64,000 nucleotides of DNA from the NCBI GenBank assembly GCA_963733295.1, contig CAVTCS010000003.1, positions 1,792,001 through 1,856,000 of the forward strand, given 5' to 3'. Positions 1 through 64,000 of this stretch are shown piece after piece; within the stretch, counting starts at the first letter, position 1; each line of letters opens with the position of its first letter. A program made the translations under genes and the position numbers. Origin of the DNA: Vulcanimicrobiota bacterium. Lineage in GTDB: Bacteria; Vulcanimicrobiota; Vulcanimicrobiia; Vulcanimicrobiales; Vulcanimicrobiaceae. The notes under the pieces were generated by a model. That model had not been told where the DNA came from. It did no database searches and saw only the letters and a program-made list of their open reading frames with translations.

Positions 1-1
1 T

Positions 2-364
2 AGAGAGCCCCAACTCGCGCCGCAGCGCTTCGATATCGTCCCGGTCCTTCGCGAGCGTGAACGTTCCGGCATTCGCAGGCGAGACACTCGAGCATCCGGT
101 CCCGCGCTGGTCGAGCAGCACGACGGTATTTGCGTTACTGAAGTGACGAGCCGGAGATTCGATGTAAGCCGTCGAGAGACCGGGGCCTCCGGCGAGCATC
201 ACAAGGGTCGGACCGCTGCCGGCCACGCGATAGCACAGCGTCGCCGCGCCGTGCCTGAACGTGTGCGTCGAGAAGGCCGGCCCGCTTGTGGAGGCAGCCG
301 TCGCGTTCAGCGGGCCGAGCATAGCCGTGGCGATGCTCGCGAAGGCAACGACACTCAGCTTCAC
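2..364 (-). CDS. Secreted alpha/beta hydrolase (proline iminopeptidase-like), truncated by the window edge
   Basis: Not in the ORF track because it runs off the edge. Manual translation from GTG at 364: MKLSVVAFASIATAMLG...GSGPTLVMLAGGPGLS...VVLLDQRGTGCS...DDIEALRRELG. The GGPG and DQRGxGxS motifs are typical of this family. Confidence 0.8.
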   Translation of the reverse strand, partial: MKLSVVAFASIATAMLGPLNATAASTSGPAFSTHTFRHGAATLCYRVAGSGPTLVMLAGGPGLSTAYIESPARHFSNANTVVLLDQRGTGCSSVSPANAGTFTLAKDRDDIEALRRELGLS

Positions 365-385
365 GGTTGCCGCCCGTCCAATCAG

Positions 386-2893
386 TTAGGGCGCGGCCAT
401 TGTCGCGTGCGCTTCCAGGGCTTGCCGCGCCAAGGCTTGCAGTGCTTCGACGTGGGCGCGGGGCAGATCGGGTAGCTTCGTTCGCAGCGCGATCGTCGTG
501 TCGTGAAGCAGATACTCGAGTTGAAGGCGCGCGAGTGCTTGCGCGTCGGGCGGCGTGCCGGCCGCGGGTGCGATCCAAAGCTGCGAGAGCCGTTTTGCGA
601 AGCGCATCTGTGCGTTGCGCCGGACGACTCCAGCCTTTGCGATCGACCCGTTTGCGAGGTCGCCGTAGAATCCGTTTCTCGTCCAATCGAAGAGGTCGGT
701 CAACGTCATCGTCGCTCCCGTCGCGTACTTCGTGGAAAGCTCGTCGATACGCTGAAGCGTCAAGGGAGCGAAGAGCTCGTTCAAGGCACGTTCCTGCGCT
801 TGTTCGGCGATCTGGACCACGGCCACATCGTGACGCGGCGTCGGGTTGTAGATCCAAGTCCCGTCGGGGCCAAGCGAACTTATCTCACTGTAGGTCAGCC
901 GATTGAGAACGTTCGGATTGAACTGCCAAGCAGCATCTGAGAACAAGTAATCTTGCAAAACTCGCCAGGCCTGGTATTCGTCCGCGCGCGCGACGGGCTC
1001 CATCGGGGCCGTGCTATGCGGGTCGCCCGCGTCTGCGCGGGAGATGTATTCGCCGCCGATGATGTGGGCCGGCATGACGGCAGTACGCGCGTACATCCTC
1101 AGCGGAGCCTGAAAGGCGCGCCGCGCTTCGTCAAAAGATTCACCGTTCTTGGGGAAACGCCGGTCGACCGCGTTCATGAGCGAATGGAGCATCGTCAACT
1201 GCATCTTTTCCCACTCGAGCGGATGATTTGTGAGATCGTCCTGCTGCACGCGCGGGTCAACCGCGTGACCGCTTTCGAACGAGACGTCCTCGTCCGACGC
1301 AAATCGATACACCGGGTCGGACCAGCGCGAAGCGATCTTGTTGAGCGCGGGGACCTCGGCTTCCGGCGTCGTCGCGTTCGGAATATAGCCGTAGCCGTAT
1401 TGCACCGCGTAGTAGTCGTACGGTCCGATCGTCAGCTGGAAGTAGTCTCCTTGCCGGGTCCCGCTCGGCCAAAGGTTGACGGGCGCGTATTCCATCACGC
1501 TGCTGGCCACGCCGTTCTTGGCCGTGAAGGCGGGGTCTTGTAGCTGTTTGGCAGTGTAGGCCACCGAGCCGATGAAGTTGTGCTGTAACCCGAGATCGTG
1601 CCCCGATTCGTGCAAGACGACCGAAGTAATCAGATCCAAGGTAAACTTCTTTTCGAGGGCTTCGTTGTCGGGCAATCCGCGCGCGGGCGCGACCACGTAG
1701 CGGTAGAACGAAGCGCCTCCGGGTCCCAGGACCGCGTCCACGTTGATCCCGACGTTGATCTCCTCTCCGGTACGCGGGTCGTTGATGATCAGCGCTTCGG
1801 CTCCGTACTGCGGACTGGAGGTATCGACCCAACTCACCATGTTGTTGCGGAGGTCGTCGACGTCGAACGTCGAGTCGTCGGGCTGCTGCCGCACTTGTAC
1901 GGCTCCCTGAATACCGATGCGGGAAAACGCGCCGTTCCACGCGAGCAACGCGTTCCTTACGGCGTCGCGGTACTCGGTTGGAACGTCGTTGCTGATTGTA
2001 AACACGATGGCGTTCTTGGCGGGCGACGGTTGGCCGGGCGTTTGCGGATTGAAGTTCCAACGGCTCACATAGTAGACGTTGCGCGAAGGGTTCCTGTCGG
2101 TTTGGAAATTCAAAAGCGGCTGTTCGAAGTACCCGACTCGGGGATCGGCGATCCGCGGCATATACCCGTTCTGCGGAGCCGCGACGATGTTGTACGTCAT
2201 CCGAACCTCAACGCTCCGAGGATCGGGGACGTTATCGATCTTGTCGGGCGTGTCGGTTGCCCACGTCTGATCGACCCGCAGGATCGTGTTCTGCGGAAAA
2301 CTCTTGGTCTCGGTGAAAAACGTGCGCGCCGCGTCGAGATGATAGGCGTTTTCGGGTTTCTTAGCGACGCTATCGAACTGCGCCTTGAGGTTTGCGACGT
2401 CGCCTAAGAAAGCCGCGGCCGAGAAGGCCACCATCGTATCGGACTGCGCTTCGATCGGCGCGATGGCGACGATCGAGCTTGCGAGGGATGCCTGCACTCC
2501 GGCGGCCTGGGGCGAATTCGGATCGACCTTGGCAATCGTGTTCGGCCAACGGATCACGATGTTGTCGTCGACGCGTTCGAACCGCATGATGCGGGCGGGC
2601 GCCACGTACGGCTCGCCCGGCGCCGGTCCGAAGCCGCCGAGTCCCGTGGAGGGAACGGCGATCTCGATGAAGTCTTTGCCCAGTTGCGCGGTCGAGACGG
2701 CTAAGTAAACCTTTCCGTTTTTACGGATGACGCCGAGCAGTCCATTCACGACCGTCGCGCCCTTGACGAACGCGTCGTACTTCGCCGGCGCAGAGGACGG
2801 AGTCGCGGCACTATTGTCCGTTGCCGCAAATGCGCGAGAACCGGGCGCAAATAAGAGGACCGCAATCAGAAAAAGTCTGAAAACCGGGCGCAT
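386..2893 (-). CDS. Secreted zinc-dependent metalloprotease (DUF5117/DUF4953, EcxA-like)
   Basis: Signal peptide after ATG at 2893 (RBS GGGGAGG). Contains PRIADPRVGYF, the HESGHDLGLQHNF zinc motif and the SSVMEY Met-turn. Confidence 0.85.
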   Translation of the reverse strand: MRPVFRLFLIAVLLFAPGSRAFAATDNSAATPSSAPAKYDAFVKGATVVNGLLGVIRKNGKVYLAVSTAQLGKDFIEIAVPSTGLGGFGPAPGEPYVAPARIMRFERVDDNIVIRWPNTIAKVDPNSPQAAGVQASLASSIVAIAPIEAQSDTMVAFSAAAFLGDVANLKAQFDSVAKKPENAYHLDAARTFFTETKSFPQNTILRVDQTWATDTPDKIDNVPDPRSVEVRMTYNIVAAPQNGYMPRIADPRVGYFEQPLLNFQTDRNPSRNVYYVSRWNFNPQTPGQPSPAKNAIVFTISNDVPTEYRDAVRNALLAWNGAFSRIGIQGAVQVRQQPDDSTFDVDDLRNNMVSWVDTSSPQYGAEALIINDPRTGEEINVGINVDAVLGPGGASFYRYVVAPARGLPDNEALEKKFTLDLITSVVLHESGHDLGLQHNFIGSVAYTAKQLQDPAFTAKNGVASSVMEYAPVNLWPSGTRQGDYFQLTIGPYDYYAVQYGYGYIPNATTPEAEVPALNKIASRWSDPVYRFASDEDVSFESGHAVDPRVQQDDLTNHPLEWEKMQLTMLHSLMNAVDRRFPKNGESFDEARRAFQAPLRMYARTAVMPAHIIGGEYISRADAGDPHSTAPMEPVARADEYQAWRVLQDYLFSDAAWQFNPNVLNRLTYSEISSLGPDGTWIYNPTPRHDVAVVQIAEQAQERALNELFAPLTLQRIDELSTKYATGATMTLTDLFDWTRNGFYGDLANGSIAKAGVVRRNAQMRFAKRLSQLWIAPAAGTPPDAQALARLQLEYLLHDTTIALRTKLPDLPRAHVEALQALARQALEAHATMAAP

Positions 2894-2966
2894 AACAACC
2901 TCCCCAGGATGACTTCCAACTACGCCGATAAAGCAATCCCACCCTCGCGGCTCGAAGGAGGGGCCC

Positions 2967-3500
2967 ATGAATTGGGAGGCGGTTACCGCGCTAAGCACGG
3001 CCTTTACTGGGCTCGTGATTTTCCTGACGGTCATCTATGCGGCTCGGCAAGTCCACGCCTTGAACGAGCAATCCAAAGCACTCGGAGCGCAGCTCGAACA
3101 CCTTCGGCGCGCAACGCAGCTCGACGGAACGCTCGCCATCTTTGAGGAACTCTTTTCACCCGACGTCATGGCCGCCTATCGATTTATTATGACCGACTAC
3201 GACGAACGGATGAAAGACGAACGCTACCGCGCCGAAGCCATCCAGAGCATCCCGGACCCCGAAAAGCACAAAGAGATCCACTTCCTGCGTCATATGGAGC
3301 GCATCGGCACGTTGGTCAAGGGCGGCCTGTTGGACTCGGACGTGTTGCTTGACTTCAGCGACGAAATGATTCTGGGAACCTGGAAGCATCTCAAGCCCCT
3401 CGTGCTCGAACAGCGTCGCTATCTCAAGCGCGAGCGATTGTGGGAGAACTTCGAATTCATCGAATCTCTGGCTGCAGAAGAGAACCCCGCATGGCAGTGA
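2967..3500 (+). CDS. Hypothetical membrane-anchored protein (DUF4760-like)
   Basis: RBS GGAGG. N-terminal transmembrane helix, then a helical body ending LWENFEFI. The family call is by recalled resemblance. Confidence 0.65.
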   Translation: MNWEAVTALSTAFTGLVIFLTVIYAARQVHALNEQSKALGAQLEHLRRATQLDGTLAIFEELFSPDVMAAYRFIMTDYDERMKDERYRAEAIQSIPDPEKHKEIHFLRHMERIGTLVKGGLLDSDVLLDFSDEMILGTWKHLKPLVLEQRRYLKRERLWENFEFIESLAAEENPAWQ

Positions 3501-4054
3501 CGGCGCTCGATCCAAAGACGGCCCTTGTCGTCATCGATCTCCAAAAAGGAATTCTATCGTACCCGACAGCGCACCCGATCGTGGGGGTGGTCAAACGCGC
3601 CGGCGCGTTGACCGACGCGTTCCGCCGCAGAAGTCTGCCGGTCGTGCTCGTCAACGTTGAGGGCGCAGCGCCGGGCCGAACGGAACATGCGCGCAACGCC
3701 GGTGAACGCCCCGCCGGATGGGCCGATCTCGTCCCCGAGTTGAATCAACAGCCGGGAGACCACACGGTAACGAAGCGCACGTGGGGAGCCTTCACGAACA
3801 CCGATCTCGAAGCGCACCTCAAGGGCTTGGGCGTCACGCAGATCGTCATCGCCGGCGTCGCTACCAGCATCGGAGTCGAGTCGACCGCACGCGATGCATA
3901 CGAGCGCGGGTTCAACGTCACGCTCGTTATCGATGCCATGACCGACGCGAGCGTCGACGCTCACGCCAACAGTGTCACGCGAATCTTCCCTAGATTGGGC
4001 GAAACCGGTACGACGCAAGAGATACTCGGGCTCCTCGACCCAACCCGCATCTAA
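3491..4054 (+). CDS. Isochorismatase-family hydrolase
   Basis: ALVVIDLQKG, VTKRTWGAF and GVATSIGVESTARDAYERGF motifs. ATG at 3491 overlaps the end of the upstream gene. Confidence 0.9.
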   Translation: MAVTALDPKTALVVIDLQKGILSYPTAHPIVGVVKRAGALTDAFRRRSLPVVLVNVEGAAPGRTEHARNAGERPAGWADLVPELNQQPGDHTVTKRTWGAFTNTDLEAHLKGLGVTQIVIAGVATSIGVESTARDAYERGFNVTLVIDAMTDASVDAHANSVTRIFPRLGETGTTQEILGLLDPTRI

Positions 4055-4064
4055 CGGGCGAGAA

Positions 4065-4081
4065 CCTGGGAAATTCCCAGG
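4065..4081. promoter_or_regulatory. Perfect 8-bp inverted repeat CCTGGGAA-A-TTCCCAGG immediately before the primase/helicase start
   Basis: Read directly from the sequence; it ends 2 nt before the ATG at 4084. Function (operator or RBS-occluding hairpin) is inferred. Confidence 0.35.
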
Positions 4082-4083
4082 GA

Positions 4084-5826
4084 ATGACGGCAACGTCGTC
4101 GCCGCGAAAAAGCCCCATACAGATGTTGACCGGCACCATCGTGGACCATTACGAATACCTGGACGAAGCAGGACATCCGCTTTACCAAACGGTGCGCTCC
4201 GAGCCCAAGTCATTTTTTCAGCGTCGGCCTGACGGCGAGGGCGGTTGGATCGATAACCTGGAGGGCGTACGCCGCATCCCGTTCCACCTGCGCGCTCTCA
4301 TCGCCGATCGGGCGCGCAACGTCGTCTACGTTGTCGAGAACGAGAAGGACGTTCTGGCGCTGCACAAGCGCGGACTGACGGCCACGACGAGCGCGGGCGG
4401 CGCCGCTTGGAAGTGGCCCGACGAGTGGGCCGATTACTTCAAAGGAGCTACGCATGTCGTCGTCATCGCGGACAACGACAAGGCGGCCGTCGAGGCTGCC
4501 TATCAGCGAGCCGGCGTCATTGCTCGCGTCTGCCACGATGTTCGAGTCATCGAGGCTCTGCCCGGTATCCCCGACAACGGAGACGTTAGCGATTGGCTCG
4601 CAATCGGAGGCAACACGAAGGATCGGCTTGAGGCGTTAGCAGCGAAGCTTCCGAAATTCAGCCCCTTGCCTTCGGCGCAGCAACAGCATCAACAACAGAA
4701 GGCTCCATCTGAAAGCGTGACCGTGATGGAGCAGTGGGGGGCTCTCCTTCGACGGGTTGTCGATGACGGCCGGCTCGACGGTCATCTCAGTTTCGCGGGG
4801 GAGTGGCGGACGGACGGTACGCGACCTGTTCGGTGCCCGTTCGCGAACGAGCATCAAAGCCTCGAGGAGACAAACCCCAGCGCCTATCTCATGACGCAAA
4901 AAGGCTCGGGCCTGCGCTGCAACAACGAGAACCACAAGTCCGGCGTTCTCGGTTTGCTGAGAGACATCGGCTGGGCAAGTGACACCGACGCCGCTCGTCG
5001 CAAGCTGACGGCCCTCGGCTATACCCTTCCCGCTTCCCGACCGCTGCAAATCGTAACGCTTTCAGACATTGAAGAGCTCCCCATGCAGTGGCTCTGGGAC
5101 GGCCGCATAGCCTACAACTGCCTGACCATCCTCGCCGGAGACGGCGGCATCGGGAAATCGTACGTCACGGTCGCTACCGCCGCGGCCGTCACGAGAGGCG
5201 GGAAGCTGCCGGTCGATGGCGGCATGCAGGATGTCGAGCAGGGCGACGTTCTTCTGGTTGGTTTCGAGGACGGCGTGGGCATCGCAATCGCGCAAGTCAT
5301 CAAAAAGCGCGCTCGCCTCTGCGACGTGGACGATACTCACCTGCACGTCATCGAGGGCGCTCGCGACGAGAAGGGCAAAATCGTGCCGTTCTCGCGCGTC
5401 CACGTGGATCTCATCGCTGCTCATTTGCGCGAGAACCCCGGCGTACGGCTCGTCGTCATCGACCCCTTGATGAGCTACACCGGGAAGGCAGACGCGTACC
5501 GTGATAACGACGTGCGCGAGGCCCTTCACGGCATCGTCGACGTCATCCAAAAGTGTCCAAACAAAGTCGCGCTGCTCATCGTACACCCCAACCGCAAGGC
5601 GGCTGGAGAGAAAGGTACCGATAGAGTCGCAGGCTCAGTGGGTCTGACGAACCTCGCGCGCAGTGTTATCGCGGCCGGCTACGAGAAGCTCCGTGACGAG
5701 ACGACCGGCGAAGAACGTAACGGCCGAAAGATGCTGACGGTCATCAAGGGTAACGATTTTGGCACGACCTCTGCCATACCGTTCGGCATCAACGACGACG
5801 GGACGTTCTGGTGGTCTAAGGGTTGA
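4084..5826 (+). CDS. Toprim primase domain + AAA_25 (RecA/RepA-type) helicase fusion, phage/plasmid type
   Basis: YEYLDEAGHPLYQTVR..KSFFQRR, Toprim VYVVENEKD and IADND, central C..H/C..H region (CPFANEH, CNNENH), Walker A AGDGGIGKS, Walker B LVVIDP. Confidence 0.85.
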   Translation: MTATSSPRKSPIQMLTGTIVDHYEYLDEAGHPLYQTVRSEPKSFFQRRPDGEGGWIDNLEGVRRIPFHLRALIADRARNVVYVVENEKDVLALHKRGLTATTSAGGAAWKWPDEWADYFKGATHVVVIADNDKAAVEAAYQRAGVIARVCHDVRVIEALPGIPDNGDVSDWLAIGGNTKDRLEALAAKLPKFSPLPSAQQQHQQQKAPSESVTVMEQWGALLRRVVDDGRLDGHLSFAGEWRTDGTRPVRCPFANEHQSLEETNPSAYLMTQKGSGLRCNNENHKSGVLGLLRDIGWASDTDAARRKLTALGYTLPASRPLQIVTLSDIEELPMQWLWDGRIAYNCLTILAGDGGIGKSYVTVATAAAVTRGGKLPVDGGMQDVEQGDVLLVGFEDGVGIAIAQVIKKRARLCDVDDTHLHVIEGARDEKGKIVPFSRVHVDLIAAHLRENPGVRLVVIDPLMSYTGKADAYRDNDVREALHGIVDVIQKCPNKVALLIVHPNRKAAGEKGTDRVAGSVGLTNLARSVIAAGYEKLRDETTGEERNGRKMLTVIKGNDFGTTSAIPFGINDDGTFWWSKG

Positions 5827-6964
5827 CTTTGTAATCGGCGACCATGCCGCTTTCCATGTGGTCGCTCACGTGGCAATGGAACATCCAGATGCCTGGATTG
5901 TCGGGAACCATGTCCGCCGTTAGCGATTGCGCCGGCGAGATGCTGAGGACGTCGACTCGGCTTCCATTCACGAGGACGGTGTTGCCGTGCCAGTGGGGCG
6001 TATGGAAATTGAACCCTTCGCCCAGCGTTAGGACGTACCAGCGCACGTGGTCTCCCCGCTTCATCACCGGCATGGGCATGTTCCCGAACTGATAGCCGTT
6101 GATCGACGAGCGAAAGTTGACGACCGGCACTCCCGTTCCGATCAGCGCGTCGAAGTTTCCGTTCGGATCGACGTTCCCGGCCTTGAACTTATCGGACGGC
6201 TTGTAGTCGGGCACGAAGCGCTTGAGGTTCTGATTGATGAACCAGCTGTTGTTCTCATCGAAGATCATGAAGAGCGTCGCGAACTCGTGGTCGACGTCTT
6301 TTGGGGTGCCGTCGGGCCGGGCCATGCCCTGACGCGTGACCACGATCGCTCCGATTAAGCCGGAGTTCACGTCGCGGCGCTCGTCGACGTGCGAGTGGTA
6401 GAACCAGACGATCGAGCTGGGATCGTTCGGTCCAGGGCCGGCTCGCTCCGGAACGTCCCATTCATAGGTGAAGGTCTTGCCGGGCGCGACCGCCTCGCCG
6501 CCTTTCTCACTCGCGGGCACTCCGTCGGCGTAAGGCGATCCCTCCGACGCTTTCGCGTAGAACACGCCGTGTGGATGCATGCTATACGGATGCGTCCCAT
6601 TGTTGCGAAAGACGATCTTGATCGTATCGCCGACTTCCGCATGAATCAGCGGGCCTAGGATCCCGAGATACCGTTCGCTTTGCGGGCGCGGCTTGGGGTG
6701 TGCAAAAGTGGCGTCGGTGTACTCGCGATACACCGCCTTGCGGTAGACCACGCCGATCTGGTGAGGGCCGTGCTGCGTAAAGATCTTGGCATAACCTTCG
6801 GGCGGCATGCCCATCATCTTGTCGATTCCGCTCGGGAAGTAGTTCCAATCGATCTCGTCCGCCGCGATATAGTAGGTTCTCACCTGGCCCGAGGTCGCCG
6901 GCGGCGACGCGGCGAGACCGAAGACGGCGAGAAAGAGAATACAAAGCCGTAGGACTCGTTTCAA
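5816..6964 (-). CDS. Two-domain multicopper oxidase (small laccase/ceruloplasmin-like), secreted
   Basis: Signal peptide. Copper motifs HPHG, WFYHSH, HTPHWHG and HCHVSDHMESGM. Confidence 0.9.
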   Translation of the reverse strand: MKRVLRLCILFLAVFGLAASPPATSGQVRTYYIAADEIDWNYFPSGIDKMMGMPPEGYAKIFTQHGPHQIGVVYRKAVYREYTDATFAHPKPRPQSERYLGILGPLIHAEVGDTIKIVFRNNGTHPYSMHPHGVFYAKASEGSPYADGVPASEKGGEAVAPGKTFTYEWDVPERAGPGPNDPSSIVWFYHSHVDERRDVNSGLIGAIVVTRQGMARPDGTPKDVDHEFATLFMIFDENNSWFINQNLKRFVPDYKPSDKFKAGNVDPNGNFDALIGTGVPVVNFRSSINGYQFGNMPMPVMKRGDHVRWYVLTLGEGFNFHTPHWHGNTVLVNGSRVDVLSISPAQSLTADMVPDNPGIWMFHCHVSDHMESGMVADYKVNP

Positions 6965-7117
6965 AAGTAAAAGACCCCCACTTCTGCCTCGCGCCGGCGC
7001 GAATAGGAGAAAGTTCGCCCCCTAAAATTCGGAGCAAACTATCGGGCCTTTAGTACGGCGTGGGCGCTCGCATTCCTGGGAACCTTCGGCTAGCCGTTCA
7101 TCCGTTCGATGGCTTCG

Positions 7118-7429
7118 TCACCGCGAGAAGGCCGCGAGCCAAGGCCTCACTTCGACGACGAGGAGTCCGCTTTGTACGGCGGGGTCGGCTTGCGCGATTT
7201 CGTCCGCTAGCGAGCGGCTGACACCGGGAGCGAAAACCATCATGCCGCCGCTCGAATCGATGAACGGTCCGCCCCGCTCGAGATGACCGTCCTTTAGCGC
7301 GGCTCCGTAGTGCGCGACGTGGTCGCGCACACCCGGTTGCTCCGAGAACTCCGTCCCGGAACGCCACGCCGGGCCCGGCCGGTGAAAGGCAACGAAACGA
7401 ATCGGCGCCTCCTCGTCGGACTCTGCCAT
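7118..7429 (-). CDS. YciI-family protein
   Basis: DHVAHY...GGPFIDSSGGMMVF...ADPAVQSG..EVRPW pattern. Confidence 0.75.
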   Translation of the reverse strand: MAESDEEAPIRFVAFHRPGPAWRSGTEFSEQPGVRDHVAHYGAALKDGHLERGGPFIDSSGGMMVFAPGVSRSLADEIAQADPAVQSGLLVVEVRPWLAAFSR

Positions 7430-7523
7430 ACGAATACTTTTGACGCACGCGGAAGCATCCCCGGAAGCAAACGGAAACTTCCGGCACGCACCGAGCGGAA
7501 TGTGACCTACGCGGCGCGTGCCG

Positions 7524-7781
7524 TTACGTGCGCGCTTTGCTCAGCGAGCGACCGATGAACAGCAAAATCACGGCGCCGATGAACGCGACAATAATGCTCG
7601 AGAGATTGATGCCCGTTACCCCGGCGTGCCCGAAGAAGCTGAAGATCCAGCCACCCAGAAGCGCTCCAATGATGCCGATGACGAGATCACCTAGTATTCC
7701 ACCGGGTCCCTCGCCAGGCACGACGTATTTCGCGAGGAAACCTGCGATAAGGCCGACGACTAGCCAACCGATGATACCCAT
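7524..7781 (-). CDS. GlsB/YeaQ/YmgE family (transglycosylase-associated) membrane protein
   Basis: MGIIGWLVVGLIAGFLAK...GIIGALLGGWIF...IIVAFIGAVILL; ATG at 7781. Confidence 0.9.
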   Translation of the reverse strand: MGIIGWLVVGLIAGFLAKYVVPGEGPGGILGDLVIGIIGALLGGWIFSFFGHAGVTGINLSSIIVAFIGAVILLFIGRSLSKART

Positions 7782-7968
7782 TCTGAACCTACCCCCACTT
7801 AGCAGATCGCGCGGTAACGCGAGCAAATGACTTCCGATCGGCCTTTGCGCTGCCCTTTTACCCTGAAGTCTCGCGACTTAGGCCTTTCGCGTCAGCAGGA
7901 CGCGCTTTCCGCCTTACTAGCGGCCTTGCGCCGCCGTGCCCGAAACCGTTGCAGATGGAGGAGTGACG

Positions 7969-8812
7969 TTGAGACACCTTCTTACCCTCGTGGCGAGCGC
8001 ATCGCTCCTCATCGGAACGCTCGCGGCCGCGAGTCCGATCGACGGAACCTTTGCCCTGCAAACCGGCACTCCGAAAGTGTCGGGCGTTCTTGCGCGCCTC
8101 GAGCGTCGCTACCGATCCGTTGACTCAGAAGCTCGACATCTGGTTGACGCCGCTCGCCGGAACGGCGCCGATTCGCCACTACGCCGTCGACATGACCAAG
8201 CTGCTTCACCTCATCATCGTCAGCGACGATTTCAAGCAATTCTCGCACGTTCACCCGTCGCTCGGCGCCGACGGGCATTTCACGATCCAGCAAACGCTTC
8301 CGGTTGCCGCGCTGTACCACGCCTACGCCGACGGCGAACCGCTGGGACTCGGCCAACAGGTCTTCCGCTTCGACTTTGCGGTCGGCGGCGACGCGCCGGC
8401 AGCCGCGCGTTCGCTCGCGCCGAGCGGCACGCGCGCCCAGGCGGGGCCGTACGTCGTCACGCTCGACACGCTGACCCTGACTGCCGGAAAAGCTAGCGTC
8501 CTGACAATTCGGATTCTGCGCAACGGCAAGCCCGCGCGCGATCTGCATCCATATCTCGGCGCGCCGGCGCACGCGGTCTTCCTCGACGCGAAAGATCTCA
8601 CGTACGTCCACGTCCATCCGGGCGCACCCGGCTCCGCCGAAATGGAATCGATGCCCGGAATGGCGATGCCGGCGATGCCGGATTCGGCAAGCTCGTCCCC
8701 CGACCTCACGTTGCACGTCACGGTGCACGAAGCGGGTCAGTATAAAATGTGGCTGGAGTTTCGGGGCGGCGCGGCGCTCTACGTCGCGCCGTTCGTCCTC
8801 ACGGCGACCTAA
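7969..8812 (+). CDS. Secreted His-rich putative metal-binding protein, apparent +1 frameshift near 8081-8084
   Basis: RBS GGAGGAG and TTG start. The signal peptide lies in the 7936 frame; the body (LLHLIIVSDD..FSHVHP, PYLGAPAHAVF..YVHVHP, Met-rich loop) lies in the 8051 frame. Removing one G in TCGGGCG joins the two. Confidence 0.7.
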
Positions 8813-10127
8813 CTTCCGGCGAAATGATGATGCCGCCCTCGAGCGCGGCCTGCTGTTGCGCCGCTTTCGTATAGACGCGTAGTTCGGCGATGTCGCGCGG
8901 AAAGAGCAGCCCGAAAGTCCAGTCGAAGGTGACGCGGATGCGCCGGTCGAGTCCGGGCAGTCGCGCGAGGTAATACGTCCGCCACAAGAACCACGCGGGG
9001 AAGCCGGTGAGCAGGAATTTCCCCCACAGGCCGGCGACGCCGTGGCGCGCCCCGAGCGAAGCCATCATGCCGATCGCTTCGTAGTGAAAAGACTTCGTCG
9101 GCTTTCCGCGCAGCGTCGCGACGATGTTCGCACCGAGCACGGGACCTTCGCGGATCGCGTGTTGCGCCGTCTGCGGATAGGTTCCGCCGTGCGGATCGGG
9201 GATCGAAGCGCAATCGCCGATCGCCCAAACACCGGGATGTCCGGGTACCGACATGTCCGGATTCGTGATTATCGATCCGCCGCGACCGGTTCCGATCGAG
9301 AGCCCGGCGACGACGGGCGAAGGCCGCACGCCCGCGCTCCAGACGATCGTGCCCGCTTCGATTCGCCGGCCGTCTTTGAGTATGAGCCCGCTCTCGTCGG
9401 CGCCGCCGACGAGCGCGTCGAGCAAGACCCGCACGCCGCGACCCTCGAGTTCGCGCGCGCTGTATTCTCCCATCCCGGCCTGCAGCTCGGGCAGCAGCTT
9501 CGCGCCACCCTCGACCAGCACGACCTCGATCTCGCGCGCATCGATCGAGCGGTAAAATTTGACGATGCTCCGGAAGAAGTCGACCATCTCGCCCGCCGCC
9601 TCGACGCCCGTGAATCCGCCACCGACGAAAACGAAGGTCAGCAACCGTTTGCGCTGGACGGGGTCTGCGGCGACGTCGGCGAGTTCGAGCATCGCGATGA
9701 CGTGATTGCGCAGCCGGTCGGCGTCCTCGAGCGTCTTCAAGGGCAGCGCGTGTTCGGCGACGCCCGGCAAATTGAACGTCGACGTCACCGCGCCGACGCC
9801 GATCACCAGCTGATCGTAGCTGAGTTTTTGATCCGCTCCGAGGATCGTGTGTTCGACGACGACCGAACGCGCGGTGAGGTCGATCGAGCGCACGTCGGCA
9901 AGGACGAAACGGGCGCGCCGCAACTGAGCGCGCAGCGGCGTTGCAACGTGGCGAGCCTCCAAGTTTCCGGAGCTCACTTCGGGCAGCATCGGCGTGAACA
10001 GCGAAAAGTTTTCGCGACTGACGAGCGTAATCGCGGCTTCTTCCGGCCGGAGCATTCGCTCCAGCGTTCTGGCGGTCGTAAGGCCGCCAAAACCGCCGCC
10101 TAAGATTAGAATACTCGCGGATGCCAC
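8799..10127 (-). CDS. ndh: NAD(P)/FAD-dependent oxidoreductase, type II NADH dehydrogenase family
   Basis: GGGFGG and VGGGFTGVE Rossmann motifs, WAIGDCA, PQTAQHA. The GTG start at 10127 is inferred. Confidence 0.8.
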   Translation of the reverse strand: MASASILILGGGFGGLTTARTLERMLRPEEAAITLVSRENFSLFTPMLPEVSSGNLEARHVATPLRAQLRRARFVLADVRSIDLTARSVVVEHTILGADQKLSYDQLVIGVGAVTSTFNLPGVAEHALPLKTLEDADRLRNHVIAMLELADVAADPVQRKRLLTFVFVGGGFTGVEAAGEMVDFFRSIVKFYRSIDAREIEVVLVEGGAKLLPELQAGMGEYSARELEGRGVRVLLDALVGGADESGLILKDGRRIEAGTIVWSAGVRPSPVVAGLSIGTGRGGSIITNPDMSVPGHPGVWAIGDCASIPDPHGGTYPQTAQHAIREGPVLGANIVATLRGKPTKSFHYEAIGMMASLGARHGVAGLWGKFLLTGFPAWFLWRTYYLARLPGLDRRIRVTFDWTFGLLFPRDIAELRVYTKAAQQQAALEGGIIISPEVRSP

Positions 10128-10213
10128 AGCAAATACAGCCAGAGAATCGAGAAGGTCCCAAGGAGCACCCAAAGTCCGATGGTGGCGAGGCGAATGCCGA
10201 TCGAGGTTTTCAC
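10106..10213 (-). CDS. 35-aa single-transmembrane small protein
   Basis: GTG at 10213 overlaps the amidase stop (GTGA). Sequence MKTSIGIRLATIGLWVLLGTFSILWLYLLWHPRVF; its end overlaps the ndh start region. Confidence 0.5.
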   Translation of the reverse strand: MKTSIGIRLATIGLWVLLGTFSILWLYLLWHPRVF

Positions 10214-10791
10214 GCCGCGCGAATCCGGCCGCGCAAGTACTCGCCGACCGCAATCGCCTCGCTCGCTTCCAACGGAGTTCGCGAGGGCGCCAAGCGCGCG
10301 ATGTCCCAACGTTCCTCCGCGCCGCTTCCGAAATAGCCGTCTTCGAGCGCGGCTTCGGCATGCGTCATCACCGAGGCTGCCTCCACTTCGATTCCGTAGA
10401 AGGCGCAAAGCCGCGCCGCAACGGCGCACAACGTCGAGATCAGGTCGTCGCGCAAAGGGAACGGACCAAAATCGTCGGGCCGCGCGTCCTGCATGCCGGC
10501 AACGGCGAGCCCTGCAGCAAACGAGTTGCGGCCGCGCGTGTGGGCGGCGTAGGCCGTCTCGCCGTGCACTCTGAGGCGGCGCATGTTCGCCCGCAGGTCG
10601 CTGGTTTCGCACACGATCGGTACGCCTTGCGCGTCGAGCGCAACACACAGGTGATAAACCGGGTATACGGTCGCGTAATCCCCGCCGGACCAATGCAGGT
10701 AGACGCGCTCGATCGGCCCTACCGGAAAGGCGGGCGACCACTTAGGGAGCCGCGCCCCGCGAGCGCGAAGGCCAGTATCGTGCACGATCAT
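10210..10791 (-). CDS. N-acetylmuramoyl-L-alanine amidase (Amidase_2-like)
   Basis: VYLHWSGG, YHLCV, AAHTRGRNS and VMTHAE zinc-amidase pattern. Start codon uncertain. Confidence 0.7.
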   Translation of the reverse strand: MIVHDTGLRARGARLPKWSPAFPVGPIERVYLHWSGGDYATVYPVYHLCVALDAQGVPIVCETSDLRANMRRLRVHGETAYAAHTRGRNSFAAGLAVAGMQDARPDDFGPFPLRDDLISTLCAVAARLCAFYGIEVEAASVMTHAEAALEDGYFGSGAEERWDIARLAPSRTPLEASEAIAVGEYLRGRIRAA

Positions 10792-11670
10792 CCGAACGTT
10801 ACCTCAGCCGGAGGTCCTTTTCCGTCAACCGTCCCCGCGGACGCGCCGTACGAGGGCGAATACCTCCCGCCGGGTAGCGCGCCGCCGCCTCGCAAAGAGT
10901 CCGGCTGGAAGCGAGGCGTCGGTCCCGCGGTCATTGCCGCGGGCGTGCTTCTCGCGAAATTCAAGTCGCTGCTCTTTCTGCTGCTCAGTTTCAAGTGGGT
11001 CCTGATCGGCTCGAAAGTTCTGCTTAGCTCCTTCTCGCTGGTCGCCTCGATCTGGTTCTATTCGCTCTTCTTCGGCTGGCCGTTCGCAGTCGTCTTCGTG
11101 TTGCTGATCCTCGTTCACGAACTGGGTCACGCGGCCTTCATGCGGATCTTCGGCGTTCCCGCGAGCATGCCGTACTTCATTCCCGGTTTCGGCGCGCTCA
11201 TCACGATGAAAGGCCGGCCCGCCTCCGCGCTTCAAGAATCGTACATCGCGCTAGCCGGGCCGTTGATGGGGACGGTCGCCGCGCTCGCATGCTATACCTA
11301 CGGCGAGGCAACGATGAACAAGTTCTGGATCGCCGCCGCCTTCACGGGCTTCTTTCTTAACCTGTTCAATATGATACCGGTCTTACCGCTGGACGGCGGT
11401 CGCATCATCGGCTCGGTCTCGCCGAGGGTTTGGATCTTCGGGCTCATCGGGTTGATCGTTGCGGCGGTCGCGTATCATTGGTATTATAACCCGCTGCTCA
11501 TCATCATCGTGCTGCTGAGCATTCCCAAAGCGATCGCCGCGTGGCGCGGCCAAAGCGACCCGCAGTACTACGCCCAAACACCGCTGCAGCGCGGCGGCGT
11601 CGCGGCGGCGTATTTCACTCTAGCGGGTTTCCTGATCGTTGCAATGCTGGAGTCGCGCGTCACGATATGA
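10780..11670 (+). CDS. Site-2 protease (peptidase M50) membrane metalloprotease
   Basis: HELGH, IALAGP and FNMIPVLPLDGG motifs; several TM helices. The GTG start at 10780 is inferred. Confidence 0.9.
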   Translation: MHDHPNVTSAGGPFPSTVPADAPYEGEYLPPGSAPPPRKESGWKRGVGPAVIAAGVLLAKFKSLLFLLLSFKWVLIGSKVLLSSFSLVASIWFYSLFFGWPFAVVFVLLILVHELGHAAFMRIFGVPASMPYFIPGFGALITMKGRPASALQESYIALAGPLMGTVAALACYTYGEATMNKFWIAAAFTGFFLNLFNMIPVLPLDGGRIIGSVSPRVWIFGLIGLIVAAVAYHWYYNPLLIIIVLLSIPKAIAAWRGQSDPQYYAQTPLQRGGVAAAYFTLAGFLIVAMLESRVTI

Positions 11671-12572
11671 GCGAGCGGCACGCGATTCTCGGCGCGGGCG
11701 GCATCGGCGGTTTGATGGGCGCCCTCCTCGCCGCCGGCGGCGACCGCGTGACGCTGGTTGTCCGCGAAGGAACGGTCGACGTCTATCCAGCCGAACTGAC
11801 GTTGCGGCGCACCGACGGATCGGTCGTGACGGGAGCGGCGCAAGTCGCGAGCAGCCTGCCGGCAGGCGACGACGTCGACGTGCTCTGGGTGACGACGAAG
11901 GCCGCGCACTTGGACGCAGCCTTGCGCTCGGTTAGCGCGGCTCGTCCGCATTGCGTCGTGCCCCTTCTCAACGGCCTCGATCACGTTGCGAAACTCGCGC
12001 AAGCTTTCGGGCCGGACGTCGTGATCCCGGGGACGATCGCGGTCGAAGCCGAGCGGCTCGCACCGGGTATCGTACGCCAGGGCACGCCGTTCGCGTTGTT
12101 GCGCCTGGCCGAACGCGGTCACGTCCTGCTCGCGAAGAGTGCCGCGCTGCTCGGGCCGCTGGGGATGACCGTCGAATTCATCGCGGACGAAACGACCCTC
12201 ATGTGGAGCAAGCTCGTCTTTCTCGCGCCGTTCGCGCTCGCAACGACCGCCAGCGGCGAACCGCTCGGATTCATTCGCGACCATCCGGATTGGCTCGCGC
12301 TGATGACGGGAGCGGCCGACGAGGTCGCGACCGTCGGACGCTCGGAAGGTGCGGCGTTCGACGCCGATTACGTTACGCGCACCCTGGCTCCGCTGAAGAC
12401 CGCTCCGCCGCAGGTCAGCAGCTCGATGGCGCGCGACGTGGCCGCAGGCAAGGAACCGGAACTCGACGCGATCGCCGGCGCCGTCGTCCGCGCGGCCGGC
12501 CGCCATTCGATTCCGGTACCTATGCTGCGCGAGCTCATGCAACGCGTACGCGAGCGCGTCGCTAGCGGTTGA
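11667..12572 (+). CDS. panE: 2-dehydropantoate 2-reductase (ketopantoate reductase family)
   Basis: GAGGIGG, VTTKA, PLLNG, MWSKL and SSMARD...ELDAIAG motifs. ATGA overlap with the upstream gene. Confidence 0.8.
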   Translation: MSERHAILGAGGIGGLMGALLAAGGDRVTLVVREGTVDVYPAELTLRRTDGSVVTGAAQVASSLPAGDDVDVLWVTTKAAHLDAALRSVSAARPHCVVPLLNGLDHVAKLAQAFGPDVVIPGTIAVEAERLAPGIVRQGTPFALLRLAERGHVLLAKSAALLGPLGMTVEFIADETTLMWSKLVFLAPFALATTASGEPLGFIRDHPDWLALMTGAADEVATVGRSEGAAFDADYVTRTLAPLKTAPPQVSSSMARDVAAGKEPELDAIAGAVVRAAGRHSIPVPMLRELMQRVRERVASG

Positions 12573-14445
12573 GAATCACCTTGACCTGGGGTAGCGGCGG
12601 GCGAGCCGGCAGCACGCCGAGCTTCATCGCGCGCAGCGGGTGCGCCGCGATGAGAGCGGCCCGCTGCGCGAGATGCGGCATCGGAGGCATTGCCGCCCGC
12701 CTGAACGCGTGCGGCATAACGGGACGCTCGACGATCGAGGCAACGCTAACACCTGACGACGAACCTTGAACCTGCGTTGCGGACGGTAAGCGCGTCGAGC
12801 GGTCGCCGTACGGATGAGCCACGATGCGGTACTGGAACGCGACGGTGCTCCTTCCGTTCATCAGCTCGCGCACGACGAACCCGCTCGCCGAACGCTCCGC
12901 GACGTACATCCCGTGGCAGTCGCCGAGCGGCGTAATGAAGACGAGATACGAACGGCTCGGATCGATCGTCGACGCGAAGGTGCGCTCGAGCGGAACGATG
13001 GCCTGACCGTTCACGAGTCGTGCTTCGCCGAAGTCTTCCATCGTCGGCAAGCTTTGGTGCGCGGCATAGGTGGTTACGGGCGCTGCGTTTCTCGTGCGCA
13101 CGGCCGCCGTGAGGTCGTTGTCGTACGAGCAATTCCCAGACGGCATGGTAACCGGGAACGCAGGGGACGATCCCTGCGAACAGAGCTGGTAGACTCGCCC
13201 CTGCACGTACAGATCGCCGCTCATCTGAACGTCACTGGCGCCGCTCGACAGCGTCGCGCCGCTGAATTTCAACGACCCGGCTTGAACGATAAAATTCTCT
13301 ATGGCACTCGAACCCGTCGCGTTGACGGCGGCGAAGTAATCGGTTCCGCCGGTGTTCTCTTGCGCGACGATCGCCGGATGCGCCGACTTCCCCGATCCTC
13401 CGAAGAAGACTCCCGCTTCGCCCGTTCCAACACCGAGCAATGCCGCAGCGAAATTCTCCGGAGTTTCGACTACGAGTGCGTTCCCCGAGTTCCCGCTCAC
13501 CGTTGACGACTCGAAGACGCCGCCCGTTCCCGCCTTCGCACCGAATCCGAACACTCCGACGCCGCCCGTCGCTCCGAAACCTTCGATGCCGTAGCCGGTC
13601 AGATTGGTCGACTCGCCGTACACGCCGGCGCCGCTGCCACCGGAGCTCTGCGCGAATACGCCGTAGAGCGCACCGTAACCGTCGACGCCGGTGCCGTCCA
13701 AAGCCATTCCGACCACCCCGGCCGAGGTGGGGTCCGTGCTCTCGCTCACGCCGGAAACGCCCTGGAAGCCGAGCCCGAACACGCCCGCGCCGCTGCTCCC
13801 GCTCGAACTTCCCGCAACGCCATACGGGCCGCTACCGAATACGCCGATGCCATTTGTGCTCGTCCCGCCCACGCCGTAATCGCTGTTGACGCCCGACGTA
13901 TCGGCGCCCAAGACACCCGCAAATCCTCCCGCGCTCGACGACGTGCTCGTCGTGCCGGCGATACCGTCGGCGCTGCTGGAGGTTCCCATCACGCCTGGGC
14001 TCGCGGCCGCCGCGGAGGTTCCCAGTACGCCGGTGCCGCTCGGCGAGTTACCAAAAACCGCCGTGCCGTTGGCGCTCGTATTGTAGCCGTAGATCGAAGC
14101 TGCACCACCGTCGTTGTTGAATCCGTAGACGCCCGGGCCGGTGGCGGAATATCCGTAGAGACCGTACGCAGAGGTACCCGTCGATTGTGCCCAGCCGACG
14201 ACGCCGACCGACTGCGGTGTCTGCACGTAGCCCACGACGCCGTCGATGTTGATCGAACTCGACGCGACGGTACCGTACCCGAACACGCCGGTGTCGTTTT
14301 GAAAGCCGGTGATCCCCTTGATCGCGTAGCCGGGAGCTCCGCTCGGACCGCTATCGGTGACCTTCAGCGGTCCCGGAATCGATTGCGCTAGCGCGGGTGC
14401 CGCGAACGCGAAGACGAGTACCAGCGACCAAACGATGAAACGCAA
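12562..14445 (-). CDS. Secreted Gly-rich repeat protein (GVxG repeats) with a conserved C-terminal beta domain
   Basis: Signal peptide, many G-V-[FYLMV]-G repeats, then EDFGEARLVNG...YLVFITPLGDC.GMYV...GFVVRE...FQYRIVA. Confidence 0.75.
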   Translation of the reverse strand: MRFIVWSLVLVFAFAAPALAQSIPGPLKVTDSGPSGAPGYAIKGITGFQNDTGVFGYGTVASSSINIDGVVGYVQTPQSVGVVGWAQSTGTSAYGLYGYSATGPGVYGFNNDGGAASIYGYNTSANGTAVFGNSPSGTGVLGTSAAAASPGVMGTSSSADGIAGTTSTSSSAGGFAGVLGADTSGVNSDYGVGGTSTNGIGVFGSGPYGVAGSSSGSSGAGVFGLGFQGVSGVSESTDPTSAGVVGMALDGTGVDGYGALYGVFAQSSGGSGAGVYGESTNLTGYGIEGFGATGGVGVFGFGAKAGTGGVFESSTVSGNSGNALVVETPENFAAALLGVGTGEAGVFFGGSGKSAHPAIVAQENTGGTDYFAAVNATGSSAIENFIVQAGSLKFSGATLSSGASDVQMSGDLYVQGRVYQLCSQGSSPAFPVTMPSGNCSYDNDLTAAVRTRNAAPVTTYAAHQSLPTMEDFGEARLVNGQAIVPLERTFASTIDPSRSYLVFITPLGDCHGMYVAERSASGFVVRELMNGRSTVAFQYRIVAHPYGDRSTRLPSATQVQGSSSGVSVASIVERPVMPHAFRRAAMPPMPHLAQRAALIAAHPLRAMKLGVLPARPPLPQVKVILNR

Positions 14446-14520
14446 AGCCGGCTCCTTTCAGTAAGCGAGACGGCAAGCGCCGCTCGCCCGCAAAGCATAG
14501 CACAGCCGGGGCGCGGACGT

Positions 14521-15051
14521 TTACGGCGCGGGGGAAGCTACGCTCGGAACCGCTTTCCAGACGCCGTCGACCGCGGGCGGCAGATGGTCCATCTTGCTGA
14601 GGAACATCGCAACCTTCCAGATCTCGTCGTCGCTCAGCGTCGTCGTGAACGAGGGCATCGCCGTGTAGCGGATGCCGTGCTTGACCTTCCAGTAGGTCTC
14701 GGCGACCGGATCGTCTTCGACGCCGTGTTTCGCGAGCAGCGGCGCCTGAATGTAGAAGCCTTGCGCGAGCTTCGAGGGTTTGGCGTCCGAGGCTCCGTGA
14801 CAGACCGCACAGTTTGCGGCAAATAGGTGCACGCCGTCCGTAAGGTTCTCGTCAGTGGGCTGCAGCGGGTTCTGCAAGTTCTTCGTGTCGCGAGCGACGG
14901 CGGCGCCGAGCGAGCGCTTCGCAGCCCACTTTTCGAGCGCGCTCGGTTTCGCGTCGGCATTGGCCGGCACGACTCCGAGTTGCACCGCCGCGAAACCGGC
15001 CGCCGCGAAAAATGCGAGCGTAAAGACGATCCCGTTGAGGAAGGCGCGCAA
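14521..15051 (-). CDS. Membrane-anchored c-type cytochrome
   Basis: N-terminal TM helix, CAVCH heme motif, distal Met in GIRYTAMPSF. Confidence 0.9.
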   Translation of the reverse strand: MRAFLNGIVFTLAFFAAAGFAAVQLGVVPANADAKPSALEKWAAKRSLGAAVARDTKNLQNPLQPTDENLTDGVHLFAANCAVCHGASDAKPSKLAQGFYIQAPLLAKHGVEDDPVAETYWKVKHGIRYTAMPSFTTTLSDDEIWKVAMFLSKMDHLPPAVDGVWKAVPSVASPAP

Positions 15052-15053
15052 GC

Positions 15054-16682
15054 TCAGATATCGACGTCCATGAAGTTGTCGAACGACGCCACGGGATTGG
15101 GGTGATAATTCTTGAGGTCGTCGTTGTACGCATAGATCTCGCGGCGCGCATCCAACACCACGGTCGGGATGTCCGCGTAGAGTTGCTCTTGGACGAGTTT
15201 TTGATACGGTTCGCGCTTGTCGAATCCGTAGAGAACCTTCGCTCGATCCATAGCCTCCGTCGCCTTCTCGTTACACCACCGGGGATCGTTCTGCCCATTC
15301 GGCGGGAAACGGTAACAGGCGTACAAGTTGGACATGTCCTCGTTGGGATCGGCGCCCCAGGCAAAGTTCACGACGTCGAACTTGCCGCCGTAGATGATGC
15401 CGCCTTCCGCGACCGGGGCGAAGAACTGCGACGACAGGTAGCGCTTGACGGAAAAGTCGACACCGATCTGCTTCCACCAGCCGCGGACCAGCTCGATCTG
15501 CGTGTCGGTGTCCGGAGTGCCGAGCGACGACGCATACGTCAGACTGAGGCGCCGTCCGTTCTTCACGCGGACCCCGTCGGCTCCGCGCTTCCAGCCCGCC
15601 GCCTCAAGAATCGCGTTGGCCTTGGCGAGGTCGAACGGCACGAGCGGGAGTTTCGCATCGTAGTCGCTGGCTGGAGTAATCGGCGACTCGCTCATGATGT
15701 ACAGGTTATTGCGCAGTTTTTCGTTCAGATACGCGCGGTCGGTTGCATAGCGTAACGCCTGGCGCACGGCGAGGTCTTGCATCACGGGATGCGAGAGATT
15801 GAAATCCATGTGATCGAAAAAGTAGCTCGGCGTCATCAACAGGTTAACGTTTGCGATCGTCTTGAGCTGCGGGACGAAGTGCGGGGGAACGGTCACCCAA
15901 AGGTCTAGCTCGTGCGTGCGCATCTCTTCGAGCACGACGTTCCGGTCGGGAATGATCTTGAAGGTGATGCGCTGCAGCTTCGGCGTGCCTCGGAAGTAGA
16001 GCGGATCCGGCACCATGACGACCGAGTCGGCTCGCTTCCAACTCTGGTACTTGAACGGTCCGATGCCGACCGGCAGCGCGTTGTACGGGACGTTGTTGAG
16101 GCTCTTGTAGCCTTTGAGCAAGTGCTTTGGAAGCACGCACGGGTTCGCTCCGCCCGTGCTGAAGAACGTCACGGCGAACGACGAGTAGCCCTTCTTGAGG
16201 TGGTAGACGACGGTGTATTTGTCCGGCTCGTCGACCTTCGTTATCAGATCCCAGCCGTCGCGGCTGACGACGTCGTTAGCCGGGTTGAGCACTTGCTGCG
16301 TCGAGAAGACGACGTCGTCGGCATCGAACGGCGCACCGTCAGACCACTTCACACCCTTGCGAATGTGCCAGGTTATCGTCTTGCCGTCCGGACTGATGCC
16401 GCCGTTGGCCTGCGAGGGAACTTCGGTCACCAGCTCGGGAACGTTCGCGTTGCCTTTGCTGTCGGTCTTGATGAGGAAAGCCTGCGTCAAAGTTGCGAGG
16501 AAGCTTTCGGTCCCCGTCGAGTGCGTCAGCGGATCCAGGCCTTGGATATCTTCCGCCGAGGCATAGCGCAACTGGTGCGGCGTCGTGTAGGCGTGGCGCT
16601 CCGTGCCGGCCGGCCCCGACCCGACTCGCGTACAGGCGGCGAGAACCACGAGGAGCGCCGCCGACGTGACGATCTTTCCCAC
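15054..16682 (-). CDS. ABC transporter substrate-binding protein, family 5 (peptide/nickel), lipoprotein
   Basis: LAAC lipobox, KWSDGAPFDADDVVFS, GIGPFKY, VRQAL. Confidence 0.9.
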   Translation of the reverse strand: MGKIVTSAALLVVLAACTRVGSGPAGTERHAYTTPHQLRYASAEDIQGLDPLTHSTGTESFLATLTQAFLIKTDSKGNANVPELVTEVPSQANGGISPDGKTITWHIRKGVKWSDGAPFDADDVVFSTQQVLNPANDVVSRDGWDLITKVDEPDKYTVVYHLKKGYSSFAVTFFSTGGANPCVLPKHLLKGYKSLNNVPYNALPVGIGPFKYQSWKRADSVVMVPDPLYFRGTPKLQRITFKIIPDRNVVLEEMRTHELDLWVTVPPHFVPQLKTIANVNLLMTPSYFFDHMDFNLSHPVMQDLAVRQALRYATDRAYLNEKLRNNLYIMSESPITPASDYDAKLPLVPFDLAKANAILEAAGWKRGADGVRVKNGRRLSLTYASSLGTPDTDTQIELVRGWWKQIGVDFSVKRYLSSQFFAPVAEGGIIYGGKFDVVNFAWGADPNEDMSNLYACYRFPPNGQNDPRWCNEKATEAMDRAKVLYGFDKREPYQKLVQEQLYADIPTVVLDARREIYAYNDDLKNYHPNPVASFDNFMDVDI

Positions 16683-16696
16683 GCGGACTTCCTTTG

Positions 16697-18298
16697 CTAG
16701 ATGTCGACGTTCATCATGTCGTCGAACGAACTGACCGCGTTCGGATGGAAACCCTTGATGTCGCTATTCATAGGGAACAGGTCCTCATTGATTTGCAAAA
16801 CGTAGGTCGGCGTGTCGGCGACGATCTGTTCTTGGACGATGTCGGCCAAAGTCTTTTGCTCGGAGAGATCGTAGGTCAGTTTAAAGCGGTCCATCGCCGC
16901 TTGGGCGGTCTTGTTGCACCAGCGCATCATGTTCTGCCCGTGCGGCGCGATGTTTTCGCAGCCGAAGATTCCCGACATATCGCCGTCGGGCCCGAGAAAC
17001 CACGCGAAGATCGCGACGTCGAACTTGCCGCCGTAGAGAATTCCGCCCTTTTCCGGCTGCGCGAAGAGCATCGCCGGGTCGTAATTCTTGCGCTCGAGAT
17101 CGACGCCGATCGCCTTCCACCAGCCGCGGATGAGTTCGATGGTCGTGTCGGTATCCGGGCTACCGGTGTTCGAGGCGAAGTCGATCGTCAGTTTCTGACC
17201 GTCCTTCTCGCGGTAGTCGCCGGCGGTTTTCTTCCAGCCGGCTTCGTCGAGCAGCGCCGCCGCCTTGGCCGGGTCGAACGTCGACGTCTTGATTTTCGAG
17301 TCGAAGAACGGGCTTACCGGCGACCATATTCCGTCCTGAACGATGCCCAGGCCGTGGTAGACTTTGTCGCGGAGCGTTACGCGGTCGATCGCCAGCGCCA
17401 GCGCGCGCCGCACGCGCGCGTCTTGCAGAACCGGACGGGTCGTGTTGAAATCGAAGTGACCGTAGCCGTAGCTGGCCTGGCGCAGCACGACGAGGTTATG
17501 CATCGCTTGCAGACGCGGGTAATAGGCGCGGGATGCGTTCGGCCACATGTCGACTTCGCCGGTCTGCAGCTGCAACTGAATCGTGTCGCGATTGGGAACG
17601 ATCCGGTACTCGACGCGCTTGAGCTTGGGCAGGCCGCGGAAGTAGTACGGATTCGCCTCGAGGATGATGCGGTCGCCGCGACGCCACTCGACGTACCGGA
17701 ACGGTCCGATGCCGACGGGCTTGGAGTTGTACGGATCGGTGTTGATGTCGGCAGAGTGTTCGAGCAGATGCTTGGGCAACACGGCCACGTTGGCTCCGCC
17801 GCTTCCGTAAAACGTCGGCAAGAACGACGAGTAGGCTTCCTTGAGGTGAAAGACGACGGTGTACTTGTCGGGCTCCTCGACCTTGAGGATGCGGTCCCAT
17901 CCGTCGCGGCTTGTGACGAGCGTCTTCGGATCGAGCACGAGCTTCGTCGTGAAAACGACGTCGTCGGCATCGAAGGGCACGCCGTCCGACCACTTCGCGT
18001 CCTTGCGCAAGTGGAACGTGATCGTCTTGCCGTCGGCCGAGACGCCGCCGTTGGCCTTGCTCGGAACCTCGCTCGCGAGTTCGGGAATGGGTTTGTTATT
18101 GTGGTCGTACTTGACGAGCCAGGCCATCGTCATCGACGCCAAACGGCTTTGGACCAGCTGCTGCTCGAACAGCGGGTTGAGCGAGGTGACGTCGCCGACG
18201 TCGGCCATGCGCAACACGTGCGGTTGCGTGTAAGCGTTCTTGCGTGACTCGTCCGCCGCGCGCGCGTGACGCACGCCGAGACCGCTCACGACGAACAC
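16697..18298 (-). CDS. ABC transporter substrate-binding protein, family 5
   Basis: KWSDGVPFDADDVVFT, GIGPFRY, VRRALALAIDR. The true start may lie slightly upstream, since hydrophobic in-frame codons continue to ~18340. Confidence 0.88.
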   Translation of the reverse strand: MFVVSGLGVRHARAADESRKNAYTQPHVLRMADVGDVTSLNPLFEQQLVQSRLASMTMAWLVKYDHNNKPIPELASEVPSKANGGVSADGKTITFHLRKDAKWSDGVPFDADDVVFTTKLVLDPKTLVTSRDGWDRILKVEEPDKYTVVFHLKEAYSSFLPTFYGSGGANVAVLPKHLLEHSADINTDPYNSKPVGIGPFRYVEWRRGDRIILEANPYYFRGLPKLKRVEYRIVPNRDTIQLQLQTGEVDMWPNASRAYYPRLQAMHNLVVLRQASYGYGHFDFNTTRPVLQDARVRRALALAIDRVTLRDKVYHGLGIVQDGIWSPVSPFFDSKIKTSTFDPAKAAALLDEAGWKKTAGDYREKDGQKLTIDFASNTGSPDTDTTIELIRGWWKAIGVDLERKNYDPAMLFAQPEKGGILYGGKFDVAIFAWFLGPDGDMSGIFGCENIAPHGQNMMRWCNKTAQAAMDRFKLTYDLSEQKTLADIVQEQIVADTPTYVLQINEDLFPMNSDIKGFHPNAVSSFDDMMNVDI

Positions 18299-18341
18299 CG
18301 CGCAAGCGAAGGCGGCCGCCAGTGCCGCTACGGAAGGCCGG

Positions 18342-19982
18342 TTACATCGAATAATCTTGCGGGTCCCAGAAGGGCGAGATCACCGGTGACGGGCGGTAGC
18401 CTTTGAGATCGGTGTTGTAGATTTCCGGCTCGAGCCGATAGAACAGCACGATCGAAGGAACGTCGCCGGCGAATTGCTGCTGCTCGATCACGAAGTCTTT
18501 CTTGCGACGCTTGTTATCGACGGTCGAAAGTTCGTCGTCCATCGCTTTGGTCGCGACGGCGTTGTTCCAAAACAGCCCGTTCTGCCCCTTCGGCGCCATG
18601 TTATGCGCCGAGTAGATGGCGCTGTCGTCCGGGTCGGCTGCACCGCCCCACGCATAGCCGGCCACGTCGTAGTGGCCGCCCTGAATCGTTCCCTTGGCGG
18701 TGTTGTCGAAGAATAGGGCGGAAGGCACGTTCTTCACCGCGACGTCGGCGCCGACGTCGTGCCATTCGCGCTGCACGAACTGCTCGATCTGCTTGTTCGT
18801 ATTGCTTTCGGTGTAAGTCGAGTAGTTGAACGCGAGACGCTGTCCGTTCTTGACGCGGATGCCGTCGCGTCCGACGCGCCAGCCGTCGGCGTCGAGCAGC
18901 GTCCTCGCTCTGACCAGATCGTAGGGCCAGTGCGACGTATTGTCGGTCCAGCCCCACGAGATCTTGGGCGAGAGCGCGGTGTCGGTCATGTCTCCGAGCC
19001 CGAAGGCGATCTTGTTGCGGATCGCCAGACGGTCGGTCCCGAGCGCCAGTGCGTGCCGCAGCTGCGGATCCCTGGCGAACATCGGGTCCTTCATGTTGAA
19101 GTCGATGTGGTCGTAGGTGAAGACGTGCACGGGATCGGCAATCGTGCCTGGAATGTCGTGCAGCTGCGGCCAAGCATTGGCGCCCACGTGGATCGCCATG
19201 TCGATCTCGTGCGTCCTCACCTGATTGATCAGCGTGTTCTCGTCGGGCATGATCTTGAAGACGACCTCGTCGAGCTTCGGTTTCCCGAGAAAATAGCCAT
19301 CGTACGCCTTTAAGACGACCTGCGAACCGCGATCCCAGCGATCGACCATGAACGGTCCGCTGCCGATCGGTTTCGAGTTGTAATCGGCGGTGTTGAACGA
19401 ACCTTTCTTGTCGTTGTACTTCTCGAGCAGGTGCGCCGGGAGAATCGGTGCGTTGCCGTTGACGGCCCAGAGCTGCTGCAAGAACGGCGCGTACACCCGC
19501 TTCATGTGGACCACCGCGACGAGCGGATCGCTACAATCGATGCTGTCGATGTCCTTGTAGCCGTCGGTCGTCACGCCGTTATTGGCCGGATTCATGACGA
19601 CGCGCCAAGTGAACTCGAGATCGTGACAGGTCAGCTTTTGGCCGTCCTGCCACGTGATGTTCGGGCGCAGCTTGTACTTGAGCGTCAAACCGTCCGGGCT
19701 GACGTCGCCGTTTTGGACCGTGGGAATCTCGACCAACGCATCGGGCACCGGGCGCGCCTGATCGTCGTAGCGTACGGTGTACGAGAAAATAAACATCGAG
19801 AGATCACCGGCAGCCGCGTTGTTGGCGAGGACAGGGTTGAGGTTCTTCGGGTCCTGAGACTCGCCGTACACGAGTCTGCCGTGGTGCGTCCACGGATTGC
19901 TGCTCGACGGCTCCGCCGATTGCGTTCGCGTGCAAGCTGCAGCGAGGAGCGCGAGAAGGGCGAGGCTCGCGACTTTACGCAC
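18342..19982 (-). CDS. ABC transporter substrate-binding protein, family 5, lipoprotein
   Basis: AAAC lipobox, TWQDGQKLTCHDLEFT, GSGPF. Confidence 0.9.
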   Translation of the reverse strand: MRKVASLALLALLAAACTRTQSAEPSSSNPWTHHGRLVYGESQDPKNLNPVLANNAAAGDLSMFIFSYTVRYDDQARPVPDALVEIPTVQNGDVSPDGLTLKYKLRPNITWQDGQKLTCHDLEFTWRVVMNPANNGVTTDGYKDIDSIDCSDPLVAVVHMKRVYAPFLQQLWAVNGNAPILPAHLLEKYNDKKGSFNTADYNSKPIGSGPFMVDRWDRGSQVVLKAYDGYFLGKPKLDEVVFKIMPDENTLINQVRTHEIDMAIHVGANAWPQLHDIPGTIADPVHVFTYDHIDFNMKDPMFARDPQLRHALALGTDRLAIRNKIAFGLGDMTDTALSPKISWGWTDNTSHWPYDLVRARTLLDADGWRVGRDGIRVKNGQRLAFNYSTYTESNTNKQIEQFVQREWHDVGADVAVKNVPSALFFDNTAKGTIQGGHYDVAGYAWGGAADPDDSAIYSAHNMAPKGQNGLFWNNAVATKAMDDELSTVDNKRRKKDFVIEQQQFAGDVPSIVLFYRLEPEIYNTDLKGYRPSPVISPFWDPQDYSM

Positions 19983-20078
19983 GGTCAGGAAACCCCGACC
20001 GGGGAAGCAATCAAGTCCATCCCTGTTCGCTACTGCGTCGTGGGCCGTAAGACCTACACGCCCGCGGGACCGGCCCGG

Positions 20079-21668
20079 CTACGGCCTCATCTTGCTGACG
20101 TCGTAGTTCGAGCCGAGCGCGAAGAGATAGGCCTGCTCGGCTTGCCGCAAGGCGTAGACCGCGTTGACCTGCGCGCCGAGCGCCGTCGTGAGCCCGACCT
20201 GGGCGTTCAGCAAGAGCGGCAAGGTAGTGACGCCGGCCCGGTACTGCGCCTGCGTGGCCTGGAGGACCACCAGAGCCGTGGTGTAGGAAACTTGGGCCTG
20301 ATCGAGCGCCGCGCTGGCGCTGACGAGGTTCGAGAGCGCCTGCTTGACCGACAGCTGCACCGAAAGCAGCGAGGTCTGCAGGTTTGCTGCCGCGATGTCG
20401 AGCTGCGCCTTGGCTTGCGCGGAGTTGGCGGCGCGGACGCCTTGGTCGAAGAGTGGTATCGTTAGCGCGGCCCCGACGGTGCTGCTGTTGCGGTAGGCGC
20501 CGCCGCCGGGATTGGTCGAGCCGGTACCGGTCTCTCCGGTTCCGTTCAACGTCGGGAAGTTCGTCAAGCGAGCTTCTTTGAGACTGTATTCGGCCGCCGT
20601 GTAGTTTTGAAGCGCGCTGGCGTAATCCGGCCGCAGCAGGAGCGCGCGCTTGATCGCGACGTCGTAAGGTTGAATCGGTACCGTCGAAACGGGGCTGTTG
20701 GTGAAGACCGGCGCGTCATCGATCGGCTGGATGTTGTAACGCGCGTCGAGGCCCAACGTATTCGCAAACGACGCTTGAGCCGAAAGCTCGGCGCCTTGCG
20801 CTTGGATCAGCGCTAAACGTGCCTGCGCCGTCGCGACCTGCGCGGTTGCGATGTCGATCTTGGCTGCGGTTCCCGCCTGGACTTGCGCACGGATCAGGTT
20901 CTCTTGCACGACGTCCTGTTGCACGATCTCGACGTCGACTTGCACCGTGCGTTCTGCCGCGAGGTAATTGTAGTACGAGGCCGCGACGTTTTCAGCGACG
21001 GTTTGCAGCTGGAATAAGAACGAGTCGATGTCGGCCGAGTGCGTGTGCTGCGCCGCTTTGACGCTCGCCGCAAGATGGCCGCCGTCCCAGATCAATTGGG
21101 TGAGGGTCAGGTCGAGGCTGCTGGCGGTGAAGCTGCCGATACCGGCGCGCGTGGCCGAACCCGATCCGCCGGTCGTGCTCAGCGCGCCGAATTGCTGGAC
21201 GGACCGCGAAATATTGGCCGAGCCGGACAAGTCCGGATTGAAACCGGTCGCTGCGAGCTGCGCTTCGGCCGCCGCCACGTTGGCGTTGCCCCGCGCAATT
21301 GCCAGCGAGGGCGATCGCGCAAAACCGATCGCCTGCGCTTGCGAAAGCGAAATCTTGTTCGGAAGGCCGGAATCAGGTCCGGGCACGACTCCCTGGACGC
21401 CCGGGACGGGAGTCCCGTAGGCGGGATACGGCAAGGGCGAGCCTTCGCCCGCGGGCGCGAGCGTCGCCACCGCGTAAGGCGTCGGCACCCCGGCGGGCAG
21501 GTTTCCAAAGCCCGGCGGGGTCGCAACCACTTGCGGCGACGAGGTCGCCTGCGCCACGACGGGATGCGCCGCATCCGAGGGCGCTCCCAACAAGGCAATC
21601 GCGAACACGGCCACCGGCGTCGCGATGGTCAGCGCCGTCCGAAGGCGGCGTACGGTCAGAAAGTTCAC
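20079..21668 (-). CDS. TolC-family outer membrane efflux protein
   Basis: Two OEP-like halves (LTQLIWDGG, LTIPLFDQG), YRAGVTTLPLLL; Pro-rich N-terminal extension. Confidence 0.85.
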   Translation of the reverse strand: MNFLTVRRLRTALTIATPVAVFAIALLGAPSDAAHPVVAQATSSPQVVATPPGFGNLPAGVPTPYAVATLAPAGEGSPLPYPAYGTPVPGVQGVVPGPDSGLPNKISLSQAQAIGFARSPSLAIARGNANVAAAEAQLAATGFNPDLSGSANISRSVQQFGALSTTGGSGSATRAGIGSFTASSLDLTLTQLIWDGGHLAASVKAAQHTHSADIDSFLFQLQTVAENVAASYYNYLAAERTVQVDVEIVQQDVVQENLIRAQVQAGTAAKIDIATAQVATAQARLALIQAQGAELSAQASFANTLGLDARYNIQPIDDAPVFTNSPVSTVPIQPYDVAIKRALLLRPDYASALQNYTAAEYSLKEARLTNFPTLNGTGETGTGSTNPGGGAYRNSSTVGAALTIPLFDQGVRAANSAQAKAQLDIAAANLQTSLLSVQLSVKQALSNLVSASAALDQAQVSYTTALVVLQATQAQYRAGVTTLPLLLNAQVGLTTALGAQVNAVYALRQAEQAYLFALGSNYDVSKMRP

Positions 21669-21671
21669 GCG

Positions 21672-22946
21672 TTAGTGCTGCGCTTTCCCCGGCGGAGGGC
21701 CGCCGATCGCCACGACGCTACCGTCTTGGAGCGCGTCGGGCCGCGTCGTGATTACGACGGTGCCCGGATCAATCTTGCCGCCGCGGACTTCGCTGAGAGT
21801 ATCTGTCTGTAATCCCAGCTGAACCGGGACCGCTTTTGCCTTCCCGTCGACCACCGTGTAGACGTTGGCGCCTTGATCGGTCTGAAAGACCGCGGTGCGC
21901 GGCACGACGACGGCGTTCTTGTGAAGCTGCTTCTGAACCGTGACGGTTACCAGCATGCCGCCGCGCAAGGTGCTGTCCGGATTGGGTTGGCGCACCCGCG
22001 CGCGATACGAGAGCGTGCCGGTCGTCGGAATCGCGTTGACGTCGGTGATCCTTCCATGGAACGTGCGGCCGGGCAAGCTCGGCGAACTGAAGCTGATCGG
22101 CGTTCCCGGGCGGACGTACGAGAGCCCTTCGTCAGGAACGTTGGCGTTGACGTACACCGGATTGAGCTGTGAGACGCGGACGACCGCTTGGTTCGGGCCG
22201 GCGAACGCGCCGGGATCCAACAGCCGCGCCGTCACGACGCCGTCGAACGGCGCGTAGATCGACGACTGCGCGATCTGCGTGCGCAAGAGATCGACGTTGG
22301 CTTCCGCGGCCTGCAAGGTTGCGCGGTTTTGCTGAATTGTCGCCTGATCGACTTGCGTGGACTGCAAACCGGCTTTCGCCGCGCGCAGCGCCGCTTCGTC
22401 GTTGGTGATCTGTTGCTGCGCTGCGACGTAGCTCGCGCGCGCCTGCTCCATCGTCGTCTGCGAGACGTAGCCTTGCGTGACCAGCTGCGCGTTGCTCTTG
22501 TAGACGAGTTGCGCGTTGGCGAGCGCGGCCTTGTCGCTGGCGAGTTTGGCCTCGGCCTGACTGACGGTGGTCGTATACTGCTGCGAGGAGATCGGCGCTT
22601 GAACCACCGAGCCCGTGACCTTCGAAACCGACTGCGCCACCGTCGCCTCGTTGGCGGCGAGCTGCGCGCGCAGCTGCGAGTCGTCGAGCTTGGCCAGCAG
22701 CTCGCCCTTGTGAACCACGTCGCCTTCGTTCACGTAGACGCCCGCCAGCGTGCCGGATTGGCTCGAGGCCAGGGTCGAGTCGAGGAAGGGCATGATCTGA
22801 CCGTCGAGGGTCATGTAGGTCGCGATATCGCGCTGCGACGCCTTAGCAACGTCGACGGCAAGGGCGGGGGGTGCCTGCTGGTGACCCTTGCCGCCACATC
22901 CGCTCGCCAGCACGGCCGCGAGCAGTGCAAAAGCGCGAATCCTCAT
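21672..22946 (-). CDS. Efflux membrane-fusion (periplasmic adaptor) lipoprotein
   Basis: ASGC lipobox after ATG at 22946; VNEGDVVHKGELLAKLD, coiled-coil hairpin, IYAPFDGVV, LRGGM. Confidence 0.9.
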   Translation of the reverse strand: MRIRAFALLAAVLASGCGGKGHQQAPPALAVDVAKASQRDIATYMTLDGQIMPFLDSTLASSQSGTLAGVYVNEGDVVHKGELLAKLDDSQLRAQLAANEATVAQSVSKVTGSVVQAPISSQQYTTTVSQAEAKLASDKAALANAQLVYKSNAQLVTQGYVSQTTMEQARASYVAAQQQITNDEAALRAAKAGLQSTQVDQATIQQNRATLQAAEANVDLLRTQIAQSSIYAPFDGVVTARLLDPGAFAGPNQAVVRVSQLNPVYVNANVPDEGLSYVRPGTPISFSSPSLPGRTFHGRITDVNAIPTTGTLSYRARVRQPNPDSTLRGGMLVTVTVQKQLHKNAVVVPRTAVFQTDQGANVYTVVDGKAKAVPVQLGLQTDTLSEVRGGKIDPGTVVITTRPDALQDGSVVAIGGPPPGKAQH

Positions 22947-23070
22947 CGAAAAACCTCTCTTGGCGGACGCTTGGTCCGGCCTCACTCGGGTACTACGCGG
23001 TTTCGGTCCGATTTGATTCACCGATTCACCCAGGCGGGAGGCCTGGGATTCCCGGAGTATGTGACCCGCC

Positions 23071-23466
23071 ATGGGGGCCAAAGTCGAGCTCGGCCGGCGG
23101 TATCAGAGCCAAACTCGCGTTGAAGAATGGATGACTGCGGAAAAAGCCGGCAACAAAGGGGTCGACGTGCTCTCGACGCCGATGCTGATCCAACTGATCG
23201 AAGCCGCCGCGGTCCAGTGTCTCGCGCCGACCCTCTCGGACGCCGAAGTATCGCTCGGGGCGCACATCGATCTCGCGCACGTCGCGCCGACGCCGGTCGG
23301 CTTGATCGTTCGAACCGAAGTCGAGATCATCGGCGTCGACGGCCGCCGGATTCAGTTCGCGGTGACGGCGTTTGACGAACGCGAGAAGATTGCCGAAGGC
23401 ACGCACGAACGCTACGTCATCGACCGTCCCAAGTTTCTCGCGAACCTCGAAGAGAAACTAAGCTAG
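23071..23466 (+). CDS. Hot-dog-fold thioesterase (fluoroacetyl-CoA thioesterase FlK-like)
   Basis: VLSTPMLIQLIEAAA, HVAPTPVG, GTHERYVI. Confidence 0.85.
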   Translation: MGAKVELGRRYQSQTRVEEWMTAEKAGNKGVDVLSTPMLIQLIEAAAVQCLAPTLSDAEVSLGAHIDLAHVAPTPVGLIVRTEVEIIGVDGRRIQFAVTAFDEREKIAEGTHERYVIDRPKFLANLEEKLS

Positions 23467-23876
23467 CAGCGAGCGGTCGGCCGGGCGCAGCACGAGCGGG
23501 CCCGACGAAAACTCTCACGGCCGTACGCGGGTGATGAAAACTTCCTTCGCGCGATTCTTTGTATGGTTACGAACAATCACGCATCCCTCCTCGCAAACCT
23601 GGCGATGGATGCCTCGCTTGGCAGAGATATCGACCAAAGTCACACCAATTTCGCAGTAAAATCCGCTATTTTAATGGTTAGGACGCGCAACCACTGGCTA
23701 CGTTGCGTCGTTCATGTGTCAGGGCGCTCATTCCAGGCTGCGCGCAAGCGTGGCTGGCGGAACAAGTTCCGCGGAAGCGCGCCCGTCGTGAAAACTTAGA
23801 CCGTGCGCGGCAGGCCGGTTTCGGCTCGTCCCCGCGCGGGTAAGAACGCGCAGACTATCTTTAGGAGGTTAACGAT

Positions 23877-25160
23877 TTGAATCGACTCGTAACGCGATTC
23901 GCTGCTGGTGTGGCGACCGCCGCGTTCGGGATCGTCGCGCTGGCAGTCAGCTCTGCCGGCCCGGCTCAGGCTCAACCGGCCCCCCAGTTCGGCTCACCGC
24001 CGTCCGGCGAAGTCCCGATCCTCTACAACGACCAACACGTTTACTCGAAGCCCGATAGACTGAAGCAAGGAAGACTCCTGGCCGCTTTGGTGCGTGGGAA
24101 CACCGTCCTTGTACCGCTCCGTTCGATGTTCGAGCAAATGGGCGCTACGGTTTCCTGGAACCCGTCGACCAAGACCGTCGACGTTTCTAAGCCCGGCGCC
24201 GACGTTCAGGTAACGGTCGGAAAGCCGGAAGTCACCATCAACGGCGAGAGCCGTCCGCTCGACGTTCCACCCGAAATCTACAAGGGTTCGGTCGTCGTTC
24301 CGGTTCGCGTCATTTCCGAAGGCATGGGCGCCTACGTTCTGTGGGTTCCTGAGAAACGCGTCGTCGTCGTGCGGTACATCCCGCCGACCCCGCCGCCGAC
24401 TCCTCCGCCGGCCCCACCGCCGCCGCCGCCGCCACCGCCACCGGTCGTAACGCCGCCGCCACCGCCGCCACCGACCCCGACTCCCAAGCCGAAGGCGCAA
24501 TTCGAGGCCTTCGTCGCGGGCGACGCGCTGTTCTCACCTAAGGTGTACAACGAGCTCAGCGCCGGACAACGCGGCGACACCTCACTCGGCGCACGTCTAG
24601 GCGCCACGTTCGGCATCGGAAGCCTCGCGTTCTTGGCCGAACTCCAGTACCAACAGTACATCTACGCGCACGTTGCCGGAGGGGCCGGATGCCCTGGCGA
24701 TCCAGGCTGCGTGACCGTCATCGGAAACACGGGTCAGACCTTCGTGCCGGCATTCACCGCCATCAACAACACGGATGACGGCCGTATCGGTATCGGAGCC
24801 TACAGAAGCTTCTACATCGTGGGAAGCTACGAGAACAACTACAACAACTTCGGCTACCCGCACCTCACGGGCGTCGGATTCGGTATCGAGAAGGTGGCCA
24901 ACTACGACCACTTCATCGATTACTTCGGTAGCTTCTTGTACTACCCGCAGATTAGCGGCAACTTCACCGACCCGTCAGGCAACAGCCTCCAGCTCCAGTA
25001 CGTGTACTACAAGTACCAGGGTGGTATCGACATCTCGATTCCGAGGACGCCGATCTTCATTGAAGGCGGCATCGTCGGAGACCATGGTATACCGAAACAG
25101 AACGCTCCCTCGGTCACGACCGATCACGGCGTGTTCGCAGGAGTCGGTATCCACTTCTAA
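23877..25160 (+). CDS. Copper amine oxidase N-terminal (stalk) domain + Pro-rich linker + probable outer-membrane beta-barrel
   Basis: RBS AGGAGG, signal peptide, VLVPLRSMFEQMGATVSW, VPVRVISEGMGA, poly-Pro linker, aromatic-rich strands ending GVGIHF. Confidence 0.8.
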   Translation: MNRLVTRFAAGVATAAFGIVALAVSSAGPAQAQPAPQFGSPPSGEVPILYNDQHVYSKPDRLKQGRLLAALVRGNTVLVPLRSMFEQMGATVSWNPSTKTVDVSKPGADVQVTVGKPEVTINGESRPLDVPPEIYKGSVVVPVRVISEGMGAYVLWVPEKRVVVVRYIPPTPPPTPPPAPPPPPPPPPPVVTPPPPPPPTPTPKPKAQFEAFVAGDALFSPKVYNELSAGQRGDTSLGARLGATFGIGSLAFLAELQYQQYIYAHVAGGAGCPGDPGCVTVIGNTGQTFVPAFTAINNTDDGRIGIGAYRSFYIVGSYENNYNNFGYPHLTGVGFGIEKVANYDHFIDYFGSFLYYPQISGNFTDPSGNSLQLQYVYYKYQGGIDISIPRTPIFIEGGIVGDHGIPKQNAPSVTTDHGVFAGVGIHF

Positions 25161-25184
25161 CCCCGGATAGTCCGGCAACAAACC

Positions 25185-25227
25185 AAGGGCCCCGTCCTTT
25201 CTCAGAAAGGGCGGGGCTCTTTCGTTT
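25185..25227 (+). terminator. Rho-independent terminator
   Basis: 17-bp stem AAGGGCCCCGTCCTTTC / GAAAGGGCGGGGCTCTT (two G-U pairs), 3-nt loop, followed by TCGTTT. It lies 25 nt after the stop. Confidence 0.75.
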
Positions 25228-25267
25228 GGGTAGGCGCGCGCCGCAGCATCGTCGTAGTTCGCCCGGT

Positions 25268-26563
25268 ATGAAGGCGATACGGTTTCTCGCGTTGGCCTCC
25301 GTTGCATTGCTGGCAATCCCCGGACTCAGGCACCCCGCGCTGGCTCAGACGCCGAGCGGAGATTTCGGCTCCCCGCCATCGGGCGAGGTGCCGCTGCTTT
25401 TCAACGACCGGCACGTCTACGCGAAACCCGACCGTCAGAAATCGAATCGCGTGCTGGCCGCGCTCGTTCGCAACGGAACGATCCTCGTGCCGCTGCGCTC
25501 GATGTTCGAAGCGATGGGCGCGACCGTCACCTACGACGCCGCCACCAAGAGCGTCGACGTCTCGAAGGCCGGTGCCGACGTCAAGCTGACGCTCGACCAA
25601 CCGCAAGTCACGATCAACGGAGAGGTTCGTCCGCTCGACGTCCCGGCGATGATGTATCGCGGCACGATCGTCGTGCCCGTGCGCGTGATCTCCGAAGGGA
25701 TGGGCGCGTACGTCTTGTGGGTCGCCGAGAAACGGCTCGTCGTCGTGCGCTACATTCCGCCCGCGCCGCCGTCGCCGCCGCCGGCCCCACCGCCGCCGCC
25801 GCCGACACCCGCTCCGACGCCGATCGTGACCGCGCCACCGCTGCCCACACCGACGGCACCGCCTCCGCCGAAGAAGCCTTCACCCTACGAGCACTACATC
25901 GTGGGCGACTACCTTATCTCACCCAAGGTGTATAACGAATTCAGTCCCGGCAACACCGGTTCGAACGCGTTCCGTCTGGCGAGCGCGCTCGAGTTTCCGC
26001 TCTTCGGCTTTCCGTGGGAAGTCGGCGAAGATTACCGCGCTTTCTCGTATCCGCACAACGCCGGAGCACCGCCGTCGAGCTGTCCGCAGATCGGAAACCA
26101 AGGCTGCGTAAACGTCATCGGCGGTCAAGGGAAACAGAACTACGTGCCGGCGTTCAGCGCACGCGAAAGCGACGTCGATCTGCAAGTCGGCGCGAAGCTG
26201 GCCGACCCGCGCGTGTATCTCGACTTCGGCTACTTGACCCGTTGGAGCAACTACGGCTATCCGCGTGAAACCGGCATCGGGATCGGGCTCAACAAGCTAC
26301 CGGATCTCGACCACACGTTCTCCACGTACGCGAGCTTCTTCTACTATCCGTCAATCCAAGGCACCTATACCACCGGAAGCGGCGCGTCCGACGTGCTCGA
26401 CTACATCGTGATCAAGTGGGCCGTCGGTGCGACCTTGACGATTCCGAAATTCCCGGTGTATTTGGATGTGGGCTATCTCGGAGAGAACGGAGCGGGACGC
26501 AAGTCCGCGCCCGCGGGTTATTCCTACGCCGGCCCGTACGCGGGGCTCGGCATCCACTTCTAG
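25268..26563 (+). CDS. Paralog of 23877-25160: stalk domain + Pro-rich linker + probable beta-barrel
   Basis: Shares FGSPPSGEVP.L.ND.HVY.KPDR and VPVRVISEGMGAYVLWV; ends GLGIHF. Confidence 0.8.
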   Translation: MKAIRFLALASVALLAIPGLRHPALAQTPSGDFGSPPSGEVPLLFNDRHVYAKPDRQKSNRVLAALVRNGTILVPLRSMFEAMGATVTYDAATKSVDVSKAGADVKLTLDQPQVTINGEVRPLDVPAMMYRGTIVVPVRVISEGMGAYVLWVAEKRLVVVRYIPPAPPSPPPAPPPPPPTPAPTPIVTAPPLPTPTAPPPPKKPSPYEHYIVGDYLISPKVYNEFSPGNTGSNAFRLASALEFPLFGFPWEVGEDYRAFSYPHNAGAPPSSCPQIGNQGCVNVIGGQGKQNYVPAFSARESDVDLQVGAKLADPRVYLDFGYLTRWSNYGYPRETGIGIGLNKLPDLDHTFSTYASFFYYPSIQGTYTTGSGASDVLDYIVIKWAVGATLTIPKFPVYLDVGYLGENGAGRKSAPAGYSYAGPYAGLGIHF

Positions 26564-27498
26564 GGAGACCCTTGCTCCGCGGCGTGGAGCGCTGCCATGA
26601 CGGTCGCGGTCGTGAAGATCCGGCGGTCGTCGCTCGCGATTTCGCTCTGACGAAAGCGGCGGTCTCCAAGTGCGGACGAAAGCGGATCGGTGATCCGCAG
26701 GATGGGGGCGCTGGGCCAACTGCCATCCGCGTTCTGACGGGCCGCGAGGCGCCGTGAGATCGCGCCGCGGCGGGCCGCCCCCATCTCCAAAAGGACGGCA
26801 ATTTCAAGCGCGAGCGCTTCGTGAAAGCATGAGACCCCACTCGAAAGGTCGCAGCGTGAAAGTGCAAAGCGCGGCGCTCCGCCATCCTCCCGCTGCAGCC
26901 GCAAGAGTTCGTTCGCGAGATAGAGCGGTGACGGCCACCAATACGCAGCGGTGCTCGACGTTTCGCGCACGTAGGCGGCGAGCCGCGCGCGGCCCTTCCG
27001 AAGGATCACGTGCCCGGCGGGCAGGACGCCCGACAACGCGCGAAGCGCGACGACGGTCACGTCCGGATGTCCGGCGCACCAGCCGGGCCGGCCTTCGGAG
27101 GCGCGGTACGTTGCGAAATCGCCCGAGTCGAGTTGAAATTTGGCGAGCGCCGCGTAGTCACGGAGCGGTACTTCGTCGCCGATCGCGCGCAAGAAAAGAA
27201 TTGCACGGGCCGTCGAGTCCGCGTCGGGAGCGCAGCGCGTGTTGTAACCCCACCCGCCGCGCGGATCGCGTGCCGCGTTGATGAAGCTGCGCGCGCCGGC
27301 GAGCGCGGGAGCGGCGTCGACGCAACGAAGGGCACCGGCGACGCGAAGCAGGCTCGCGCCGACGTACGCGGTTACCCAGGCTTCGGAGCGGCCGGGTTTC
27401 AGCTGGAAATCACGCCAGGCTCCGTCCGCGTCCTGTGCCGCGACGACAAAGCTCGCGGCGTTCTCGACCGGCTCGTCGAGGGTTAGCGCGCTCTGCAT
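26560..27498 (-). CDS. Prenyltransferase/squalene-cyclase repeat (alpha-alpha barrel) protein
   Basis: QW-like repeats AQDADGAW, RDPRGGWGY, QLDSGDF and RQNADGSWP; PDADST acidic motif. Confidence 0.75.
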   Translation of the reverse strand: MQSALTLDEPVENAASFVVAAQDADGAWRDFQLKPGRSEAWVTAYVGASLLRVAGALRCVDAAPALAGARSFINAARDPRGGWGYNTRCAPDADSTARAILFLRAIGDEVPLRDYAALAKFQLDSGDFATYRASEGRPGWCAGHPDVTVVALRALSGVLPAGHVILRKGRARLAAYVRETSSTAAYWWPSPLYLANELLRLQREDGGAPRFALSRCDLSSGVSCFHEALALEIAVLLEMGAARRGAISRRLAARQNADGSWPSAPILRITDPLSSALGDRRFRQSEIASDDRRIFTTATVMAALHAAEQGSP

Positions 27499-28472
27499 AG
27501 CGTGGAGAGCGCCGCCCCGCTTATACCGACGCGCACCTCGACGCGCCCGCCGGTCGTCGCGCTCACTCCGACGGTGCCGTGATCGGGAAGTTCCGCGACG
27601 GGGACCGAGCCGAGCAAATCGCGGTACGTCGATGCCGGCTTGCCGGCGCTCCGCTCGTGCTCGAGAAAAAACTCGCGAACTCGTCCGACGTTCCCGAGCG
27701 AGCGAGACCGCGCGAACAGCGTCAGCAGCGGTTCTGGGTCGTCCGAAAGCGGCGTGATGCTATAGCCGAAGTTGATCCAGCGAAGAGCGGTGCGGGCCGG
27801 CACGTTGCACAGCGCTACGAACGCTTCAAGCACCGCGCCGCGACGCTCGCTTTGGAAGTGACCTCGCAGCAGCCGGTCGACATCGAGGAGACCGTGCATC
27901 GGCGGCTGGCGGAAATAGTATTCATACGTGCCGGTCCCGCAGTCGTAGCCGAGCATGATCAAGCGACTGTCCGGCGTCATGCGAAAGCGCTCCGCGCCGG
28001 CGGCAGCACCGCTGTTCTCCGGAAGCTCCAGATAGAGCTTGAACCGATCGGCGCGCTCACCTTGGCGGACGCCGAACCAGGCTCCCCAGCGCAGCGCTTT
28101 GCCGGTTTGAAGCGAGTGCCAGAACTCGAGCGCTTCGTGCGGCGGCGTTACGTCACCGAGCAGCCGGCAGAGTTCGACCGCGGCGCCGGCCCGAACGTGC
28201 GCAGCGAGTTCCGGGCCGCCCACTTCGATCGTATACCGTAACCGGTCGTCGCTGCTGGAGAAAGCGAGTTCGACGGGACTGCCATCGCCGTTCAAAGCGC
28301 TGAAATTCCACGCGGCGGCGGGTTGCGTCGATTCTTCGAAGCGCCGCAGACACCGAGCGAGCCCCTGCGCGATCCTCGCGGCTGACGCCGGCGAGCCGCC
28401 GCGAGCGGCCGCACCTCGCGCCGCATCCACGATGGTTCGCGCAGGACTCTCCAGCAGCGCCGTTTCGCTCAA
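27483..28472 (-). CDS. Putative aromatic prenyltransferase-like protein (ABBA/DMATS-like)
   Basis: LNGDGSPVELAFS...LRYTIEV and WFGV...FKLYLE resemble the D-x-[ST]-P-x-E, R-x-x-x-E and K-x-Y elements of DMATS-type enzymes. TTG start overlaps the upstream stop. Family call is tentative. Confidence 0.5.
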   Translation of the reverse strand: MSETALLESPARTIVDAARGAAARGGSPASAARIAQGLARCLRRFEESTQPAAAWNFSALNGDGSPVELAFSSSDDRLRYTIEVGGPELAAHVRAGAAVELCRLLGDVTPPHEALEFWHSLQTGKALRWGAWFGVRQGERADRFKLYLELPENSGAAAGAERFRMTPDSRLIMLGYDCGTGTYEYYFRQPPMHGLLDVDRLLRGHFQSERRGAVLEAFVALCNVPARTALRWINFGYSITPLSDDPEPLLTLFARSRSLGNVGRVREFFLEHERSAGKPASTYRDLLGSVPVAELPDHGTVGVSATTGGRVEVRVGISGAALSTLCRAR

Positions 28473-30739
28473 CTACCGGCGCTCACGAGCACGAGACTAT
28501 CTTGCGCGGTGATGTAGTTGCCTTGGGTTTTCTGGTTGGCATGGTCCAGGAGCGTAATCCGGTACTGATATTGGTTCTGCGTCGGATCGATTACCGGCAC
28601 GTGCACTTGCACCGGTTGGCTCGACCCGTTCATTTGAAACGTCGTCTGGAAGGCGTAGTTGTTGGTGGAGTCTTTGTACGACAGCTCGACGACCGCAAGG
28701 CTGATGGCGTTCGGATCGAAAGCGGGTTGGAACGTCAGGTTGAGGCCCCCGGCGAACGGATCGCTGACGATCAGCGCGCTGGCGGTGGTCGTCGTTGCGG
28801 GGTGGCTGATGAGCGTTCCGTCCTTCAAATAGCAGTTGGTCGAGTAGCTGTAGGTTCGCGCGCTCGTATCGGCGAGCCGCAAATTGAAGCTCTGCGCCGC
28901 CGCGCCCGGCCGCACCACGATCGTCGTCGAGGCTTGCCAGCCACTCGCTGCGGTGTACTGAATCGGGACCTCGATGCGATCGACCGTCCCCGGATCGATC
29001 CGGCCCGGTTGGATGGAGATCTGCAAGAAGCCGAGCGTGTCGAACGGGTCGAGCGTGAGCAAGCGGTTTTCGGTCGTGACGGGCGGCAACGTATACGAAG
29101 TCTTTTCACCTTGCCAGCCCGACTCGGGATCGAACTCGTAGTCGATCGTGTAGGTGTAGCTCGTTTTCTGAATCAGGCCTTCGAAGACCGCCCACGTCTG
29201 TTGCGTCGTGTGCGCCGGATCGAACACAAAATCGCCATGCTTCACGCCCGCGGCACTCGTCGGATCGCCGTAATCGAGGCCGACGTGAGCCGAGAGCAAC
29301 CCGATGCCCGTAAAATCGTGCGGCGGGTTGATCGTCACCGCGAAGTTGTTGAAGAACGGATCGTTCCCGGCAACCTTGAGGAAATGCTTGCTCAGGTCGA
29401 TGTTTGACAGCATCAAACCAAAGTAGCCCTGAGGCGAGTACGTCCGCTGCACCGCGTTCATTTGGTTGTACTCGTACTCGACGGTTTTCAGCTCGTCTTG
29501 TTCGACGAACTTCAGCCGCAGCGCGACGCCGAACGGCGAAGCCGCCGACGACGCCCCGGCAGCGGTACCGGCCGCTTTCGCGATCGCGTTCGCAACGGGC
29601 GCCGCCGCTGCCGCAACAGGTGACGGCGTTGCAGGCTTCGCGGGGGCTGCGGGCTTCGCAGGAGTTGCGGGCGTCGCGGAACCCGAAGGCGGCGCTGCGG
29701 TCATTGTGGTCGCGCCACCCGAAGCGCCTGCGGGAGCACCCATCGACCCCGAGGCCGGTTTTGCCGACGACATGCTCGAGGCACTCGACGGAGTGCTTCC
29801 CCCCATCGTCGTTGTCGGGGGCTTCGCGCTTTGCGCCGACGTCGTGGGCGACGTGCCGGTCGTGCCGTACGGCTTGGCGCCGGTGCTGACCGATTGTGCG
29901 TCGGCAGCTGCCGCCGTCGTCGGGCTCAAACTCGGCGTGAACCACGTCGACATGATCTGATCCTTGAACAAGTTCAGCGCCCACGTTTCGGCGCTCTGCG
30001 TCGCGGCGTCCGAGCTGAGGCTGATGACGTTGATCTGGATGACGCCGTCTTGGCGCAATTTCTCAAAGGTCGCATCGATCCCGGCGGAAACGAAGTACGC
30101 CTGCGCCGTCAGATCGACGCTGAACGACTCGTAGGCGCGCTTGAGATCGCAGGTGATCTTCACGTCGAGCGCCGGCAACACGCCGGTGAATTGCAGGTTG
30201 TAGATCCCGCCGACCGGCGTCATGCCGTCTTGAAAGGCTTGTTCGAGAATCGTCGCGCCTTCTTCGGTCAGCGTCAATCCGAACACCGCGTCGTTGTTGC
30301 CGAAGAGCTCGGGGCTGCTCGCGCCTAGGATGCGCTCCACGGCCTGCCCCGTGCCGGCCGGCGCGGCGCCGGCACTCGTACCGCCGGCACCCTGCAGATC
30401 GAGTGCGACGATTTGGACGGTGCCCGAGTCGAACGAGACCGGCGCGAGCTTCGGAGTGTCGACGTTCGGGAATTGGTTTCGAATCTGTCCGATGATCTGC
30501 GTCTGCGTATCGTCGCTGACTTTGAGGGCCAGCGTCACGTTGAGAAAGCCGCTGCCTTGTATGCCGGTGCCGGCGACGTCGGGCGCGTACATGATCAACA
30601 AGAACTGCGGTTCGTCGCTGCCGCTCTCAGACTCGAGGCCGACGGGACCTGGAAGATACCAAAACTGACTCGGATCGGCGTGATCCGGGAACACCGTGAT
30701 GCCGTTGACGGTAAAGGTGTCGCTCGAGAATAAAAGCAT
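28469..30739 (-). CDS. Large uncharacterised paralog A (shared N-domain, long Ala/Ser/Thr/Pro insert, 3 C-terminal beta repeats)
   Basis: 756 aa, no signal peptide. TVFPDHADPSQFWYLP...GFLNVTL...PELFGNNDAVFGLTLTEEGATIL aligns by eye with paralogs B and C. Confidence 0.85.
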   Translation of the reverse strand: MLLFSSDTFTVNGITVFPDHADPSQFWYLPGPVGLESESGSDEPQFLLIMYAPDVAGTGIQGSGFLNVTLALKVSDDTQTQIIGQIRNQFPNVDTPKLAPVSFDSGTVQIVALDLQGAGGTSAGAAPAGTGQAVERILGASSPELFGNNDAVFGLTLTEEGATILEQAFQDGMTPVGGIYNLQFTGVLPALDVKITCDLKRAYESFSVDLTAQAYFVSAGIDATFEKLRQDGVIQINVISLSSDAATQSAETWALNLFKDQIMSTWFTPSLSPTTAAAADAQSVSTGAKPYGTTGTSPTTSAQSAKPPTTTMGGSTPSSASSMSSAKPASGSMGAPAGASGGATTMTAAPPSGSATPATPAKPAAPAKPATPSPVAAAAAPVANAIAKAAGTAAGASSAASPFGVALRLKFVEQDELKTVEYEYNQMNAVQRTYSPQGYFGLMLSNIDLSKHFLKVAGNDPFFNNFAVTINPPHDFTGIGLLSAHVGLDYGDPTSAAGVKHGDFVFDPAHTTQQTWAVFEGLIQKTSYTYTIDYEFDPESGWQGEKTSYTLPPVTTENRLLTLDPFDTLGFLQISIQPGRIDPGTVDRIEVPIQYTAASGWQASTTIVVRPGAAAQSFNLRLADTSARTYSYSTNCYLKDGTLISHPATTTTASALIVSDPFAGGLNLTFQPAFDPNAISLAVVELSYKDSTNNYAFQTTFQMNGSSQPVQVHVPVIDPTQNQYQYRITLLDHANQKTQGNYITAQDSLVLVSAGS

Positions 30740-30769
30740 GGCGTTCTCAATGCTCCCGCGGGAGGCGGC

Positions 30770-33112
30770 TTAGGAGAGATTGTTGAGAGGAATGACTAGC
30801 GCGTTGCCGGCGATCGGCGTCCAGTCGATGCTCTTCGTCTGACCGTTCGTCAGTTGGATGTCGGCGCGGTATTGCGGCGCCACGTTCGGATCGACGTAGT
30901 CGTACGCAAAGCTGCGCACGTCGGCAGCGGTCGCAAGGGTGACCGACTCGCTGAGGTCGATCGCATTTGTCGCGTCGACGTAGCGAATGCCGACCACGAT
31001 CTGACCGATCTGGCTCGCCGTGAAGTCGACCTGCTGCGGCGCGATCGAAAGGATCTGATGTCCTTTCATGTTGTTCTGCAGCATCAGGTACTGATCCGAG
31101 GTCACCGATCCCGGAATGGTCCAGATTTGACCGTTCGTGTGGACGAGCTGCGCTTCGTAGTAGATCAGGTTCTGCGTTGGATCTTGCCGGTCGACGGTGA
31201 AAGGCGGCGCCGCCGCGTTGCTCGCGGTCAAGGTGTAGGTCTGTTGAACTGCGGGATTGCTCTTGCTGGGGTAAGCCACGAAAACCAGCGCCTCCTGAAA
31301 TTGGGTCCAGTCGAGCGCGGCGATCACATTGAGCGTGAGCTTTGAGGGGAACGGATCGACGACGTCGATCTTCGAGGCGCTGGTCGTAACCCACGGCGAG
31401 ACGCTCGTCCCGCCGGAGACGAGGCTGTAGGTCAAGCGGTACTGGAAGCTGCGCAGGCTCGGATCGCACATGAAGAGGGGCCAATCGACTTCGGGATTGG
31501 CGCTCGTCATGATCGCGCTCGGCTGCTCGTTGATGGCATTCTTCGCGTCGACGTAGCGGCACTCGACCTCGACGCTGGGATAGCGGTCCCAGGGAAAGCC
31601 GAACGCGCGAACCGGAATGACGGTCACGCCGTAGACGTCGCCCCGCGGCTCGATGTCGAGCACGTCGCCGGTAACCGTTTGCGGCGCGCTCGTGAGTTTG
31701 TTGGGCCGCTGGGTCGTATCGACGTTCATGAAGTTGACGGTGTAGGTGTAGCTCACCGGGCGCTGCATCTGGCCGTTCGAGAGCACGCTGCTCCAGTTAC
31801 AAGAACCTTGCGAGGCCGCGCCGGTCAACGAGACCGACTGAACGCTGCCGTTGTAGGTGAGGTTCACGTCGATCGAGGCGATCGAATCGCCGGCGAAGTC
31901 GGCGTGCGTGACCACGTTGACCGTGCGGCGCTGAAAATACGGATTGTCGAGATCGACCTTGACGACGAACTGCCCCAGGCCCGTTCCCGGTTTGAGTTCG
32001 CTGAGAAGACCGTTGAGATGGCCTTGGGGAAAGATCGTGCGCAGGACCGCGGTCTGCTCGGTCAGGTTGAAATCGAGGGACTTCTGATCGGTTTGCGAGA
32101 GGTCGATGTGCTTGTAGGAGTAACCCGCTTGACCCAACGGACCGGCCAGCGCGATGTCGCTGAGGTTCTTGACGGTGCTCGTGAACTTGTCCCAATCGTC
32201 GGGCTTATTGGGATCCGGCGGCGCCAGGCTCGACTGAAAGAAATTGTTCTTGACCAGCTCGTAGCATTCCGAGACAGCCCGGTCGCGGTCCGAGACGCCG
32301 GTTGCTCCCAGATCCGAATCTGTCGTGTACGACGAAACCTGGATGTTGATGACCTGATCCTCGATCAGCTTATCGACCGTCTTCTCGATGTCGCTCGAGA
32401 CAAAGAGAAAACCGCCACCGTATTGAGTATCGAGATAAGTCTGCACGCGGTTCCAGTCGGCGGTGAGTTGAACGTGAAAGGCAGGCCGCAGGCCCAGGAA
32501 TTGCAGCGAATAGATGACGGCGACCGGCGCCATCTCACCCTGCAGCGCCGCTTCGAGAACCGTCGCGCCGTATTGGTCGAGCTGGACGGAGAAGGTCGCT
32601 TGATTGTCGCCGTAGAGCGCGGGCTTCGTCGCGTTCTGCACTTTGATCACGAATTGCGGCCCGGACGCGGCCGGCGCCATCACCGCCGTCGCGGCTGCGC
32701 CGCTACTCGCGCCGGCCGGTCCGCCGGACGGCGCCGCCGCACCGCCCGTGGCCGGCGGACTTGCGCTTTGCGCTCCGAGGATCAGCAGGTCGACCGAACC
32801 ATCGACGAACGTCACCGGCGAGAGCCGCGGTTGCCCGGTCAGCTTCGCCTGCTGCTGGAGTTGACTGCTCACTTCGCTCAGCGCGTCCTGATCGATCCCG
32901 ATGTTGACGTCGAAATTGAGGAATCCGCCGGTTCCGGCAGCTCCCTCGTACTCGATCAGTTGCAGCTGTGGCGTGGCGACGTTCGTCTTCGGGTCGGTCA
33001 CCATCGTCAGGTGCGGCATCATCGGGAGGTAGTAGAACTGCAACGGATCTTTGTCGTCGGGGAAGACCGAGACTCCGTTGATCACAAAATACGGCGAGTT
33101 GAGGTACAGCAT
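30770..33112 (-). CDS. Large uncharacterised paralog B (shared N-domain, 4 C-terminal beta repeats)
   Basis: 780 aa. SVFPDDKDPLQFYYLP...GGFLNFDV...PALYGDNQATFSVQLDQYGATVL. Confidence 0.85.
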   Translation of the reverse strand: MLYLNSPYFVINGVSVFPDDKDPLQFYYLPMMPHLTMVTDPKTNVATPQLQLIEYEGAAGTGGFLNFDVNIGIDQDALSEVSSQLQQQAKLTGQPRLSPVTFVDGSVDLLILGAQSASPPATGGAAAPSGGPAGASSGAAATAVMAPAASGPQFVIKVQNATKPALYGDNQATFSVQLDQYGATVLEAALQGEMAPVAVIYSLQFLGLRPAFHVQLTADWNRVQTYLDTQYGGGFLFVSSDIEKTVDKLIEDQVINIQVSSYTTDSDLGATGVSDRDRAVSECYELVKNNFFQSSLAPPDPNKPDDWDKFTSTVKNLSDIALAGPLGQAGYSYKHIDLSQTDQKSLDFNLTEQTAVLRTIFPQGHLNGLLSELKPGTGLGQFVVKVDLDNPYFQRRTVNVVTHADFAGDSIASIDVNLTYNGSVQSVSLTGAASQGSCNWSSVLSNGQMQRPVSYTYTVNFMNVDTTQRPNKLTSAPQTVTGDVLDIEPRGDVYGVTVIPVRAFGFPWDRYPSVEVECRYVDAKNAINEQPSAIMTSANPEVDWPLFMCDPSLRSFQYRLTYSLVSGGTSVSPWVTTSASKIDVVDPFPSKLTLNVIAALDWTQFQEALVFVAYPSKSNPAVQQTYTLTASNAAAPPFTVDRQDPTQNLIYYEAQLVHTNGQIWTIPGSVTSDQYLMLQNNMKGHQILSIAPQQVDFTASQIGQIVVGIRYVDATNAIDLSESVTLATAADVRSFAYDYVDPNVAPQYRADIQLTNGQTKSIDWTPIAGNALVIPLNNLS

Positions 33113-33138
33113 AACGGTGCTCCGATCGCGAGCGGCGC

Positions 33139-35436
33139 TTAGGGTCCGGTGAGGACGAGGTCGGTGTCGCTCGACGTGACCGGCGCCTGCTTTACCACCT
33201 GCGGCGGCGTCGTCGCTAAGTAGTAGGTCGCCGTATACGTGTAGGCGGTCTTCGTCGGATCCTTCGTATAGAAGGTCCAGGTCGCCGGGGTTGCGCCGGT
33301 CGGCTTGAGCACGATCTCCTGCGCGAGCGAGAGATTGTTGGCGGTATCGGTGTATTGAAACTCGATCTGGGCCAGCTTGATCTTCGTGAAATCGAGCAGC
33401 GCCGGATCGGGCGTGACGGTGACGATCTTCTGGTTAGGCGGCCCGAAGGTGACGAGGCTCGCCGTCGTCGTCGTGCTCGGAATGTCCAGCGTCGTGTTGT
33501 CGGTGTTCGTTACGACGCCCGAGTAGCTGAGCTGCCCGTTGCTGCCGGGGATCACGAGGAACGTCCAGTCGTGGCTGCGGTTGGCGGAGCTGAACTGGTA
33601 TTCGGAAGCCTGCTGATAGTTGTAGGTGGTGTCGGCGTAGGTCATCTTCAGGAAGATGTTGTTGATTTCGTTCGTGAAGTCGCCCTCGGCGAGGAAGCTC
33701 ACCGTCTTCGGAATGAACAGATTGTTGATGAACAGCTCGCGCGTGTTGTCGGACTGCCAGGGCTTGACGACTTGCGTGCCGTCGGCTAAAACGTAGGTGA
33801 CCTGGTATTGGTACTGCTTGTCGACCGTCTTGAGCATGACGACGGCCATCGACGCCGTCCGATTGTTGGTATCGAACGAGAACTGACGGCTCACTGCCGC
33901 GCCGCTCGGATCGGGATCGGGATATTTGAGCGCGACTTGAACCTGCGGAACCTTCGTGAAGTCGACGTTGCTGACGGTGATGTTCACGAAAAGGACGCCC
34001 AAGGTTCCGACGTCGATCGTCGTCACGAGATCCTGCGTCGTGTAGACCGGCGAGGCATACGGCTGATTCTCGTCGACGTAATTGACCTTGAACGAGTAGC
34101 CGTAGTGCATGTCGCCGCCGGTCGTGTCTGAGTCGAACTTGAGAACGTCGTCCGGCCCGGTGAAGTGGAAACCTTCGACCGTGGGCGGCGTGCTCTTCGG
34201 ATAGGTGCAGTTGAGGTCGACGCTCTGAATGAGGAACTTCTGGTAGTCGGCGTTGACCATCAGCGTCGCGTGGATTTGCGCGAAGAAGGGGTCGTTCGCG
34301 TTGATCGTCTCGATATAGTTGCTGAAGTTGGGCACGTTCGGCAGCGTGCCTTGCTGGACGGTTTCGTAAACGATGCTGTCGTCTTGTTCATAGTATTCGT
34401 TGAAGTTGAACACAGCTAGGCTCGACTCGTTACGGCTGACGTTCTTCATCCCGTCGTCGCTGCGGTCCGATCCGAGGTCCGCGCCGGTGTTGCTGCCGGT
34501 CACGCCTCCGCTCGAGCTTCCCGAGGACGAGCCGGAAGAACCGTTGCTCGTCGAGCCGGTCGAACTCGCCGGGGTGCTGCTCGAACTCGAAGTTTGGCCA
34601 CTCGCACCGAGCACGTTCTGCGCTGCGATGTTGAGCTGTTGGAAACCCCAGTTCGTAAGGTCGCTTTGCATCTTGGCGACGTTGGGATCGGTCATGTCCA
34701 TGCCGGTGAAGTCGAACTTCACGCCGCCCGAATCCGATTGGATGAAAGCCTCGCGCATCGTCTCGTTCTCGGTGTTGTCGCCGCTGTCCCAACTGCCGCC
34801 GCTCTTGTTGATCGTCTGATAGAACGAGGCGAACTTGACGGCGTCGAACCAGACGTTTCCGGTGACGGGCGGCAGCGCCGCCGCGTAGCTGAGATCGTAC
34901 GCGATCTGGATGACGCCGCCCTGACCGCTGAGCGCCCCTTTCACGACCGCTGCACCTTCGGGTGAAAGCTCGGCCGTGAACGAGCAGATCAGCGAACCGA
35001 GCAGCGAAGGCTTGCCCGCGCTCTCGATCTTCGTGACGAGCGCTCCGCCGCTGTCGAGCAGCGTCAGCGAAGAGGTGCCCTTGATGAAGCTCGGCAGGGA
35101 GATCTTCGCGGTGGCGGGATTGCCTTGTCCGTCCTTGACGTTGTTGGTTTTGAGCATCGCGTCGAGTTGGTTTTGGAGCGCGCTCCTGGTCGTGTTCGAA
35201 AGGACGAAACACGAGTCGAAGATGAGGAAACCGCCGCCCTTGCTGCCGTCGGGACGGTCGACCGGCATCAAGTACTCGATGAAGTTGACGACCGGCTTGT
35301 TGGTCTTCGGGTCGATGCGGATGCTCGGCTCGTTGGGCATGACGTAGAAGATCGTCTGATCGACGGTATCGGCATAGGCCGTGACGGTCGAGCCGGCGCC
35401 GTCGCTGAGGTTGAGTGCGGGATAGAGCTTGAGCAT
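33139..35436 (-). CDS. Large uncharacterised paralog C (shared N-domain, Ser/Gly insert, 4 C-terminal beta repeats)
   Basis: 765 aa, RBS AAGGAG. TAYADTVDQTIFYVMP...GGFLIFDS...PSLLGSLICSFTAELSPEGAAVV; NDPFF motif shared with A. Confidence 0.85.
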   Translation of the reverse strand: MLKLYPALNLSDGAGSTVTAYADTVDQTIFYVMPNEPSIRIDPKTNKPVVNFIEYLMPVDRPDGSKGGGFLIFDSCFVLSNTTRSALQNQLDAMLKTNNVKDGQGNPATAKISLPSFIKGTSSLTLLDSGGALVTKIESAGKPSLLGSLICSFTAELSPEGAAVVKGALSGQGGVIQIAYDLSYAAALPPVTGNVWFDAVKFASFYQTINKSGGSWDSGDNTENETMREAFIQSDSGGVKFDFTGMDMTDPNVAKMQSDLTNWGFQQLNIAAQNVLGASGQTSSSSSTPASSTGSTSNGSSGSSSGSSSGGVTGSNTGADLGSDRSDDGMKNVSRNESSLAVFNFNEYYEQDDSIVYETVQQGTLPNVPNFSNYIETINANDPFFAQIHATLMVNADYQKFLIQSVDLNCTYPKSTPPTVEGFHFTGPDDVLKFDSDTTGGDMHYGYSFKVNYVDENQPYASPVYTTQDLVTTIDVGTLGVLFVNITVSNVDFTKVPQVQVALKYPDPDPSGAAVSRQFSFDTNNRTASMAVVMLKTVDKQYQYQVTYVLADGTQVVKPWQSDNTRELFINNLFIPKTVSFLAEGDFTNEINNIFLKMTYADTTYNYQQASEYQFSSANRSHDWTFLVIPGSNGQLSYSGVVTNTDNTTLDIPSTTTTASLVTFGPPNQKIVTVTPDPALLDFTKIKLAQIEFQYTDTANNLSLAQEIVLKPTGATPATWTFYTKDPTKTAYTYTATYYLATTPPQVVKQAPVTSSDTDLVLTGP

Positions 35437-35451
35437 GTCGTCTCCTTAGAG

Positions 35452-37290
35452 TTAAGAGCTTGCCGCGATCGGAACGGGAGCGGAAGCCGGCATCGTGCCG
35501 TCCGCGCCGAGCAACAATGGTTGGAACGGGGATAAAATCGGCGACCAGGCCGCGGCCGGCGCCGGCGGCGCCGCCGAACGGCGGTAGCGATAACCGGGAT
35601 GAAACGGTGACGCGGCGACGTAACCCCAGGTCGAGCTCGGCTGCATCGCGGTGAGCATCAAGAGATCCGGCGTGGCAGCGGCGTCCGCACTTTGTGCTTC
35701 GCTTTGCAGTTCGAGGACGAGCGCGCCGTCCGCGCTGCCCAGATCGGCCCGGACCTCGATCGTGTGCGGACCGTACTCGCGAAAGAGCGGCAGGTCGACG
35801 TTGATGCGGCCGGGTTGCGTCGGCGCAAGCGCGAGCGGCGCGCCGCCGTCGTTCGGCTGCGCGCTGAGTTGCAGCGAAGCATCGACGGCTTCGCGCGGGA
35901 TCCCGACCGAGAGACTCGGCGTCGCCGGCGTGAGCGTGAACTGTTGCGCCGCGATGCGGCCGCCGTACGTGTATTGCAGCGCAACGGTCAGCGTGGCGAG
36001 CGCGAGCAACCGATCCGCTGCGGTGACGTGCGCGAAGGTTACCAGAAAATCGTCCGCCGTCAGCGTGACCCACGCGTCGCTGCACGGACGGGCTGCAGGC
36101 GCGTCGAGTTCGACCGGCAGCGCACCCGGCACGGCAAGCAATGCGAAACTTCGCACGCCGTAGCCGAACGCTTCGCCGGGGCTCAAATGCAGAACGGCCG
36201 AAGCGCGGTCCGAGGGCTCCGCGAGCACGACTTGCACGCTCGAGCTCGCGGGGCGGAAGGGCGGGTTTGCGGCCAACTCAATGTTCGCGCCGATCGCCGG
36301 AACGCCGTTTCGATTGGGCGGCAGATTGGCCGTGACGTCGATGCTGTAGACGCCGGCCTCGAGCGGCGGCGCCACGATCTCTTTGACGAAGAAGTCGAGC
36401 CCGTTCTTGGCAACCGCGGCCCGCAGATCGCTCGTCGCGTCCAGCTCGAGCACCCATTGTCGATACGCGAGCGCGGGCAGGCTCAGATCCCACGCGATCG
36501 TGCCCGGCGTCAACTGCGCGACGTCGACGAAGGCGACGGTCGCGGGATCGCTGAGTCCGGGCGCCGCGGTCAGCGACGCGAACGCGGCGATGACGCGATC
36601 GGCCATGGCCTGCGCGAATTCGGCTGCGATCGTTCCGCTGGTTTTCAGCGGCAGAGCGGTGGCTTGCGTAAACGCTGCGAGCACGTCGGCGACCGCCATC
36701 GTGCGCGACGTCTTCCCTGCCAACAGCGCCGTCAGCAGTGCGACCGGGTCGAACTGGACCGAAGCCTGAGTGCGCTGCGCGACGCCTGCCGCGTCGAATT
36801 CGAGCCGCACGCCGAGGAGCAGCGAACCGCCCGCGAGCGAACCTTTGACCAACTCGCCCGCATCGGCCGAGAGCCGCGGCGTCCAGCGTGCGCCGTCCGG
36901 GCTGAGCCAGCCCAGCGGAACCGGTGTCAGGAGATCCGCCGCCGGCACGACTTGCGTCGTCGTCGGATAGAGGCGTGCGAAACCCGAATGAATCGAGAGC
37001 GGCTGCACGGTCGCGTCAGCGACGCTGGAGCGCACCGCAGCGAGCGCCGCATCGAGCGGAAAGTCCCAGCCGACCGTCAGGTCGAGCACCGCGTGCGAAC
37101 CGCTCGCCGTCAAGTCGCCCATTTGTTCGAACAGCTCGAGCAACACTTTGGGATTACCGTTCGCGTCGCTCGCGAGCGTCGCGCGCTGCGGTACCACGGC
37201 GTAGCTTCCGCCGGAGAACGGCGCAAACGTGGTGGCGGCGTCGCTCGACGCGAGCGTTGCAAAATCGGGCAAACCCGCGAGCGCCTCCAT
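35452..37290 (-). CDS. Large uncharacterised protein D, divergent member of the same family
   Basis: 612 aa; ATG directly follows the upstream TAG. SYAVVPQRATLASDANGNPKVLL...RLSADAGELVKGSL parallels the shared domain; C-terminal beta repeats ending GYRYR. Confidence 0.75.
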   Translation of the reverse strand: MEALAGLPDFATLASSDAATTFAPFSGGSYAVVPQRATLASDANGNPKVLLELFEQMGDLTASGSHAVLDLTVGWDFPLDAALAAVRSSVADATVQPLSIHSGFARLYPTTTQVVPAADLLTPVPLGWLSPDGARWTPRLSADAGELVKGSLAGGSLLLGVRLEFDAAGVAQRTQASVQFDPVALLTALLAGKTSRTMAVADVLAAFTQATALPLKTSGTIAAEFAQAMADRVIAAFASLTAAPGLSDPATVAFVDVAQLTPGTIAWDLSLPALAYRQWVLELDATSDLRAAVAKNGLDFFVKEIVAPPLEAGVYSIDVTANLPPNRNGVPAIGANIELAANPPFRPASSSVQVVLAEPSDRASAVLHLSPGEAFGYGVRSFALLAVPGALPVELDAPAARPCSDAWVTLTADDFLVTFAHVTAADRLLALATLTVALQYTYGGRIAAQQFTLTPATPSLSVGIPREAVDASLQLSAQPNDGGAPLALAPTQPGRINVDLPLFREYGPHTIEVRADLGSADGALVLELQSEAQSADAAATPDLLMLTAMQPSSTWGYVAASPFHPGYRYRRSAAPPAPAAAWSPILSPFQPLLLGADGTMPASAPVPIAASS

Positions 37291-39405
37291 CTACGAGCCG
37301 GCCTGCACGTAAAACGAATCCTGATTCGAGGTGACCGGAGTGCCTTGCGTCGTTCCGGCACCGGTGATGACGTCGACGCGGTACGTGTAGTTCGACGTAT
37401 CGCCGGACTGCAGTACGTACGCTTCGACCGGCACCGAAAGCGAGATCGTCTGCGTCATCACGCCGTTCACGGCCGGAATCGACGGGTCGAAGTTCGCGGT
37501 TTGTCCGTCGGCGAAGACGACCTGCACCGCCATGATCGGCGGCGACGTGGCCGGCGCGGGAGCGCTGCTCGCCGCAGGAGCGGTGCCGGCGCCTACCGGC
37601 GCGGCGGTTGCGGCCGCAGCGAAGACCGAACTGAAGAGGATGACTTTGATGTCGCGCTTGACCGGTGCAACGACCTGGTTCTGCATGATCGCTTCCCAAA
37701 TCGCAGCCGGATCCGGCTCGACCTGAGTGTTGCTGTAGTCGAACTGCACCGAACACGAGCTGTCGATCGCCTGTCCCGCAGCCAGCTGCATGACGATCGT
37801 CAACGTATCCGGCGCGGGCGCGGCGCTCCCCGACGCGGCCGGTGCGCTTGAGACCGGCTTCAGATCGAGCGGCGGCGCAGGCTTGGTCTGTTGGGTCACG
37901 CTCGTCACCGGCACGCCGCCTTTGAGCAGCACGGCGGGCAAAGCGTCAACGTGAATCGGGCTCTCGATGCCGTTCTCCAGAACGACGGTCAGTTGGTTCT
38001 TGAGCGGATCGAACGAGGTCGTCGAGGCGAAGATGTCGCCGGCAAAATCGGAAGCGCTCGACTCGAACGGAATCTGTTCGACGTCCGAGCCGACCGTCAC
38101 GCTCACGACGCCGGAGAGCAGCTGCGTGACCTTTTCGAACAGCGCGGCGTAGACTTGACGGAACTGTGCCATCGAGAGCGCGAGCGAACACTTGATGCCG
38201 GCGGCGATGTCGATCTGAGCGCCGGCTTGCGCGACGAGGCCGGGCGCAGCCGACGGGTCGCTCGGAGGCACCGTCAGCGAAAGCGCCGTCGTGGTCGCTT
38301 CGAATAGACTGAGCGTGGGAAGCGCCGCCAGCCCGAGCGTCGTCTGAAGCGATTGCGCGGCGGCAGTCAGCCGGTTGGGGTCCCACACGGGAACCGCAAG
38401 AAAGGTCAGCGTGAAGGTGAGCGAGTTCGGATCGTCGCCGTTGGTGCTGACGACGATGCTCGGCGCGTGGGGCGGGGCGGGTTGCCGGCTGATCTTGAAC
38501 GAGTCCGGCAAGAAATATATCTGATTCGGTTGGTTGAGGTCTTGATAGTACGGATAGGAGCGCCCTTGCCAGCTGACTTGCTGGATGTTCCAGGATGGCG
38601 CTCCGCTTCCGATGTCGCTCAAACCGGCAAACACGTTCTTGTCGAGCACCGGATCGAAGCTGAACGGCAGCGTCGAATCGATGGCCGTGACCGCGGCACG
38701 ATAGAGCGGCTGCGCCGGCGGCGGCCCGGATGCCGGCGGAGGCACGGGAGTCGCCACACTGAACGAACGCCGCAGAATTAGTTTCGCTTGCGCCGCTTGA
38801 TCGGTCATCGCGTGATAGATCTGATCGCGGACCGCGGGATCGGTGACGACGAGCGAGAGGACGAGGTCGCCGGCCTCAGTCGTAGCCGTCCCGAAATCCC
38901 AGCTAGCGGCTTGTCCTTGCAGGTTCGCCGTCAACATGTAGCGTGTCGCGCTCGGAACGATCGCCGCGTTCCCTTGCGCGAGCGTCGTGGGACTGACGTC
39001 GGCGAGGTGTACCATCAGCGTGAAGCCCGCGGCGGTGGGCGCGAAGGTGACCCAGCGCTGCGAGGAGCCGCCGCTGCCTCGGGTCGCGACCGCGTACTGC
39101 TGCAGATAGTGTTTCTTCGTCGCGTCTTGCGGCTCTTCGAAAAGCGTCGAATCGACGGGCGGCGCGACGGGTGAAATCAAAGTCGGCAGCGCGAAACCGC
39201 TGCGCGGCTGCGGCGTGCCGAGGAACCACCCGAAGGACGGGTTGCGCATGTAGATGAGCGAGGGATTGAACGTGCTGCGCGTGGCCGAGGTCGCAACCGC
39301 GGTCGGAAACATCACGGGCCGCATAACGGCAGTCGGCGCCGTCACCGGCGCGGCTTGGGTAACCGGCCGTGGCGCGAACGTATGAAGCGTCATGAAGTTC
39401 GGCAT
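37291..39405 (-). CDS. Large uncharacterised protein E, first gene of the operon, with an apparently duplicated N-domain
   Basis: About 704 aa from ATG at 39405 (start uncertain). TLFEEPQDATKKHYL and PYYQDLNQPNQIYFLP both resemble the family N-terminal motif; C-terminal NYTYRVDV repeat. Confidence 0.75.
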   Translation of the reverse strand: MPNFMTLHTFAPRPVTQAAPVTAPTAVMRPVMFPTAVATSATRSTFNPSLIYMRNPSFGWFLGTPQPRSGFALPTLISPVAPPVDSTLFEEPQDATKKHYLQQYAVATRGSGGSSQRWVTFAPTAAGFTLMVHLADVSPTTLAQGNAAIVPSATRYMLTANLQGQAASWDFGTATTEAGDLVLSLVVTDPAVRDQIYHAMTDQAAQAKLILRRSFSVATPVPPPASGPPPAQPLYRAAVTAIDSTLPFSFDPVLDKNVFAGLSDIGSGAPSWNIQQVSWQGRSYPYYQDLNQPNQIYFLPDSFKISRQPAPPHAPSIVVSTNGDDPNSLTFTLTFLAVPVWDPNRLTAAAQSLQTTLGLAALPTLSLFEATTTALSLTVPPSDPSAAPGLVAQAGAQIDIAAGIKCSLALSMAQFRQVYAALFEKVTQLLSGVVSVTVGSDVEQIPFESSASDFAGDIFASTTSFDPLKNQLTVVLENGIESPIHVDALPAVLLKGGVPVTSVTQQTKPAPPLDLKPVSSAPAASGSAAPAPDTLTIVMQLAAGQAIDSSCSVQFDYSNTQVEPDPAAIWEAIMQNQVVAPVKRDIKVILFSSVFAAAATAAPVGAGTAPAASSAPAPATSPPIMAVQVVFADGQTANFDPSIPAVNGVMTQTISLSVPVEAYVLQSGDTSNYTYRVDVITGAGTTQGTPVTSNQDSFYVQAGS

Positions 39406-39858
39406 GCTCAGTACCGCCCGTGGGCCATGTTCTGCCTCCGAGATTCGAGGAAGGACTGCTTCTGGGGTGATGCTAGGCGACGGGGCGTCCTCAAAACGTC
39501 CCGCAGCAAACAGCGCGACTGCGGCAGCATTGCCGGTCCCGCAACTTGAATTTGCGCCGATCGAAAATCCGGCCTTATCAGGAATCGCACACTTGCCTGA
39601 GGCGCACTCATGCGGAACGCCTGACGCGGATGTTGCAAGTGTTGACGGCGGATGTGATCTGGAACACAATTTTGCGCGACCACGCGCAGTAGGGCATCCG
39701 TCGCGGCGGGGTACTTCGTGAGAAAGCGCCGCGCGCGAAGTCGCACGCGGCGGGCGTTTTTAAATAGGCCGAGAGTGCAGCTCGTCCGACGTGCTCCTCG
39801 ATTGCGTGATCGCGCCTTGCGAGTCCGAAAGCGCGTGCAGCGATCCTAGCGCAGCATT

Positions 39859-39902
39859 GTCAAGGAATGGTGAAGAGATCGTCAAGGAATTTTCAACGTC
39901 GC
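39859..39902. promoter_or_regulatory. 11-bp-period direct repeats in the divergent intergenic region
   Basis: GTCAAGGAATG (39859), GTGAAGAGATC (39870), GTCAAGGAATT (39881) and weaker TTCAACGTCGC (39892). Confidence 0.45.
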
Positions 39903-40010
39903 TTTCGCGCGCGTGTTTCCGCTTGGAATGAATGCGAGCAAGCGACGAAACGGCGAGGACGTTTTCAGGACACTTGCGGTGTAGGATGAGCGGGCAGGAG
40001 GTAAACCGCA

Positions 40011-40574
40011 ATGGCTTTATTGAGCGTCGCTCAAGTTGCTGCCAAGGGCGCACAGCAGCGCCCGGACTTTAAGATTTCGTGGCGCCCGGCGCTAGCCGCG
40101 TATGCGGCACAATATACGGCTGCAGCGAAGGCAACCGATCTCGTGCAGCCGTGCATGCTGGCCGCGATCGTCTGCCGGGAAACCGGCGGACAGAATATTT
40201 TGCAGATCGGCATGCCGCCCGGCGCCGGCTGCGGGGTCGGCTTGACCCAGATTACGAGCGGCGTCGACTGGAGCGTCTCGAGCGCTCCAACCTATCCGGG
40301 CTACGGACCGCTGCTCGACCCGCAAACGAACCTTAAGGTCTGCGCGGTCGAGTTTCTCGAACCGCTTCTCAACATGTTTTCCGACAATCACATCGCGGCA
40401 TTTGCCGCGTACAACGTCGGTGCGGGCAACGTGCAAGAGGAGCTCAAGGAAGGGGTCAGTCCCGACGCCTGGACGACGGGGCACGACTATGGGACGTCGG
40501 TCTTCGAGTCGTGGATCAACTTCACCGCGGCCTCGTGCGGCGACAACGTCGACTGGGCCAGCTACAAACCCTAA
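40011..40574 (+). CDS. GH23 goose-type lysozyme / lytic transglycosylase, copy 1
   Basis: AAIVCRETGG catalytic Glu, GLTQI, AAYNVG and TTGHDY motifs; RBS AGGAGG; no signal peptide. Confidence 0.85.
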   Translation: MALLSVAQVAAKGAQQRPDFKISWRPALAAYAAQYTAAAKATDLVQPCMLAAIVCRETGGQNILQIGMPPGAGCGVGLTQITSGVDWSVSSAPTYPGYGPLLDPQTNLKVCAVEFLEPLLNMFSDNHIAAFAAYNVGAGNVQEELKEGVSPDAWTTGHDYGTSVFESWINFTAASCGDNVDWASYKP

Positions 40575-40588
40575 TCCCGGAGGTCGGC

Positions 40589-41530
40589 ATGACCGGACAG
40601 ATCGGAAGCATTCTCGACGCCGCGCTCGTCCTCTCCGCGCTCTTTGTCGCCCTGAGTTGCGTTTGCTCGTTCGTCAACGAGCAGATCGCCGCGCTCTTGA
40701 GTTGGCGCGGACAAAAGCTCTACCTCGGCATCTTGAATTTGGTGAGCGGGACGGTGCCGCTGGTCGACGCCGTTTTTGCACATCCCTTGCTCGATGCCTC
40801 GTCAAACGACAAGAGCGGAATCTACCGCAAGAACTCGCCCAACCGGCCGTCCTACGTCGACGCGCGCAATTTTTCGATGGCCTTCTGGCAGAGCGTGCTC
40901 GCGGGCAAAGCCGCCCTGCCTGCCGGCTCGCCGGCTGTGGGCGCGGCCGCGACGGCCATCGTTACCGAGCCCAAAGTGTTTCTCGATGCGGTCCGCCAGA
41001 ACGCCCAAGCGATTCCCGACGAATCGCTACGGGCCAGCGTCTCCTCGCTGCTCGTTACCGCCGGCGACGACTACGAGAAGTTGCTCAAGGCCACCGATGC
41101 GTGGTTCAACGCCCAGATGGATCGCGTCTCGGGCTGGTACCGCCGGCAAACCCAGTACGTGCTGATCGGCATCGCCGCGATCGTGGTCATCGGCACGGGG
41201 CTGGACAGCATCGAGATCGGCAAGCATCTCTACGCCACGCCGATTGCGCTCAGCGCGGCCGCCGCGTCGATTCAGGGCGCCTTCCCGAACGGACAAGCCG
41301 ATCCGGCGAAACTGCAAGCGGCCTACACGACGGTGCTGGCGGGTGAAAACATGCAGCAGTTCCTTCACCCGCTCTTCCAAGATTTCGGCACGCACTATCC
41401 CGGCATGATCGCAACGTTAATCGCGCTTTCGCTGGGAACGCCGTTCTGGTTCGACGCACTGGGCAAACTCGTCAACGTCCGGATGGCCGGCGCCAAGCCG
41501 CCCTCCGCCCCTTCCTCTTCATCGACATAA
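40589..41530 (+). CDS. Conserved hypothetical membrane protein (3 hydrophobic segments)
   Basis: RBS GGAGG; N-terminal TM; PSYVDARNF, WFNAQMDRVSGWYRR and LGTPFWFDALGKL. Confidence 0.8.
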   Translation: MTGQIGSILDAALVLSALFVALSCVCSFVNEQIAALLSWRGQKLYLGILNLVSGTVPLVDAVFAHPLLDASSNDKSGIYRKNSPNRPSYVDARNFSMAFWQSVLAGKAALPAGSPAVGAAATAIVTEPKVFLDAVRQNAQAIPDESLRASVSSLLVTAGDDYEKLLKATDAWFNAQMDRVSGWYRRQTQYVLIGIAAIVVIGTGLDSIEIGKHLYATPIALSAAAASIQGAFPNGQADPAKLQAAYTTVLAGENMQQFLHPLFQDFGTHYPGMIATLIALSLGTPFWFDALGKLVNVRMAGAKPPSAPSSSST

Positions 41531-41547
41531 CGTCAAGGAGAACAACG

Positions 41548-42333
41548 ATGGCTCTTTTAGAAGGTTCGGGCGACGGCAGTTCCGTCGACGCCGGCACGAC
41601 TGATCCCGGTCCGAGCGACGGTGGCGCCGTCGCCGGAACGACGACCACAACGGTAGCGACCGACGGATCGAGCGACGCGGGTTCGAGCGACACGAGTTCG
41701 AGCGACGCGTCGACCACCACGCCGAGCGATGCGGGTTCCACCGACGCGTCGACCGCCACGACAAGCGACGCGGGTACGCCGGCGGCGCCCCCGATCGACT
41801 ATTCGGTCATGGTCGCGATTCCAACCGGCATCAACGACGGGCTCAGCTCGGCAGATCAGGCCACGATGCTGAACGCGCTGGGAAATCCGGGAACGCCGGA
41901 TCCTGGCTGCGGGCCGTCCTCCGCGGCACTGCAAAAACTCATGAAGACCGCGAGCGTTGGGCCGTTCCGCGTCACCGGGCTCGGCCCCGCAGTCGACGCG
42001 CTCACCCGCGTCTTCGCTGCCGTGCAGAGCGCCGAACCCGCGCTCTACAACCTGCTCGGAACGCAAGGTATGCTGTGCGTGCGCTACGTGCGCGGCTCGA
42101 CGACGAACTTCTCGAATCACTCGTGGGGAACCGCGATCGATCTCACGATCGGCGGCGTGCTCACACCGCGCGGCTCGACGACCGTCTCGCAAGGGCTGCT
42201 CAGCCTGTGTCCGTACATGCACGCCGAGCAGTTCTTCTGGGGCGCGGGCTTTAGTCCGACGCCCGACGGCATGCACTACGAAGCGTCGAACGAGCTCATC
42301 ACGCAGTGGAAAGCGAACGGGAGCATTCCATGA
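41548..42333 (+). CDS. M15-family Zn peptidase (peptidoglycan peptidase) with Ser/Thr/Asp-rich N-terminus
   Basis: CVRYVRG...SNHSWGTAIDL and DGMHYE motifs; the first ~80 aa are low complexity. Confidence 0.85.
   Translation: MALLEGSGDGSSVDAGTTDPGPSDGGAVAGTTTTTVATDGSSDAGSSDTSSSDASTTTPSDAGSTDASTATTSDAGTPAAPPIDYSVMVAIPTGINDGLSSADQATMLNALGNPGTPDPGCGPSSAALQKLMKTASVGPFRVTGLGPAVDALTRVFAAVQSAEPALYNLLGTQGMLCVRYVRGSTTNFSNHSWGTAIDLTIGGVLTPRGSTTVSQGLLSLCPYMHAEQFFWGAGFSPTPDGMHYEASNELITQWKANGSIP
41668..41775 (+). repeat. Degenerate coding tandem repeats ([TC]CG AGC GAC GCG/ACG; S-D-A/T units)
   Basis: Repeated GAGCGAC units are visible in the sequence and encode SSDAGSSDTSSSDAS. Confidence 0.6.
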
Positions 42334-43484
42334 GCGCGGACGAAACCGTCGCGAGCGACGGCGGCGTAACAACCGACACTTCCCCGAGCGACACGTCGAT
42401 ACAAGACGCCGGCGCGGCGGACCCATCCGGCGCACCGGTTTCGAGTTCGAGCGACGCCGCGTCGAGCGACGCGACGTCGAGCGACACGAGCACGAGCGAC
42501 ACGACAACCGATGCGCCGAGCGGCACACCCTCCGCAACGGCGACGATCGGCGGCTGGAGCGACGCGGTTGCGGGCGGCTGGAACGGCGCCGAACGCGGCG
42601 TCGGCAACGTGCGCCGCATTCCGCTCCAAGGGCTCAAACAAGTCAATCAGGATCCCGCGCCCAATCCCGCGACGGCCGAATCGGCGGCCGGTCGCGCCAT
42701 CCTGATCGTCCCGGCCTCGCTCGATGCGTCGCAACCGGTCGACGTGCTCTTACATCTGCACGGGCACAACATCGGCTACCGGCAGCGCGTCGCATCCAAT
42801 CTGCCCGATGCGGCCAGCGTGCGCGACGTGCTCGTCGATCAGATCGAAGATCAACTCGACCGGTCGGGGCGCGCGATGATCGCCGTGCTGCCGCAAGGCA
42901 CGCTCGTCTCCGGCTTCGCACCGAGCGGCGCTCTGTTCGACTGCGACTCGTTTCTCGATGAGGTCCTGAGCGCAGCGGTCACGGCGGGCGTGTGGTCCGC
43001 GGCGCCGACGGTTGCGCGCGTCGTGCTTTCCGGGCACAGCGGCGGCGGCAACACGATCGGGCCGATGGCGGGCCAGTCCGGGCAGCCACGCCTCCCCTCG
43101 AAGATCGAGGCGATGTTTCTGTTCGAGGCGATCAACGGAACAAACGAGCTGGCGGGGATCACGACCTACGTCACCCAAAAGCTCAATGCCGATCTAGCGG
43201 CTTTGGGAAGCGCCTCCGATCAGCTTGACTACCTCAAATCGAGCTTCCGTTTCCGCGGTGTGTACAACACGCAGGACGACTTCTACGCAACCAACTACGC
43301 GACGCTGACGCAAACGATCGCGGCGTGGTTCGCCAAGAACGCGGCTGCGCTCGGCGGAAAAGGCTCGGATGCCTACAACGCGTTCGCAGCGAACTACGTC
43401 GTCGTCAACCCGAACCCGTTCGTCGTTCACGACGGCCTCTTGGGCTCCGGGAACTTGCTCCTCGCCTTAGGGACGCTGCCATGA
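42330..43484 (+). CDS. Alpha/beta hydrolase-fold protein with Ser/Thr/Asp-rich N-terminus
   Basis: ATGA overlap with the M15 gene; VLLHLHGH and SGHSGGG nucleophile elbow; the first ~70 aa are low complexity. Confidence 0.75.
   Translation: MSADETVASDGGVTTDTSPSDTSIQDAGAADPSGAPVSSSSDAASSDATSSDTSTSDTTTDAPSGTPSATATIGGWSDAVAGGWNGAERGVGNVRRIPLQGLKQVNQDPAPNPATAESAAGRAILIVPASLDASQPVDVLLHLHGHNIGYRQRVASNLPDAASVRDVLVDQIEDQLDRSGRAMIAVLPQGTLVSGFAPSGALFDCDSFLDEVLSAAVTAGVWSAAPTVARVVLSGHSGGGNTIGPMAGQSGQPRLPSKIEAMFLFEAINGTNELAGITTYVTQKLNADLAALGSASDQLDYLKSSFRFRGVYNTQDDFYATNYATLTQTIAAWFAKNAAALGGKGSDAYNAFAANYVVVNPNPFVVHDGLLGSGNLLLALGTLP
42440..42510 (+). repeat. Degenerate coding tandem repeats, ~15-nt period (TCGAGCGACGCGACG-like)
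   Basis: TCGAGCGACGCCGCG TCGAGCGACGCGACG TCGAGCGACACGAGC ACGAGCGACACGACA, encoding SSDAA SSDAT SSDTS TSDTT. Confidence 0.7.
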
Positions 43485-43831
43485 GCGTGCAATCGACCCA
43501 GACTAGTGTCGAGATCGAATGGGACGACAGCGTCGTCATCATCTTCTCCTTTGCCGGTGCTGACGGCAAGATCTATTGCGGTTTTCCGCACGTCGTGCCG
43601 GCGTGGCAGAATCAGACCGGAACTCAGACGCAAGTCTCGGCAACCGTGCAGAAAATTCAGCAATCCGCGATGCAGATCAGCGGCGACCCAGGGACATGGG
43701 TCGAGACGGTCAAGCAAGGCGCCAGAAACGGAAAGATCACCGTCGTCTACGACGATTCGACCAACACGAACTACACGACGCAGACCGGGCAGCCATACCA
43801 GCTGCAGATCTTGTACAGTCTCACCGGTTGA
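43481..43831 (+). CDS. Small hypothetical protein (116 aa), last gene of the lysozyme operon
   Basis: ATGA overlap with the upstream stop; protein-like composition; followed by the palindrome ACGGGCCGGCCCGT. Confidence 0.7.
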   Translation: MSVQSTQTSVEIEWDDSVVIIFSFAGADGKIYCGFPHVVPAWQNQTGTQTQVSATVQKIQQSAMQISGDPGTWVETVKQGARNGKITVVYDDSTNTNYTTQTGQPYQLQILYSLTG

Positions 43832-43866
43832 CCCCCACGGGCCGGCCCGTTTCGACGCGCCGCTAA

Positions 43867-45168
43867 CTAAAGCGAATGGGGCGCAGCCCCGAGGTGCGGG
43901 CGCGTGCCCGCGGCGGGAAGACCGGCGCGATGGCTTGGGATGAGGTTGATCCCTACGAGCGTCGTGCCGTTGGGCACGAGCAGGACGCCGCTATTGCTGA
44001 ACGCCATGCCAAGGAGTGACACTCCGCCCCCGCCCGCCGCGGGATTGAAACCTAAGGGCAGTGCACCGTCAAACTTTCCCGTGTTGAGGTCATACGCATA
44101 GAGTGCGCCTGAGTAGCCGAGGATGTAGATGGTATTTCCAACGATCAACGGTTGGTACTGGGCAGTGTCTTGAATGGACAACGTGGTGTACGTCGGAAGT
44201 TTCGCTTTCCAAATCGGCAAGAAGTGCTGCAAGTCGAAACAAACGATCGCGTATCCGAAGTAGTCTATGCGCACGCCGCGATTAGCTTGGAATGCGGGTG
44301 CCGTCGAAACGAGCTCTGGCTCGCTGAACGTGCCGAAGCGCGCGTTGAGTATTGCGAGATTTCCATCATCGACATCACTATCGGTCGCGAACAACCAACC
44401 GCCGTACACGATCGGCGTGTCGTTGCCTCCTCCCGTGTCGTTTCCGGTCCCGTAGTACCAGAGCGGCTGCCCGGTTGCGGCAAGAAAGGCATACGTTTGC
44501 GGACCGGCTCCCGTGACCCACACGACGCCGCCGCCGACCGCCGGCGTCGACTCGCCACCGATGAGCCGCGCCACCGAGTCCCACACCCTCTTGCCGGTCG
44601 TTTGGCTGTAGGCGGTTAGGTGATAGCCGGACATCAGGTACACCAAACCGTACGCTGCCACCGGTCCACCGCCGTAGGGCGAGGCATTTATCGCGGCGCC
44701 CCGCCACAGCATCGCGCCGGTCTGCGCATTAAAGGCGTAGAGCACGGGGTCACCGGCTGCGTTCGCATTCGAGAGGTTGGCGAACACCCTGCCGTTGTCG
44801 TACGCGAGTCCGGTCCACGAGTGTCCGGTCCCCTGTTGCCAGAGAATCGCGCCCGTCGAAACGTTCAGCGCGATGATCGAAAAATTCGCAATGACGAACG
44901 CTTCGTTCTGGACGACGATCGGCGCGGTTTGCAGCAGGGTGAATTGGTCTTGCCAGCTCCATGACGGCAAATTGCCACCGTCCCATGCGATGCCGCCGGA
45001 GTGCATCGTGTCGACCTGAAACGAGGGCGGCATTGAGGGGGGTGGGGGCAGCTGGCGGCTAAAAACGGGCCCCCCCTGAACCTGCGCGGCAGCGGGCGCG
45101 TGCGGAAAAGCGGCAATCGAAAGCAGGAGAAAAAGCCCAATAGGCGCGCGCAGAAAAGCCTTGCCCAC
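43867..45168 (-). CDS. Secreted PQQ-like beta-propeller repeat protein
   Basis: Signal peptide from GTG at 45168; repeated A[LF]N..TG..LW blades. Confidence 0.8.
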   Translation of the reverse strand: MGKAFLRAPIGLFLLLSIAAFPHAPAAAQVQGGPVFSRQLPPPPSMPPSFQVDTMHSGGIAWDGGNLPSWSWQDQFTLLQTAPIVVQNEAFVIANFSIIALNVSTGAILWQQGTGHSWTGLAYDNGRVFANLSNANAAGDPVLYAFNAQTGAMLWRGAAINASPYGGGPVAAYGLVYLMSGYHLTAYSQTTGKRVWDSVARLIGGESTPAVGGGVVWVTGAGPQTYAFLAATGQPLWYYGTGNDTGGGNDTPIVYGGWLFATDSDVDDGNLAILNARFGTFSEPELVSTAPAFQANRGVRIDYFGYAIVCFDLQHFLPIWKAKLPTYTTLSIQDTAQYQPLIVGNTIYILGYSGALYAYDLNTGKFDGALPLGFNPAAGGGGVSLLGMAFSNSGVLLVPNGTTLVGINLIPSHRAGLPAAGTRPHLGAAPHSL

Positions 45169-45211
45169 GGCTCCATTGTAGCACGCGCGAGCGCGCCCTA
45201 AGACTCGGGAC

Positions 45212-45880
45212 TTAGCGCTGTCCGGCCGCCGCGGGTGAGGCTGCCGGTGTCGGGAGCGTGACGTTCGGGTTCTGCGGCATGTCGACCGATGAGCCGGGCT
45301 GTGACGTATTTGACGGACTCGCCGCGATCGGTGCCGGCGTCGCGTTCTTGGCGGCGAGGATCTCTCTGTGCAGTTGCCGAGCCTGCGGTGAAGTTCCGTA
45401 CGAGCTGAAGAGCCAGGTCGAGGTCGCGTAGGCTTTCTGCGTGCCCTGCGGCGACTGAATCTTCGCGTAGAGATGCTCGAGGAAGTAGATGTTGCGCGGG
45501 AGCTGCGGGTCGAGCGGGTACCTCTTCTGCCAATCCCTGATCGCTTTTTCGGCGAACGCGACCGAGCTGATCGTCGCATCGCCCTTGCTCGGATCGTTGT
45601 CGTACTTGAGTCCGAGGTCGCGGATCGTGTTGCGAATGCCAAGAATGCTGAGCTTCATCGGGCCGAAGTACTCGTCGGCCGGCGCGTAGTCGCTCAGCTT
45701 GAGTTTATGCACCTGCGGCTTTGAGTTCGCCTTGGTCGTCGATTTCGACGCGGGCTTGGCGGCCGCGGCATCGGCCGGCAGGGCCGCGAACCCACCCGGC
45801 GCGCCGGCGCGCTGCAGCGGCGCGCCCGCGAAAAAGGAAGCTGCAGTGAACACAAAAACAAGCCCAAAGACTCGCTTCAC
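45212..45880 (-). CDS. Secreted hypothetical protein
   Basis: Signal peptide from GTG at 45880; APADEYFGPMKLSILGIRN core, helical body, Pro-rich tail. Confidence 0.7.
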   Translation of the reverse strand: MKRVFGLVFVFTAASFFAGAPLQRAGAPGGFAALPADAAAAKPASKSTTKANSKPQVHKLKLSDYAPADEYFGPMKLSILGIRNTIRDLGLKYDNDPSKGDATISSVAFAEKAIRDWQKRYPLDPQLPRNIYFLEHLYAKIQSPQGTQKAYATSTWLFSSYGTSPQARQLHREILAAKNATPAPIAASPSNTSQPGSSVDMPQNPNVTLPTPAASPAAAGQR

Positions 45881-45935
45881 GTTGTTATAACCCTCATAGC
45901 AAGTAGTACGCGGGTATCGTTGGAGACTAATTTCC

Positions 45936-47271
45936 GTGGCTGAGCGAAGAATACCCGTTGCCTGCGTGCAGACGCAAGCGGTTGGCCGCACAGGATTCCA
46001 AGAGGCTTGGCCCGGTTTTCTTGCACTCGTTGATTCCGCAGGAGCGAGCGGTGCGAGACTGATCGTCCTTCCCGAAGGGACGGTCCCTAGTTACGTGGTC
46101 GGCACCAGCTCCCGTGCCGGAGGAGTTGACCCGGCGCACAGAATCCGACCTCGCCGCGCTCGCGCAACGTCACGGCGCAACCATCGTCTACGGCACGGCG
46201 CGCACGCACGAAGGGCGCCAATTCAACGCCGCGAGCGTGATCGGCCCGGACGGCCGCGACCTGGGGTTCGCCGCCAAGCAGTTCCTCTGGCACTTCGACC
46301 GCAAGTGGTTCGAAGCGGGCGGGACGCTCGACCCGATCGATACGCCGGTCGGGCGTCTCGGCGTGCTGGTCTGCGCCGACAACCGCATCCCGACGATTCC
46401 GAACACGCTGGTGGAGCGCGGTGCCGAGCTGCTCGTGATGCCGACCGCGTGGGTCACGACCGGTCGCGATCCGGGCAACCTCGAGAACGCGCAAGCCGAC
46501 CTGATGATCAACGTGCGCGCTCACGAGAACGGCGTGCCGTTCATCGCGAGCAACAAGGCCGGCGTCGAGGAAGAGAGCGTCGCGTTCTGCGGCAAGAGCG
46601 CGATCGTGGCGGCCGACGGTCACTTCATCGCGCAAGCCGGCGAACGCGAAGTGACGGTGCTACGCGGTGAGGTTAAAGTGGGGGCGCGTCCGGAGCGTTC
46701 GTTCGCGACGCTCGACCCAGTCTTCGATAAGAATTTCAAGCCCGCCGAAAAAGTGCGCATCGCGTTCACGCTCGAGACCGATCCGGCAAAGCTCGAGCAG
46801 TACCGGCGCCTCGCCGAACTCGAAGACGCGAGCATCGTCATCGCGCCCGACGACGGTCCCGCCCGGATCGTCGAACGCGACGGCGTGCGTTACGGCGTCG
46901 CGGGCACGGGCCGGTTTTGCAATCCGCGCGGCCTCATCGAGGCGCGGCTCGCGGGCGTCGACCTGTTCGTGTGGGATTTCCACGGCAAGGCGGAGTGGCG
47001 CGTTTCGTACGGCCGCACGCGAGCGATGGAGCTGCGCGCGTACGTGATCGCGTTCGACCGGGATCGCAACCGCGCCGCCGCGATCGATCCCGACGGCGTC
47101 GTGCTCGCCGGGACCTACGACGATCTCAAACTGGCCGCGTTCGCCTACGATCGCAGCCGCAGCGCAAACGGCATCGTGGCGCCGTTCACCGACGTCTTCG
47201 CCGGCCTGCGCACCGCGGAAGCGATCCGGGCGCGCGGCGTGGAGCAGCCGCTGGTCGCACCGCGTGGCTGA
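45936..47271 (+). CDS. Carbon-nitrogen hydrolase (nitrilase superfamily) with C-terminal extension, apparent +1 frameshift near 46107
   Basis: The N-terminus with LIVLPEG (catalytic Glu) is in the 45936 frame; AAKQFL (Lys) and LVCAD (Cys) are in the 46114 frame. Confidence 0.8.
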
Positions 47272-48730
47272 ACGCGACCTACGGTTCGAAGCGGCCGCGC
47301 AGCGCGCGCTCGATACCGCTGCGGCGCACGGCGCGAGCTACGCCGACGTGCGCTTCGAGGAAGATTCGAGCGAGCGGATCGAGGTTCGCAACGGCGCGGT
47401 CGCGACGCTCGAGGACGGCACGAGCACCGGCTACGGGATGCGCGCCTTCTACGAGGGTTCGTGGGGTTTCGCGGCTTCAGCCGATACGAGCGACCATGGT
47501 CTCGACGCGACCGCCGCGCGCGCCGTCGAGATCGCGAAGGCCGGGGCGACGGTCGCGACGCGCCGCTTCGGCGAAGCACCCACGGACCACTACGTCGACC
47601 GCTTCGCGACGCCGCTCGAGCGCGACCCCGCGGACGTCCCGCTCGGCGAGCGCGTCGCGCTGCTGCTCGAAGCCGAAAAAGACGTGCACGTCGGTCCGCT
47701 GGTCGCGGTCGGGCGCGCCTGGATCGATCTCTGGCACACCGAGAAAGAGTTCTATAGTTCGACCGGCTCCAAGATCGCGCAGTCGCTCTATCAGACCGGC
47801 AGCGGACTTTCGGCGCTGGCGGTGGGCGAAGGCGACGCGCAGGACCGCACCTATCCCGGCGACGTCGGGCTCTACCAAAGCGGCGGCTGGGAGATCATCG
47901 ACGAGGCGAAGCTGCGTGAGAACGCGGCGCGCATCGGCGAGGAAGCCGTCGCGCTCCTGACCGCGCCGCAGTGTCCGTCGGGAACGATGGACATCGTGCT
48001 GGGCGGCTCGCAAGTCTCGCTGCAGATCCACGAGTCGTGCGGCCACCCGGCCGAACTCGACCGCGTCATGGGCTGGGAAGCGAACTTCTCAGGCACGAGC
48101 TTCCTCGATCCGTCGGAACTCGGCAAACTGAAGTACGGCTCGGACGCCGTCACGATCGTCATCGACAACACGCTCCCGCGCGGCCTCGCCACGGTGGGCT
48201 ACGACGACGAGGGCACGAAAAGCGTGCAGTCCGACATCATCCGCAACGGCATCTTGGCAGGCTTCGAGATGTCGCGCGACACCGCGCGCACGATCGGCCG
48301 CGCGAGCAACGCCTGCGTTCGCTCCGAGAACTGGCGCGGGATCCCGATGATCCGGATGTGCAACCTCAACCTCTTGCCGGGCAACGTCCCGTTCGAAGCG
48401 CTGTTCGAGGGAATCAAACACGGGATTTATATGGAATCGAACCGCTCGTGGTCGATCGACGACCACCGCCTCAACTTCCAGTTCGGCTGCGAGATCGGCT
48501 GGGAGATCGTCGACGGCAAGCGCGGCCGGATGCTCAAGAACCCGACCTACGCCGGCGTGACCCCGCAATTCTGGAACTCCTGCGACGCGATCGCCGACAA
48601 GAACTCGTGGAGGGCGTGGGGGACACCAAACTGCGGCAAGGGCGAGCCCATGCAAGCCGGACGCACCGCGCAGTGCGCCGCACCCGCGCGCTTCCGTGAC
48701 GTACAGGTAGGAATCGGCTATAGTGGATAG
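47264..48730 (+). CDS. tldD: TldD metalloprotease
   Basis: SYADVR, IHESCGHPAELDR, YDDEG, PMIRMCN and CGKG motifs. Confidence 0.9.
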   Translation: MAERDLRFEAAAQRALDTAAAHGASYADVRFEEDSSERIEVRNGAVATLEDGTSTGYGMRAFYEGSWGFAASADTSDHGLDATAARAVEIAKAGATVATRRFGEAPTDHYVDRFATPLERDPADVPLGERVALLLEAEKDVHVGPLVAVGRAWIDLWHTEKEFYSSTGSKIAQSLYQTGSGLSALAVGEGDAQDRTYPGDVGLYQSGGWEIIDEAKLRENAARIGEEAVALLTAPQCPSGTMDIVLGGSQVSLQIHESCGHPAELDRVMGWEANFSGTSFLDPSELGKLKYGSDAVTIVIDNTLPRGLATVGYDDEGTKSVQSDIIRNGILAGFEMSRDTARTIGRASNACVRSENWRGIPMIRMCNLNLLPGNVPFEALFEGIKHGIYMESNRSWSIDDHRLNFQFGCEIGWEIVDGKRGRMLKNPTYAGVTPQFWNSCDAIADKNSWRAWGTPNCGKGEPMQAGRTAQCAAPARFRDVQVGIGYSG

Positions 48731-50057
48731 CGCCGCGCGGCAAGCCCTTGCCGAGCGCGTTCTCGGATTTTCGAACGCCGACGAGACCGAAGTCTCGGTC
48801 AATTTCGACGACACGCGTCTAACGCGCTTCACGCGGAATGCGATCCATCAAAACATCGCCACGCAGGACGTAACGGTGCGAATCAGGGCGATCGTCGGCG
48901 GCCGTACCGGTGTCATCGAAACCAACGATCTTCGGGAGTCGTCGCTGAAGGTCGCGGTAGAGAAAGCGACCGCGATCGCGCGCCTCGCGCCGCCGGATCC
49001 GGACTTTCCGGGACTGGTGAAAGCCGATTCCGTCGCCGCGCCGCCGCCTCACGCGTTCGACGAGCGGACAGCGAACGCGTCAGCCGAGCGCCGCGCCAGC
49101 ATCGCAGCCGAAGTGTTTGCGACAGCGGAGCGACATGATTTTTGGGCTGCGGGCTACGTCACGACGTCGCACAGCGGCATAACGATCCTCAACTCACGCG
49201 GAACGGACGCATCGTTCGACGGAACCAATGCCGGCATCAACGTCAAGCAAGTTGCGCCAGATTCGACCGGTTTTGCAGAAATGCACTCGACGAGCATCGC
49301 CTCAATCGACGGGACAACCGTTGGGACGGTCGCGGCCGACAAGGCACTCCTTTCGCGCCATCCTAAAGCCGTCGAACCCGGCTCCTGGACGGTGATCCTC
49401 GAGCCGCCGGCATTCGGAGAATTGCTCTCGTACTTACTCCACCACTTCTCAGCTGAGACGTACGACGAGGGCTCTTCCTTTCTAAGCCCTGGTCTCGATA
49501 AGCCATATGTCGGGGACGGCGTCACGATTAGCGACGACTACGCACACCCGCTATCGCCCGGTATGCCGTTCGACTTCGAAGGCCAGCCAACGCGACGGTT
49601 AGCGCTGCTCGAGCGCGGCGTCGCCAAGAACATCGTCACCGACGCATATTGGGCGGCGAAGCTCAGACGTCCGAACACCGGCCACGGGTTACCCGCGCCG
49701 AACTCGTGGGGGCCACAAGCTAGCCACGTGGTTGTTGCAGCTGGTTCTAAATCAAAGGCTCAGCTGATTTCCGAAACCGAGCGCGGGCTGCTGATCAGCC
49801 GCTTCTGGTACATTCGCCCAGTCGACGACCGGCTAACGATCATGACCGGCATGACGCGTGACGGTACGTTTCTGATCGAGGGCGGAAAGATAACCGGCGG
49901 CGTGCGGAACATGCGCTTCAACGAGAGCATCCTCAACGCTCTATCGCGAGCCGAGTTTTCGTCTGAGCCCTTCCGCACGACCGGCTATAGCTATTCGATC
50001 ATCGCGCCGACGATTAGGATTCACGACTTTCAGTTCACAAGCTTAACAGAGTTTTAG
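48723..50057 (+). CDS. pmbA: TldE/PmbA family protein
   Basis: TRFTRNAIHQN, VILEPPA, PFDFEG, TGMTRDG; overlaps the tldD stop; lacks HExxH. Confidence 0.85.
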   Translation: MDSAARQALAERVLGFSNADETEVSVNFDDTRLTRFTRNAIHQNIATQDVTVRIRAIVGGRTGVIETNDLRESSLKVAVEKATAIARLAPPDPDFPGLVKADSVAAPPPHAFDERTANASAERRASIAAEVFATAERHDFWAAGYVTTSHSGITILNSRGTDASFDGTNAGINVKQVAPDSTGFAEMHSTSIASIDGTTVGTVAADKALLSRHPKAVEPGSWTVILEPPAFGELLSYLLHHFSAETYDEGSSFLSPGLDKPYVGDGVTISDDYAHPLSPGMPFDFEGQPTRRLALLERGVAKNIVTDAYWAAKLRRPNTGHGLPAPNSWGPQASHVVVAAGSKSKAQLISETERGLLISRFWYIRPVDDRLTIMTGMTRDGTFLIEGGKITGGVRNMRFNESILNALSRAEFSSEPFRTTGYSYSIIAPTIRIHDFQFTSLTEF

Positions 50058-50073
50058 AAATGGGAACCGGAAC

Positions 50074-50526
50074 TTAGATGCCGGCGGGTGCCCGAGACGC
50101 GTCCGCCAAGGTCAAGGCCTTATCGCTTCGACGCGCAAGTTCGGTGAATCTTGGATTCCGTTCGACGTTGAACGAGAACTTATAGCCGAAACGTCGTAGC
50201 GTGTGCAAAAATGGTCCGCATTTTACGTCCTCCTCGATTTTCATCCGCAGGCGACGGATGTGAACATCTAATGTACGGTCACCTCCCTCGAAATCATATC
50301 CCCAAACTAGATCGAGAAGACGCTCGCGCGACATGGCTACACCAGCGTTCGAAGCGAGCGCGACCAACAGGGAAAACTCGCGCGGTTTGAGTTGAATCGC
50401 TTGACCTAACACGCGAACCTCTCTGGCTATTTCATCGATTTCGAGCGGTCCAAACTGCATAAGGAGTTGCGCGCTGTTTCGTTCAGGGCACGTCGGTAGT
50501 GACGGACGCATCAGGTATCGCTCCAT
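50074..50526 (-). CDS. Stand-alone OmpR/PhoB-type winged-helix DNA-binding protein (no receiver domain)
   Basis: LKPREFSLLVAL...SRERLLDLVWGYDF..DRTLDVHIRRLRMKIE...TLRRFGYKF; only ~25 aa precede the domain. Confidence 0.85.
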   Translation of the reverse strand: MERYLMRPSLPTCPERNSAQLLMQFGPLEIDEIAREVRVLGQAIQLKPREFSLLVALASNAGVAMSRERLLDLVWGYDFEGGDRTLDVHIRRLRMKIEEDVKCGPFLHTLRRFGYKFSFNVERNPRFTELARRSDKALTLADASRAPAGI

Positions 50527-50574
50527 TCTAGTCGCTTATTGAGTCGTTGACGACATGATCGATCGACGAATAAA

Positions 50575-50619
50575 ATGATACATGAACTTAAAACGATTGT
50601 CTCTACCCACTTTTAGGTA
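50575..50619 (-). promoter_or_regulatory. Candidate sigma70 promoter with an adjacent NarL/LuxR-like 7-2-7 box
   Basis: On the minus strand, GAGACA (50603-50598), a 17-nt spacer and TATCAT (50580-50575). TACCCAC-TT-TTAGGTA (50604-50619) abuts the -35. Confidence 0.45.
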
Positions 50620-50627
50620 CGGAGACT

Positions 50628-53249
50628 CTAAACCAGACCGTGTTCTCGGGCGATTCGAGCCGCCTCGATTCTCCCCTTACATCCGAGTTTTCTCAAAATC
50701 GCCTTTACGTGAGTATCTACTGTGCGAGGGCTTCGGTTGAGTTCGACCGCAATCGACTTGGTAGATCGACCCCTAGTAAGCGTTTGAAGTATCCGCATTT
50801 CGGTTGGAGTCAGGCCCGAGAGTCGATGCTGCACGCCAACACGCGTGACGGCGAGACTGTCCATGAGTAATGCAAAGCCGCCTAAGCCGCTCGATCGAAG
50901 ATCGCTAAGCGCTGCTTCAAATTCGTCGTTAGTTGATCCATTCGCGTTGGCAGAGAAAATCATTGCGACACGCCAGAGAAAGTAGAGGCCTGTCGTCTTG
51001 AGCAATCGTGAGCGTTCGAGCGTTCGTAGCCGTTCGACCCCCTGTCGTGGCCGACCGATTAGCGCATAAGTGACCGATAAGAGTAGCGTTGCCTTCACGA
51101 TTCTGTTCGAAAACCGCTGCCCAACATTTAGACCCGATTCGAGGTTCTCAATCTCTAACAGTTTCAGCTTCGCCTGTTCCCACAGGCCTGCCGCAGCGGC
51201 GTAAAGAGCAATCTCTGTGCGACGCAAGAATTGTTGTTCGAGGTTCGCATGAACATATGCGCTAGCGCCAAGTAAATCGCACGCGTCTTGATATTTCCCG
51301 TGCCATGCGAGCTGCATTGCCTTGGCGGGCAAAAGCGTCTCCTGCCACCGCGGATCGGAACGCCCTTCCAAAACATCCAATTTAGCCTCTAACTCGGAAA
51401 ATGCGTGTTCGTCACCACGCTCACTAGCGAGATCGCAGAGGCCCATCAGAGCGACCCGCGCTACCGCTGGGTCCCCAGCTAACTCGGCACATTCGAGCAT
51501 TCGAAGCAGATTCTCGGTCGTTCGTTCCTGATCTCCAGCCTCGCTGGACACGTTCGCTAGCGTTGAGTATGCACGCGCGGCTAGGTTATGAAGTCCATCC
51601 TGCTGCGCGACGGCAACTGATTTTGAGGCACAAGCCCTCGCCGTGTCAAATTTCCCAGCTCGAGTTGCGACGAATGCAGCGCTGTTAAGAACTGTAACCT
51701 CGAGTGCAGTGTCGTTTAAATGACAAGCTAAGTTTAGCGCGCGATCAATAGACTGGTTGGCAAGTTTGTGTTTGCCGCTTGCGCTTTGCGCAGCTGCTAA
51801 GGTTGCTGCCACGCGGCACCTCAGTCGACGATTACAAACCGATGCAAGCGGAATTGAGCCAAGGACGCGGCAGGCCTCCAAATGTCGATATTGGTTAATA
51901 AGTGACACAGCCGATCTTTGGGCAAAATCAGCTCGCTGGTCGCCACTACATTTCTTTACAATGCTGCTGAAAATCGCGTTCGAGGCTTCGAAGCGGCCCA
52001 GTCTTGCAAGAACCTCTGCCCTAAGGCCCGATAGTTCTATCCGATCTTTTTCGCGGTTAAAGTGGTCCGAGAACAGCTGTTTTCGCACTTCTTCAAGGAA
52101 CCCACGGTCCAAAAGACGCTGACCATGCTCGATCAAGACTCGCTCGACATCGCCAAACTCGTCTGCGTCTGCGTAAATCGAGAGCGCTCGCTCCATCAAT
52201 CCGCCCGACTCCAGTATCTGAGCTGTCTTGCGGAGAGTTGCCCGATACTCACTTCCGCCACGAAGCTTTAGTTGAAACTCCAGAAACGCGCGAAACAAGT
52301 CTTTATACTGATAGATATGCTCCGAAGCGTGATCTATCAGCGCCGTCTCCTTTTGCAATCGGAGGACCGTTGCAGCCGCGTCATCGTATCCGGCTTTACT
52401 GAGCATTTCAACTTCAATGTGCGGGAGCAAAGACGTGTCGCTCAAGAAACGTTGGTCACTCTTGTCTAGAGGATCAAATACCTGCTGAGCGATGTAACTG
52501 TAAAGGAGTTCGCGGGCCGCGGTGACGGCTTCTTGGACGTTTCTAGATCTGACAAATGCCGCCAAAGCGAAGGAAGTGGCAGCGGGCCATCCATCCGAGA
52601 AAGAAAAAAGAGCCGATGAAGCTTCATCGCTCAACTCGAGACGCCAAGAGGCCGCAATTTCGTGCATCTCTCTCGTTGTCAGGCGCAGATCGTATTCGTC
52701 AATCGGCAGACCAGCTGTTCCTTGCGCGAACCACGTCGCCATCGGCAGATCAAGGGAGCTGCGCGTCGCCAACACCCACCGCACCGAGGCCGGGGCTAGT
52801 TCGACGATTTCCGAGATCAGGTCACCGACACCGCACCGCCGCATGGCTCGATGTAGATCATCGATGACAATCGTGCCGTTCGCGTCGCTTAATGTGACCG
52901 CCAACTCTTGGAGCAAGTCCCTGCGGTGGTCACCACAGCCTCCGAAGGATCGCGGATCGTTGCGCGGGGCTGCCGCACTGGACCGCGTCTTGAAGCATGC
53001 TAGGAGGTCTTCGAGGAACCTTACGTGGTTCGCGTGCTCTTTGCGCACCTTTAACACGCCGAGCAAAGCAACGTGCTGCTTCACAAACTGATCCAATACG
53101 GTGGATTTCCCGAAGCCGGCTGGTGCCGCGATTACAGTTACCCGCGATCGCGTTGCCGAAAGCAGCCGTCTCAGGAGTCGATCCCGGTCTATGGCGACAA
53201 AATATGTACTGAACTCCGGTCTAAGTCGCGAAGACACCAAGCCGTCCAT
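50628..53249 (-). CDS. MalT-like ATP-dependent LuxR-family regulator (STAND ATPase + TPR-like + LuxR HTH)
   Basis: APAGFGKST Walker A, IVIDDLH, DGWPAA, helical repeats, C-terminal LTPTEMRIL...SPRTVDTHVKAILRKLG. Confidence 0.9.
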   Translation of the reverse strand: MDGLVSSRLRPEFSTYFVAIDRDRLLRRLLSATRSRVTVIAAPAGFGKSTVLDQFVKQHVALLGVLKVRKEHANHVRFLEDLLACFKTRSSAAAPRNDPRSFGGCGDHRRDLLQELAVTLSDANGTIVIDDLHRAMRRCGVGDLISEIVELAPASVRWVLATRSSLDLPMATWFAQGTAGLPIDEYDLRLTTREMHEIAASWRLELSDEASSALFSFSDGWPAATSFALAAFVRSRNVQEAVTAARELLYSYIAQQVFDPLDKSDQRFLSDTSLLPHIEVEMLSKAGYDDAAATVLRLQKETALIDHASEHIYQYKDLFRAFLEFQLKLRGGSEYRATLRKTAQILESGGLMERALSIYADADEFGDVERVLIEHGQRLLDRGFLEEVRKQLFSDHFNREKDRIELSGLRAEVLARLGRFEASNAIFSSIVKKCSGDQRADFAQRSAVSLINQYRHLEACRVLGSIPLASVCNRRLRCRVAATLAAAQSASGKHKLANQSIDRALNLACHLNDTALEVTVLNSAAFVATRAGKFDTARACASKSVAVAQQDGLHNLAARAYSTLANVSSEAGDQERTTENLLRMLECAELAGDPAVARVALMGLCDLASERGDEHAFSELEAKLDVLEGRSDPRWQETLLPAKAMQLAWHGKYQDACDLLGASAYVHANLEQQFLRRTEIALYAAAAGLWEQAKLKLLEIENLESGLNVGQRFSNRIVKATLLLSVTYALIGRPRQGVERLRTLERSRLLKTTGLYFLWRVAMIFSANANGSTNDEFEAALSDLRSSGLGGFALLMDSLAVTRVGVQHRLSGLTPTEMRILQTLTRGRSTKSIAVELNRSPRTVDTHVKAILRKLGCKGRIEAARIAREHGLV

Positions 53250-53549
53250 TTGCGAAGGGGATGAATCTTTACGGCAGCGATACTGCCACGACCTACCAGC
53301 GCTGAGTGGCTGAGCATCAACGAGCGTGAACTCGCGTCCTTCGTTTCCGCGCTGTTAACAGACGCTTTCTGTCAACCTCACTGGCGAGGCACTGCCGGCC
53401 GCCGAACGGCGCCCGCGCTCCATCTATGCATTCGAGCGCGGATCGACCCTAAGCTCGAGCGAAAAATCTCTGCCGAGCCGTCGCAGAATAAGAATGGGCC
53501 GAGAAGGTTGTCTTCAACAATTCTTTCCCACGCACCGCGTCACCAGATC

Positions 53550-53852
53550 TCAAGATGATTGAGATGCTTGTAGGAGCGTGACGTTGCCCTGTAGATATCG
53601 GGTGACGGCGGTTGGCGAAATCGTCAGTGGAAGTTGTGGACATGGTCTTGGCCAGACTACGATCGAGTAGGAACCTGATAGTATCACGTCCTGCTTTTTC
53701 GATTGGGCGAAGCACGGCGCGAGCTCGTTGGGTTTCACTAAGATCCCCGTATAAGTGTAGATTTGTCCGTTCGACTTTAGCTGCACTTGAGCCGTCGACC
53801 CGATGGGTGGACTGGCGATCGCTAGGATGAGAGTCAGCGCGAGCGCGTACAT
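53550..53852 (-). CDS. Small secreted hypothetical protein
   Basis: TAATG overlap with the upstream stop; hydrophobic N-terminus; two Cys. Confidence 0.55.
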   Translation of the reverse strand: MYALALTLILAIASPPIGSTAQVQLKSNGQIYTYTGILVKPNELAPCFAQSKKQDVILSGSYSIVVWPRPCPQLPLTISPTAVTRYLQGNVTLLQASQSS

Positions 53853-54517
53853 TACGGCGATCCACCAGGGGGCATCGAGTCGATATAGTCGACGGCAGTT
53901 TGCGGGACGACGTAGACGTGAGGATTTGGCGGCGCGTTCGGCTGACGCGGATCCGGCGGTTGTTTGTAGTAGACGAAAAGAATCGTGCTGGTTTGATCGA
54001 TGATGGTCGTCCGGCTGCCGTCACTCAAGAGATCACCGGCCACACCGGCGTACGCAGGGTTGATGTGCACGCTTGAGCCGGCTTCCGCTCCCGAGCTGAT
54101 TTCTTGAACGCGAGCGGCCGCCGTGTCACGAGCAAGGGTATCAAGACAAGGGAAAGCGAGGATCAAGAGTATCGCTGCTTCCAGTGCAACGAGCGCGCGC
54201 ACCAGCGTGAGGTGCGCTCCCTTTTGGAAGGTACTCCCCGCGAACCACGTCACCCCTAACACGAGCGCTGCCACCACAATCCCAACAACAACCTTCCCCC
54301 AGTTTTCGAGCAAGACTCGATACGCGTCGAAGATCAACGTGTTGAACGACGCGTCCATCATGTAGCTGGGGAGATTGAACTGGCCAACATACAGGTAATT
54401 GCGATACGCGAGGCCCGCGAACACCATGAAGATCGCGATCAGAAACGCGAGATCGCGCGTCGTCGATAAGACAAACGCGACACCTGTTTTCCCGCTCGAG
54501 CTCGAATCGTCTGCCAT
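53852..54517 (-). CDS. Hypothetical membrane protein (3 TM + C-terminal soluble domain)
   Basis: ATG at 54517 with RBS AAGGA, 11 nt after the hydrolase stop; three hydrophobic segments. Confidence 0.7.
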   Translation of the reverse strand: MADDSSSSGKTGVAFVLSTTRDLAFLIAIFMVFAGLAYRNYLYVGQFNLPSYMMDASFNTLIFDAYRVLLENWGKVVVGIVVAALVLGVTWFAGSTFQKGAHLTLVRALVALEAAILLILAFPCLDTLARDTAAARVQEISSGAEAGSSVHINPAYAGVAGDLLSDGSRTTIIDQTSTILFVYYKQPPDPRQPNAPPNPHVYVVPQTAVDYIDSMPPGGSP

Positions 54518-54528
54518 CTCTTTCCTTT

Positions 54529-55876
54529 CTAGGGCCGGGCGAGCGCGAAGCCTTGCAAGAAGGCCCACGCGACTTGCGGGCCATCCACGTCGCCGTGACT
54601 CGAAATGAAGGCGTCGCCCTTCAGATTGCGGATGAGCTTCCCGGCGGGAAGCGCAGCATACGAAGCCGCGCCGTCGAGCAAGGTGTCGTCGAAGGCTTCG
54701 TCGGTCTGCTCGGCGCCGCTGGCGCCCATTCCGCCCCACTCGCTGTTCGAGGTATCCGGAGTATCGATCGTCGGAAGAGCCGAGGCCGAATCGCGCGCGA
54801 TGAAGGACGCGATCGGATAGGCGCCGCCGACCGCCCAGTCGTGCGAGCTGTGCGTGATCTGAATGATGTCGCGCACCTTCTTCTTCGTCACGACGTCTCG
54901 GAATGCGCCGATCGGGCGGCTCCCATCCGGGGGCGCCGGTGCAAGGCCGTAGTGCGAGTACGCCGCCTGAAGCAGCGACATCGTCCGGGCTTGCACGCCA
55001 TCCGGCAGCGCGTTCGCAAGCGAGGTGACGAGGCGCCCCCCGAAGCTATGTCCGACGAGATGCACCCGAAGCGACGGTTTTGCTTGGAGCGCTTTTGCGA
55101 TGAGCGGCGCGGCGCCGTTCTGACCGACGGTGCCGGCCCTTTCCTTCATGACGTAGTACGTCGTGAGGTTCAGGAGCATGTTCGCAGCCTGCTGCACCGC
55201 CGCGATCGGATTGAACCCCGCGGCGCCGCCGCTCGAGGTCGCGACGGCCGAAACGCCCAGCTGCGTTTGAATGTTCTGGAGGATCTGCGATCCGCTCGAG
55301 CTCGCGAGAGCGCCCGCGCCCGGGTCAAGACCACCGTCCGGTTCACCGGTAGTTTTCGGGAACAGCGCCGTCAGCGCCGCGACGTACGCGTTTTGACCCG
55401 CGGGGCTGTCCAGCAGCCGGCACTTGCTGGAGGGCCGTGTTGAGGAGTTGCTGTTCGGCCGGCCCGAACTGACCGAACGCGTCCTTGAGATTCGCAATCT
55501 GCGTCGCGATCGCTGCGCCGTAGTCAGTCGGAGCGGGATCTTGAACCGCAGCTGCGCCTCCCGGGATCAAGTCGCTCTCGTCGAACCGCTTGGATGGCCA
55601 ATACAGCGCGACGACGCCCGTGCGTTGCTGATCCGCCGAACTCAGTCCCGCGGCGCTCCACGCCTTGGCAACGCTCGTGAAGAAGCCGCTGTACAGGGCG
55701 CGCGCCTCGTCGATGTCGTTGTTCCAGCCGTGCGAGATCACGATCAGGTCGTCGATGCCCGGGAGCATCGCCGCGATCGCGGCTTCGGCTCCCGTGCCGT
55801 CGATTGCGCCGAGCGGCGTGATTGCGGCGTTCTTATCGAACGGGACCTCGACGGTCGCAAACGGATCGAAGTTCAT
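54529..55876 (-). CDS. Alpha/beta hydrolase, apparent +1 frameshift near 55418
   Basis: N-half ISHGWNN...VALYWPS (55343-55876 frame) and C-half VHLVGHSFGG...SSHG (54529 frame). Deleting one G in GTGCCGGCTGCTG gives QVPLLDS. Confidence 0.8.
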
Positions 55877-55888
55877 GTCATCCTCTCG

Positions 55889-57742
55889 CTAGACTGCCTG
55901 AATCGCGCGCATCACGTCGACCAGTCCCGAACCTTGAAACGCGCGGTCGCGCTTGAGATCCGTGGCGTTGTCGACGAACAGCGCTTTGACGGTCTCCGGC
56001 TGCCCGATGTACTCTCTGCGAATCGAAAGAAAGCTTGCGATGAGGCCCGAGACGTGCGGCGCGGCCATGCTCGTTCCCGAGTCTTCGCGGTAGGTGTAAC
56101 CGTCGGCCGGAACCGTCTTCGTCGTTCCGTCCGGATTCGAGATCGTCACGGGGAGGCGACTCTGCGCCGATGCGCACGAGATGATGCGCTCGCCCGGCGC
56201 GACAAGGTCGGGCTTCATGCGGCCGTCACCGGTCGGACCCTTCGACGAGAAGTACGAAATGCCGTACAGATGCGGCTCTTCGCGATGGGTCGAGCCGACC
56301 GTGATCGCCAGGTCCGCGTTCCCCGGATCGTTGATCGTTTGGGCGAGCGTTGCGGCCCAGCCGCCCAGATACGCACTGCTCAACGTGCCGTAGCCGGAAT
56401 TGCCGGCGGCCGTTACGACGACGACCCCGGAGCGGACGAGCCGGTTCACCTCGACGCACAGCGGACTCTGGCCGCAGGCAAACCACTTCGCGTCGAACGG
56501 ATACCCGACACTCAGGTTCACGCCCGCGATCACGATGCGGCGTCCGTACGAGTTCAGCTGTTGAATCGCTTCAAACGCGTCGATGATGGTCGAGACCTGG
56601 CCTCCACCTTGGTTGTCGAGAACCCGCATGCTCACGAGTTTGCATTTCGGGGCCATGCCGGTGATCACGGGCGGAAATTCGAGGGCGCGCTCGTCGGCGC
56701 CGGAGCCGTTGCGCGACATGCGCAGGATCGTCGCTCGCGGGGCGGGATCGGCCGCGGGCGGAGCGGTCCAGCTTCCCGCAATGATGCCGGCGACGTGCGT
56801 TCCATGTCCGAACGCATCGACGACGGCGCCCGGATCGTCCTTGGTCACGTCGGTCGACGGCGGCAGCGTTCCGCTGAAGTCGCGATGGCGTAGCGGACGC
56901 ACCGGATCGAGGACGAGGTTCCCATTTTCCTTGAAGTGCGGATGCGTGACATCGATGCCTGAATCGAGGACGGCCCAGACGATTCCGACCCCAGAGGCGC
57001 TGTAGGCGACGTGCGCCGCATCGGCTTTCACCGTTGCGATCGACTTCGTGATGAGACCCTGCACGCGACTGTCTTCCCAAATTTGGTGAATCGCGACCGG
57101 GCCGGTCCCCGGATTGCGATCCAGATCGACGAGCCCACGGATCTGTGCGCCGGTCATCGTCGCGAAGACGTACGGATGCGATGCGTCGTCGTTGGCCCGG
57201 TACCGGATCGGACTGCCCGACCGCGTGGCTAACACCTCGATGCAACGGACGACGCTTTGGCGTGCGGCCTGCGTCCCCGCCGAGTGCGCCGCGTTCAAGA
57301 CGATGATGCAGTCAAACGTGTCGTCGGGCGAGTTTCGGATCTTCGAGGCCAGCGGCTCGGAGATGATTCGCTGAACGAGCTCCTCGGGATTGAAGACGCC
57401 GGTCTCGTCCAAGATCGATTGGTCGCGACGGAACTCGACGGGCAGCCCCGCTTCGAGCTGCCCGTCGAGCGCGAGGACATGCGCGCCGGTCAGCGTTGCG
57501 TACAGATACGGAGAATCCGACTGTGCGCCGCTCCAGGTGATGCCCTCTGCCTGCGCGAGCTGGAGGGTCTGCATCGCCGATGCGACCTTCTGCAGCGTCG
57601 CACCGATATTGCCGTATCCGCTCGCCGGATCGACGTTTGCCGCCGGAACGACCCGCACCACGACCTTGAAGCACGCGGCCGGCGTCTGATGCGCGAGATC
57701 GCGAAGCGGCTGAGTGATCCGGCTTCCGTTGACGTCGTTCAT
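55889..57742 (-). CDS. S8 subtilisin-like serine protease, no signal peptide
   Basis: AVLDSG, HGTHVAGII, AAGNSG and SGTSMAAPHV catalytic motifs; long N-terminal prodomain. Confidence 0.92.
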   Translation of the reverse strand: MNDVNGSRITQPLRDLAHQTPAACFKVVVRVVPAANVDPASGYGNIGATLQKVASAMQTLQLAQAEGITWSGAQSDSPYLYATLTGAHVLALDGQLEAGLPVEFRRDQSILDETGVFNPEELVQRIISEPLASKIRNSPDDTFDCIIVLNAAHSAGTQAARQSVVRCIEVLATRSGSPIRYRANDDASHPYVFATMTGAQIRGLVDLDRNPGTGPVAIHQIWEDSRVQGLITKSIATVKADAAHVAYSASGVGIVWAVLDSGIDVTHPHFKENGNLVLDPVRPLRHRDFSGTLPPSTDVTKDDPGAVVDAFGHGTHVAGIIAGSWTAPPAADPAPRATILRMSRNGSGADERALEFPPVITGMAPKCKLVSMRVLDNQGGGQVSTIIDAFEAIQQLNSYGRRIVIAGVNLSVGYPFDAKWFACGQSPLCVEVNRLVRSGVVVVTAAGNSGYGTLSSAYLGGWAATLAQTINDPGNADLAITVGSTHREEPHLYGISYFSSKGPTGDGRMKPDLVAPGERIISCASAQSRLPVTISNPDGTTKTVPADGYTYREDSGTSMAAPHVSGLIASFLSIRREYIGQPETVKALFVDNATDLKRDRAFQGSGLVDVMRAIQAV

Positions 57743-57838
57743 GAGCAGCTGCGGCGACCCCCCGAACTCAAACGCGTAACCAGAAGCCGGTACATACCGC
57801 TCGTTTCCCCAAGGATGTACACCGGAGCCTCTCCGTGT

Positions 57839-58399
57839 CTAGAATTTGAAGTTCGTCCAATCGGCCGTGTCGCCCATCGATGCGGCCGTGAAGTCGATCC
57901 ACGATTGGAAGACGGCGGCGCCGTAATCCTGTCCTGTCGTCCAAGCGTCGGGGCTCAAGCCTTGTTTGAGCTCTTGCTGCACGTTGCCCGCGCCGACGTT
58001 GTACGCGGCAAACACCGCGAGATGATTGTCGGGGAACATGGTGAGCAGCGGCTCGACGAATTCGTGCGCGCAGACGCGGAGATTGGTTTGCGGATCCAAG
58101 AGCGGTCCGTAACCCGGATACGTCGGTGCGGACGAAACGCTCCAGTCGACGCCACTTGTGATCTGCGTCAAGCCGACACCGCAACCGGGCCCTGGCGGCA
58201 TGCCGATCTGAAGGATGTTCTGGCCGCCGGTTTCGCGAGCGACGATCGCCGCAAGCATGCAAGGTTGGACTAGGTCGGTTGCTTTCGCTGCAGCCAAATA
58301 TTGCGCGGCGTACGCTTGCAGCGCGGGGCGCCACGGAACGTTGAAAGCCGGGCGAAGCTGCGCGCCTTTCGTGGCGATTTGAGAAACGGTCAATACCAT
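57839..58399 (-). CDS. GH23 goose-type lysozyme / lytic transglycosylase, copy 2
   Basis: AAIVARETGG, GLTQI, AAYNVG, TTGQDY; about 36 differences in 186 aa versus 40011-40574 by manual count. Confidence 0.85.
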   Translation of the reverse strand: MVLTVSQIATKGAQLRPAFNVPWRPALQAYAAQYLAAAKATDLVQPCMLAAIVARETGGQNILQIGMPPGPGCGVGLTQITSGVDWSVSSAPTYPGYGPLLDPQTNLRVCAHEFVEPLLTMFPDNHLAVFAAYNVGAGNVQQELKQGLSPDAWTTGQDYGAAVFQSWIDFTAASMGDTADWTNFKF

Positions 58400-58476
58400 G
58401 GCGGTTTACCTCCTGCCGCCGATGCTAGTCCGCCCGCGTCCCAAAATCGTCCTCGCTCTGAAAACTTAACCCAGCC

Positions 58477-59889
58477 CTACGCTATTGCGGCCATACCCAA
58501 AGCAGCCTTGATCGCGATAATGGCAATCGGGACACCGACGTCCTTTGCTACGCCGAGGAGCCACGTGCCGCTCCGCTTGAGCGCCTCGAGAATCTTCGAC
58601 CGATTGTTCGAATCCGAGGCCGCCTTGGCGGCTGCAAGATCCTCGGTCGCTTCTTTCTTTTCGGGACCGTCGGGCAAAGTCGCAAGATGGCTCTGCAACT
58701 TTTCGAGTTCGCCGCTGAGCTCCGTCAGGTTGATGTTGTCGATCGTCGTGACATTGGTCTTCGAGATTGTCCCCTGATTGTCGACGTTCACCTGAACGTC
58801 GGAGGAATTTTGCAGGTTAAAGTTGTTCACGATGTCGCCTTTTCGGGAGTACAGGGCATCCGCTCTGCTTCGCAATGAGGGATCGGCCTTTTCCAGGCTT
58901 TCTAAGATTGAGTCGCGCCGACCTGGATCGATCGCGTCGCTGACCGCGAGTGAAAGATCGGCGAGCTCGCGGTCTTTTCCGGCCAACTTCCGGGTCGTAG
59001 ACTCGCTCTTCCCTATACGAACGAACGACTCAAGTAAGCAGTCCGTGAAGACCTTGGAATCACCGGAGATTCTAGCCGACGTCAGATTGTCGAGCAGTAA
59101 GCCCAGACACTCGTATTCTTCGTGGAGCCTCACGAGACTCAAGCGAAGGTGACGTGCGACGGTTCGATCGAAGCCGGGCTTTAACGTCGCAACCCACATC
59201 GGGAAGCGTGCCTTCTTCAGCGATACTTCCCGGTATTGAATCGCGAGCCCGAACTCCGCGCGCAGAGGCGGACCCGGGCGCCCGCGATAGGGGAACTCGA
59301 TCGCCTCGCCTTCGAGCCGCTCGAGATAAAGCACGGGGCGCCCGGCCTCGACCCACCAAGAAGGCGACGGGCGCGACGCAACGGCGCTTTTCTTCGTCGT
59401 TGCGCGATAGTAGAGACAACGCAGCGGATCGACGGCAGAGGCTACGTCGCAAAGAGTTCTTTTTCCGAACGCGTCGCTTATCGATAGGGGTGTGGCGAGA
59501 AAATCTTCGATGAACTTCGTGGTCGCTTCGGCGTCGAGGCTAATTGGCTCTTGCGCCGGTCCCGCGTTGGTCAGCGCAAGGCCGACTTCGAATCGCGCTG
59601 CCAAGCGTCCATCGAAATATAACCGACGAAACGCGAAATGCCGGCGCAAGGTGCTGCCGTTCTTGAACGGGCCGAGGCCGACGAAACGGATCCCTCGGTC
59701 CGCGACGCAGAAAGAGTCTTCACCCCAACCGTTGAGGCCGCCGCGCGGGCGATGCATGATCGCCCCGAGGAAGCGAACGTATTGCTTTCCCTCGAGCGGG
59801 AAAGGCCACCCTGGCCGATCGAGACGACCGGTCGGTTCATCACCCAGGTGACGAAGGTCCGCGATCGGATAGTGAATCGTGATGAGCAT
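58477..59889 (-). CDS. Hypothetical protein with a C-terminal helical/amphipathic module
   Basis: 470-aa ORF with protein-like composition; Asn-rich linker, then ELSGELEKLQ...LKRSGTWLLGVAKDVGVPIAIIAIKAALG. Confidence 0.7.
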   Translation of the reverse strand: MLITIHYPIADLRHLGDEPTGRLDRPGWPFPLEGKQYVRFLGAIMHRPRGGLNGWGEDSFCVADRGIRFVGLGPFKNGSTLRRHFAFRRLYFDGRLAARFEVGLALTNAGPAQEPISLDAEATTKFIEDFLATPLSISDAFGKRTLCDVASAVDPLRCLYYRATTKKSAVASRPSPSWWVEAGRPVLYLERLEGEAIEFPYRGRPGPPLRAEFGLAIQYREVSLKKARFPMWVATLKPGFDRTVARHLRLSLVRLHEEYECLGLLLDNLTSARISGDSKVFTDCLLESFVRIGKSESTTRKLAGKDRELADLSLAVSDAIDPGRRDSILESLEKADPSLRSRADALYSRKGDIVNNFNLQNSSDVQVNVDNQGTISKTNVTTIDNINLTELSGELEKLQSHLATLPDGPEKKEATEDLAAAKAASDSNNRSKILEALKRSGTWLLGVAKDVGVPIAIIAIKAALGMAAIA

Positions 59890-60196
59890 CCACCACCGTC
59901 ACCCTAGTGATGAGACAAATGCCCCACGCGACCGAGCGCCATGGAGCTACCCTTCTTTTGCATAAGCTGTGCGCCACCGATGCGTTAACACCAGCGGTGG
60001 ATCCCTATCGTAGCGGCTTATTGACGGGCAGTCAACTTGGTGGAGGGGCGACCGGCGAGCAAAGCCGGTGCACGAAACGCGCCGCAAATGGCTGAGAAAA
60101 CCGCCGATGTGGACGATTCGAGGACGGTCGCGCGCTATCATATGTTCGTGGGGCGCCCGGACCATGGGCGCGCCGCTCCACGTGAGGTGCTTATCC

Positions 60197-61504
60197 ATGA
60201 GCCGGATCCTAGCTCTGCTCAAGACGAACACGACGACCTTTCCGTCGGACCTTCTCGACGCGATCACGTCGGCCGGCGGATCGCCGGTGCAGATCTGGAG
60301 TAGCGACTCCGGATTCTACGGAGTTATCGCCGAAGGCGACGCGAGCGTGCAAACCGCGATGAGCGGTCATGCGGCGGTTGCTTGCGCAACGAGCGACTCC
60401 ATTCCGTCGCCGCAATCGCTCGACGTCGATCCCGGCGCGACCGAGTTAGCCGGCGCCTGGAATACGTATCTCAGCAGCGACTATCAGACGGCGGTCACCG
60501 GCTTCTACAACTCCTCGATGAACATCGACGCGATGCTTCCGCCGGGTGGCTGCAACCAAAACTCGGGCGACGACGGCGACGGGGGAAGCGGCCCGCTCGT
60601 TGCGAGCAACGGTCCGACCGGCGCGACGGACGGCGCGGTCGACACGTCGGCCGACGCGTCGGCCGACCCAGCTGGCGGTGCCGCGTCGCTCGGAACTCCG
60701 CTGCGCGGAGGCGCCGCCGGGCTCCCGACGGTCACCGTTGTCCATAAGGAACGCCGCGCGCTCGTCGGCACTGTCGGCGTGGCCATCGGTTTCGTCGGCG
60801 GTCCCACCGGCTCGACCGCGGAGCTGACACCCGACAACAACGGAACGCTCTCGCTCGCAATGATTCACGCGTTCAACGTTTACTACGATCTCGCGCCCGC
60901 GGGTGCGCACCTCGTCTTCGAAGTGAACGTGCGGCGCGCGAACTTGACGCTCGATCCGACCACCGTTCCCGTTCCCGCGAATGCGGCAGCTCCGGCCGCC
61001 GCCGATTGGGAAGCCGCCGAGGCTCCCTGGCGTGACGCCGCGCTCAAGGCGTGGGGACAGGCGGCCGGCATGGCCGGAGTCGACGCCTTCATCTCATCGG
61101 CTTCGTTCAGCACCACACCCGACTACGCGTACGCCGCCCTTCTGACGAACTATCCGGTGGCGTGGGAATCGTACACCTCAGGCGCGCGCAAAGTCGTCTA
61201 CCAGCTGACCGGCGTTCTCAACGACTGGAAGCTCGCCGGCGCGCACTTCGTCTTCGCGCACGAGACCGGCCACACGTCCGGCGCGCCCGACGAGTACGCG
61301 GCGAGCCACTGTTCGCTCACTGACAAGTCCGGCTTCTCGAATTCCGCTAACACGAATTGCGAGAACGGCAACGCAGCGAGCGTCGACTGCTTGATGCGCA
61401 ACAACACCAAGAAGCTCTGTCCCGCAACGCCCGGGCACTTCGGTTGGAACGACTCGAACGGCGACGGGGTTCTCGATCCGTTCGATTCGACGTACTCGAC
61501 CTAA
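60197..61504 (+). CDS. Metzincin-like zinc metallopeptidase, no clear signal peptide
   Basis: AHETGHTSGAPDEY zinc motif, CLMR Met-turn, C-terminal DSNGDGVLD Ca-binding-like loop; RBS GAGGTG before ATG 60197. Confidence 0.75.
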   Translation: MSRILALLKTNTTTFPSDLLDAITSAGGSPVQIWSSDSGFYGVIAEGDASVQTAMSGHAAVACATSDSIPSPQSLDVDPGATELAGAWNTYLSSDYQTAVTGFYNSSMNIDAMLPPGGCNQNSGDDGDGGSGPLVASNGPTGATDGAVDTSADASADPAGGAASLGTPLRGGAAGLPTVTVVHKERRALVGTVGVAIGFVGGPTGSTAELTPDNNGTLSLAMIHAFNVYYDLAPAGAHLVFEVNVRRANLTLDPTTVPVPANAAAPAAADWEAAEAPWRDAALKAWGQAAGMAGVDAFISSASFSTTPDYAYAALLTNYPVAWESYTSGARKVVYQLTGVLNDWKLAGAHFVFAHETGHTSGAPDEYAASHCSLTDKSGFSNSANTNCENGNAASVDCLMRNNTKKLCPATPGHFGWNDSNGDGVLDPFDSTYST

Positions 61505-61505
61505 G

Positions 61506-62099
61506 CTAAAAATTCGGGGACTGCGGACAAAGCGGCTTCGGAGTTGACGCGGGGTTGGCGCAAAGCCCAACCTCGAAATCCAGGGTAGCATTGGTTTGCC
61601 CCTTGGGCTGACCCTTGGTCATGATATTCACCCAGATTTTATGCTCGGGATTGGTCCAAGACACTACCAAATAGGGTTGGCTCGCTTGCGGTGCAAGGAC
61701 GCCCCAAAACGTATAAGTTTTCGGAATAGCGATCGCGAAATTCTTCTCAACGAAGGTTCGGAATTCGCTTTGTTTCGTAGGATAAGGGCCAATGTTCGCC
61801 CGGAAATACGCTGATTTCGTTTCGCCGACCGGCGCTAGCAGAATTCCCGATTCGGACACGCAAACGCAGTGCGCTGACCATGACGCCTTGGGGTAGAGGC
61901 TTAGACCAAACCCCGGCGCACGACGCGTTGTATCGATTATTTCACTGAAGCCGGAGGGTGCGTCAGCAATGGCCGTTGCCAACATCTCTTGCAGACAGTG
62001 GATATCTGCGGAATCCGCGCTCACAGGAAAAGTGCACGCGGAAACCAGGGAAGCAGCCAGCGAGACAGCGCGCAGGAGGAGCAGCACGCGTGTCGTCAT
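61506..62099 (-). CDS. Secreted or lipoprotein hypothetical protein
   Basis: Hydrophobic N-terminus with VSAC; several Cys; protein-like composition. Confidence 0.55.
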   Translation of the reverse strand: MTTRVLLLLRAVSLAASLVSACTFPVSADSADIHCLQEMLATAIADAPSGFSEIIDTTRRAPGFGLSLYPKASWSAHCVCVSESGILLAPVGETKSAYFRANIGPYPTKQSEFRTFVEKNFAIAIPKTYTFWGVLAPQASQPYLVVSWTNPEHKIWVNIMTKGQPKGQTNATLDFEVGLCANPASTPKPLCPQSPNF

Positions 62100-62125
62100 C
62101 GACTATTCCAACGCCAACATTGCAG

Positions 62126-62632
62126 TCAGGCGGAGAGCTTTGCCGGGCGTTTTGGGGCGCCGCCCAGTCCGGCGAAGAACCAGAGCGCGGTGAAGAGCAC
62201 GACCGACAGATGCGGTCCGCGATAGAAAAGATGCAGCGTGCCCAGGTGAGCGGGTTTGACGACGAGCGGCGCCCACTGGCCGCAGGCATGACCACCCGGA
62301 CCCATGATCCACGAAAACAGCGAACCGACGAACGCACCGCTTACGAGAAAGAGAATGAGGCGCAACGCCGAGGTGCGGGCGAGCGCTCGCGGCAGCGCGA
62401 CGGCCGCGACGGCAACCAAGACGACGCCGAATGCCGCGCCGTAAGCGGCGCCATCGATACCGGCTATCGCGGATTGAATCCCGAGCGGCGCGTCGAGCGG
62501 GCAGCAGCGCGTGCAGTCGCCGATCGTGGCGGAAATATAGAACGAAACGCCGGCGACGATGAATCCGGAAATCGCGCCCGTCGCAAATCCAAGCGGAATG
62601 GCCGGAACGACCTTCTTGTTGACCGCCCTCAT
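62126..62632 (-). CDS. Hypothetical multi-pass membrane protein
   Basis: ATG at 62632 overlaps the upstream stop (ATGA); about four hydrophobic segments. Confidence 0.55.
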   Translation of the reverse strand: MRAVNKKVVPAIPLGFATGAISGFIVAGVSFYISATIGDCTRCCPLDAPLGIQSAIAGIDGAAYGAAFGVVLVAVAAVALPRALARTSALRLILFLVSGAFVGSLFSWIMGPGGHACGQWAPLVVKPAHLGTLHLFYRGPHLSVVLFTALWFFAGLGGAPKRPAKLSA

Positions 62633-62952
62633 GGGTTGACGGTTCGGAACTCTCCCGAGAGCTCCGCCTTCTTTGTCTTCTTGTCGTACACGCAGACGAT
62701 CGTCGCGAGCCCAGGCGCCAGCGTCGCGCCCTTGGGCGCGGGAAGGTGCGCGTAGACGAGCGCAAAGCCGTAGCTCGCCGACCCGAATGCATCGACCACA
62801 ACCACAGCATCGGCGTAGTTCTTCTTCGCTTGAGCCGTACACGCACGTGTGACGTCGGCGCGGAACGCGGCCCAGGCATCGTCCGACGAGGCGCGAGCCG
62901 GCAGTGCGCCAGCGAGGGCGAGCAGCGAGAGCAACGACGAGAGCGTCCGCAT
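62629..62952 (-). CDS. Small secreted hypothetical protein
   Basis: Signal peptide ending ARA|SSDDAW; ASSDDAWAAFRADVTRAC...CVYDKKTKKAEL. Confidence 0.75.
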   Translation of the reverse strand: MRTLSSLLSLLALAGALPARASSDDAWAAFRADVTRACTAQAKKNYADAVVVVDAFGSASYGFALVYAHLPAPKGATLAPGLATIVCVYDKKTKKAELSGEFRTVNP

Positions 62953-63078
62953 TAAAAGAACCTCGACGGCCGGTTCTGAGCGATTCGCCCAACGAGTTTC
63001 GGCGCATTTTCGCAGGCCCGGGTAGGCCTGCCCTTGGCGGAGAAGAACTTGGCGCTGTCTCGGAAAGAGGGGCTCCCC

Positions 63079-63216
63079 ATGCGAAGGCTTTCGTGGCTCG
63101 CGAATTTAGCTTTCGCGATCTTTGCAATTTGCGTTGCAAGCTGTAGCTCCAATTCGAGTCCGACGTCTACTCCGGGGAGCTTCTCGAAAGTGCCCCGCCC
63201 GCGTAGTTCACCATAA
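63079..63216 (+). CDS. Possible very short lipoprotein or gene remnant
   Basis: Purine-rich RBS AAGAGGGG; MRRLSWLANLAFAIFAICVASC lipobox, then only ~24 Ser/Pro-rich residues. Confidence 0.3.
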   Translation: MRRLSWLANLAFAIFAICVASCSSNSSPTSTPGSFSKVPRPRSSP

Positions 63217-63368
63217 TCAGCGGGTCCAGATTCGATTACCGTTGGCGCAACGGGTCTTGTTCTGCTATGCTGCCGAACATGACGGGAACGCCTATCCTAT
63301 CGGCGGCCTTTTCGTTTGCGCTGCCCCCGCTTCACGTGGGCGCGATAAACCATTTGCACAAAAGGGAG

Positions 63369-63866
63369 ATGTCCTTGAGGAAGAGTTTGATTCTAGCCGC
63401 CTTGGCCGTTGCTCTAGCTACGCCGGTTGGCGCCCAGCCGACAACGGGGATGGGAGCGATGCAGTACTACGTCGGGACCTGGGCCTGTCTTGCCGGTCCG
63501 ATCGGAACTCCGCCCGTCAAAGCGTCGGCAACCTTTGCCGCTGACTCAGGCGTGTTGCGGCAATGGGTTTTCGTGCCGATACAGGGCAAGATGAAGAGGC
63601 CGTATGCCATCGCCTTCGCCATCACATACGACGCGAGTAAGCGTCGCTACGTGCAGACATTCCTCGACAGCAGCTCCGAGTGGGGCGTCTCGGTGGCCAA
63701 ACAATGGAGCGGTAACACGGAGCAGTGGACGGACCTCGCGACCAGCGACGGTAAGCTGGGTCACACGCAAATCGTTCGGTCCGGCAAAGACACCTACGTT
63801 GTCAACGGTTACGACGCGATGAGTACGAAGCCCAACTTCAAGGCGACCTGCAAGCGGTCGCCTTAG
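63369..63866 (+). CDS. Secreted hypothetical protein (small beta-rich domain)
   Basis: RBS AAGGGAG; signal peptide; YYVGTWAC...ITYDASKRRYVQ...ATCKR. The start could also be TTG at 63375. Confidence 0.75.
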   Translation: MSLRKSLILAALAVALATPVGAQPTTGMGAMQYYVGTWACLAGPIGTPPVKASATFAADSGVLRQWVFVPIQGKMKRPYAIAFAITYDASKRRYVQTFLDSSSEWGVSVAKQWSGNTEQWTDLATSDGKLGHTQIVRSGKDTYVVNGYDAMSTKPNFKATCKRSP

Positions 63867-64000
63867 ACGGCGCGCGAGTTCAGTATCCTCGGGGCCAGGG
63901 AGCGGCGATCGTGAAATAGCCTCCATACGTCGGAGCTGCACCCGAGAGATTGTTTCGGCGTTCGAGGATGACCCTGGAGTGCCGCGCGACCATTATGCCG

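Follow-up and report, generated by a model that had tools for sequence, protein, structure and literature searches.

An operon of a soil-dwelling Vulcanimicrobiota bacterium encodes five large paralogous proteins (A to E), an aromatic prenyltransferase (PT) and a class II terpene cyclase, and it belongs to a widespread yet unnamed gene cluster whose large protein family extends over many phyla. The five proteins probably form one complex, and the two enzymes are predicted to build a ring-shaped isoprenoid lipid. We tentatively propose, as a reading that we hold to be possible rather than probable, that the operon specifies a lipid-anchored hetero-oligomer acting against the membrane of the cell that makes it, as part of a regulated lysis.

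In the window (the whole stretch of 64,000 nucleotides that was analyzed), seven close-set genes occupy positions 26560-39405 of the minus strand and diverge from a five-gene plus-strand operon at positions 40011-43831, as follows:

26560-27498, minus strand: QW gene, monodomain class II terpene cyclase of the MstE type (312 aa; Pfam SQHop_cyclase_N, E 1.2e-7)
27483-28472, minus strand: PT, distant DMATS/ABBA-type aromatic prenyltransferase (329 aa; by ortholog profile)
28469-30739, minus strand: paralog A (756 aa); its N-terminal domain carries a long insert rich in Pro, Ala, Ser and Thr
30770-33112, minus strand: paralog B (780 aa), with an N-terminal domain (residues 1-390) and four beta-sandwich domains (residues 390-780)
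33139-35436, minus strand: paralog C (765 aa), aligned to A with MAFFT
35452-37290, minus strand: paralog D (612 aa), more distantly related and compared with the B family by hhalign
37291-39405, minus strand: paralog E (about 704 aa; reading frame open to a TTG at 39669), in which a unique N-terminal region precedes the shared FYYLP domain
39406-40010: divergent intergenic region (605 nt)
40011-40574, plus strand: SLT-type lytic transglycosylase (SLT; 187 aa; Pfam SLT, E 3.9e-9; without signal peptide)
40589-41530, plus strand: membrane protein (MEM; 313 aa; three to four hydrophobic segments), holin-like by position only
41548-42333, plus strand: M15-family peptidoglycan peptidase (M15; 261 aa; Pfam Peptidase_M15_4, E 9.9e-9), with an acidic, Ser/Thr-rich N-terminus and without signal peptide
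42330-43484, plus strand: GHSGGG-motif protein (HYD), possibly a serine hydrolase by this motif alone
43481-43831, plus strand: small protein (SM; 116 aa)

The QW and PT genes overlap by 16 nt and the PT and A genes by 4 nt; the gaps are 30 nt (A-B), 26 nt (B-C) and 15 nt (C-D), and the stop codon of E abuts the start of D. The ATG at 39405 is the likely start of E (704 aa), so the divergent spacer before SLT measures 605 nt. This spacer holds no convincing small gene and no Rfam family, and its two promoter-like hexamer pairs are no more numerous than in shuffled sequence. The MEM gene has an ATG start with GGAGG upstream. The initial annotation had placed the reading frames correctly on both strands and had rightly stated that signal peptides are absent from the N-termini of A to E, SLT, M15 and HYD; its term "giant" does not suit A to E, which at 612-790 aa are large instead.

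The same annotation took A to E to be five paralogs, which direct alignment confirmed for A, B and C and profile comparison for D and E. In the MAFFT alignment, B and C are 32% and 22% identical to A. Comparison by hhalign linked D to the B family (probability 96%, E 2.9e-9, 467 columns) and E to the N-terminal profile of A, B and C (probability 86%, E 5.4e-6, 95 columns including the FYYLP motif). None of the five matched Pfam, NCBIfam, PADLOC, PHROGs or PDB sequences, and their family has no described relatives. The core family comprises 2,476 clusters at 50% identity, none of the 355 homologs of B is named, and literature searches gave no paper on the family, which is without a name, a domain model or a solved relative. 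A to E are soluble, without signal peptide or membrane-helix pattern; the one hydrophobic 19-residue window in each of C (residues 470-488) and E (residues 674-694) lies within folded regions.

Each of A to E has a family-specific N-terminal domain, which in B, the modeled subunit, is followed by the four beta-sandwich domains. The AF2 model of B has a mean pLDDT of 78.9 (about 90 in the C-terminal half), and its fold searches returned generic beta-sandwich matches only. Weak similarity of the beta-sandwich part extends to adhesin repeats, to MG domains and to pneumolysin's membrane-binding domain (Z 6.8, rmsd 3.2, 87 residues aligned). The N-terminal domain was modeled with only moderate confidence (pLDDT 66). 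Its top matches, on a beta-sandwich core, were 6dg5_B (Z 5.8, rmsd 3.2, 95 aligned) and 5z1b_A (Z 6.2, rmsd 4.0, 107 aligned); chains of pore-formers, gasdermins or MACPF proteins did not appear among the matches listed. As modeled, the core N-terminal fold appears to resemble nothing solved. Beta-sandwich arrays are commoner in extracellular binding proteins, which counts against the own-membrane lysis reading.

A complex model of B (residues 1-390) and C (residues 1-400) scored 0.70, 0.73 and 0.70, and the best of three controls scored 0.00. At least 33% of contacts were common to the runs, and the partner pLDDT was at least 71. In a benchmark, 116 of 157 solved complexes and 2 of 215 mismatched pairs attained this score mark; the B-C score was obtained with custom alignments, and a paralog can score by its kinship to the true partner. 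The interface lies at the invariant P362-H365 of B and the G68/G69/P143/G147 regions of C, and the model supports head-to-tail binding of the two N-terminal domains by way of motifs that are invariant in the family. Both faces are common to the paralogs, so A to E could form one hetero-oligomeric chain or ring. The hetero-oligomer suggested by the initial annotation thus gains support from the B-C model, and we consider that the five large proteins probably form one complex.

The operon recurs well beyond the window. A was found by tblastn in all 80 loci, D in 56/80 and E in 53/80, and the order E-D-C-B-A was kept in 44 of the 47 loci holding all five paralogs. The loci are spread over many bacterial phyla and two metagenome-assembled genomes (MAGs) labeled Methanosarcinales (L040 and L041). 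Recurrence of this gene order in dozens of unrelated genomes puts the arrangement far beyond chance, and such a fixed order of several paralogs speaks for a defined hetero-oligomeric machine. Complexes of this kind are typical of structural machines, and A to E, being soluble and rich in beta-sandwiches, could in principle make up a structural or housekeeping assembly, such as an intracellular scaffold, cage or envelope layer, with incidental neighboring enzymes. We judge this very unlikely: in a sample of the phylum the system occurred in only 4 of 151 genomes, its own included, and in full in 2; its patchy spread over many phyla is unlike that of a housekeeping structure; and the accessory enzymes accompany it with a regularity that incidental neighbors would not show. 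The system is an accessory, horizontally spread module. Its carriers include Lysobacter enzymogenes, Paenibacillus and Microbacterium, as well as Myxococcaceae and Saprospiraceae MAGs, and its function is directly testable because the first three are culturable, tractable hosts.

The initial annotation described the two genes after A as a prenyltransferase pair, of which one member stands. The window's own PT has no Pfam match. A profile of 30 PT orthologs matched the prenyltransferase CymD (7.4e-5), the Trp dimethylallyltransferase 4yzj (1.6e-4) and further DMATS chains, and Pfam Trp_DMAT matched 8 of the 30 members (best E 2e-5), the window's protein not among them. In the PT family, K145, Y147, E184 and Y186 are invariant, and E68, R79, R136, Y283 and H298 are near-invariant; these residues may correspond to the basic and aromatic diphosphate site of ABBA enzymes. 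The other gene, taken for a second prenyltransferase with QW repeats, was rejected in that role: its family profile matched 8paj (7.8e-36, query 15-317), 6ij1 (1.7e-24) and MstE 6sbb (2.4e-23), and it is an MstE-type class II terpene cyclase. D92 and D94 (DxD, in the motif PDADSTA) are invariant in 7/7 members and align to ADADSTA of 8paj; DxD is the motif given for MstE in PMC12414744. A related family that follows PT elsewhere (family X) has an invariant DADDTA in 11/11 members and matches the QW family by hhalign (probability 92%, E 6.2e-7). The second downstream gene being a terpene cyclase, the pair is a prenylate-then-cyclize couple, with a ring-shaped isoprenoid lipid as its predicted product.

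The couple is closely tied to the paralogs. Among the 59 loci with at least 2.5 kb of downstream sequence, PT was present in 48 and PT with a cyclase in 27, and a cyclase without PT in none; in all 35 loci with the five paralogs and PT, PT directly followed A. Recurrence of gene order and of PT, part of the check proposed by the initial annotation, was borne out. Lipidation is not essential to the core, because 11/59 loci lack PT; in one locus (L008), a patatin gene without signal peptide takes PT's usual place. No prenyl acceptor emerged: no Trp in A to E was kept in PT-bearing loci yet lost in the 9-11 PT-lacking loci, and the same was true of Tyr, Phe, His and Cys in B to D and of Tyr in A and E. 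The absence of an acceptor residue that tracks PT, and the persistence of the core without it, would suit a pair that makes a free meroterpenoid or indole terpenoid, or modifies an unlinked peptide, with A to E as a separate complex that uses, binds, carries or is regulated by the product and is not covalently lipidated; the substrates of MstE and of most DMATS enzymes are small molecules, judging by PDB names and by PMC12414744. Such a free product seems improbable, given (i) the unfailing position of PT right after the last paralog; (ii) a conserved gene set without any visible prenyl diphosphate synthase, tailoring enzyme or exporter; and (iii) the lack of a conserved precursor among 1,059 small reading frames flanking the operons, the largest cross-locus cluster of which covers five loci, all from Lysobacter.

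The divergent operon has a narrower distribution. SLT has a PHROG endolysin match (7.7e-4) and a second copy, 81% identical, at 57839-58399; SLT and M15 have no hydrophobic N-terminal segment. MEM matched no family in Pfam, NCBIfam, PHROG or PADLOC, and no holin family was recognized; HYD had no match in Pfam, NCBIfam or PDB, and SM none in Pfam. SLT, MEM and M15 adjoin the operon in the window and in L001, L002, L003 and L006, and the wall-hydrolase genes remain linked in these four Eremiobacterota loci despite rearrangement; in L001 and L006, they come right behind the cyclase on the same strand as the operon, and HYD travels with M15. By tblastn over the 80 loci, SLT was found in 1, M15, HYD and MEM in 2 each and SM in 3, all from Eremiobacterota relatives, to which the link between the hydrolase operon and the A-E system is confined. 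The recurrence of lysozyme, M15 and membrane-protein neighbors expected by the initial annotation is therefore not general. One Bacteroidota locus has an unrelated muramidase, and a signal-less muramidase lies directly upstream of the operon in L016.

These genes bear on the model of the initial annotation, in which A to E assemble into a toxin, pore or adhesive complex that leaves the cell once the holin-like protein and the signal-less wall hydrolases have opened the producer's envelope, in the manner of type 10 secretion or a lysis cassette. On this reading, other cells would be the target, and the terpenoid would help the particle to bind their membranes. Besides the linked hydrolases, the muramidase of L016 and the B-C model, this proposal draws on the adhesin- and pneumolysin-like beta-sandwiches, on gp25, Baseplate_J and Tail_P2_I genes after A in L018 only, on a Peptidase_S74 gene downstream in L032, and on carriage by predatory or lytic taxa (Lysobacter and the Myxococcaceae and Saprospiraceae MAGs). 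However, the Methanosarcinales-labeled MAGs and monoderm bacteria carry the system without any such cassette, any lipid attached within the cytoplasm would meet and bind the membrane of the producer first, and Tc, eCIS and T6SS families are unmatched. Because the components, including most accessory proteases, are without signal peptides and most loci are without a wall hydrolase, we regard extracellular release as possible, though doubtful, and do not favor it.

The accessory proteases belong to three unrelated families and lie in or adjoining the operon in about 24/80 loci. Caspase genes occur inside it in 15 loci other than the window, trypsin-like or subtilase genes in or beside it in 8 further loci, and an M48 peptidase gene in L058; most of the caspases, trypsin-like proteases and subtilases are without signal peptide, and the window's own operon has no protease gene. 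Defense-type neighbors are isolated (SIR2-TIR in L016, PLD in L055), 0/10 proteins matched a PADLOC-DB 2.0 defense model at E up to 0.01, and no sensor or NTPase is present.

In the own-membrane lysis that we tentatively prefer, PT and the cyclase would install an oligoprenyl chain on an aromatic residue and close it into a ring, the chemistry that NctPC carries out on the tryptophan of a peptide. One of the A-E subunits would serve as acceptor, which would provide the complex with a sterol-like anchor at the inner face of the producer's membrane; the anchored assembly would then breach this membrane. In loci of the Eremiobacterota type, the linked signal-less SLT and M15, with MEM, may bring lysis to completion; elsewhere, processing or activation of the complex may be the task of cytoplasmic proteases of the caspase, trypsin and subtilase types. 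The cell would die or lyse in a regulated manner, for defense or to release its contents. The signal-less components, the protease genes of other loci, the patatin of L008, the linked wall hydrolases and the sporadic distribution speak for this reading. Against it stand the missing acceptor residue, the loci without PT, the moderate N-terminal model without a pore-former match, the isolated defense-type neighbors, and the absence of a defense-model match, a sensor, an NTPase and, in the window's operon, a protease. That A to E form a ring, one subunit of which is tagged at an aromatic residue with a cyclized C15-C20 isoprenoid, and that this ring is a very large membrane pore executing regulated cell death in bacteria and possibly archaea, we consider a long shot. 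If true, a folded protein, and not a short peptide, would for the first time be seen to carry a lipid anchor of sterol- or hopanoid-like type.

Several known systems share features with this operon. The several large subunits per operon, the beta-sandwich domains and the lack of a classical secretion signal recall Tc toxin complexes and multi-component pore-forming toxins; A to E differ in having no sequence or family match to these and in being paralogs of one new family, not distinct A, B and C classes. Among 12-15 locus proteins, no Pfam or NCBIfam match to Tc, eCIS or T6SS hallmarks (TcA/TcB/RHS; sheath, tube, baseplate) was found, in agreement with the initial annotation for the window. 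Type 10 secretion is a holin/endolysin-dependent release of proteins, as in Serratia ChiWXYZ. In the window, likewise, large signal-less proteins have as neighbors a lysozyme-like enzyme, an M15 peptidase and a membrane protein, all three lacking signal peptides; however, MEM matches no holin family and the cassette is linked only in Eremiobacterota relatives.

Bacterial gasdermin-protease operons place signal-less, lipid-modified effectors beside caspase-like, trypsin-like or subtilase proteases and are sporadic and horizontally spread. The present operons share the signal-less proteins, the nearby protease genes in other loci and the sporadic spread. By contrast, the present proteins are three times larger and come as a set of at least five paralogs, their lipid enzymes work with terpenoid and not acyl groups, and the window's operon has no protease. 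Prenylate-then-cyclize chemistry is, to our knowledge, so far known only on ribosomal peptides, and the steady partnership of such a pair with A to E possibly represents a new kind of protein lipidation. The cyclase resembles merosterolic acid synthase MstE in its single beta-domain (about 310-365 aa), DxD acid motif and profile match; MstE, according to PMC12414744, cyclizes a prenylated benzoate in a small-molecule pathway, whereas here the cyclase accompanies a DMATS-like PT in the operon of a protein complex. According to the review PMC13290415, NctPC (Hubrich et al., Chem 2024) geranylgeranylates a peptide Trp and then cyclizes the chain. Both systems combine an ABBA-fold prenyltransferase with an MstE-like monodomain class II cyclase, fused into one protein in NctPC and encoded in the window by two separate genes with a 16-nt overlap. 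A conserved precursor peptide gene was not found near the operons described here, where the partners of the enzymes are instead five folded proteins of about 600-790 aa.

Seven co-directional genes on the minus strand of the window, from 26560 to 39405/39669, face a five-gene plus-strand operon:

26560-27498, minus strand, MstE-type class II terpene cyclase gene (QW)
27483-28472, minus strand, DMATS/ABBA-like aromatic prenyltransferase gene (PT)
28469-30739, minus strand, large paralog A
30770-33112, minus strand, large paralog B
33139-35436, minus strand, large paralog C
35452-37290, minus strand, large paralog D
37291-39405, minus strand, large paralog E
40011-40574, plus strand, transglycosylase (SLT; Pfam SLT, 3.9e-9)
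40589-41530, plus strand, membrane protein of 313 aa (MEM), the sole one among the large proteins, the hydrolases and MEM with several hydrophobic segments
41548-42333, plus strand, M15 peptidase (M15; Pfam Peptidase_M15_4, 9.9e-9)
42330-43484, plus strand, protein with a GHSGGG motif and without a family match (HYD)
43481-43831, plus strand, ORF for a 116-aa protein (SM)

This tightly packed arrangement, described in the initial annotation, was confirmed by ORF listing and translation. From QW to E, successive minus-strand genes overlap by 16 and 4 nt, are separated by 30, 26 and 15 nt, and in the last case abut stop to start, and a third-position GC of 0.76-0.85 in all seven marks them as coding. 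Translation of E most plausibly begins with the ATG at 39405, which gives a protein of 704 aa and leaves a 605-nt spacer up to the plus-strand operon; promoter and terminator scans of this spacer performed no better than on shuffles, and no Rfam family was found in it. A signal-peptide-like N-terminus is absent from all the large proteins and hydrolases of the two operons, as had also been claimed.

Other gene groups of the window were recorded as well. Two tandem plus-strand paralogs (23877-25160 and 25226-26563; 49% identity) each consist of a Cu_amine_oxidN1 domain, a proline-rich linker and a C-terminal part without assignment, and the second converges on the end of the cyclase gene with a 4-nt overlap. 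Three SBP_bac_5 solute-binding paralogs in tandem (15054-19982, minus strand), with a cytochrome c gene beside them, lie near OEP and HlyD-type efflux genes (20079-23081). An 873-aa regulator (50074-53249, minus strand), composed of a STAND/AAA-like ATPase, TPR repeats and a LuxR (GerE) domain, adjoins a Trans_reg_C protein; the 50-54 kb stretch around it has a GC of 0.53-0.56, ~10 points below the rest of the window.

According to direct alignment, B and C are 32% and 22% identical to A, and the three share the N-terminal motif FPD..DP.QFYYLP. Comparison of profiles revealed that (i) D matched the B family over 467 columns (hhalign profile-profile, probability 96%, E 2.9e-9), which makes it a distant member of the A/B/C family; and (ii) E had a unique region of ~370 residues followed by the same N-terminal module as A/B/C (residues 372-467; probability 86%, E 5.4e-6, 95 columns). 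The five large proteins are thus paralogs, as had been proposed, A, B and C by direct alignment and D and E by profile comparison. Searches of A-E, PT, MEM, HYD and SM against Pfam, NCBIfam, PADLOC and PHROGs gave no matches. Among PDB sequences, profiles of the B, D and E families matched at chance level only (mnemiopsin 0.033, SARM1 TIR 0.047), with no row below 0.6 for the E family.

The family is widespread. Among 8,000 candidates scored with B, 355 proteins matched at E <= 0.001, and the 120 matches listed were all named 'hypothetical protein' with no Pfam domain recorded. An exhaustive search with the A/B/C N-terminal profile matched 2,476 clusters at 50% identity (1,710 at 1e-10 and 612 at 1e-30). 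Species-representative genomes contained 126 stretches encoding a relative; the 80 retained as loci belong, as read from record titles, to Eremiobacterota, Acidobacteriota, Alpha-, Beta- and Gammaproteobacteria, Verrucomicrobiota, Bacteroidota, Cyanobacteria, Bacillota, Actinomycetota, Nitrospirota, Gemmatimonadota, Myxococcota, Chloroflexota and Desulfobacterota, and two are MAGs labelled Methanosarcinales. In a tblastn search of these loci, many of which are cut by contig ends, A, B and C were found in 80/80, D in 56, E in 53, PT in 50 and QW in 7. The gene order, whose recurrence the initial annotation proposed to check across genomes, does recur: E-D-C-B-A lies on one strand in 44 of the 47 loci having all five paralogs, the other three being assignment artefacts, and PT is the last gene in 35/35 loci with all five paralogs and PT. 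The operon, made up of five or more soluble paralogs, is conserved and has spread horizontally.

Within its own phylum the system is sporadic: 4 of 151 sampled genomes were positive, this genome counted, and at least three matches were found only in genomes G000 and G085. The present genome has one copy. No match was found among 50,697 phage records; three large plasmid records matched, and all members are 'hypothetical protein' in PGAP. Plasmid p2 of Pararhizobium qamdonense (L081, 1-14487) carries a distantly related array in which seven genes in a row are annotated 'hypothetical protein'; it includes a B relative at 27% identity and no prenyltransferase. Single and far more distant relatives of the N-terminal domain in same-family genomes (G085:C7:927083-928180, G109:C1:509305-510348 and G133:C3:313431-314504; E about 1e-16 to 1e-17, open frames of 747-795 aa) may represent family members that stand alone. 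Searches of the accessible literature returned no description of the operon or the family, and one could exist elsewhere.

The AF2 model of B (mean pLDDT 78.9, pTM 0.42) contains four confident β-sandwich domains (~390 to 780), and its N-terminal domain has a β-sandwich core interrupted by a large insert that is made up of long strands, helices and two disordered loops, the second of which is expanded to long low-complexity stretches in A and C. The Foldseek-type comparison suggested earlier was run on the B models. Full-length B gave generic Ig/FN3/MG β-sandwich matches, with a top E of 1.4e-10 yet a TM of 0.07-0.12; the top rows were adhesin repeats, LILRB3 and alpha-2-macroglobulin-type proteins (TM < 0.25), and the best VIA Z was 7.8 (2yjl_A, rmsd 4.1, 94 aligned). 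The N-terminal domain folded alone (pLDDT 66.2) had best Z values of 5.8 and 6.2, to generic β-sandwiches only, and one BFVD row apart, no Foldseek match at E <= 0.001. That row, A0A7S7YF07, an uncharacterised giant-virus protein of Medusavirus stheno T3 (E 6.6e-6, 245 columns, TM 0.28/0.27), was the sole match of the domain below 0.001 in any library. The top ESM Atlas score (0.76) was below the useful range, and the matches listed for the domain included no MACPF/CDC, gasdermin, aerolysin or Tc chain, which is not evidence of absence. Because these Foldseek and Z values lie within the tool's range for models without a true match, no fold is assigned to the N-terminal domain, which defines the family.

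The large proteins had also been proposed to form a hetero-oligomer. Residues 1-390 of B and 1-400 of C, each with its own alignment, were modeled as a complex, which scored 0.70, 0.73 and 0.70 versus 0.00 for the best of three controls, with at least 33% of contacts common between runs and a partner pLDDT of at least 71; 116/157 solved complexes and 2/215 mismatched pairs attained this mark. B and C use different faces in the model. The B face comprises residues 4-17, 108-115, 181-200 and 351-371, including P362-Q363-G364-H365, which is invariant in B orthologs (G364 nearly so), and the C face comprises residues 23-61, 70-78, 109-116 and 140-156, including the invariant P143 and G147, and adjoins the invariant G68 and G69. 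The model supports head-to-tail binding of the B and C N-terminal domains, with the caveat that a paralog can also score well as a relative of the true partner. Since the predicted head-to-tail interface is made of motifs common to all paralogs, a chain or ring of different subunits is possible. The hetero-oligomer proposal is thus backed by a modeled B-C N-terminal pairing, which does not itself demonstrate binding.

The PT of the window had no Pfam match, and Pfam Trp_DMAT matched 8/30 of its orthologs; the profile of these 30 orthologs matched structures of CymD prenyltransferase (7.4e-5), tryptophan dimethylallyltransferase (1.6e-4) and other DMATS chains. The QW-family profile, with an invariant D92-x-D94 motif, matched 8paj (7.8e-36), 8pak, 6ij1 'prenylcyclase' (1.7e-24) and MstE (2.4e-23) in the PDB. 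Another family, X, follows PT in 20 other loci at the same place as QW and has an invariant DADDTA motif; it aligned with the QW family (hhalign, probability 92%, E 6.2e-7) and matched the PDB at motif level only (5bp8, E 0.15). Where 2.5 kb or more of sequence follows the last large paralog (59 loci), PT was present in 48, PT with a cyclase-like gene in 27, and a cyclase without PT in none. A prenyltransferase-cyclase couple is frequent at the operon end. As the literature describes them, MstE is a β-only cyclase that uses DxD and whose clade spans many phyla (PMC12414744), and NctPC, in which an ABBA prenyltransferase domain is joined to an MstE-like cyclase domain, transfers geranylgeranyl onto a tryptophan of a ribosomal peptide, after which the chain is cyclised (review PMC13290415).

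Candidate acceptors of the prenyl group were sought in the large proteins and in small ORFs. No Trp of A-E was conserved with PT and lost in 9-11 PT-lacking loci, and across 9-11 such loci no Tyr, Phe, His or Cys of B-D and no Tyr of A and E tracked PT presence. No small ORF near the operon was conserved beyond one genus, which argues against a classical precursor peptide. A small-molecule role for PT and the cyclase is a distinctly unlikely alternative to modification of a subunit, and the conserved gene set includes neither a prenyl diphosphate synthase nor a tailoring enzyme.

Clustering of the ORFs of the 80 loci and the window, with Pfam run on selected ORFs, revealed variable genes. Most lineages other than Eremiobacterota have an extra short paralog between D and C, with a FLYVP-type N-terminus as in the family, which is not in the window; 9/10 examined have no hydrophobic segment, and L058 has a borderline one. 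Lysobacterales, Hydrogenophaga and Nitrospira loci have a sixth large paralog. Cytoplasmic proteases are alternative or additional parts of the operon: a caspase (Peptidase_C14) lies within it in 15 loci (Pfam checked for L016, L029 and L049), a trypsin-like protease within it in L022, L034 and L043, and a subtilase directly upstream in L008, L010, L013, L034 and L045. Among the same 59 loci, 13 have the caspase (9 with PT and 4 without PT) and 7 have neither. Signal peptides are absent from most accessory enzymes. Single cases are an M48 peptidase (L058), a patatin at the PT position (L008), and a signal-less muramidase directly upstream and a SIR2-TIR gene downstream (both L016). In Leptolyngbya sp. 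AN10 (L018, 15205-20210), gp25, Baseplate_J, Tail_P2_I and DUF4159 genes directly follow A on the same strand, replacing PT, which could be a contractile-injection-type link or chance adjacency. The Peptidase_S8 subtilase of the window (55889-57742, minus strand) is not orthologous to the subtilases found next to the system in other genomes. It adjoins a second SLT transglycosylase (57839-58399, minus strand) with 81% identity (149/184 residues) to that of the hydrolase operon.

The hydrolase operon does not generally accompany the system: among the 80 loci, tblastn found SLT in 1, M15 in 2, HYD in 2, MEM in 2 and SM in 3. In Eremiobacterota relatives, these genes are persistently linked despite rearrangement. 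In L001, the cyclase gene is followed on its own strand by M15 and HYD. In L006, where all the genes share a strand, SM comes before E, and the cyclase is followed by SLT, M15 and HYD. In L002 and L003, MEM lies beside E, with SM downstream. The expected recurrence of the SLT, M15 and membrane neighbors thus holds among these relatives and not across the family, and the wall hydrolases are lineage-specific parts. When the muramidase of L016, which is unrelated, is counted too, signal-less wall hydrolases are linked to the system recurrently but in a minority of loci.

Release of an extracellular toxin particle, as proposed initially, is unlikely; with low confidence, we give a slightly higher probability to action within the producer. 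PT and the cyclase would lipidate a subunit of an A-E assembly, the lipid-anchored assembly would act on the producer's own membrane, and the cell would die or lyse under a regulated programme. Points against this reading are that neither an acceptor nor a sensor was found, that no defence model matched, and that the proteins carry β-sandwich arrays. A structural role for A-E is very improbable, and the remaining probability belongs to some explanation that we have not thought of. Action on the producer's own membrane is nevertheless preferred over a released particle because (i) all parts are cytoplasmic; (ii) the lipid would be added where the cell's own membrane is met first; (iii) most hosts, including monoderm bacteria and the archaeal-labelled MAGs, are without any hydrolase; and (iv) the protease families resemble those of bacterial gasdermin operons, which contain families like the caspase, trypsin-like protease and subtilase found here.

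Follow-up and report, generated by a model that had tools for sequence, protein, structure and literature searches.

An accessory cassette of five ancient paralogous proteins, fixed in gene order across at least five bacterial phyla

Introduction

In a 64,000-nucleotide stretch of a Vulcanimicrobiota genome (contig CAVTCS010000003.1; hereafter the window), five neighbouring genes occupy positions 28469-39405 of the minus strand in the order E-D-C-B-A, exactly where the first-pass annotation had placed them. That annotation described the products as one modular family, which raises the question whether the five proteins are indeed related and what such a set might do together. We find a conserved cassette of 11-13 kb that encodes five ancient paralogs, occurs in soil bacteria of at least five phyla and has no assigned family or structure. 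Given that it often lies beside proteases and cell-wall-cutting enzymes, it may represent a new protease-controlled lysis or defence machine.

Results and discussion

Layout of the locus

The genes and their parts are listed in Table 1. The coding ends of the cassette genes in the window are adjacent or overlap, and a scan for promoters and terminators yielded matches at chance level only. The start of gene E given in the table matches an entry in a public protein collection.

Table 1. Genes of the cassette and its surroundings, with their recognisable parts (positions in the window; copies of the repeat as delimited by HMM)
Feature	Nucleotides	Strand	Residues or length	Remark
Gene A	28469..30739	-	756 aa	
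A, N-domain	29945-30739	-	1-265	
A, linker			266-400	S/T/A/P-rich
A, middle segment			401-461	conserved
A, repeats	28490-29356	-	462-750	three of ~90 aa (462-548, 573-657, 666-750)
Gene B	30770..33112	-	780 aa	best-conserved paralog
B, N-domain			1-295	low-complexity insert at 111-150
B, middle segment			296-391	
B, repeats	30797-31939	-	392-772	four (392-478, 496-582, 588-676, 686-772)
Gene C	33139..35436	-	765 aa	
C, N-domain			1-270	
C, linker			271-340	S/G/T-rich; followed by middle segment
C, repeats	33157-34287	-	384-760	four (384-471, 484-568, 578-662, 667-760)
Gene D	35452..37290	-	612 aa	
D, N-domain	36541-37257	-	about 12-250	diverged
D, after N-domain				collinear with B middle segment and first repeats
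Gene E	37291..39405	-	704 aa	
E, N-terminus				A/P-rich, with conserved RNPxFG...PRSxFxLPTLISP segment
E, first motif region	39004-39156	-	84-134	unsupported as a domain
E, central region	37966-38595	-	271-480	probable N-domain
E, C-terminal end			626-704	repeat-like
F329	27483..28472	-	329 aa	start overlaps A stop by 4 nt
G312	26560..27498	-	312 aa	monodomain class II terpene cyclase-like; DADST motif
SLT lytic transglycosylase	40011-40574	+		divergent accessory gene
U339	40511-41530	+		multi-TM protein with hydrophobic (TM) segments
M15 peptidase	41548-42333	+		accessory
U392	42306-43484	+		alpha/beta-hydrolase-like; accessory
c5	43481-43831	+		small protein; accessory

Kinship of the five proteins

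The N-terminal motifs that had been proposed for A, B and C were searched as regular expressions. All five occur in B and C and four in A, where G-[GS]-F-L is unmatched and the corresponding site reads, by eye, GSGFL; the same search found none of the five in D and none in E. BLASTP comparisons gave E values of 5e-37 (A-B), 6e-12 (B-C) and 1e-8 (A-C), and HHalign aligned the A/B/C pairs with a probability of 100 across 620-660 columns. By these alignments A, B and C are full-length paralogs, far above chance. With deep profiles, HHalign also connected D to A (probability 95.7, E 9e-9), to B (94.5, E 8e-8, over 430 collinear columns) and to C (94.6, E 7e-8), and assigned its N-domain with a probability of 94-97%. 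On this basis D is a diverged family member, with a kinship that is visible to deep profiles only. The N-domain common to A, B, C and D is previously unnamed; in A, B and C a conserved middle segment comes next, ahead of the repeats.

For E, the first-pass annotation had suggested two copies of the N-domain. The second, central one (residues ~271-480, YYQDLNQPNQIYFLP) matched the merged N-domain profile at 74% (E 2.7e-5, 162-192 columns), and the E homologue of Pararhizobium did so independently (64%, E 6.6e-5). The first (TLFEEPQDATKKHYL, E residues 84-134) scored an E of 0.009-0.017, which is not significant, so that half of the two-copy claim is supported. E is probably a family member with the N-domain in its centre. 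An iterated HMMER search from the A/B/C N-domain recruited D slowly and E never. Covariation within the N-domain (Meff 241, 265 columns) showed no coherent ladders and was left unused.

Repeats and their fold

Tandem repeats of ~90 aa follow the DPFF/NPYF boundary in A, B and C. They were counted with an HMM built up iteratively from a single B repeat and, as a second method, with a repeat profile run by HHalign, which recovered identical counts in A/B/C with a probability of 95-99.6%. The proposed numbers of three (A), four (B) and four (C) are therefore exact by two methods, and so is the proposed difference in arm length between A and the other two. The claim that D and E have fewer repeats could not be established, as the HHalign profile gave three weak repeat-like matches in D (E 0.003-0.016) and a single weak, C-terminal one in E (E 0.002). 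Of the architecture that had been ascribed to A-E as a whole, the N-domain holds for A-D and the repeats for A/B/C, while the N-domain of E is probable and the repeat-like matches in D and E are weak.

Each repeat has about seven segments of alternating hydrophobicity, and 25 of the 44 top couplings from covariation fall in four antiparallel ladders (by strand label, B-E 13, E-F 6, B-C 3 and A-D 3). Both observations fit a two-sheet beta-sandwich, which is the predicted fold of the repeats. In this respect the 'Ig-like arms' of the first-pass annotation are partly supported: the covariation fits a two-sheet sandwich, but the strand pairing (a C-B-E-F sheet) is presumably closer to a prealbumin-type sandwich than to the classical Ig fold. 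The repeats appear to share the period of ~90-100 aa, the seven alternating strands and the ladders B-E, E-F, B-C and A-D with seven-stranded Greek-key sandwiches of the Ig-/prealbumin-like kind; none of the Ig-like Pfam families matches them. The distal repeats are conserved and not hypervariable.

Distribution and conservation

Acidobacteriota, Eremiobacterota, Proteobacteria, Verrucomicrobiota and Bacteroidota all preserve the order E-D-C-B-A, usually with a prenyltransferase-like and an MstE-like terpene cyclase gene behind it. The order is fixed in all 32 loci with two or more cassette genes, and each of the nine untruncated genome loci, across phyla, has all five genes. In a tree of the N-domain, each of A, B, C and D forms a clade of its own (support 0.995, 0.37, 0.995 and 1.0, respectively), every paralog clade contains all sampled phyla, and the clades branch similarly, with L011/L012 deepest and L008 next. 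The paralogs are ancient, and each makes up an orthologous lineage that keeps its place in at least five phyla. The monophyletic clades and the fixed order support the proposed expansion by duplication into non-equivalent paralogs. The D family comprises 512 representatives at 50% identity, and of 8000 candidates scored for B, 355 matched at E<=0.001. Fusions were seen as well: D is fused to E in seven of the 150 D representatives listed, and A to F329 in locus L007.

The spread is patchy. Of the 301 host-phylum genomes sampled, seven have the cassette; the sample included a single genome of the same genus (83% complete), which gave no match. Identity between phyla is 61-71%, and Pararhizobium and Paracoccus have copies on megaplasmids. 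As an element the cassette is accessory, and the patchy spread, the between-phyla identity and the megaplasmid copies mark it as horizontally mobile. Variants are carried by two cultured strains, Pararhizobium qamdonense T808 and Paracoccus sp. SMMA_5, and the cassette is therefore directly testable.

Protein character and family searches

All five proteins are acidic (pI 4.4-4.7) and have no signal peptide. Hydrophobic 19-mers are absent from A, B and D, and C and E have one internal segment each. The residues that are invariant within A-E are of structural types only (G, P, D and aromatic), which suggests structural rather than enzymatic proteins.

The five window proteins and 36 orthologues were scanned against the whole of Pfam-A (E<=1), with no match to gasdermin, to MACPF/CDC, aerolysin, leukocidin or any other pore-former family, or to any Ig-like family; weak, non-significant matches to Pilin_GH were seen in three of the 36 members (E 0.017). 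The gasdermin profile PF04598 found nothing in the window's genome at E<=10. NCBIfam gave no match to A-E, and PADLOC-DB v2 a single one at chance level (B, to a TIR effector model, E 0.029). No relatives of A-E were present among PHROGs, phage genomes and viral contigs, nothing meaningful came from sequence or profile searches of the PDB with five alignments, no EAD was detected in A-E, and tblastn of D against plasmids gave no match. Look-alikes in the Atlas were unnamed clusters and one automatically named 'Ig-like domain-containing protein'; a search limited to named clusters gave nothing. The named matches to B, C, E and F329 in the sources are all 'hypothetical protein', which is also the RefSeq label of the paralog genes on both plasmids. 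We found no description of the cassette in the papers searched; the supplementary tables of PMC7159879 may hold its genes under another label.

Gene neighbourhood

In 10 of 37 loci, many of which are too short to show the flanks, the cassette has a protease gene at a distance of 49-2141 bp; in the other 27, many of them short, none was seen. The flanking proteases are of type S8 (L001, L008, L009, L024, L028), C70 (L032, L033, L038, L042), C14 (three copies in L012) and C1 (L033); inspection by eye revealed no evident signal peptide on any of them. Directly upstream of the Paracoccus cassette, and co-directional with it, lie an EAD1-trypsin, an EAD1 protein and a STAND NTPase; the trypsin brings the number of protease families to five. 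According to PMC7159879, EAD1 recruits effectors in conflict systems, among them lysozyme and peptidoglycan peptidases. The window cassette itself has no adjacent protease or STAND gene, and C70, C14 and EAD1 have no match in the window's genome (97% complete). Its nearest S8 protease, a subtilase at 55889-57742, lies 16 kb off and was set aside, being unrelated to the cassette-linked S8s and no orthologue of them.

Leaderless peptidoglycan hydrolases of four families and a patatin recur by the cassette (window, L003, L005, L007, L008, L025, L032). The endolysin-type families among the neighbours are SLT, M15, GH19 with PG_binding_1 and T4-type lysozyme; many loci have no such hydrolases. Homologues of the accessory genes at 40011-43831 adjoin the cassette in the other Eremiobacterota loci in varying arrangements, and the accessory genes differ between loci. 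SLT, M15, U392 and c5 have no hydrophobic segment and, by eye, no signal peptide, and a multi-TM protein of the U339 type adjoins the cassette in the window, L003 and L025. A kinship of U392 with the hydrolase at 54529-55497 was discarded, the nucleophile elbow being all they have in common.

The AvrRpt2-type cleavage motif is PxFGxW. It is exact in L003 and L004, at the N-terminus of E, and occurs in near form in the window and L020. We rejected it as evidence, considering that it is missing from E of the C70-linked loci, where the sole partial match is internal (L038, residue 388).

Downstream of A, F329 follows in 10 of 12 genome loci; F329 and G312 are both absent from L001 and L012, where A-E persist. 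The window F329 has no Pfam match, two of 15 orthologues match Pfam prenyltransferase (Trp_DMAT/PTase) families at E 0.12, and neither a PDB profile search nor PF11991 gave a match. It is possibly, as a guess, an ABBA-type aromatic prenyltransferase. G312 is similar over its full length to 8pak (E 3.5e-19), 8paj and MstE, its DADST motif aligns with the DADST and DADTT of known cyclases, and DxD[ST]T is kept in the window protein and six of seven orthologues. By this full-length similarity and acidic motif, G312 is like a monodomain class II terpene cyclase. We found no paper relevant to 8PAK or 8PAJ, and any role of the two proteins in the cassette is conjecture.

Possible functions

The fixed order, the presence of all five genes, the parallel branching of the clades, the fusions and the abutting genes suggest that A-E act as one functional unit. 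The order across phyla and the D-E and A-F329 fusions point, indirectly, to a putative single physical assembly. The explanation that we put forward, tentatively and with the odds against it, is that A-E form a protease-licensed, hetero-oligomeric effector that breaches membranes or lyses the cell. The five leaderless, acidic, non-enzymatic core proteins would co-assemble as non-equivalent subunits and carry out the effector step in a system for conflict or programmed lysis, licensed by a neighbouring cytoplasmic protease whose cuts would probably fall in the disordered linkers or at the N-terminus of E. Once active, the assembly would breach the cytoplasmic membrane and give the co-encoded leaderless peptidoglycan hydrolases and lipases access to their substrates, with lysis as the outcome; the prenyltransferase-like protein and the cyclase may provide or attach a terpenoid lipid, as an aid to membrane targeting. 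Protease-gated pore effectors are widespread, according to bioRxiv 10.1101/2025.11.14.688446.

The leaderless state of A-E and of the hydrolases, the recurring endolysin-type enzymes, the multi-TM U339 and the arms of repeated beta-sandwiches would also suit a toxin or particle with other organisms as its target, which would be put together in the cytoplasm and set free by lysis, following a putative Tc-toxin/tailocin logic. The multi-TM protein and the endolysin-like enzymes would then release it, much as a type 10 secretion/lysis cassette would, and the arms would bind targets. We regard this as unlikely: PHROGs, phages and viral contigs hold no relatives, the STAND NTPase/EAD1/trypsin link in Paracoccus speaks for sensing inside the cell, the repeats show no hypervariability, and many loci lack hydrolases. 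Paralogs in fixed order are also typical of rod, hook and minor-pilin sets, and this order, the nearby hydrolases and the non-significant Pilin_GH matches could indicate an envelope-spanning or surface structure (a fibre, an adhesin stalk or a novel export apparatus), in which the paralogs stack in gene order and local hydrolases are needed to insert it through the wall. Such a structure seems a rather poorer prospect, since the core has no signal peptides, membrane anchors, ATPase or export gate, the patchy accessory spread is unusual for an envelope organelle, and the link with proteases and STAND/EAD1 is left unexplained.

The variation of accessory genes from locus to locus would be expected if the paralogs acted independently, in binding or as scaffolds, with proteases and hydrolases as coincidental island cargo. 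The occurrence of all five genes in the same order in the untruncated loci, the similar branching of the paralog trees, the fusions and the recurrence of proteases of five different families make this improbable. Finally, the resemblance of G312 to MstE-type cyclases (E 3.5e-19 to 1e-14), the preserved DxD[ST]T and the fusion of F329 to A could be read as signs of a meroterpenoid natural-product locus with F329 and G312 as its core and A-E as carriers, self-resistance or storage layer. Considering that A-E persist without the pair in L001 and L012, that the conserved core includes no polyprenyl synthase or tailoring genes and that F329 has no significant family match, we give this reading very little credence.

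The protease-licensed effector has evidence against it too. A-E show no similarity to gasdermin or Pfam pore-formers, the window locus has no adjacent protease, PADLOC gave no match beyond chance, the distal repeats are not hypervariable, 27 of 37 loci (many of them short) show no protease, and the cleavage motif is missing from the C70-linked E. To our knowledge, a 13-kb effector of five subunits would be far bigger than any known protease-gated effector. In its most elaborate form the proposal, by analogy, has A-E assembling in gene order into a membrane-breaching machine like the complement membrane attack complex, licensed by a variable neighbouring protease (with STAND/EAD1 sensors upstream in some hosts) and terpenoid-lipidated by the prenyltransferase and class II cyclase, through which the leaderless hydrolases would escape to lyse the cell; we consider this combination quite doubtful. 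Were it true, programmed lysis or immunity in bacteria would gain a new class of effector, and both the protein fold family and the protein lipidation would be new as well. The plainer proposal, an effector of lysis or immunity that a protease gates, would add a large multi-subunit type to a field of small single-protein effectors, and a toxin particle or surface machine would be equally unexplored.

Comparison with known systems

Pores built as hetero-oligomers of paralogs are known from complement C6-C9 and from bicomponent and tripartite bacterial toxins. Like these, the cassette keeps several non-equivalent paralogs together, but A-E have no MACPF, leukocidin or ClyA-type similarity. G312 resembles MstE, 8pak and 8paj over its full length (E 3.5e-19, 2.2e-17) and in its acidic motif; unlike those cyclases, it sits in a protein-only cassette with no recognisable terpenoid cluster.

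A-E differ from gasdermin: they show no similarity to it (Pfam, PF04598), have predicted beta-sandwich repeats in A-C, and are five conserved paralogs of 600-780 aa as opposed to one protein of ~270 aa. As for an adjacent protease, 10 of 37 loci and Paracoccus have one, and none lies beside the window cassette. What the cassette does share with bacterial gasdermin-protease systems, the subject of bioRxiv 10.1101/2021.06.07.447441, is leaderless proteins that in some loci lie beside variable proteases (caspase-like, subtilase), the succession of N-terminal domain, linker and C-terminal region, and a patchy accessory spread.

The effectors that the available parts of PMC7159879 and bioRxiv 10.1101/2025.11.14.688446 name for EAD1/STAND and other protease-effector modules (MBL, alpha/beta-hydrolase, Pepco, EACC1, bGSDM) do not match A-E. 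The setting is alike in some loci: an EAD1-trypsin, an EAD1 protein and a STAND NTPase come before the cassette in Paracoccus, other loci carry S8, C14, C70 or C1 proteases, and enzymes that attack peptidoglycan are encoded alongside; the window locus has neither a protease nor a STAND gene next to the cassette.

Organization of the cassette and general character of its proteins

The minus strand from 26560 to 39405 carries seven tightly packed genes, namely the five neighbouring paralogs E-D-C-B-A, which form the core of the cassette, followed by F329 and the terpene cyclase-like gene G312 (see the table). E and D abut with a gap of 0, the D-C, C-B and B-A spacings are 15-30 nt, and overlaps are found between A and F329 and between F329 and G312. 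The limits that the first-pass annotation had set for the paralogs coincide with the stop of A and the start of E, and 39405 is also the start of E in the public protein collection. All five proteins are acidic (pI 4.4-4.7) and lack N-terminal signal peptides. A scan for hydrophobic 19-mers yielded nothing above the cut-off in A, B and D, and one internal hydrophobic segment each in C and E. Since the invariant residues are Gly, Pro, Asp and aromatics, the proteins look structural and not catalytic.

Searches of Pfam-A and NCBIfam at E<=1 gave no match for A-E, except for two chance-level Pfam matches on C; PADLOC and PHROG provided no meaningful match, and neither did the PDB sequences. Taken together, the family and structure-database sequence searches and the accessible main text of the literature gave nothing that could be linked to A-E. 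On present evidence, these sequences would constitute a protein family that is new, as would be the type of cassette that encodes it.

Genes and other features on window numbering
Feature	Position	Strand	Size	Remarks
E	37291-39405	-	704 aa	core paralog
D	35452-37290	-	612 aa	core paralog
C	33139-35436	-	765 aa	core paralog
B	30770-33112	-	780 aa	core paralog
A	28469-30739	-	756 aa	core paralog
F329	27483-28472	-	329 aa	labelled prenyltransferase-like (a guess)
G312	26560-27498	-	312 aa	MstE-like terpene cyclase gene
c5	43481-43831	+	116 aa	beta-rich by eye; 4-nt overlap with the U392 stop
Cytochrome c and transport genes	14521-23081	-		cytochrome c gene, three tandem SBP_bac_5 solute-binding paralogs (542, 533, 546 aa), then OEP outer-membrane factor and HlyD-type membrane-fusion protein
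Tandem paralog pair	23877-26563	+	427 and 445 aa	convergent with cassette end; each with N-terminal hydrophobic segment (signal-peptide-like by eye) and Cu_amine_oxidN1 domain
CN_hydrolase and TldD/PmbA genes	46114-50057	+		CN_hydrolase gene, then TldD/PmbA metallopeptidase pair
Low-GC patch	50000-54000			GC 0.53-0.56 versus about 0.62 elsewhere; 873-aa protein with P-loop and C-terminal LuxR-type HTH (MalT-like, by eye) and 150-aa OmpR-type winged-helix protein
Alpha/beta-hydrolase-like gene	54529-55497	-		GHSFGG nucleophile elbow; adjoins S8 subtilase
S8 subtilase	55889-57742	-		PF00082, E 3.8e-44; unrelated to the cassette-linked S8 proteases

Paralogy and domain structure

By sequence comparison A, B and C are paralogous over their whole length, with BLASTP E-values of 5e-37 (A-B), 6e-12 (B-C) and 1e-8 (A-C) and an HHalign probability of 100. 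Five motifs had been proposed for the family; regular expressions recovered all five in B and C and four in A, which lacks a match to G-[GS]-F-L and reads GSGFL (by eye) at that place, and none of the five in D and E. The unnamed N-terminal domain (N-domain) and a middle segment are followed by tandem repeats of ~90 residues, and an HMM iterated from one B repeat returned the copy numbers initially read from the sequence, three in A and four each in B and C. The same copies were found with the repeat profile at 95-99.6%. When each profile was compared with itself, off-diagonal matches appeared in B at shifts of ~100 (98%) and ~196 residues (97%), in A at ~105 (94%) and in C at 190 (97%).

The repeat consensus of 88 columns comprises some seven alternating-hydrophobic segments. 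We applied mean-field covariation to 613 repeat instances (effective number 348), and among the top 44 couplings 13 belonged to an antiparallel ladder of strands 2-5, six to 5-6, three to 2-3 and three to 1-4. These ladders describe a predicted sheet 3-2-5-6 packed against a second sheet with strands 1, 4 and probably 7, and on that basis the repeat is, by prediction, a Greek-key beta-sandwich. Its strand order would be that of prealbumin-type sandwiches rather than of classical Ig domains.

In shallow alignments D and E had no significant similarity to A/B/C. Deeper profiles (B, 100 sequences; D, 96 representatives; E, 57 homologues) aligned B with D at a probability of 94.5 (E 8e-8) over 430 collinear columns, which span the N-domain, the middle segment and the first one and a half B repeats; the probabilities for A-D and C-D were 95.7 and 94.6. 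D is thus placed within the family by profile comparison. That D has fewer repeats, as had been suggested, was not established, as it matched the repeat weakly at three places (E 0.003-0.016). Of the 150 D representatives listed, 33 have a C-terminal extension, 182-478 aa long, that is homologous to the N-domain (97.5% to A and B). Six metagenome loci have it as a separate gene, c0, and in the four of these where flanking cassette genes are also visible, c0 sits between D and C. Seven of the 150 (P0262, P0272, P0289, P0311, P0312, P0325, P0331) are D-E fusions with lengths of 1422-1516 aa, in which D comes first, the reverse of the E-then-D order of the operon. A single 1080-aa reading frame in L007 (12369-15611) combines A with F329.

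For E, whose membership is less clear, two N-domain copies had been claimed, of which only the second drew profile support. Residues 286-378 scored only 11-37% against single-family profiles, and residues 271-480 reached 74% (E 2.7e-5) against an N-domain profile that merged D, c0 and the long-D extension with the orthologues of A, B and C, the alignment including the FYYLP-type motif, the next strand and the 'LSxxGAxxVxxAL' helix region. A distant E homologue from Pararhizobium scored 64% (E 6.6e-5) on its own. The proposed first copy (84-134) never fell below E 0.009. The last ~80 residues of E bear a weak likeness to the repeat end (E 4e-4 to 2e-3). Following a variable A/P-rich leader, the E N-terminus (window about 39190-39260) contains NPxxLxFRNPx[FL]G...PRSxF[AS]LPTLISP, conserved among the E orthologues of all lineages in the fetched loci (L001-L042) and represented by PxFGxW in L003 and L004; this segment could be a processing or docking site.

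Distribution and evolution of the cassette

Of 8000 candidates scored against B, 355 matched at E<=0.001, none of them with a name other than 'hypothetical', and the D profile recovered 512 representatives at 50% clustering. We compared 12 genome loci (Acidobacteriota, Eremiobacterota, Sphingomonadales, Udaeobacter, Saprospiraceae and one unclassified bacterium) and 25 further loci from metagenomes. In all 32 loci that have two or more of the cassette genes, these share a strand and keep the relative order E, D, C, B, A, F329, G312, and the five core genes are complete in all nine genome loci not cut by a contig end. A is followed by F329 in ten of the 12 genome loci and by G312 in seven; L001 and L012 have neither. 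In the tree of N-domains each of the paralogs A, B, C and D is monophyletic (support, in that order, 0.995, 0.37, 0.995 and 1.0), with topology ((A,B),C),D and every phylum present in each clade, and therefore the duplications are older than the spread of the cassette, which moves as a block.

The cassette is accessory: among 301 sampled genomes of the host phylum B was found in just seven, all in one family, and it had no match in the single sampled genome from the same genus (83% complete). The window's genome holds a single copy. Divergent variants, their paralog genes annotated 'hypothetical protein', reside on megaplasmids of two cultured strains, Pararhizobium qamdonense T808 (plasmid p2; order E-D-C-C'-B-x-x-A) and Paracoccus sp. 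SMMA_5 (plasmid pNSM5TCa of SMMA_5_TC; five paralogs of A/B/C type).

Neighbouring genes

G312 aligned over its full length with two monodomain class II terpene cyclases, 8pak (E 3.5e-19) and 8paj (E 2.2e-17), and with MstE (E 3e-15). The aligned region takes in the DADST motif, which is conserved in the window and in six of seven orthologues. F329 found no significant match in family or PDB profile searches, and Trp_DMAT matched two of 15 orthologues at E 0.12, which is why its label is a guess.

In the window, the divergent genes upstream of the cassette encode an SLT transglycosylase, the multi-TM protein U339, an M15 peptidase, the alpha/beta-hydrolase-like U392 and c5. Hydrophobic segments occur in U339; the other four have none, nor a signal peptide (by eye). 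Homologues of these genes adjoin the cassette in other arrangements in other Eremiobacterota loci, and c5 homologues directly precede E in L007 and follow the cassette at a distance of ~1.2 kb in L003. Genes that flank the cassette elsewhere encode GH19 with PG_binding_1 (L008, L032), a T4-type lysozyme (L003, L005) or patatin with U339 (L003, L025), and the Paracoccus run contains a PLD-like protein and a G312-like fusion.

A protease gene lies 49-2141 bp from the cassette in 10 of 37 loci, many of which are too short to show flanks. These are S8 subtilases from three or more unrelated lineages (L001; L008; L009/L024/L028), AvrRpt2-like C70 peptidases (L032, L033, L038, L042), three C14 caspase-like genes (L012) and a C1 papain (L033); by eye, an N-terminal signal peptide is evident in none of them. 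The Paracoccus paralogs come directly after co-oriented genes for an EAD1-trypsin, an EAD1 protein and a STAND NTPase. No protease gene adjoins the cassette of the window itself. Further along the window, the hydrolase and S8 pair at 54529-57742 resembles protease plus alpha/beta-hydrolase zymogen defence modules, as far as these are described in the accessible part of the source (bioRxiv 10.1101/2025.11.14.688446).

Adenylate/guanylate cyclase genes were seen a few kb from the cassette in L009 (64-2816), L023 (3172-7226; with a CHASE2 domain) and the Pararhizobium plasmid NZ_CP119567 (839145-846027; a Crp/Fnr regulator alongside), which hints at cyclic-nucleotide control.

Possible function and comparison with known systems

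Our preferred reading, held tentatively, is that A-E would form a hetero-oligomeric effector, licensed by a protease, which would breach the cytoplasmic membrane and thereby allow lysis of the cell by the co-encoded hydrolases. To our knowledge, the cassette is much larger than any known protease-gated effector. That it encodes a toxin particle released by lysis seems unlikely, and an envelope or surface structure slightly more so. We consider it improbable that the paralogs each act independently, and we give very little credence to a terpenoid pathway with accessory proteins.

The protease-licensed effector is favoured because the cassette fits, in four features, the logic of protease-gated effectors and EAD1/STAND conflict systems, as set out in the accessible portions of PMC7159879 and bioRxiv 10.1101/2025.11.14.688446: a leaderless conserved core, leaderless variable proteases, in one host a sensor module of the STAND/EAD1 type, and leaderless enzymes attacking wall and lipid.
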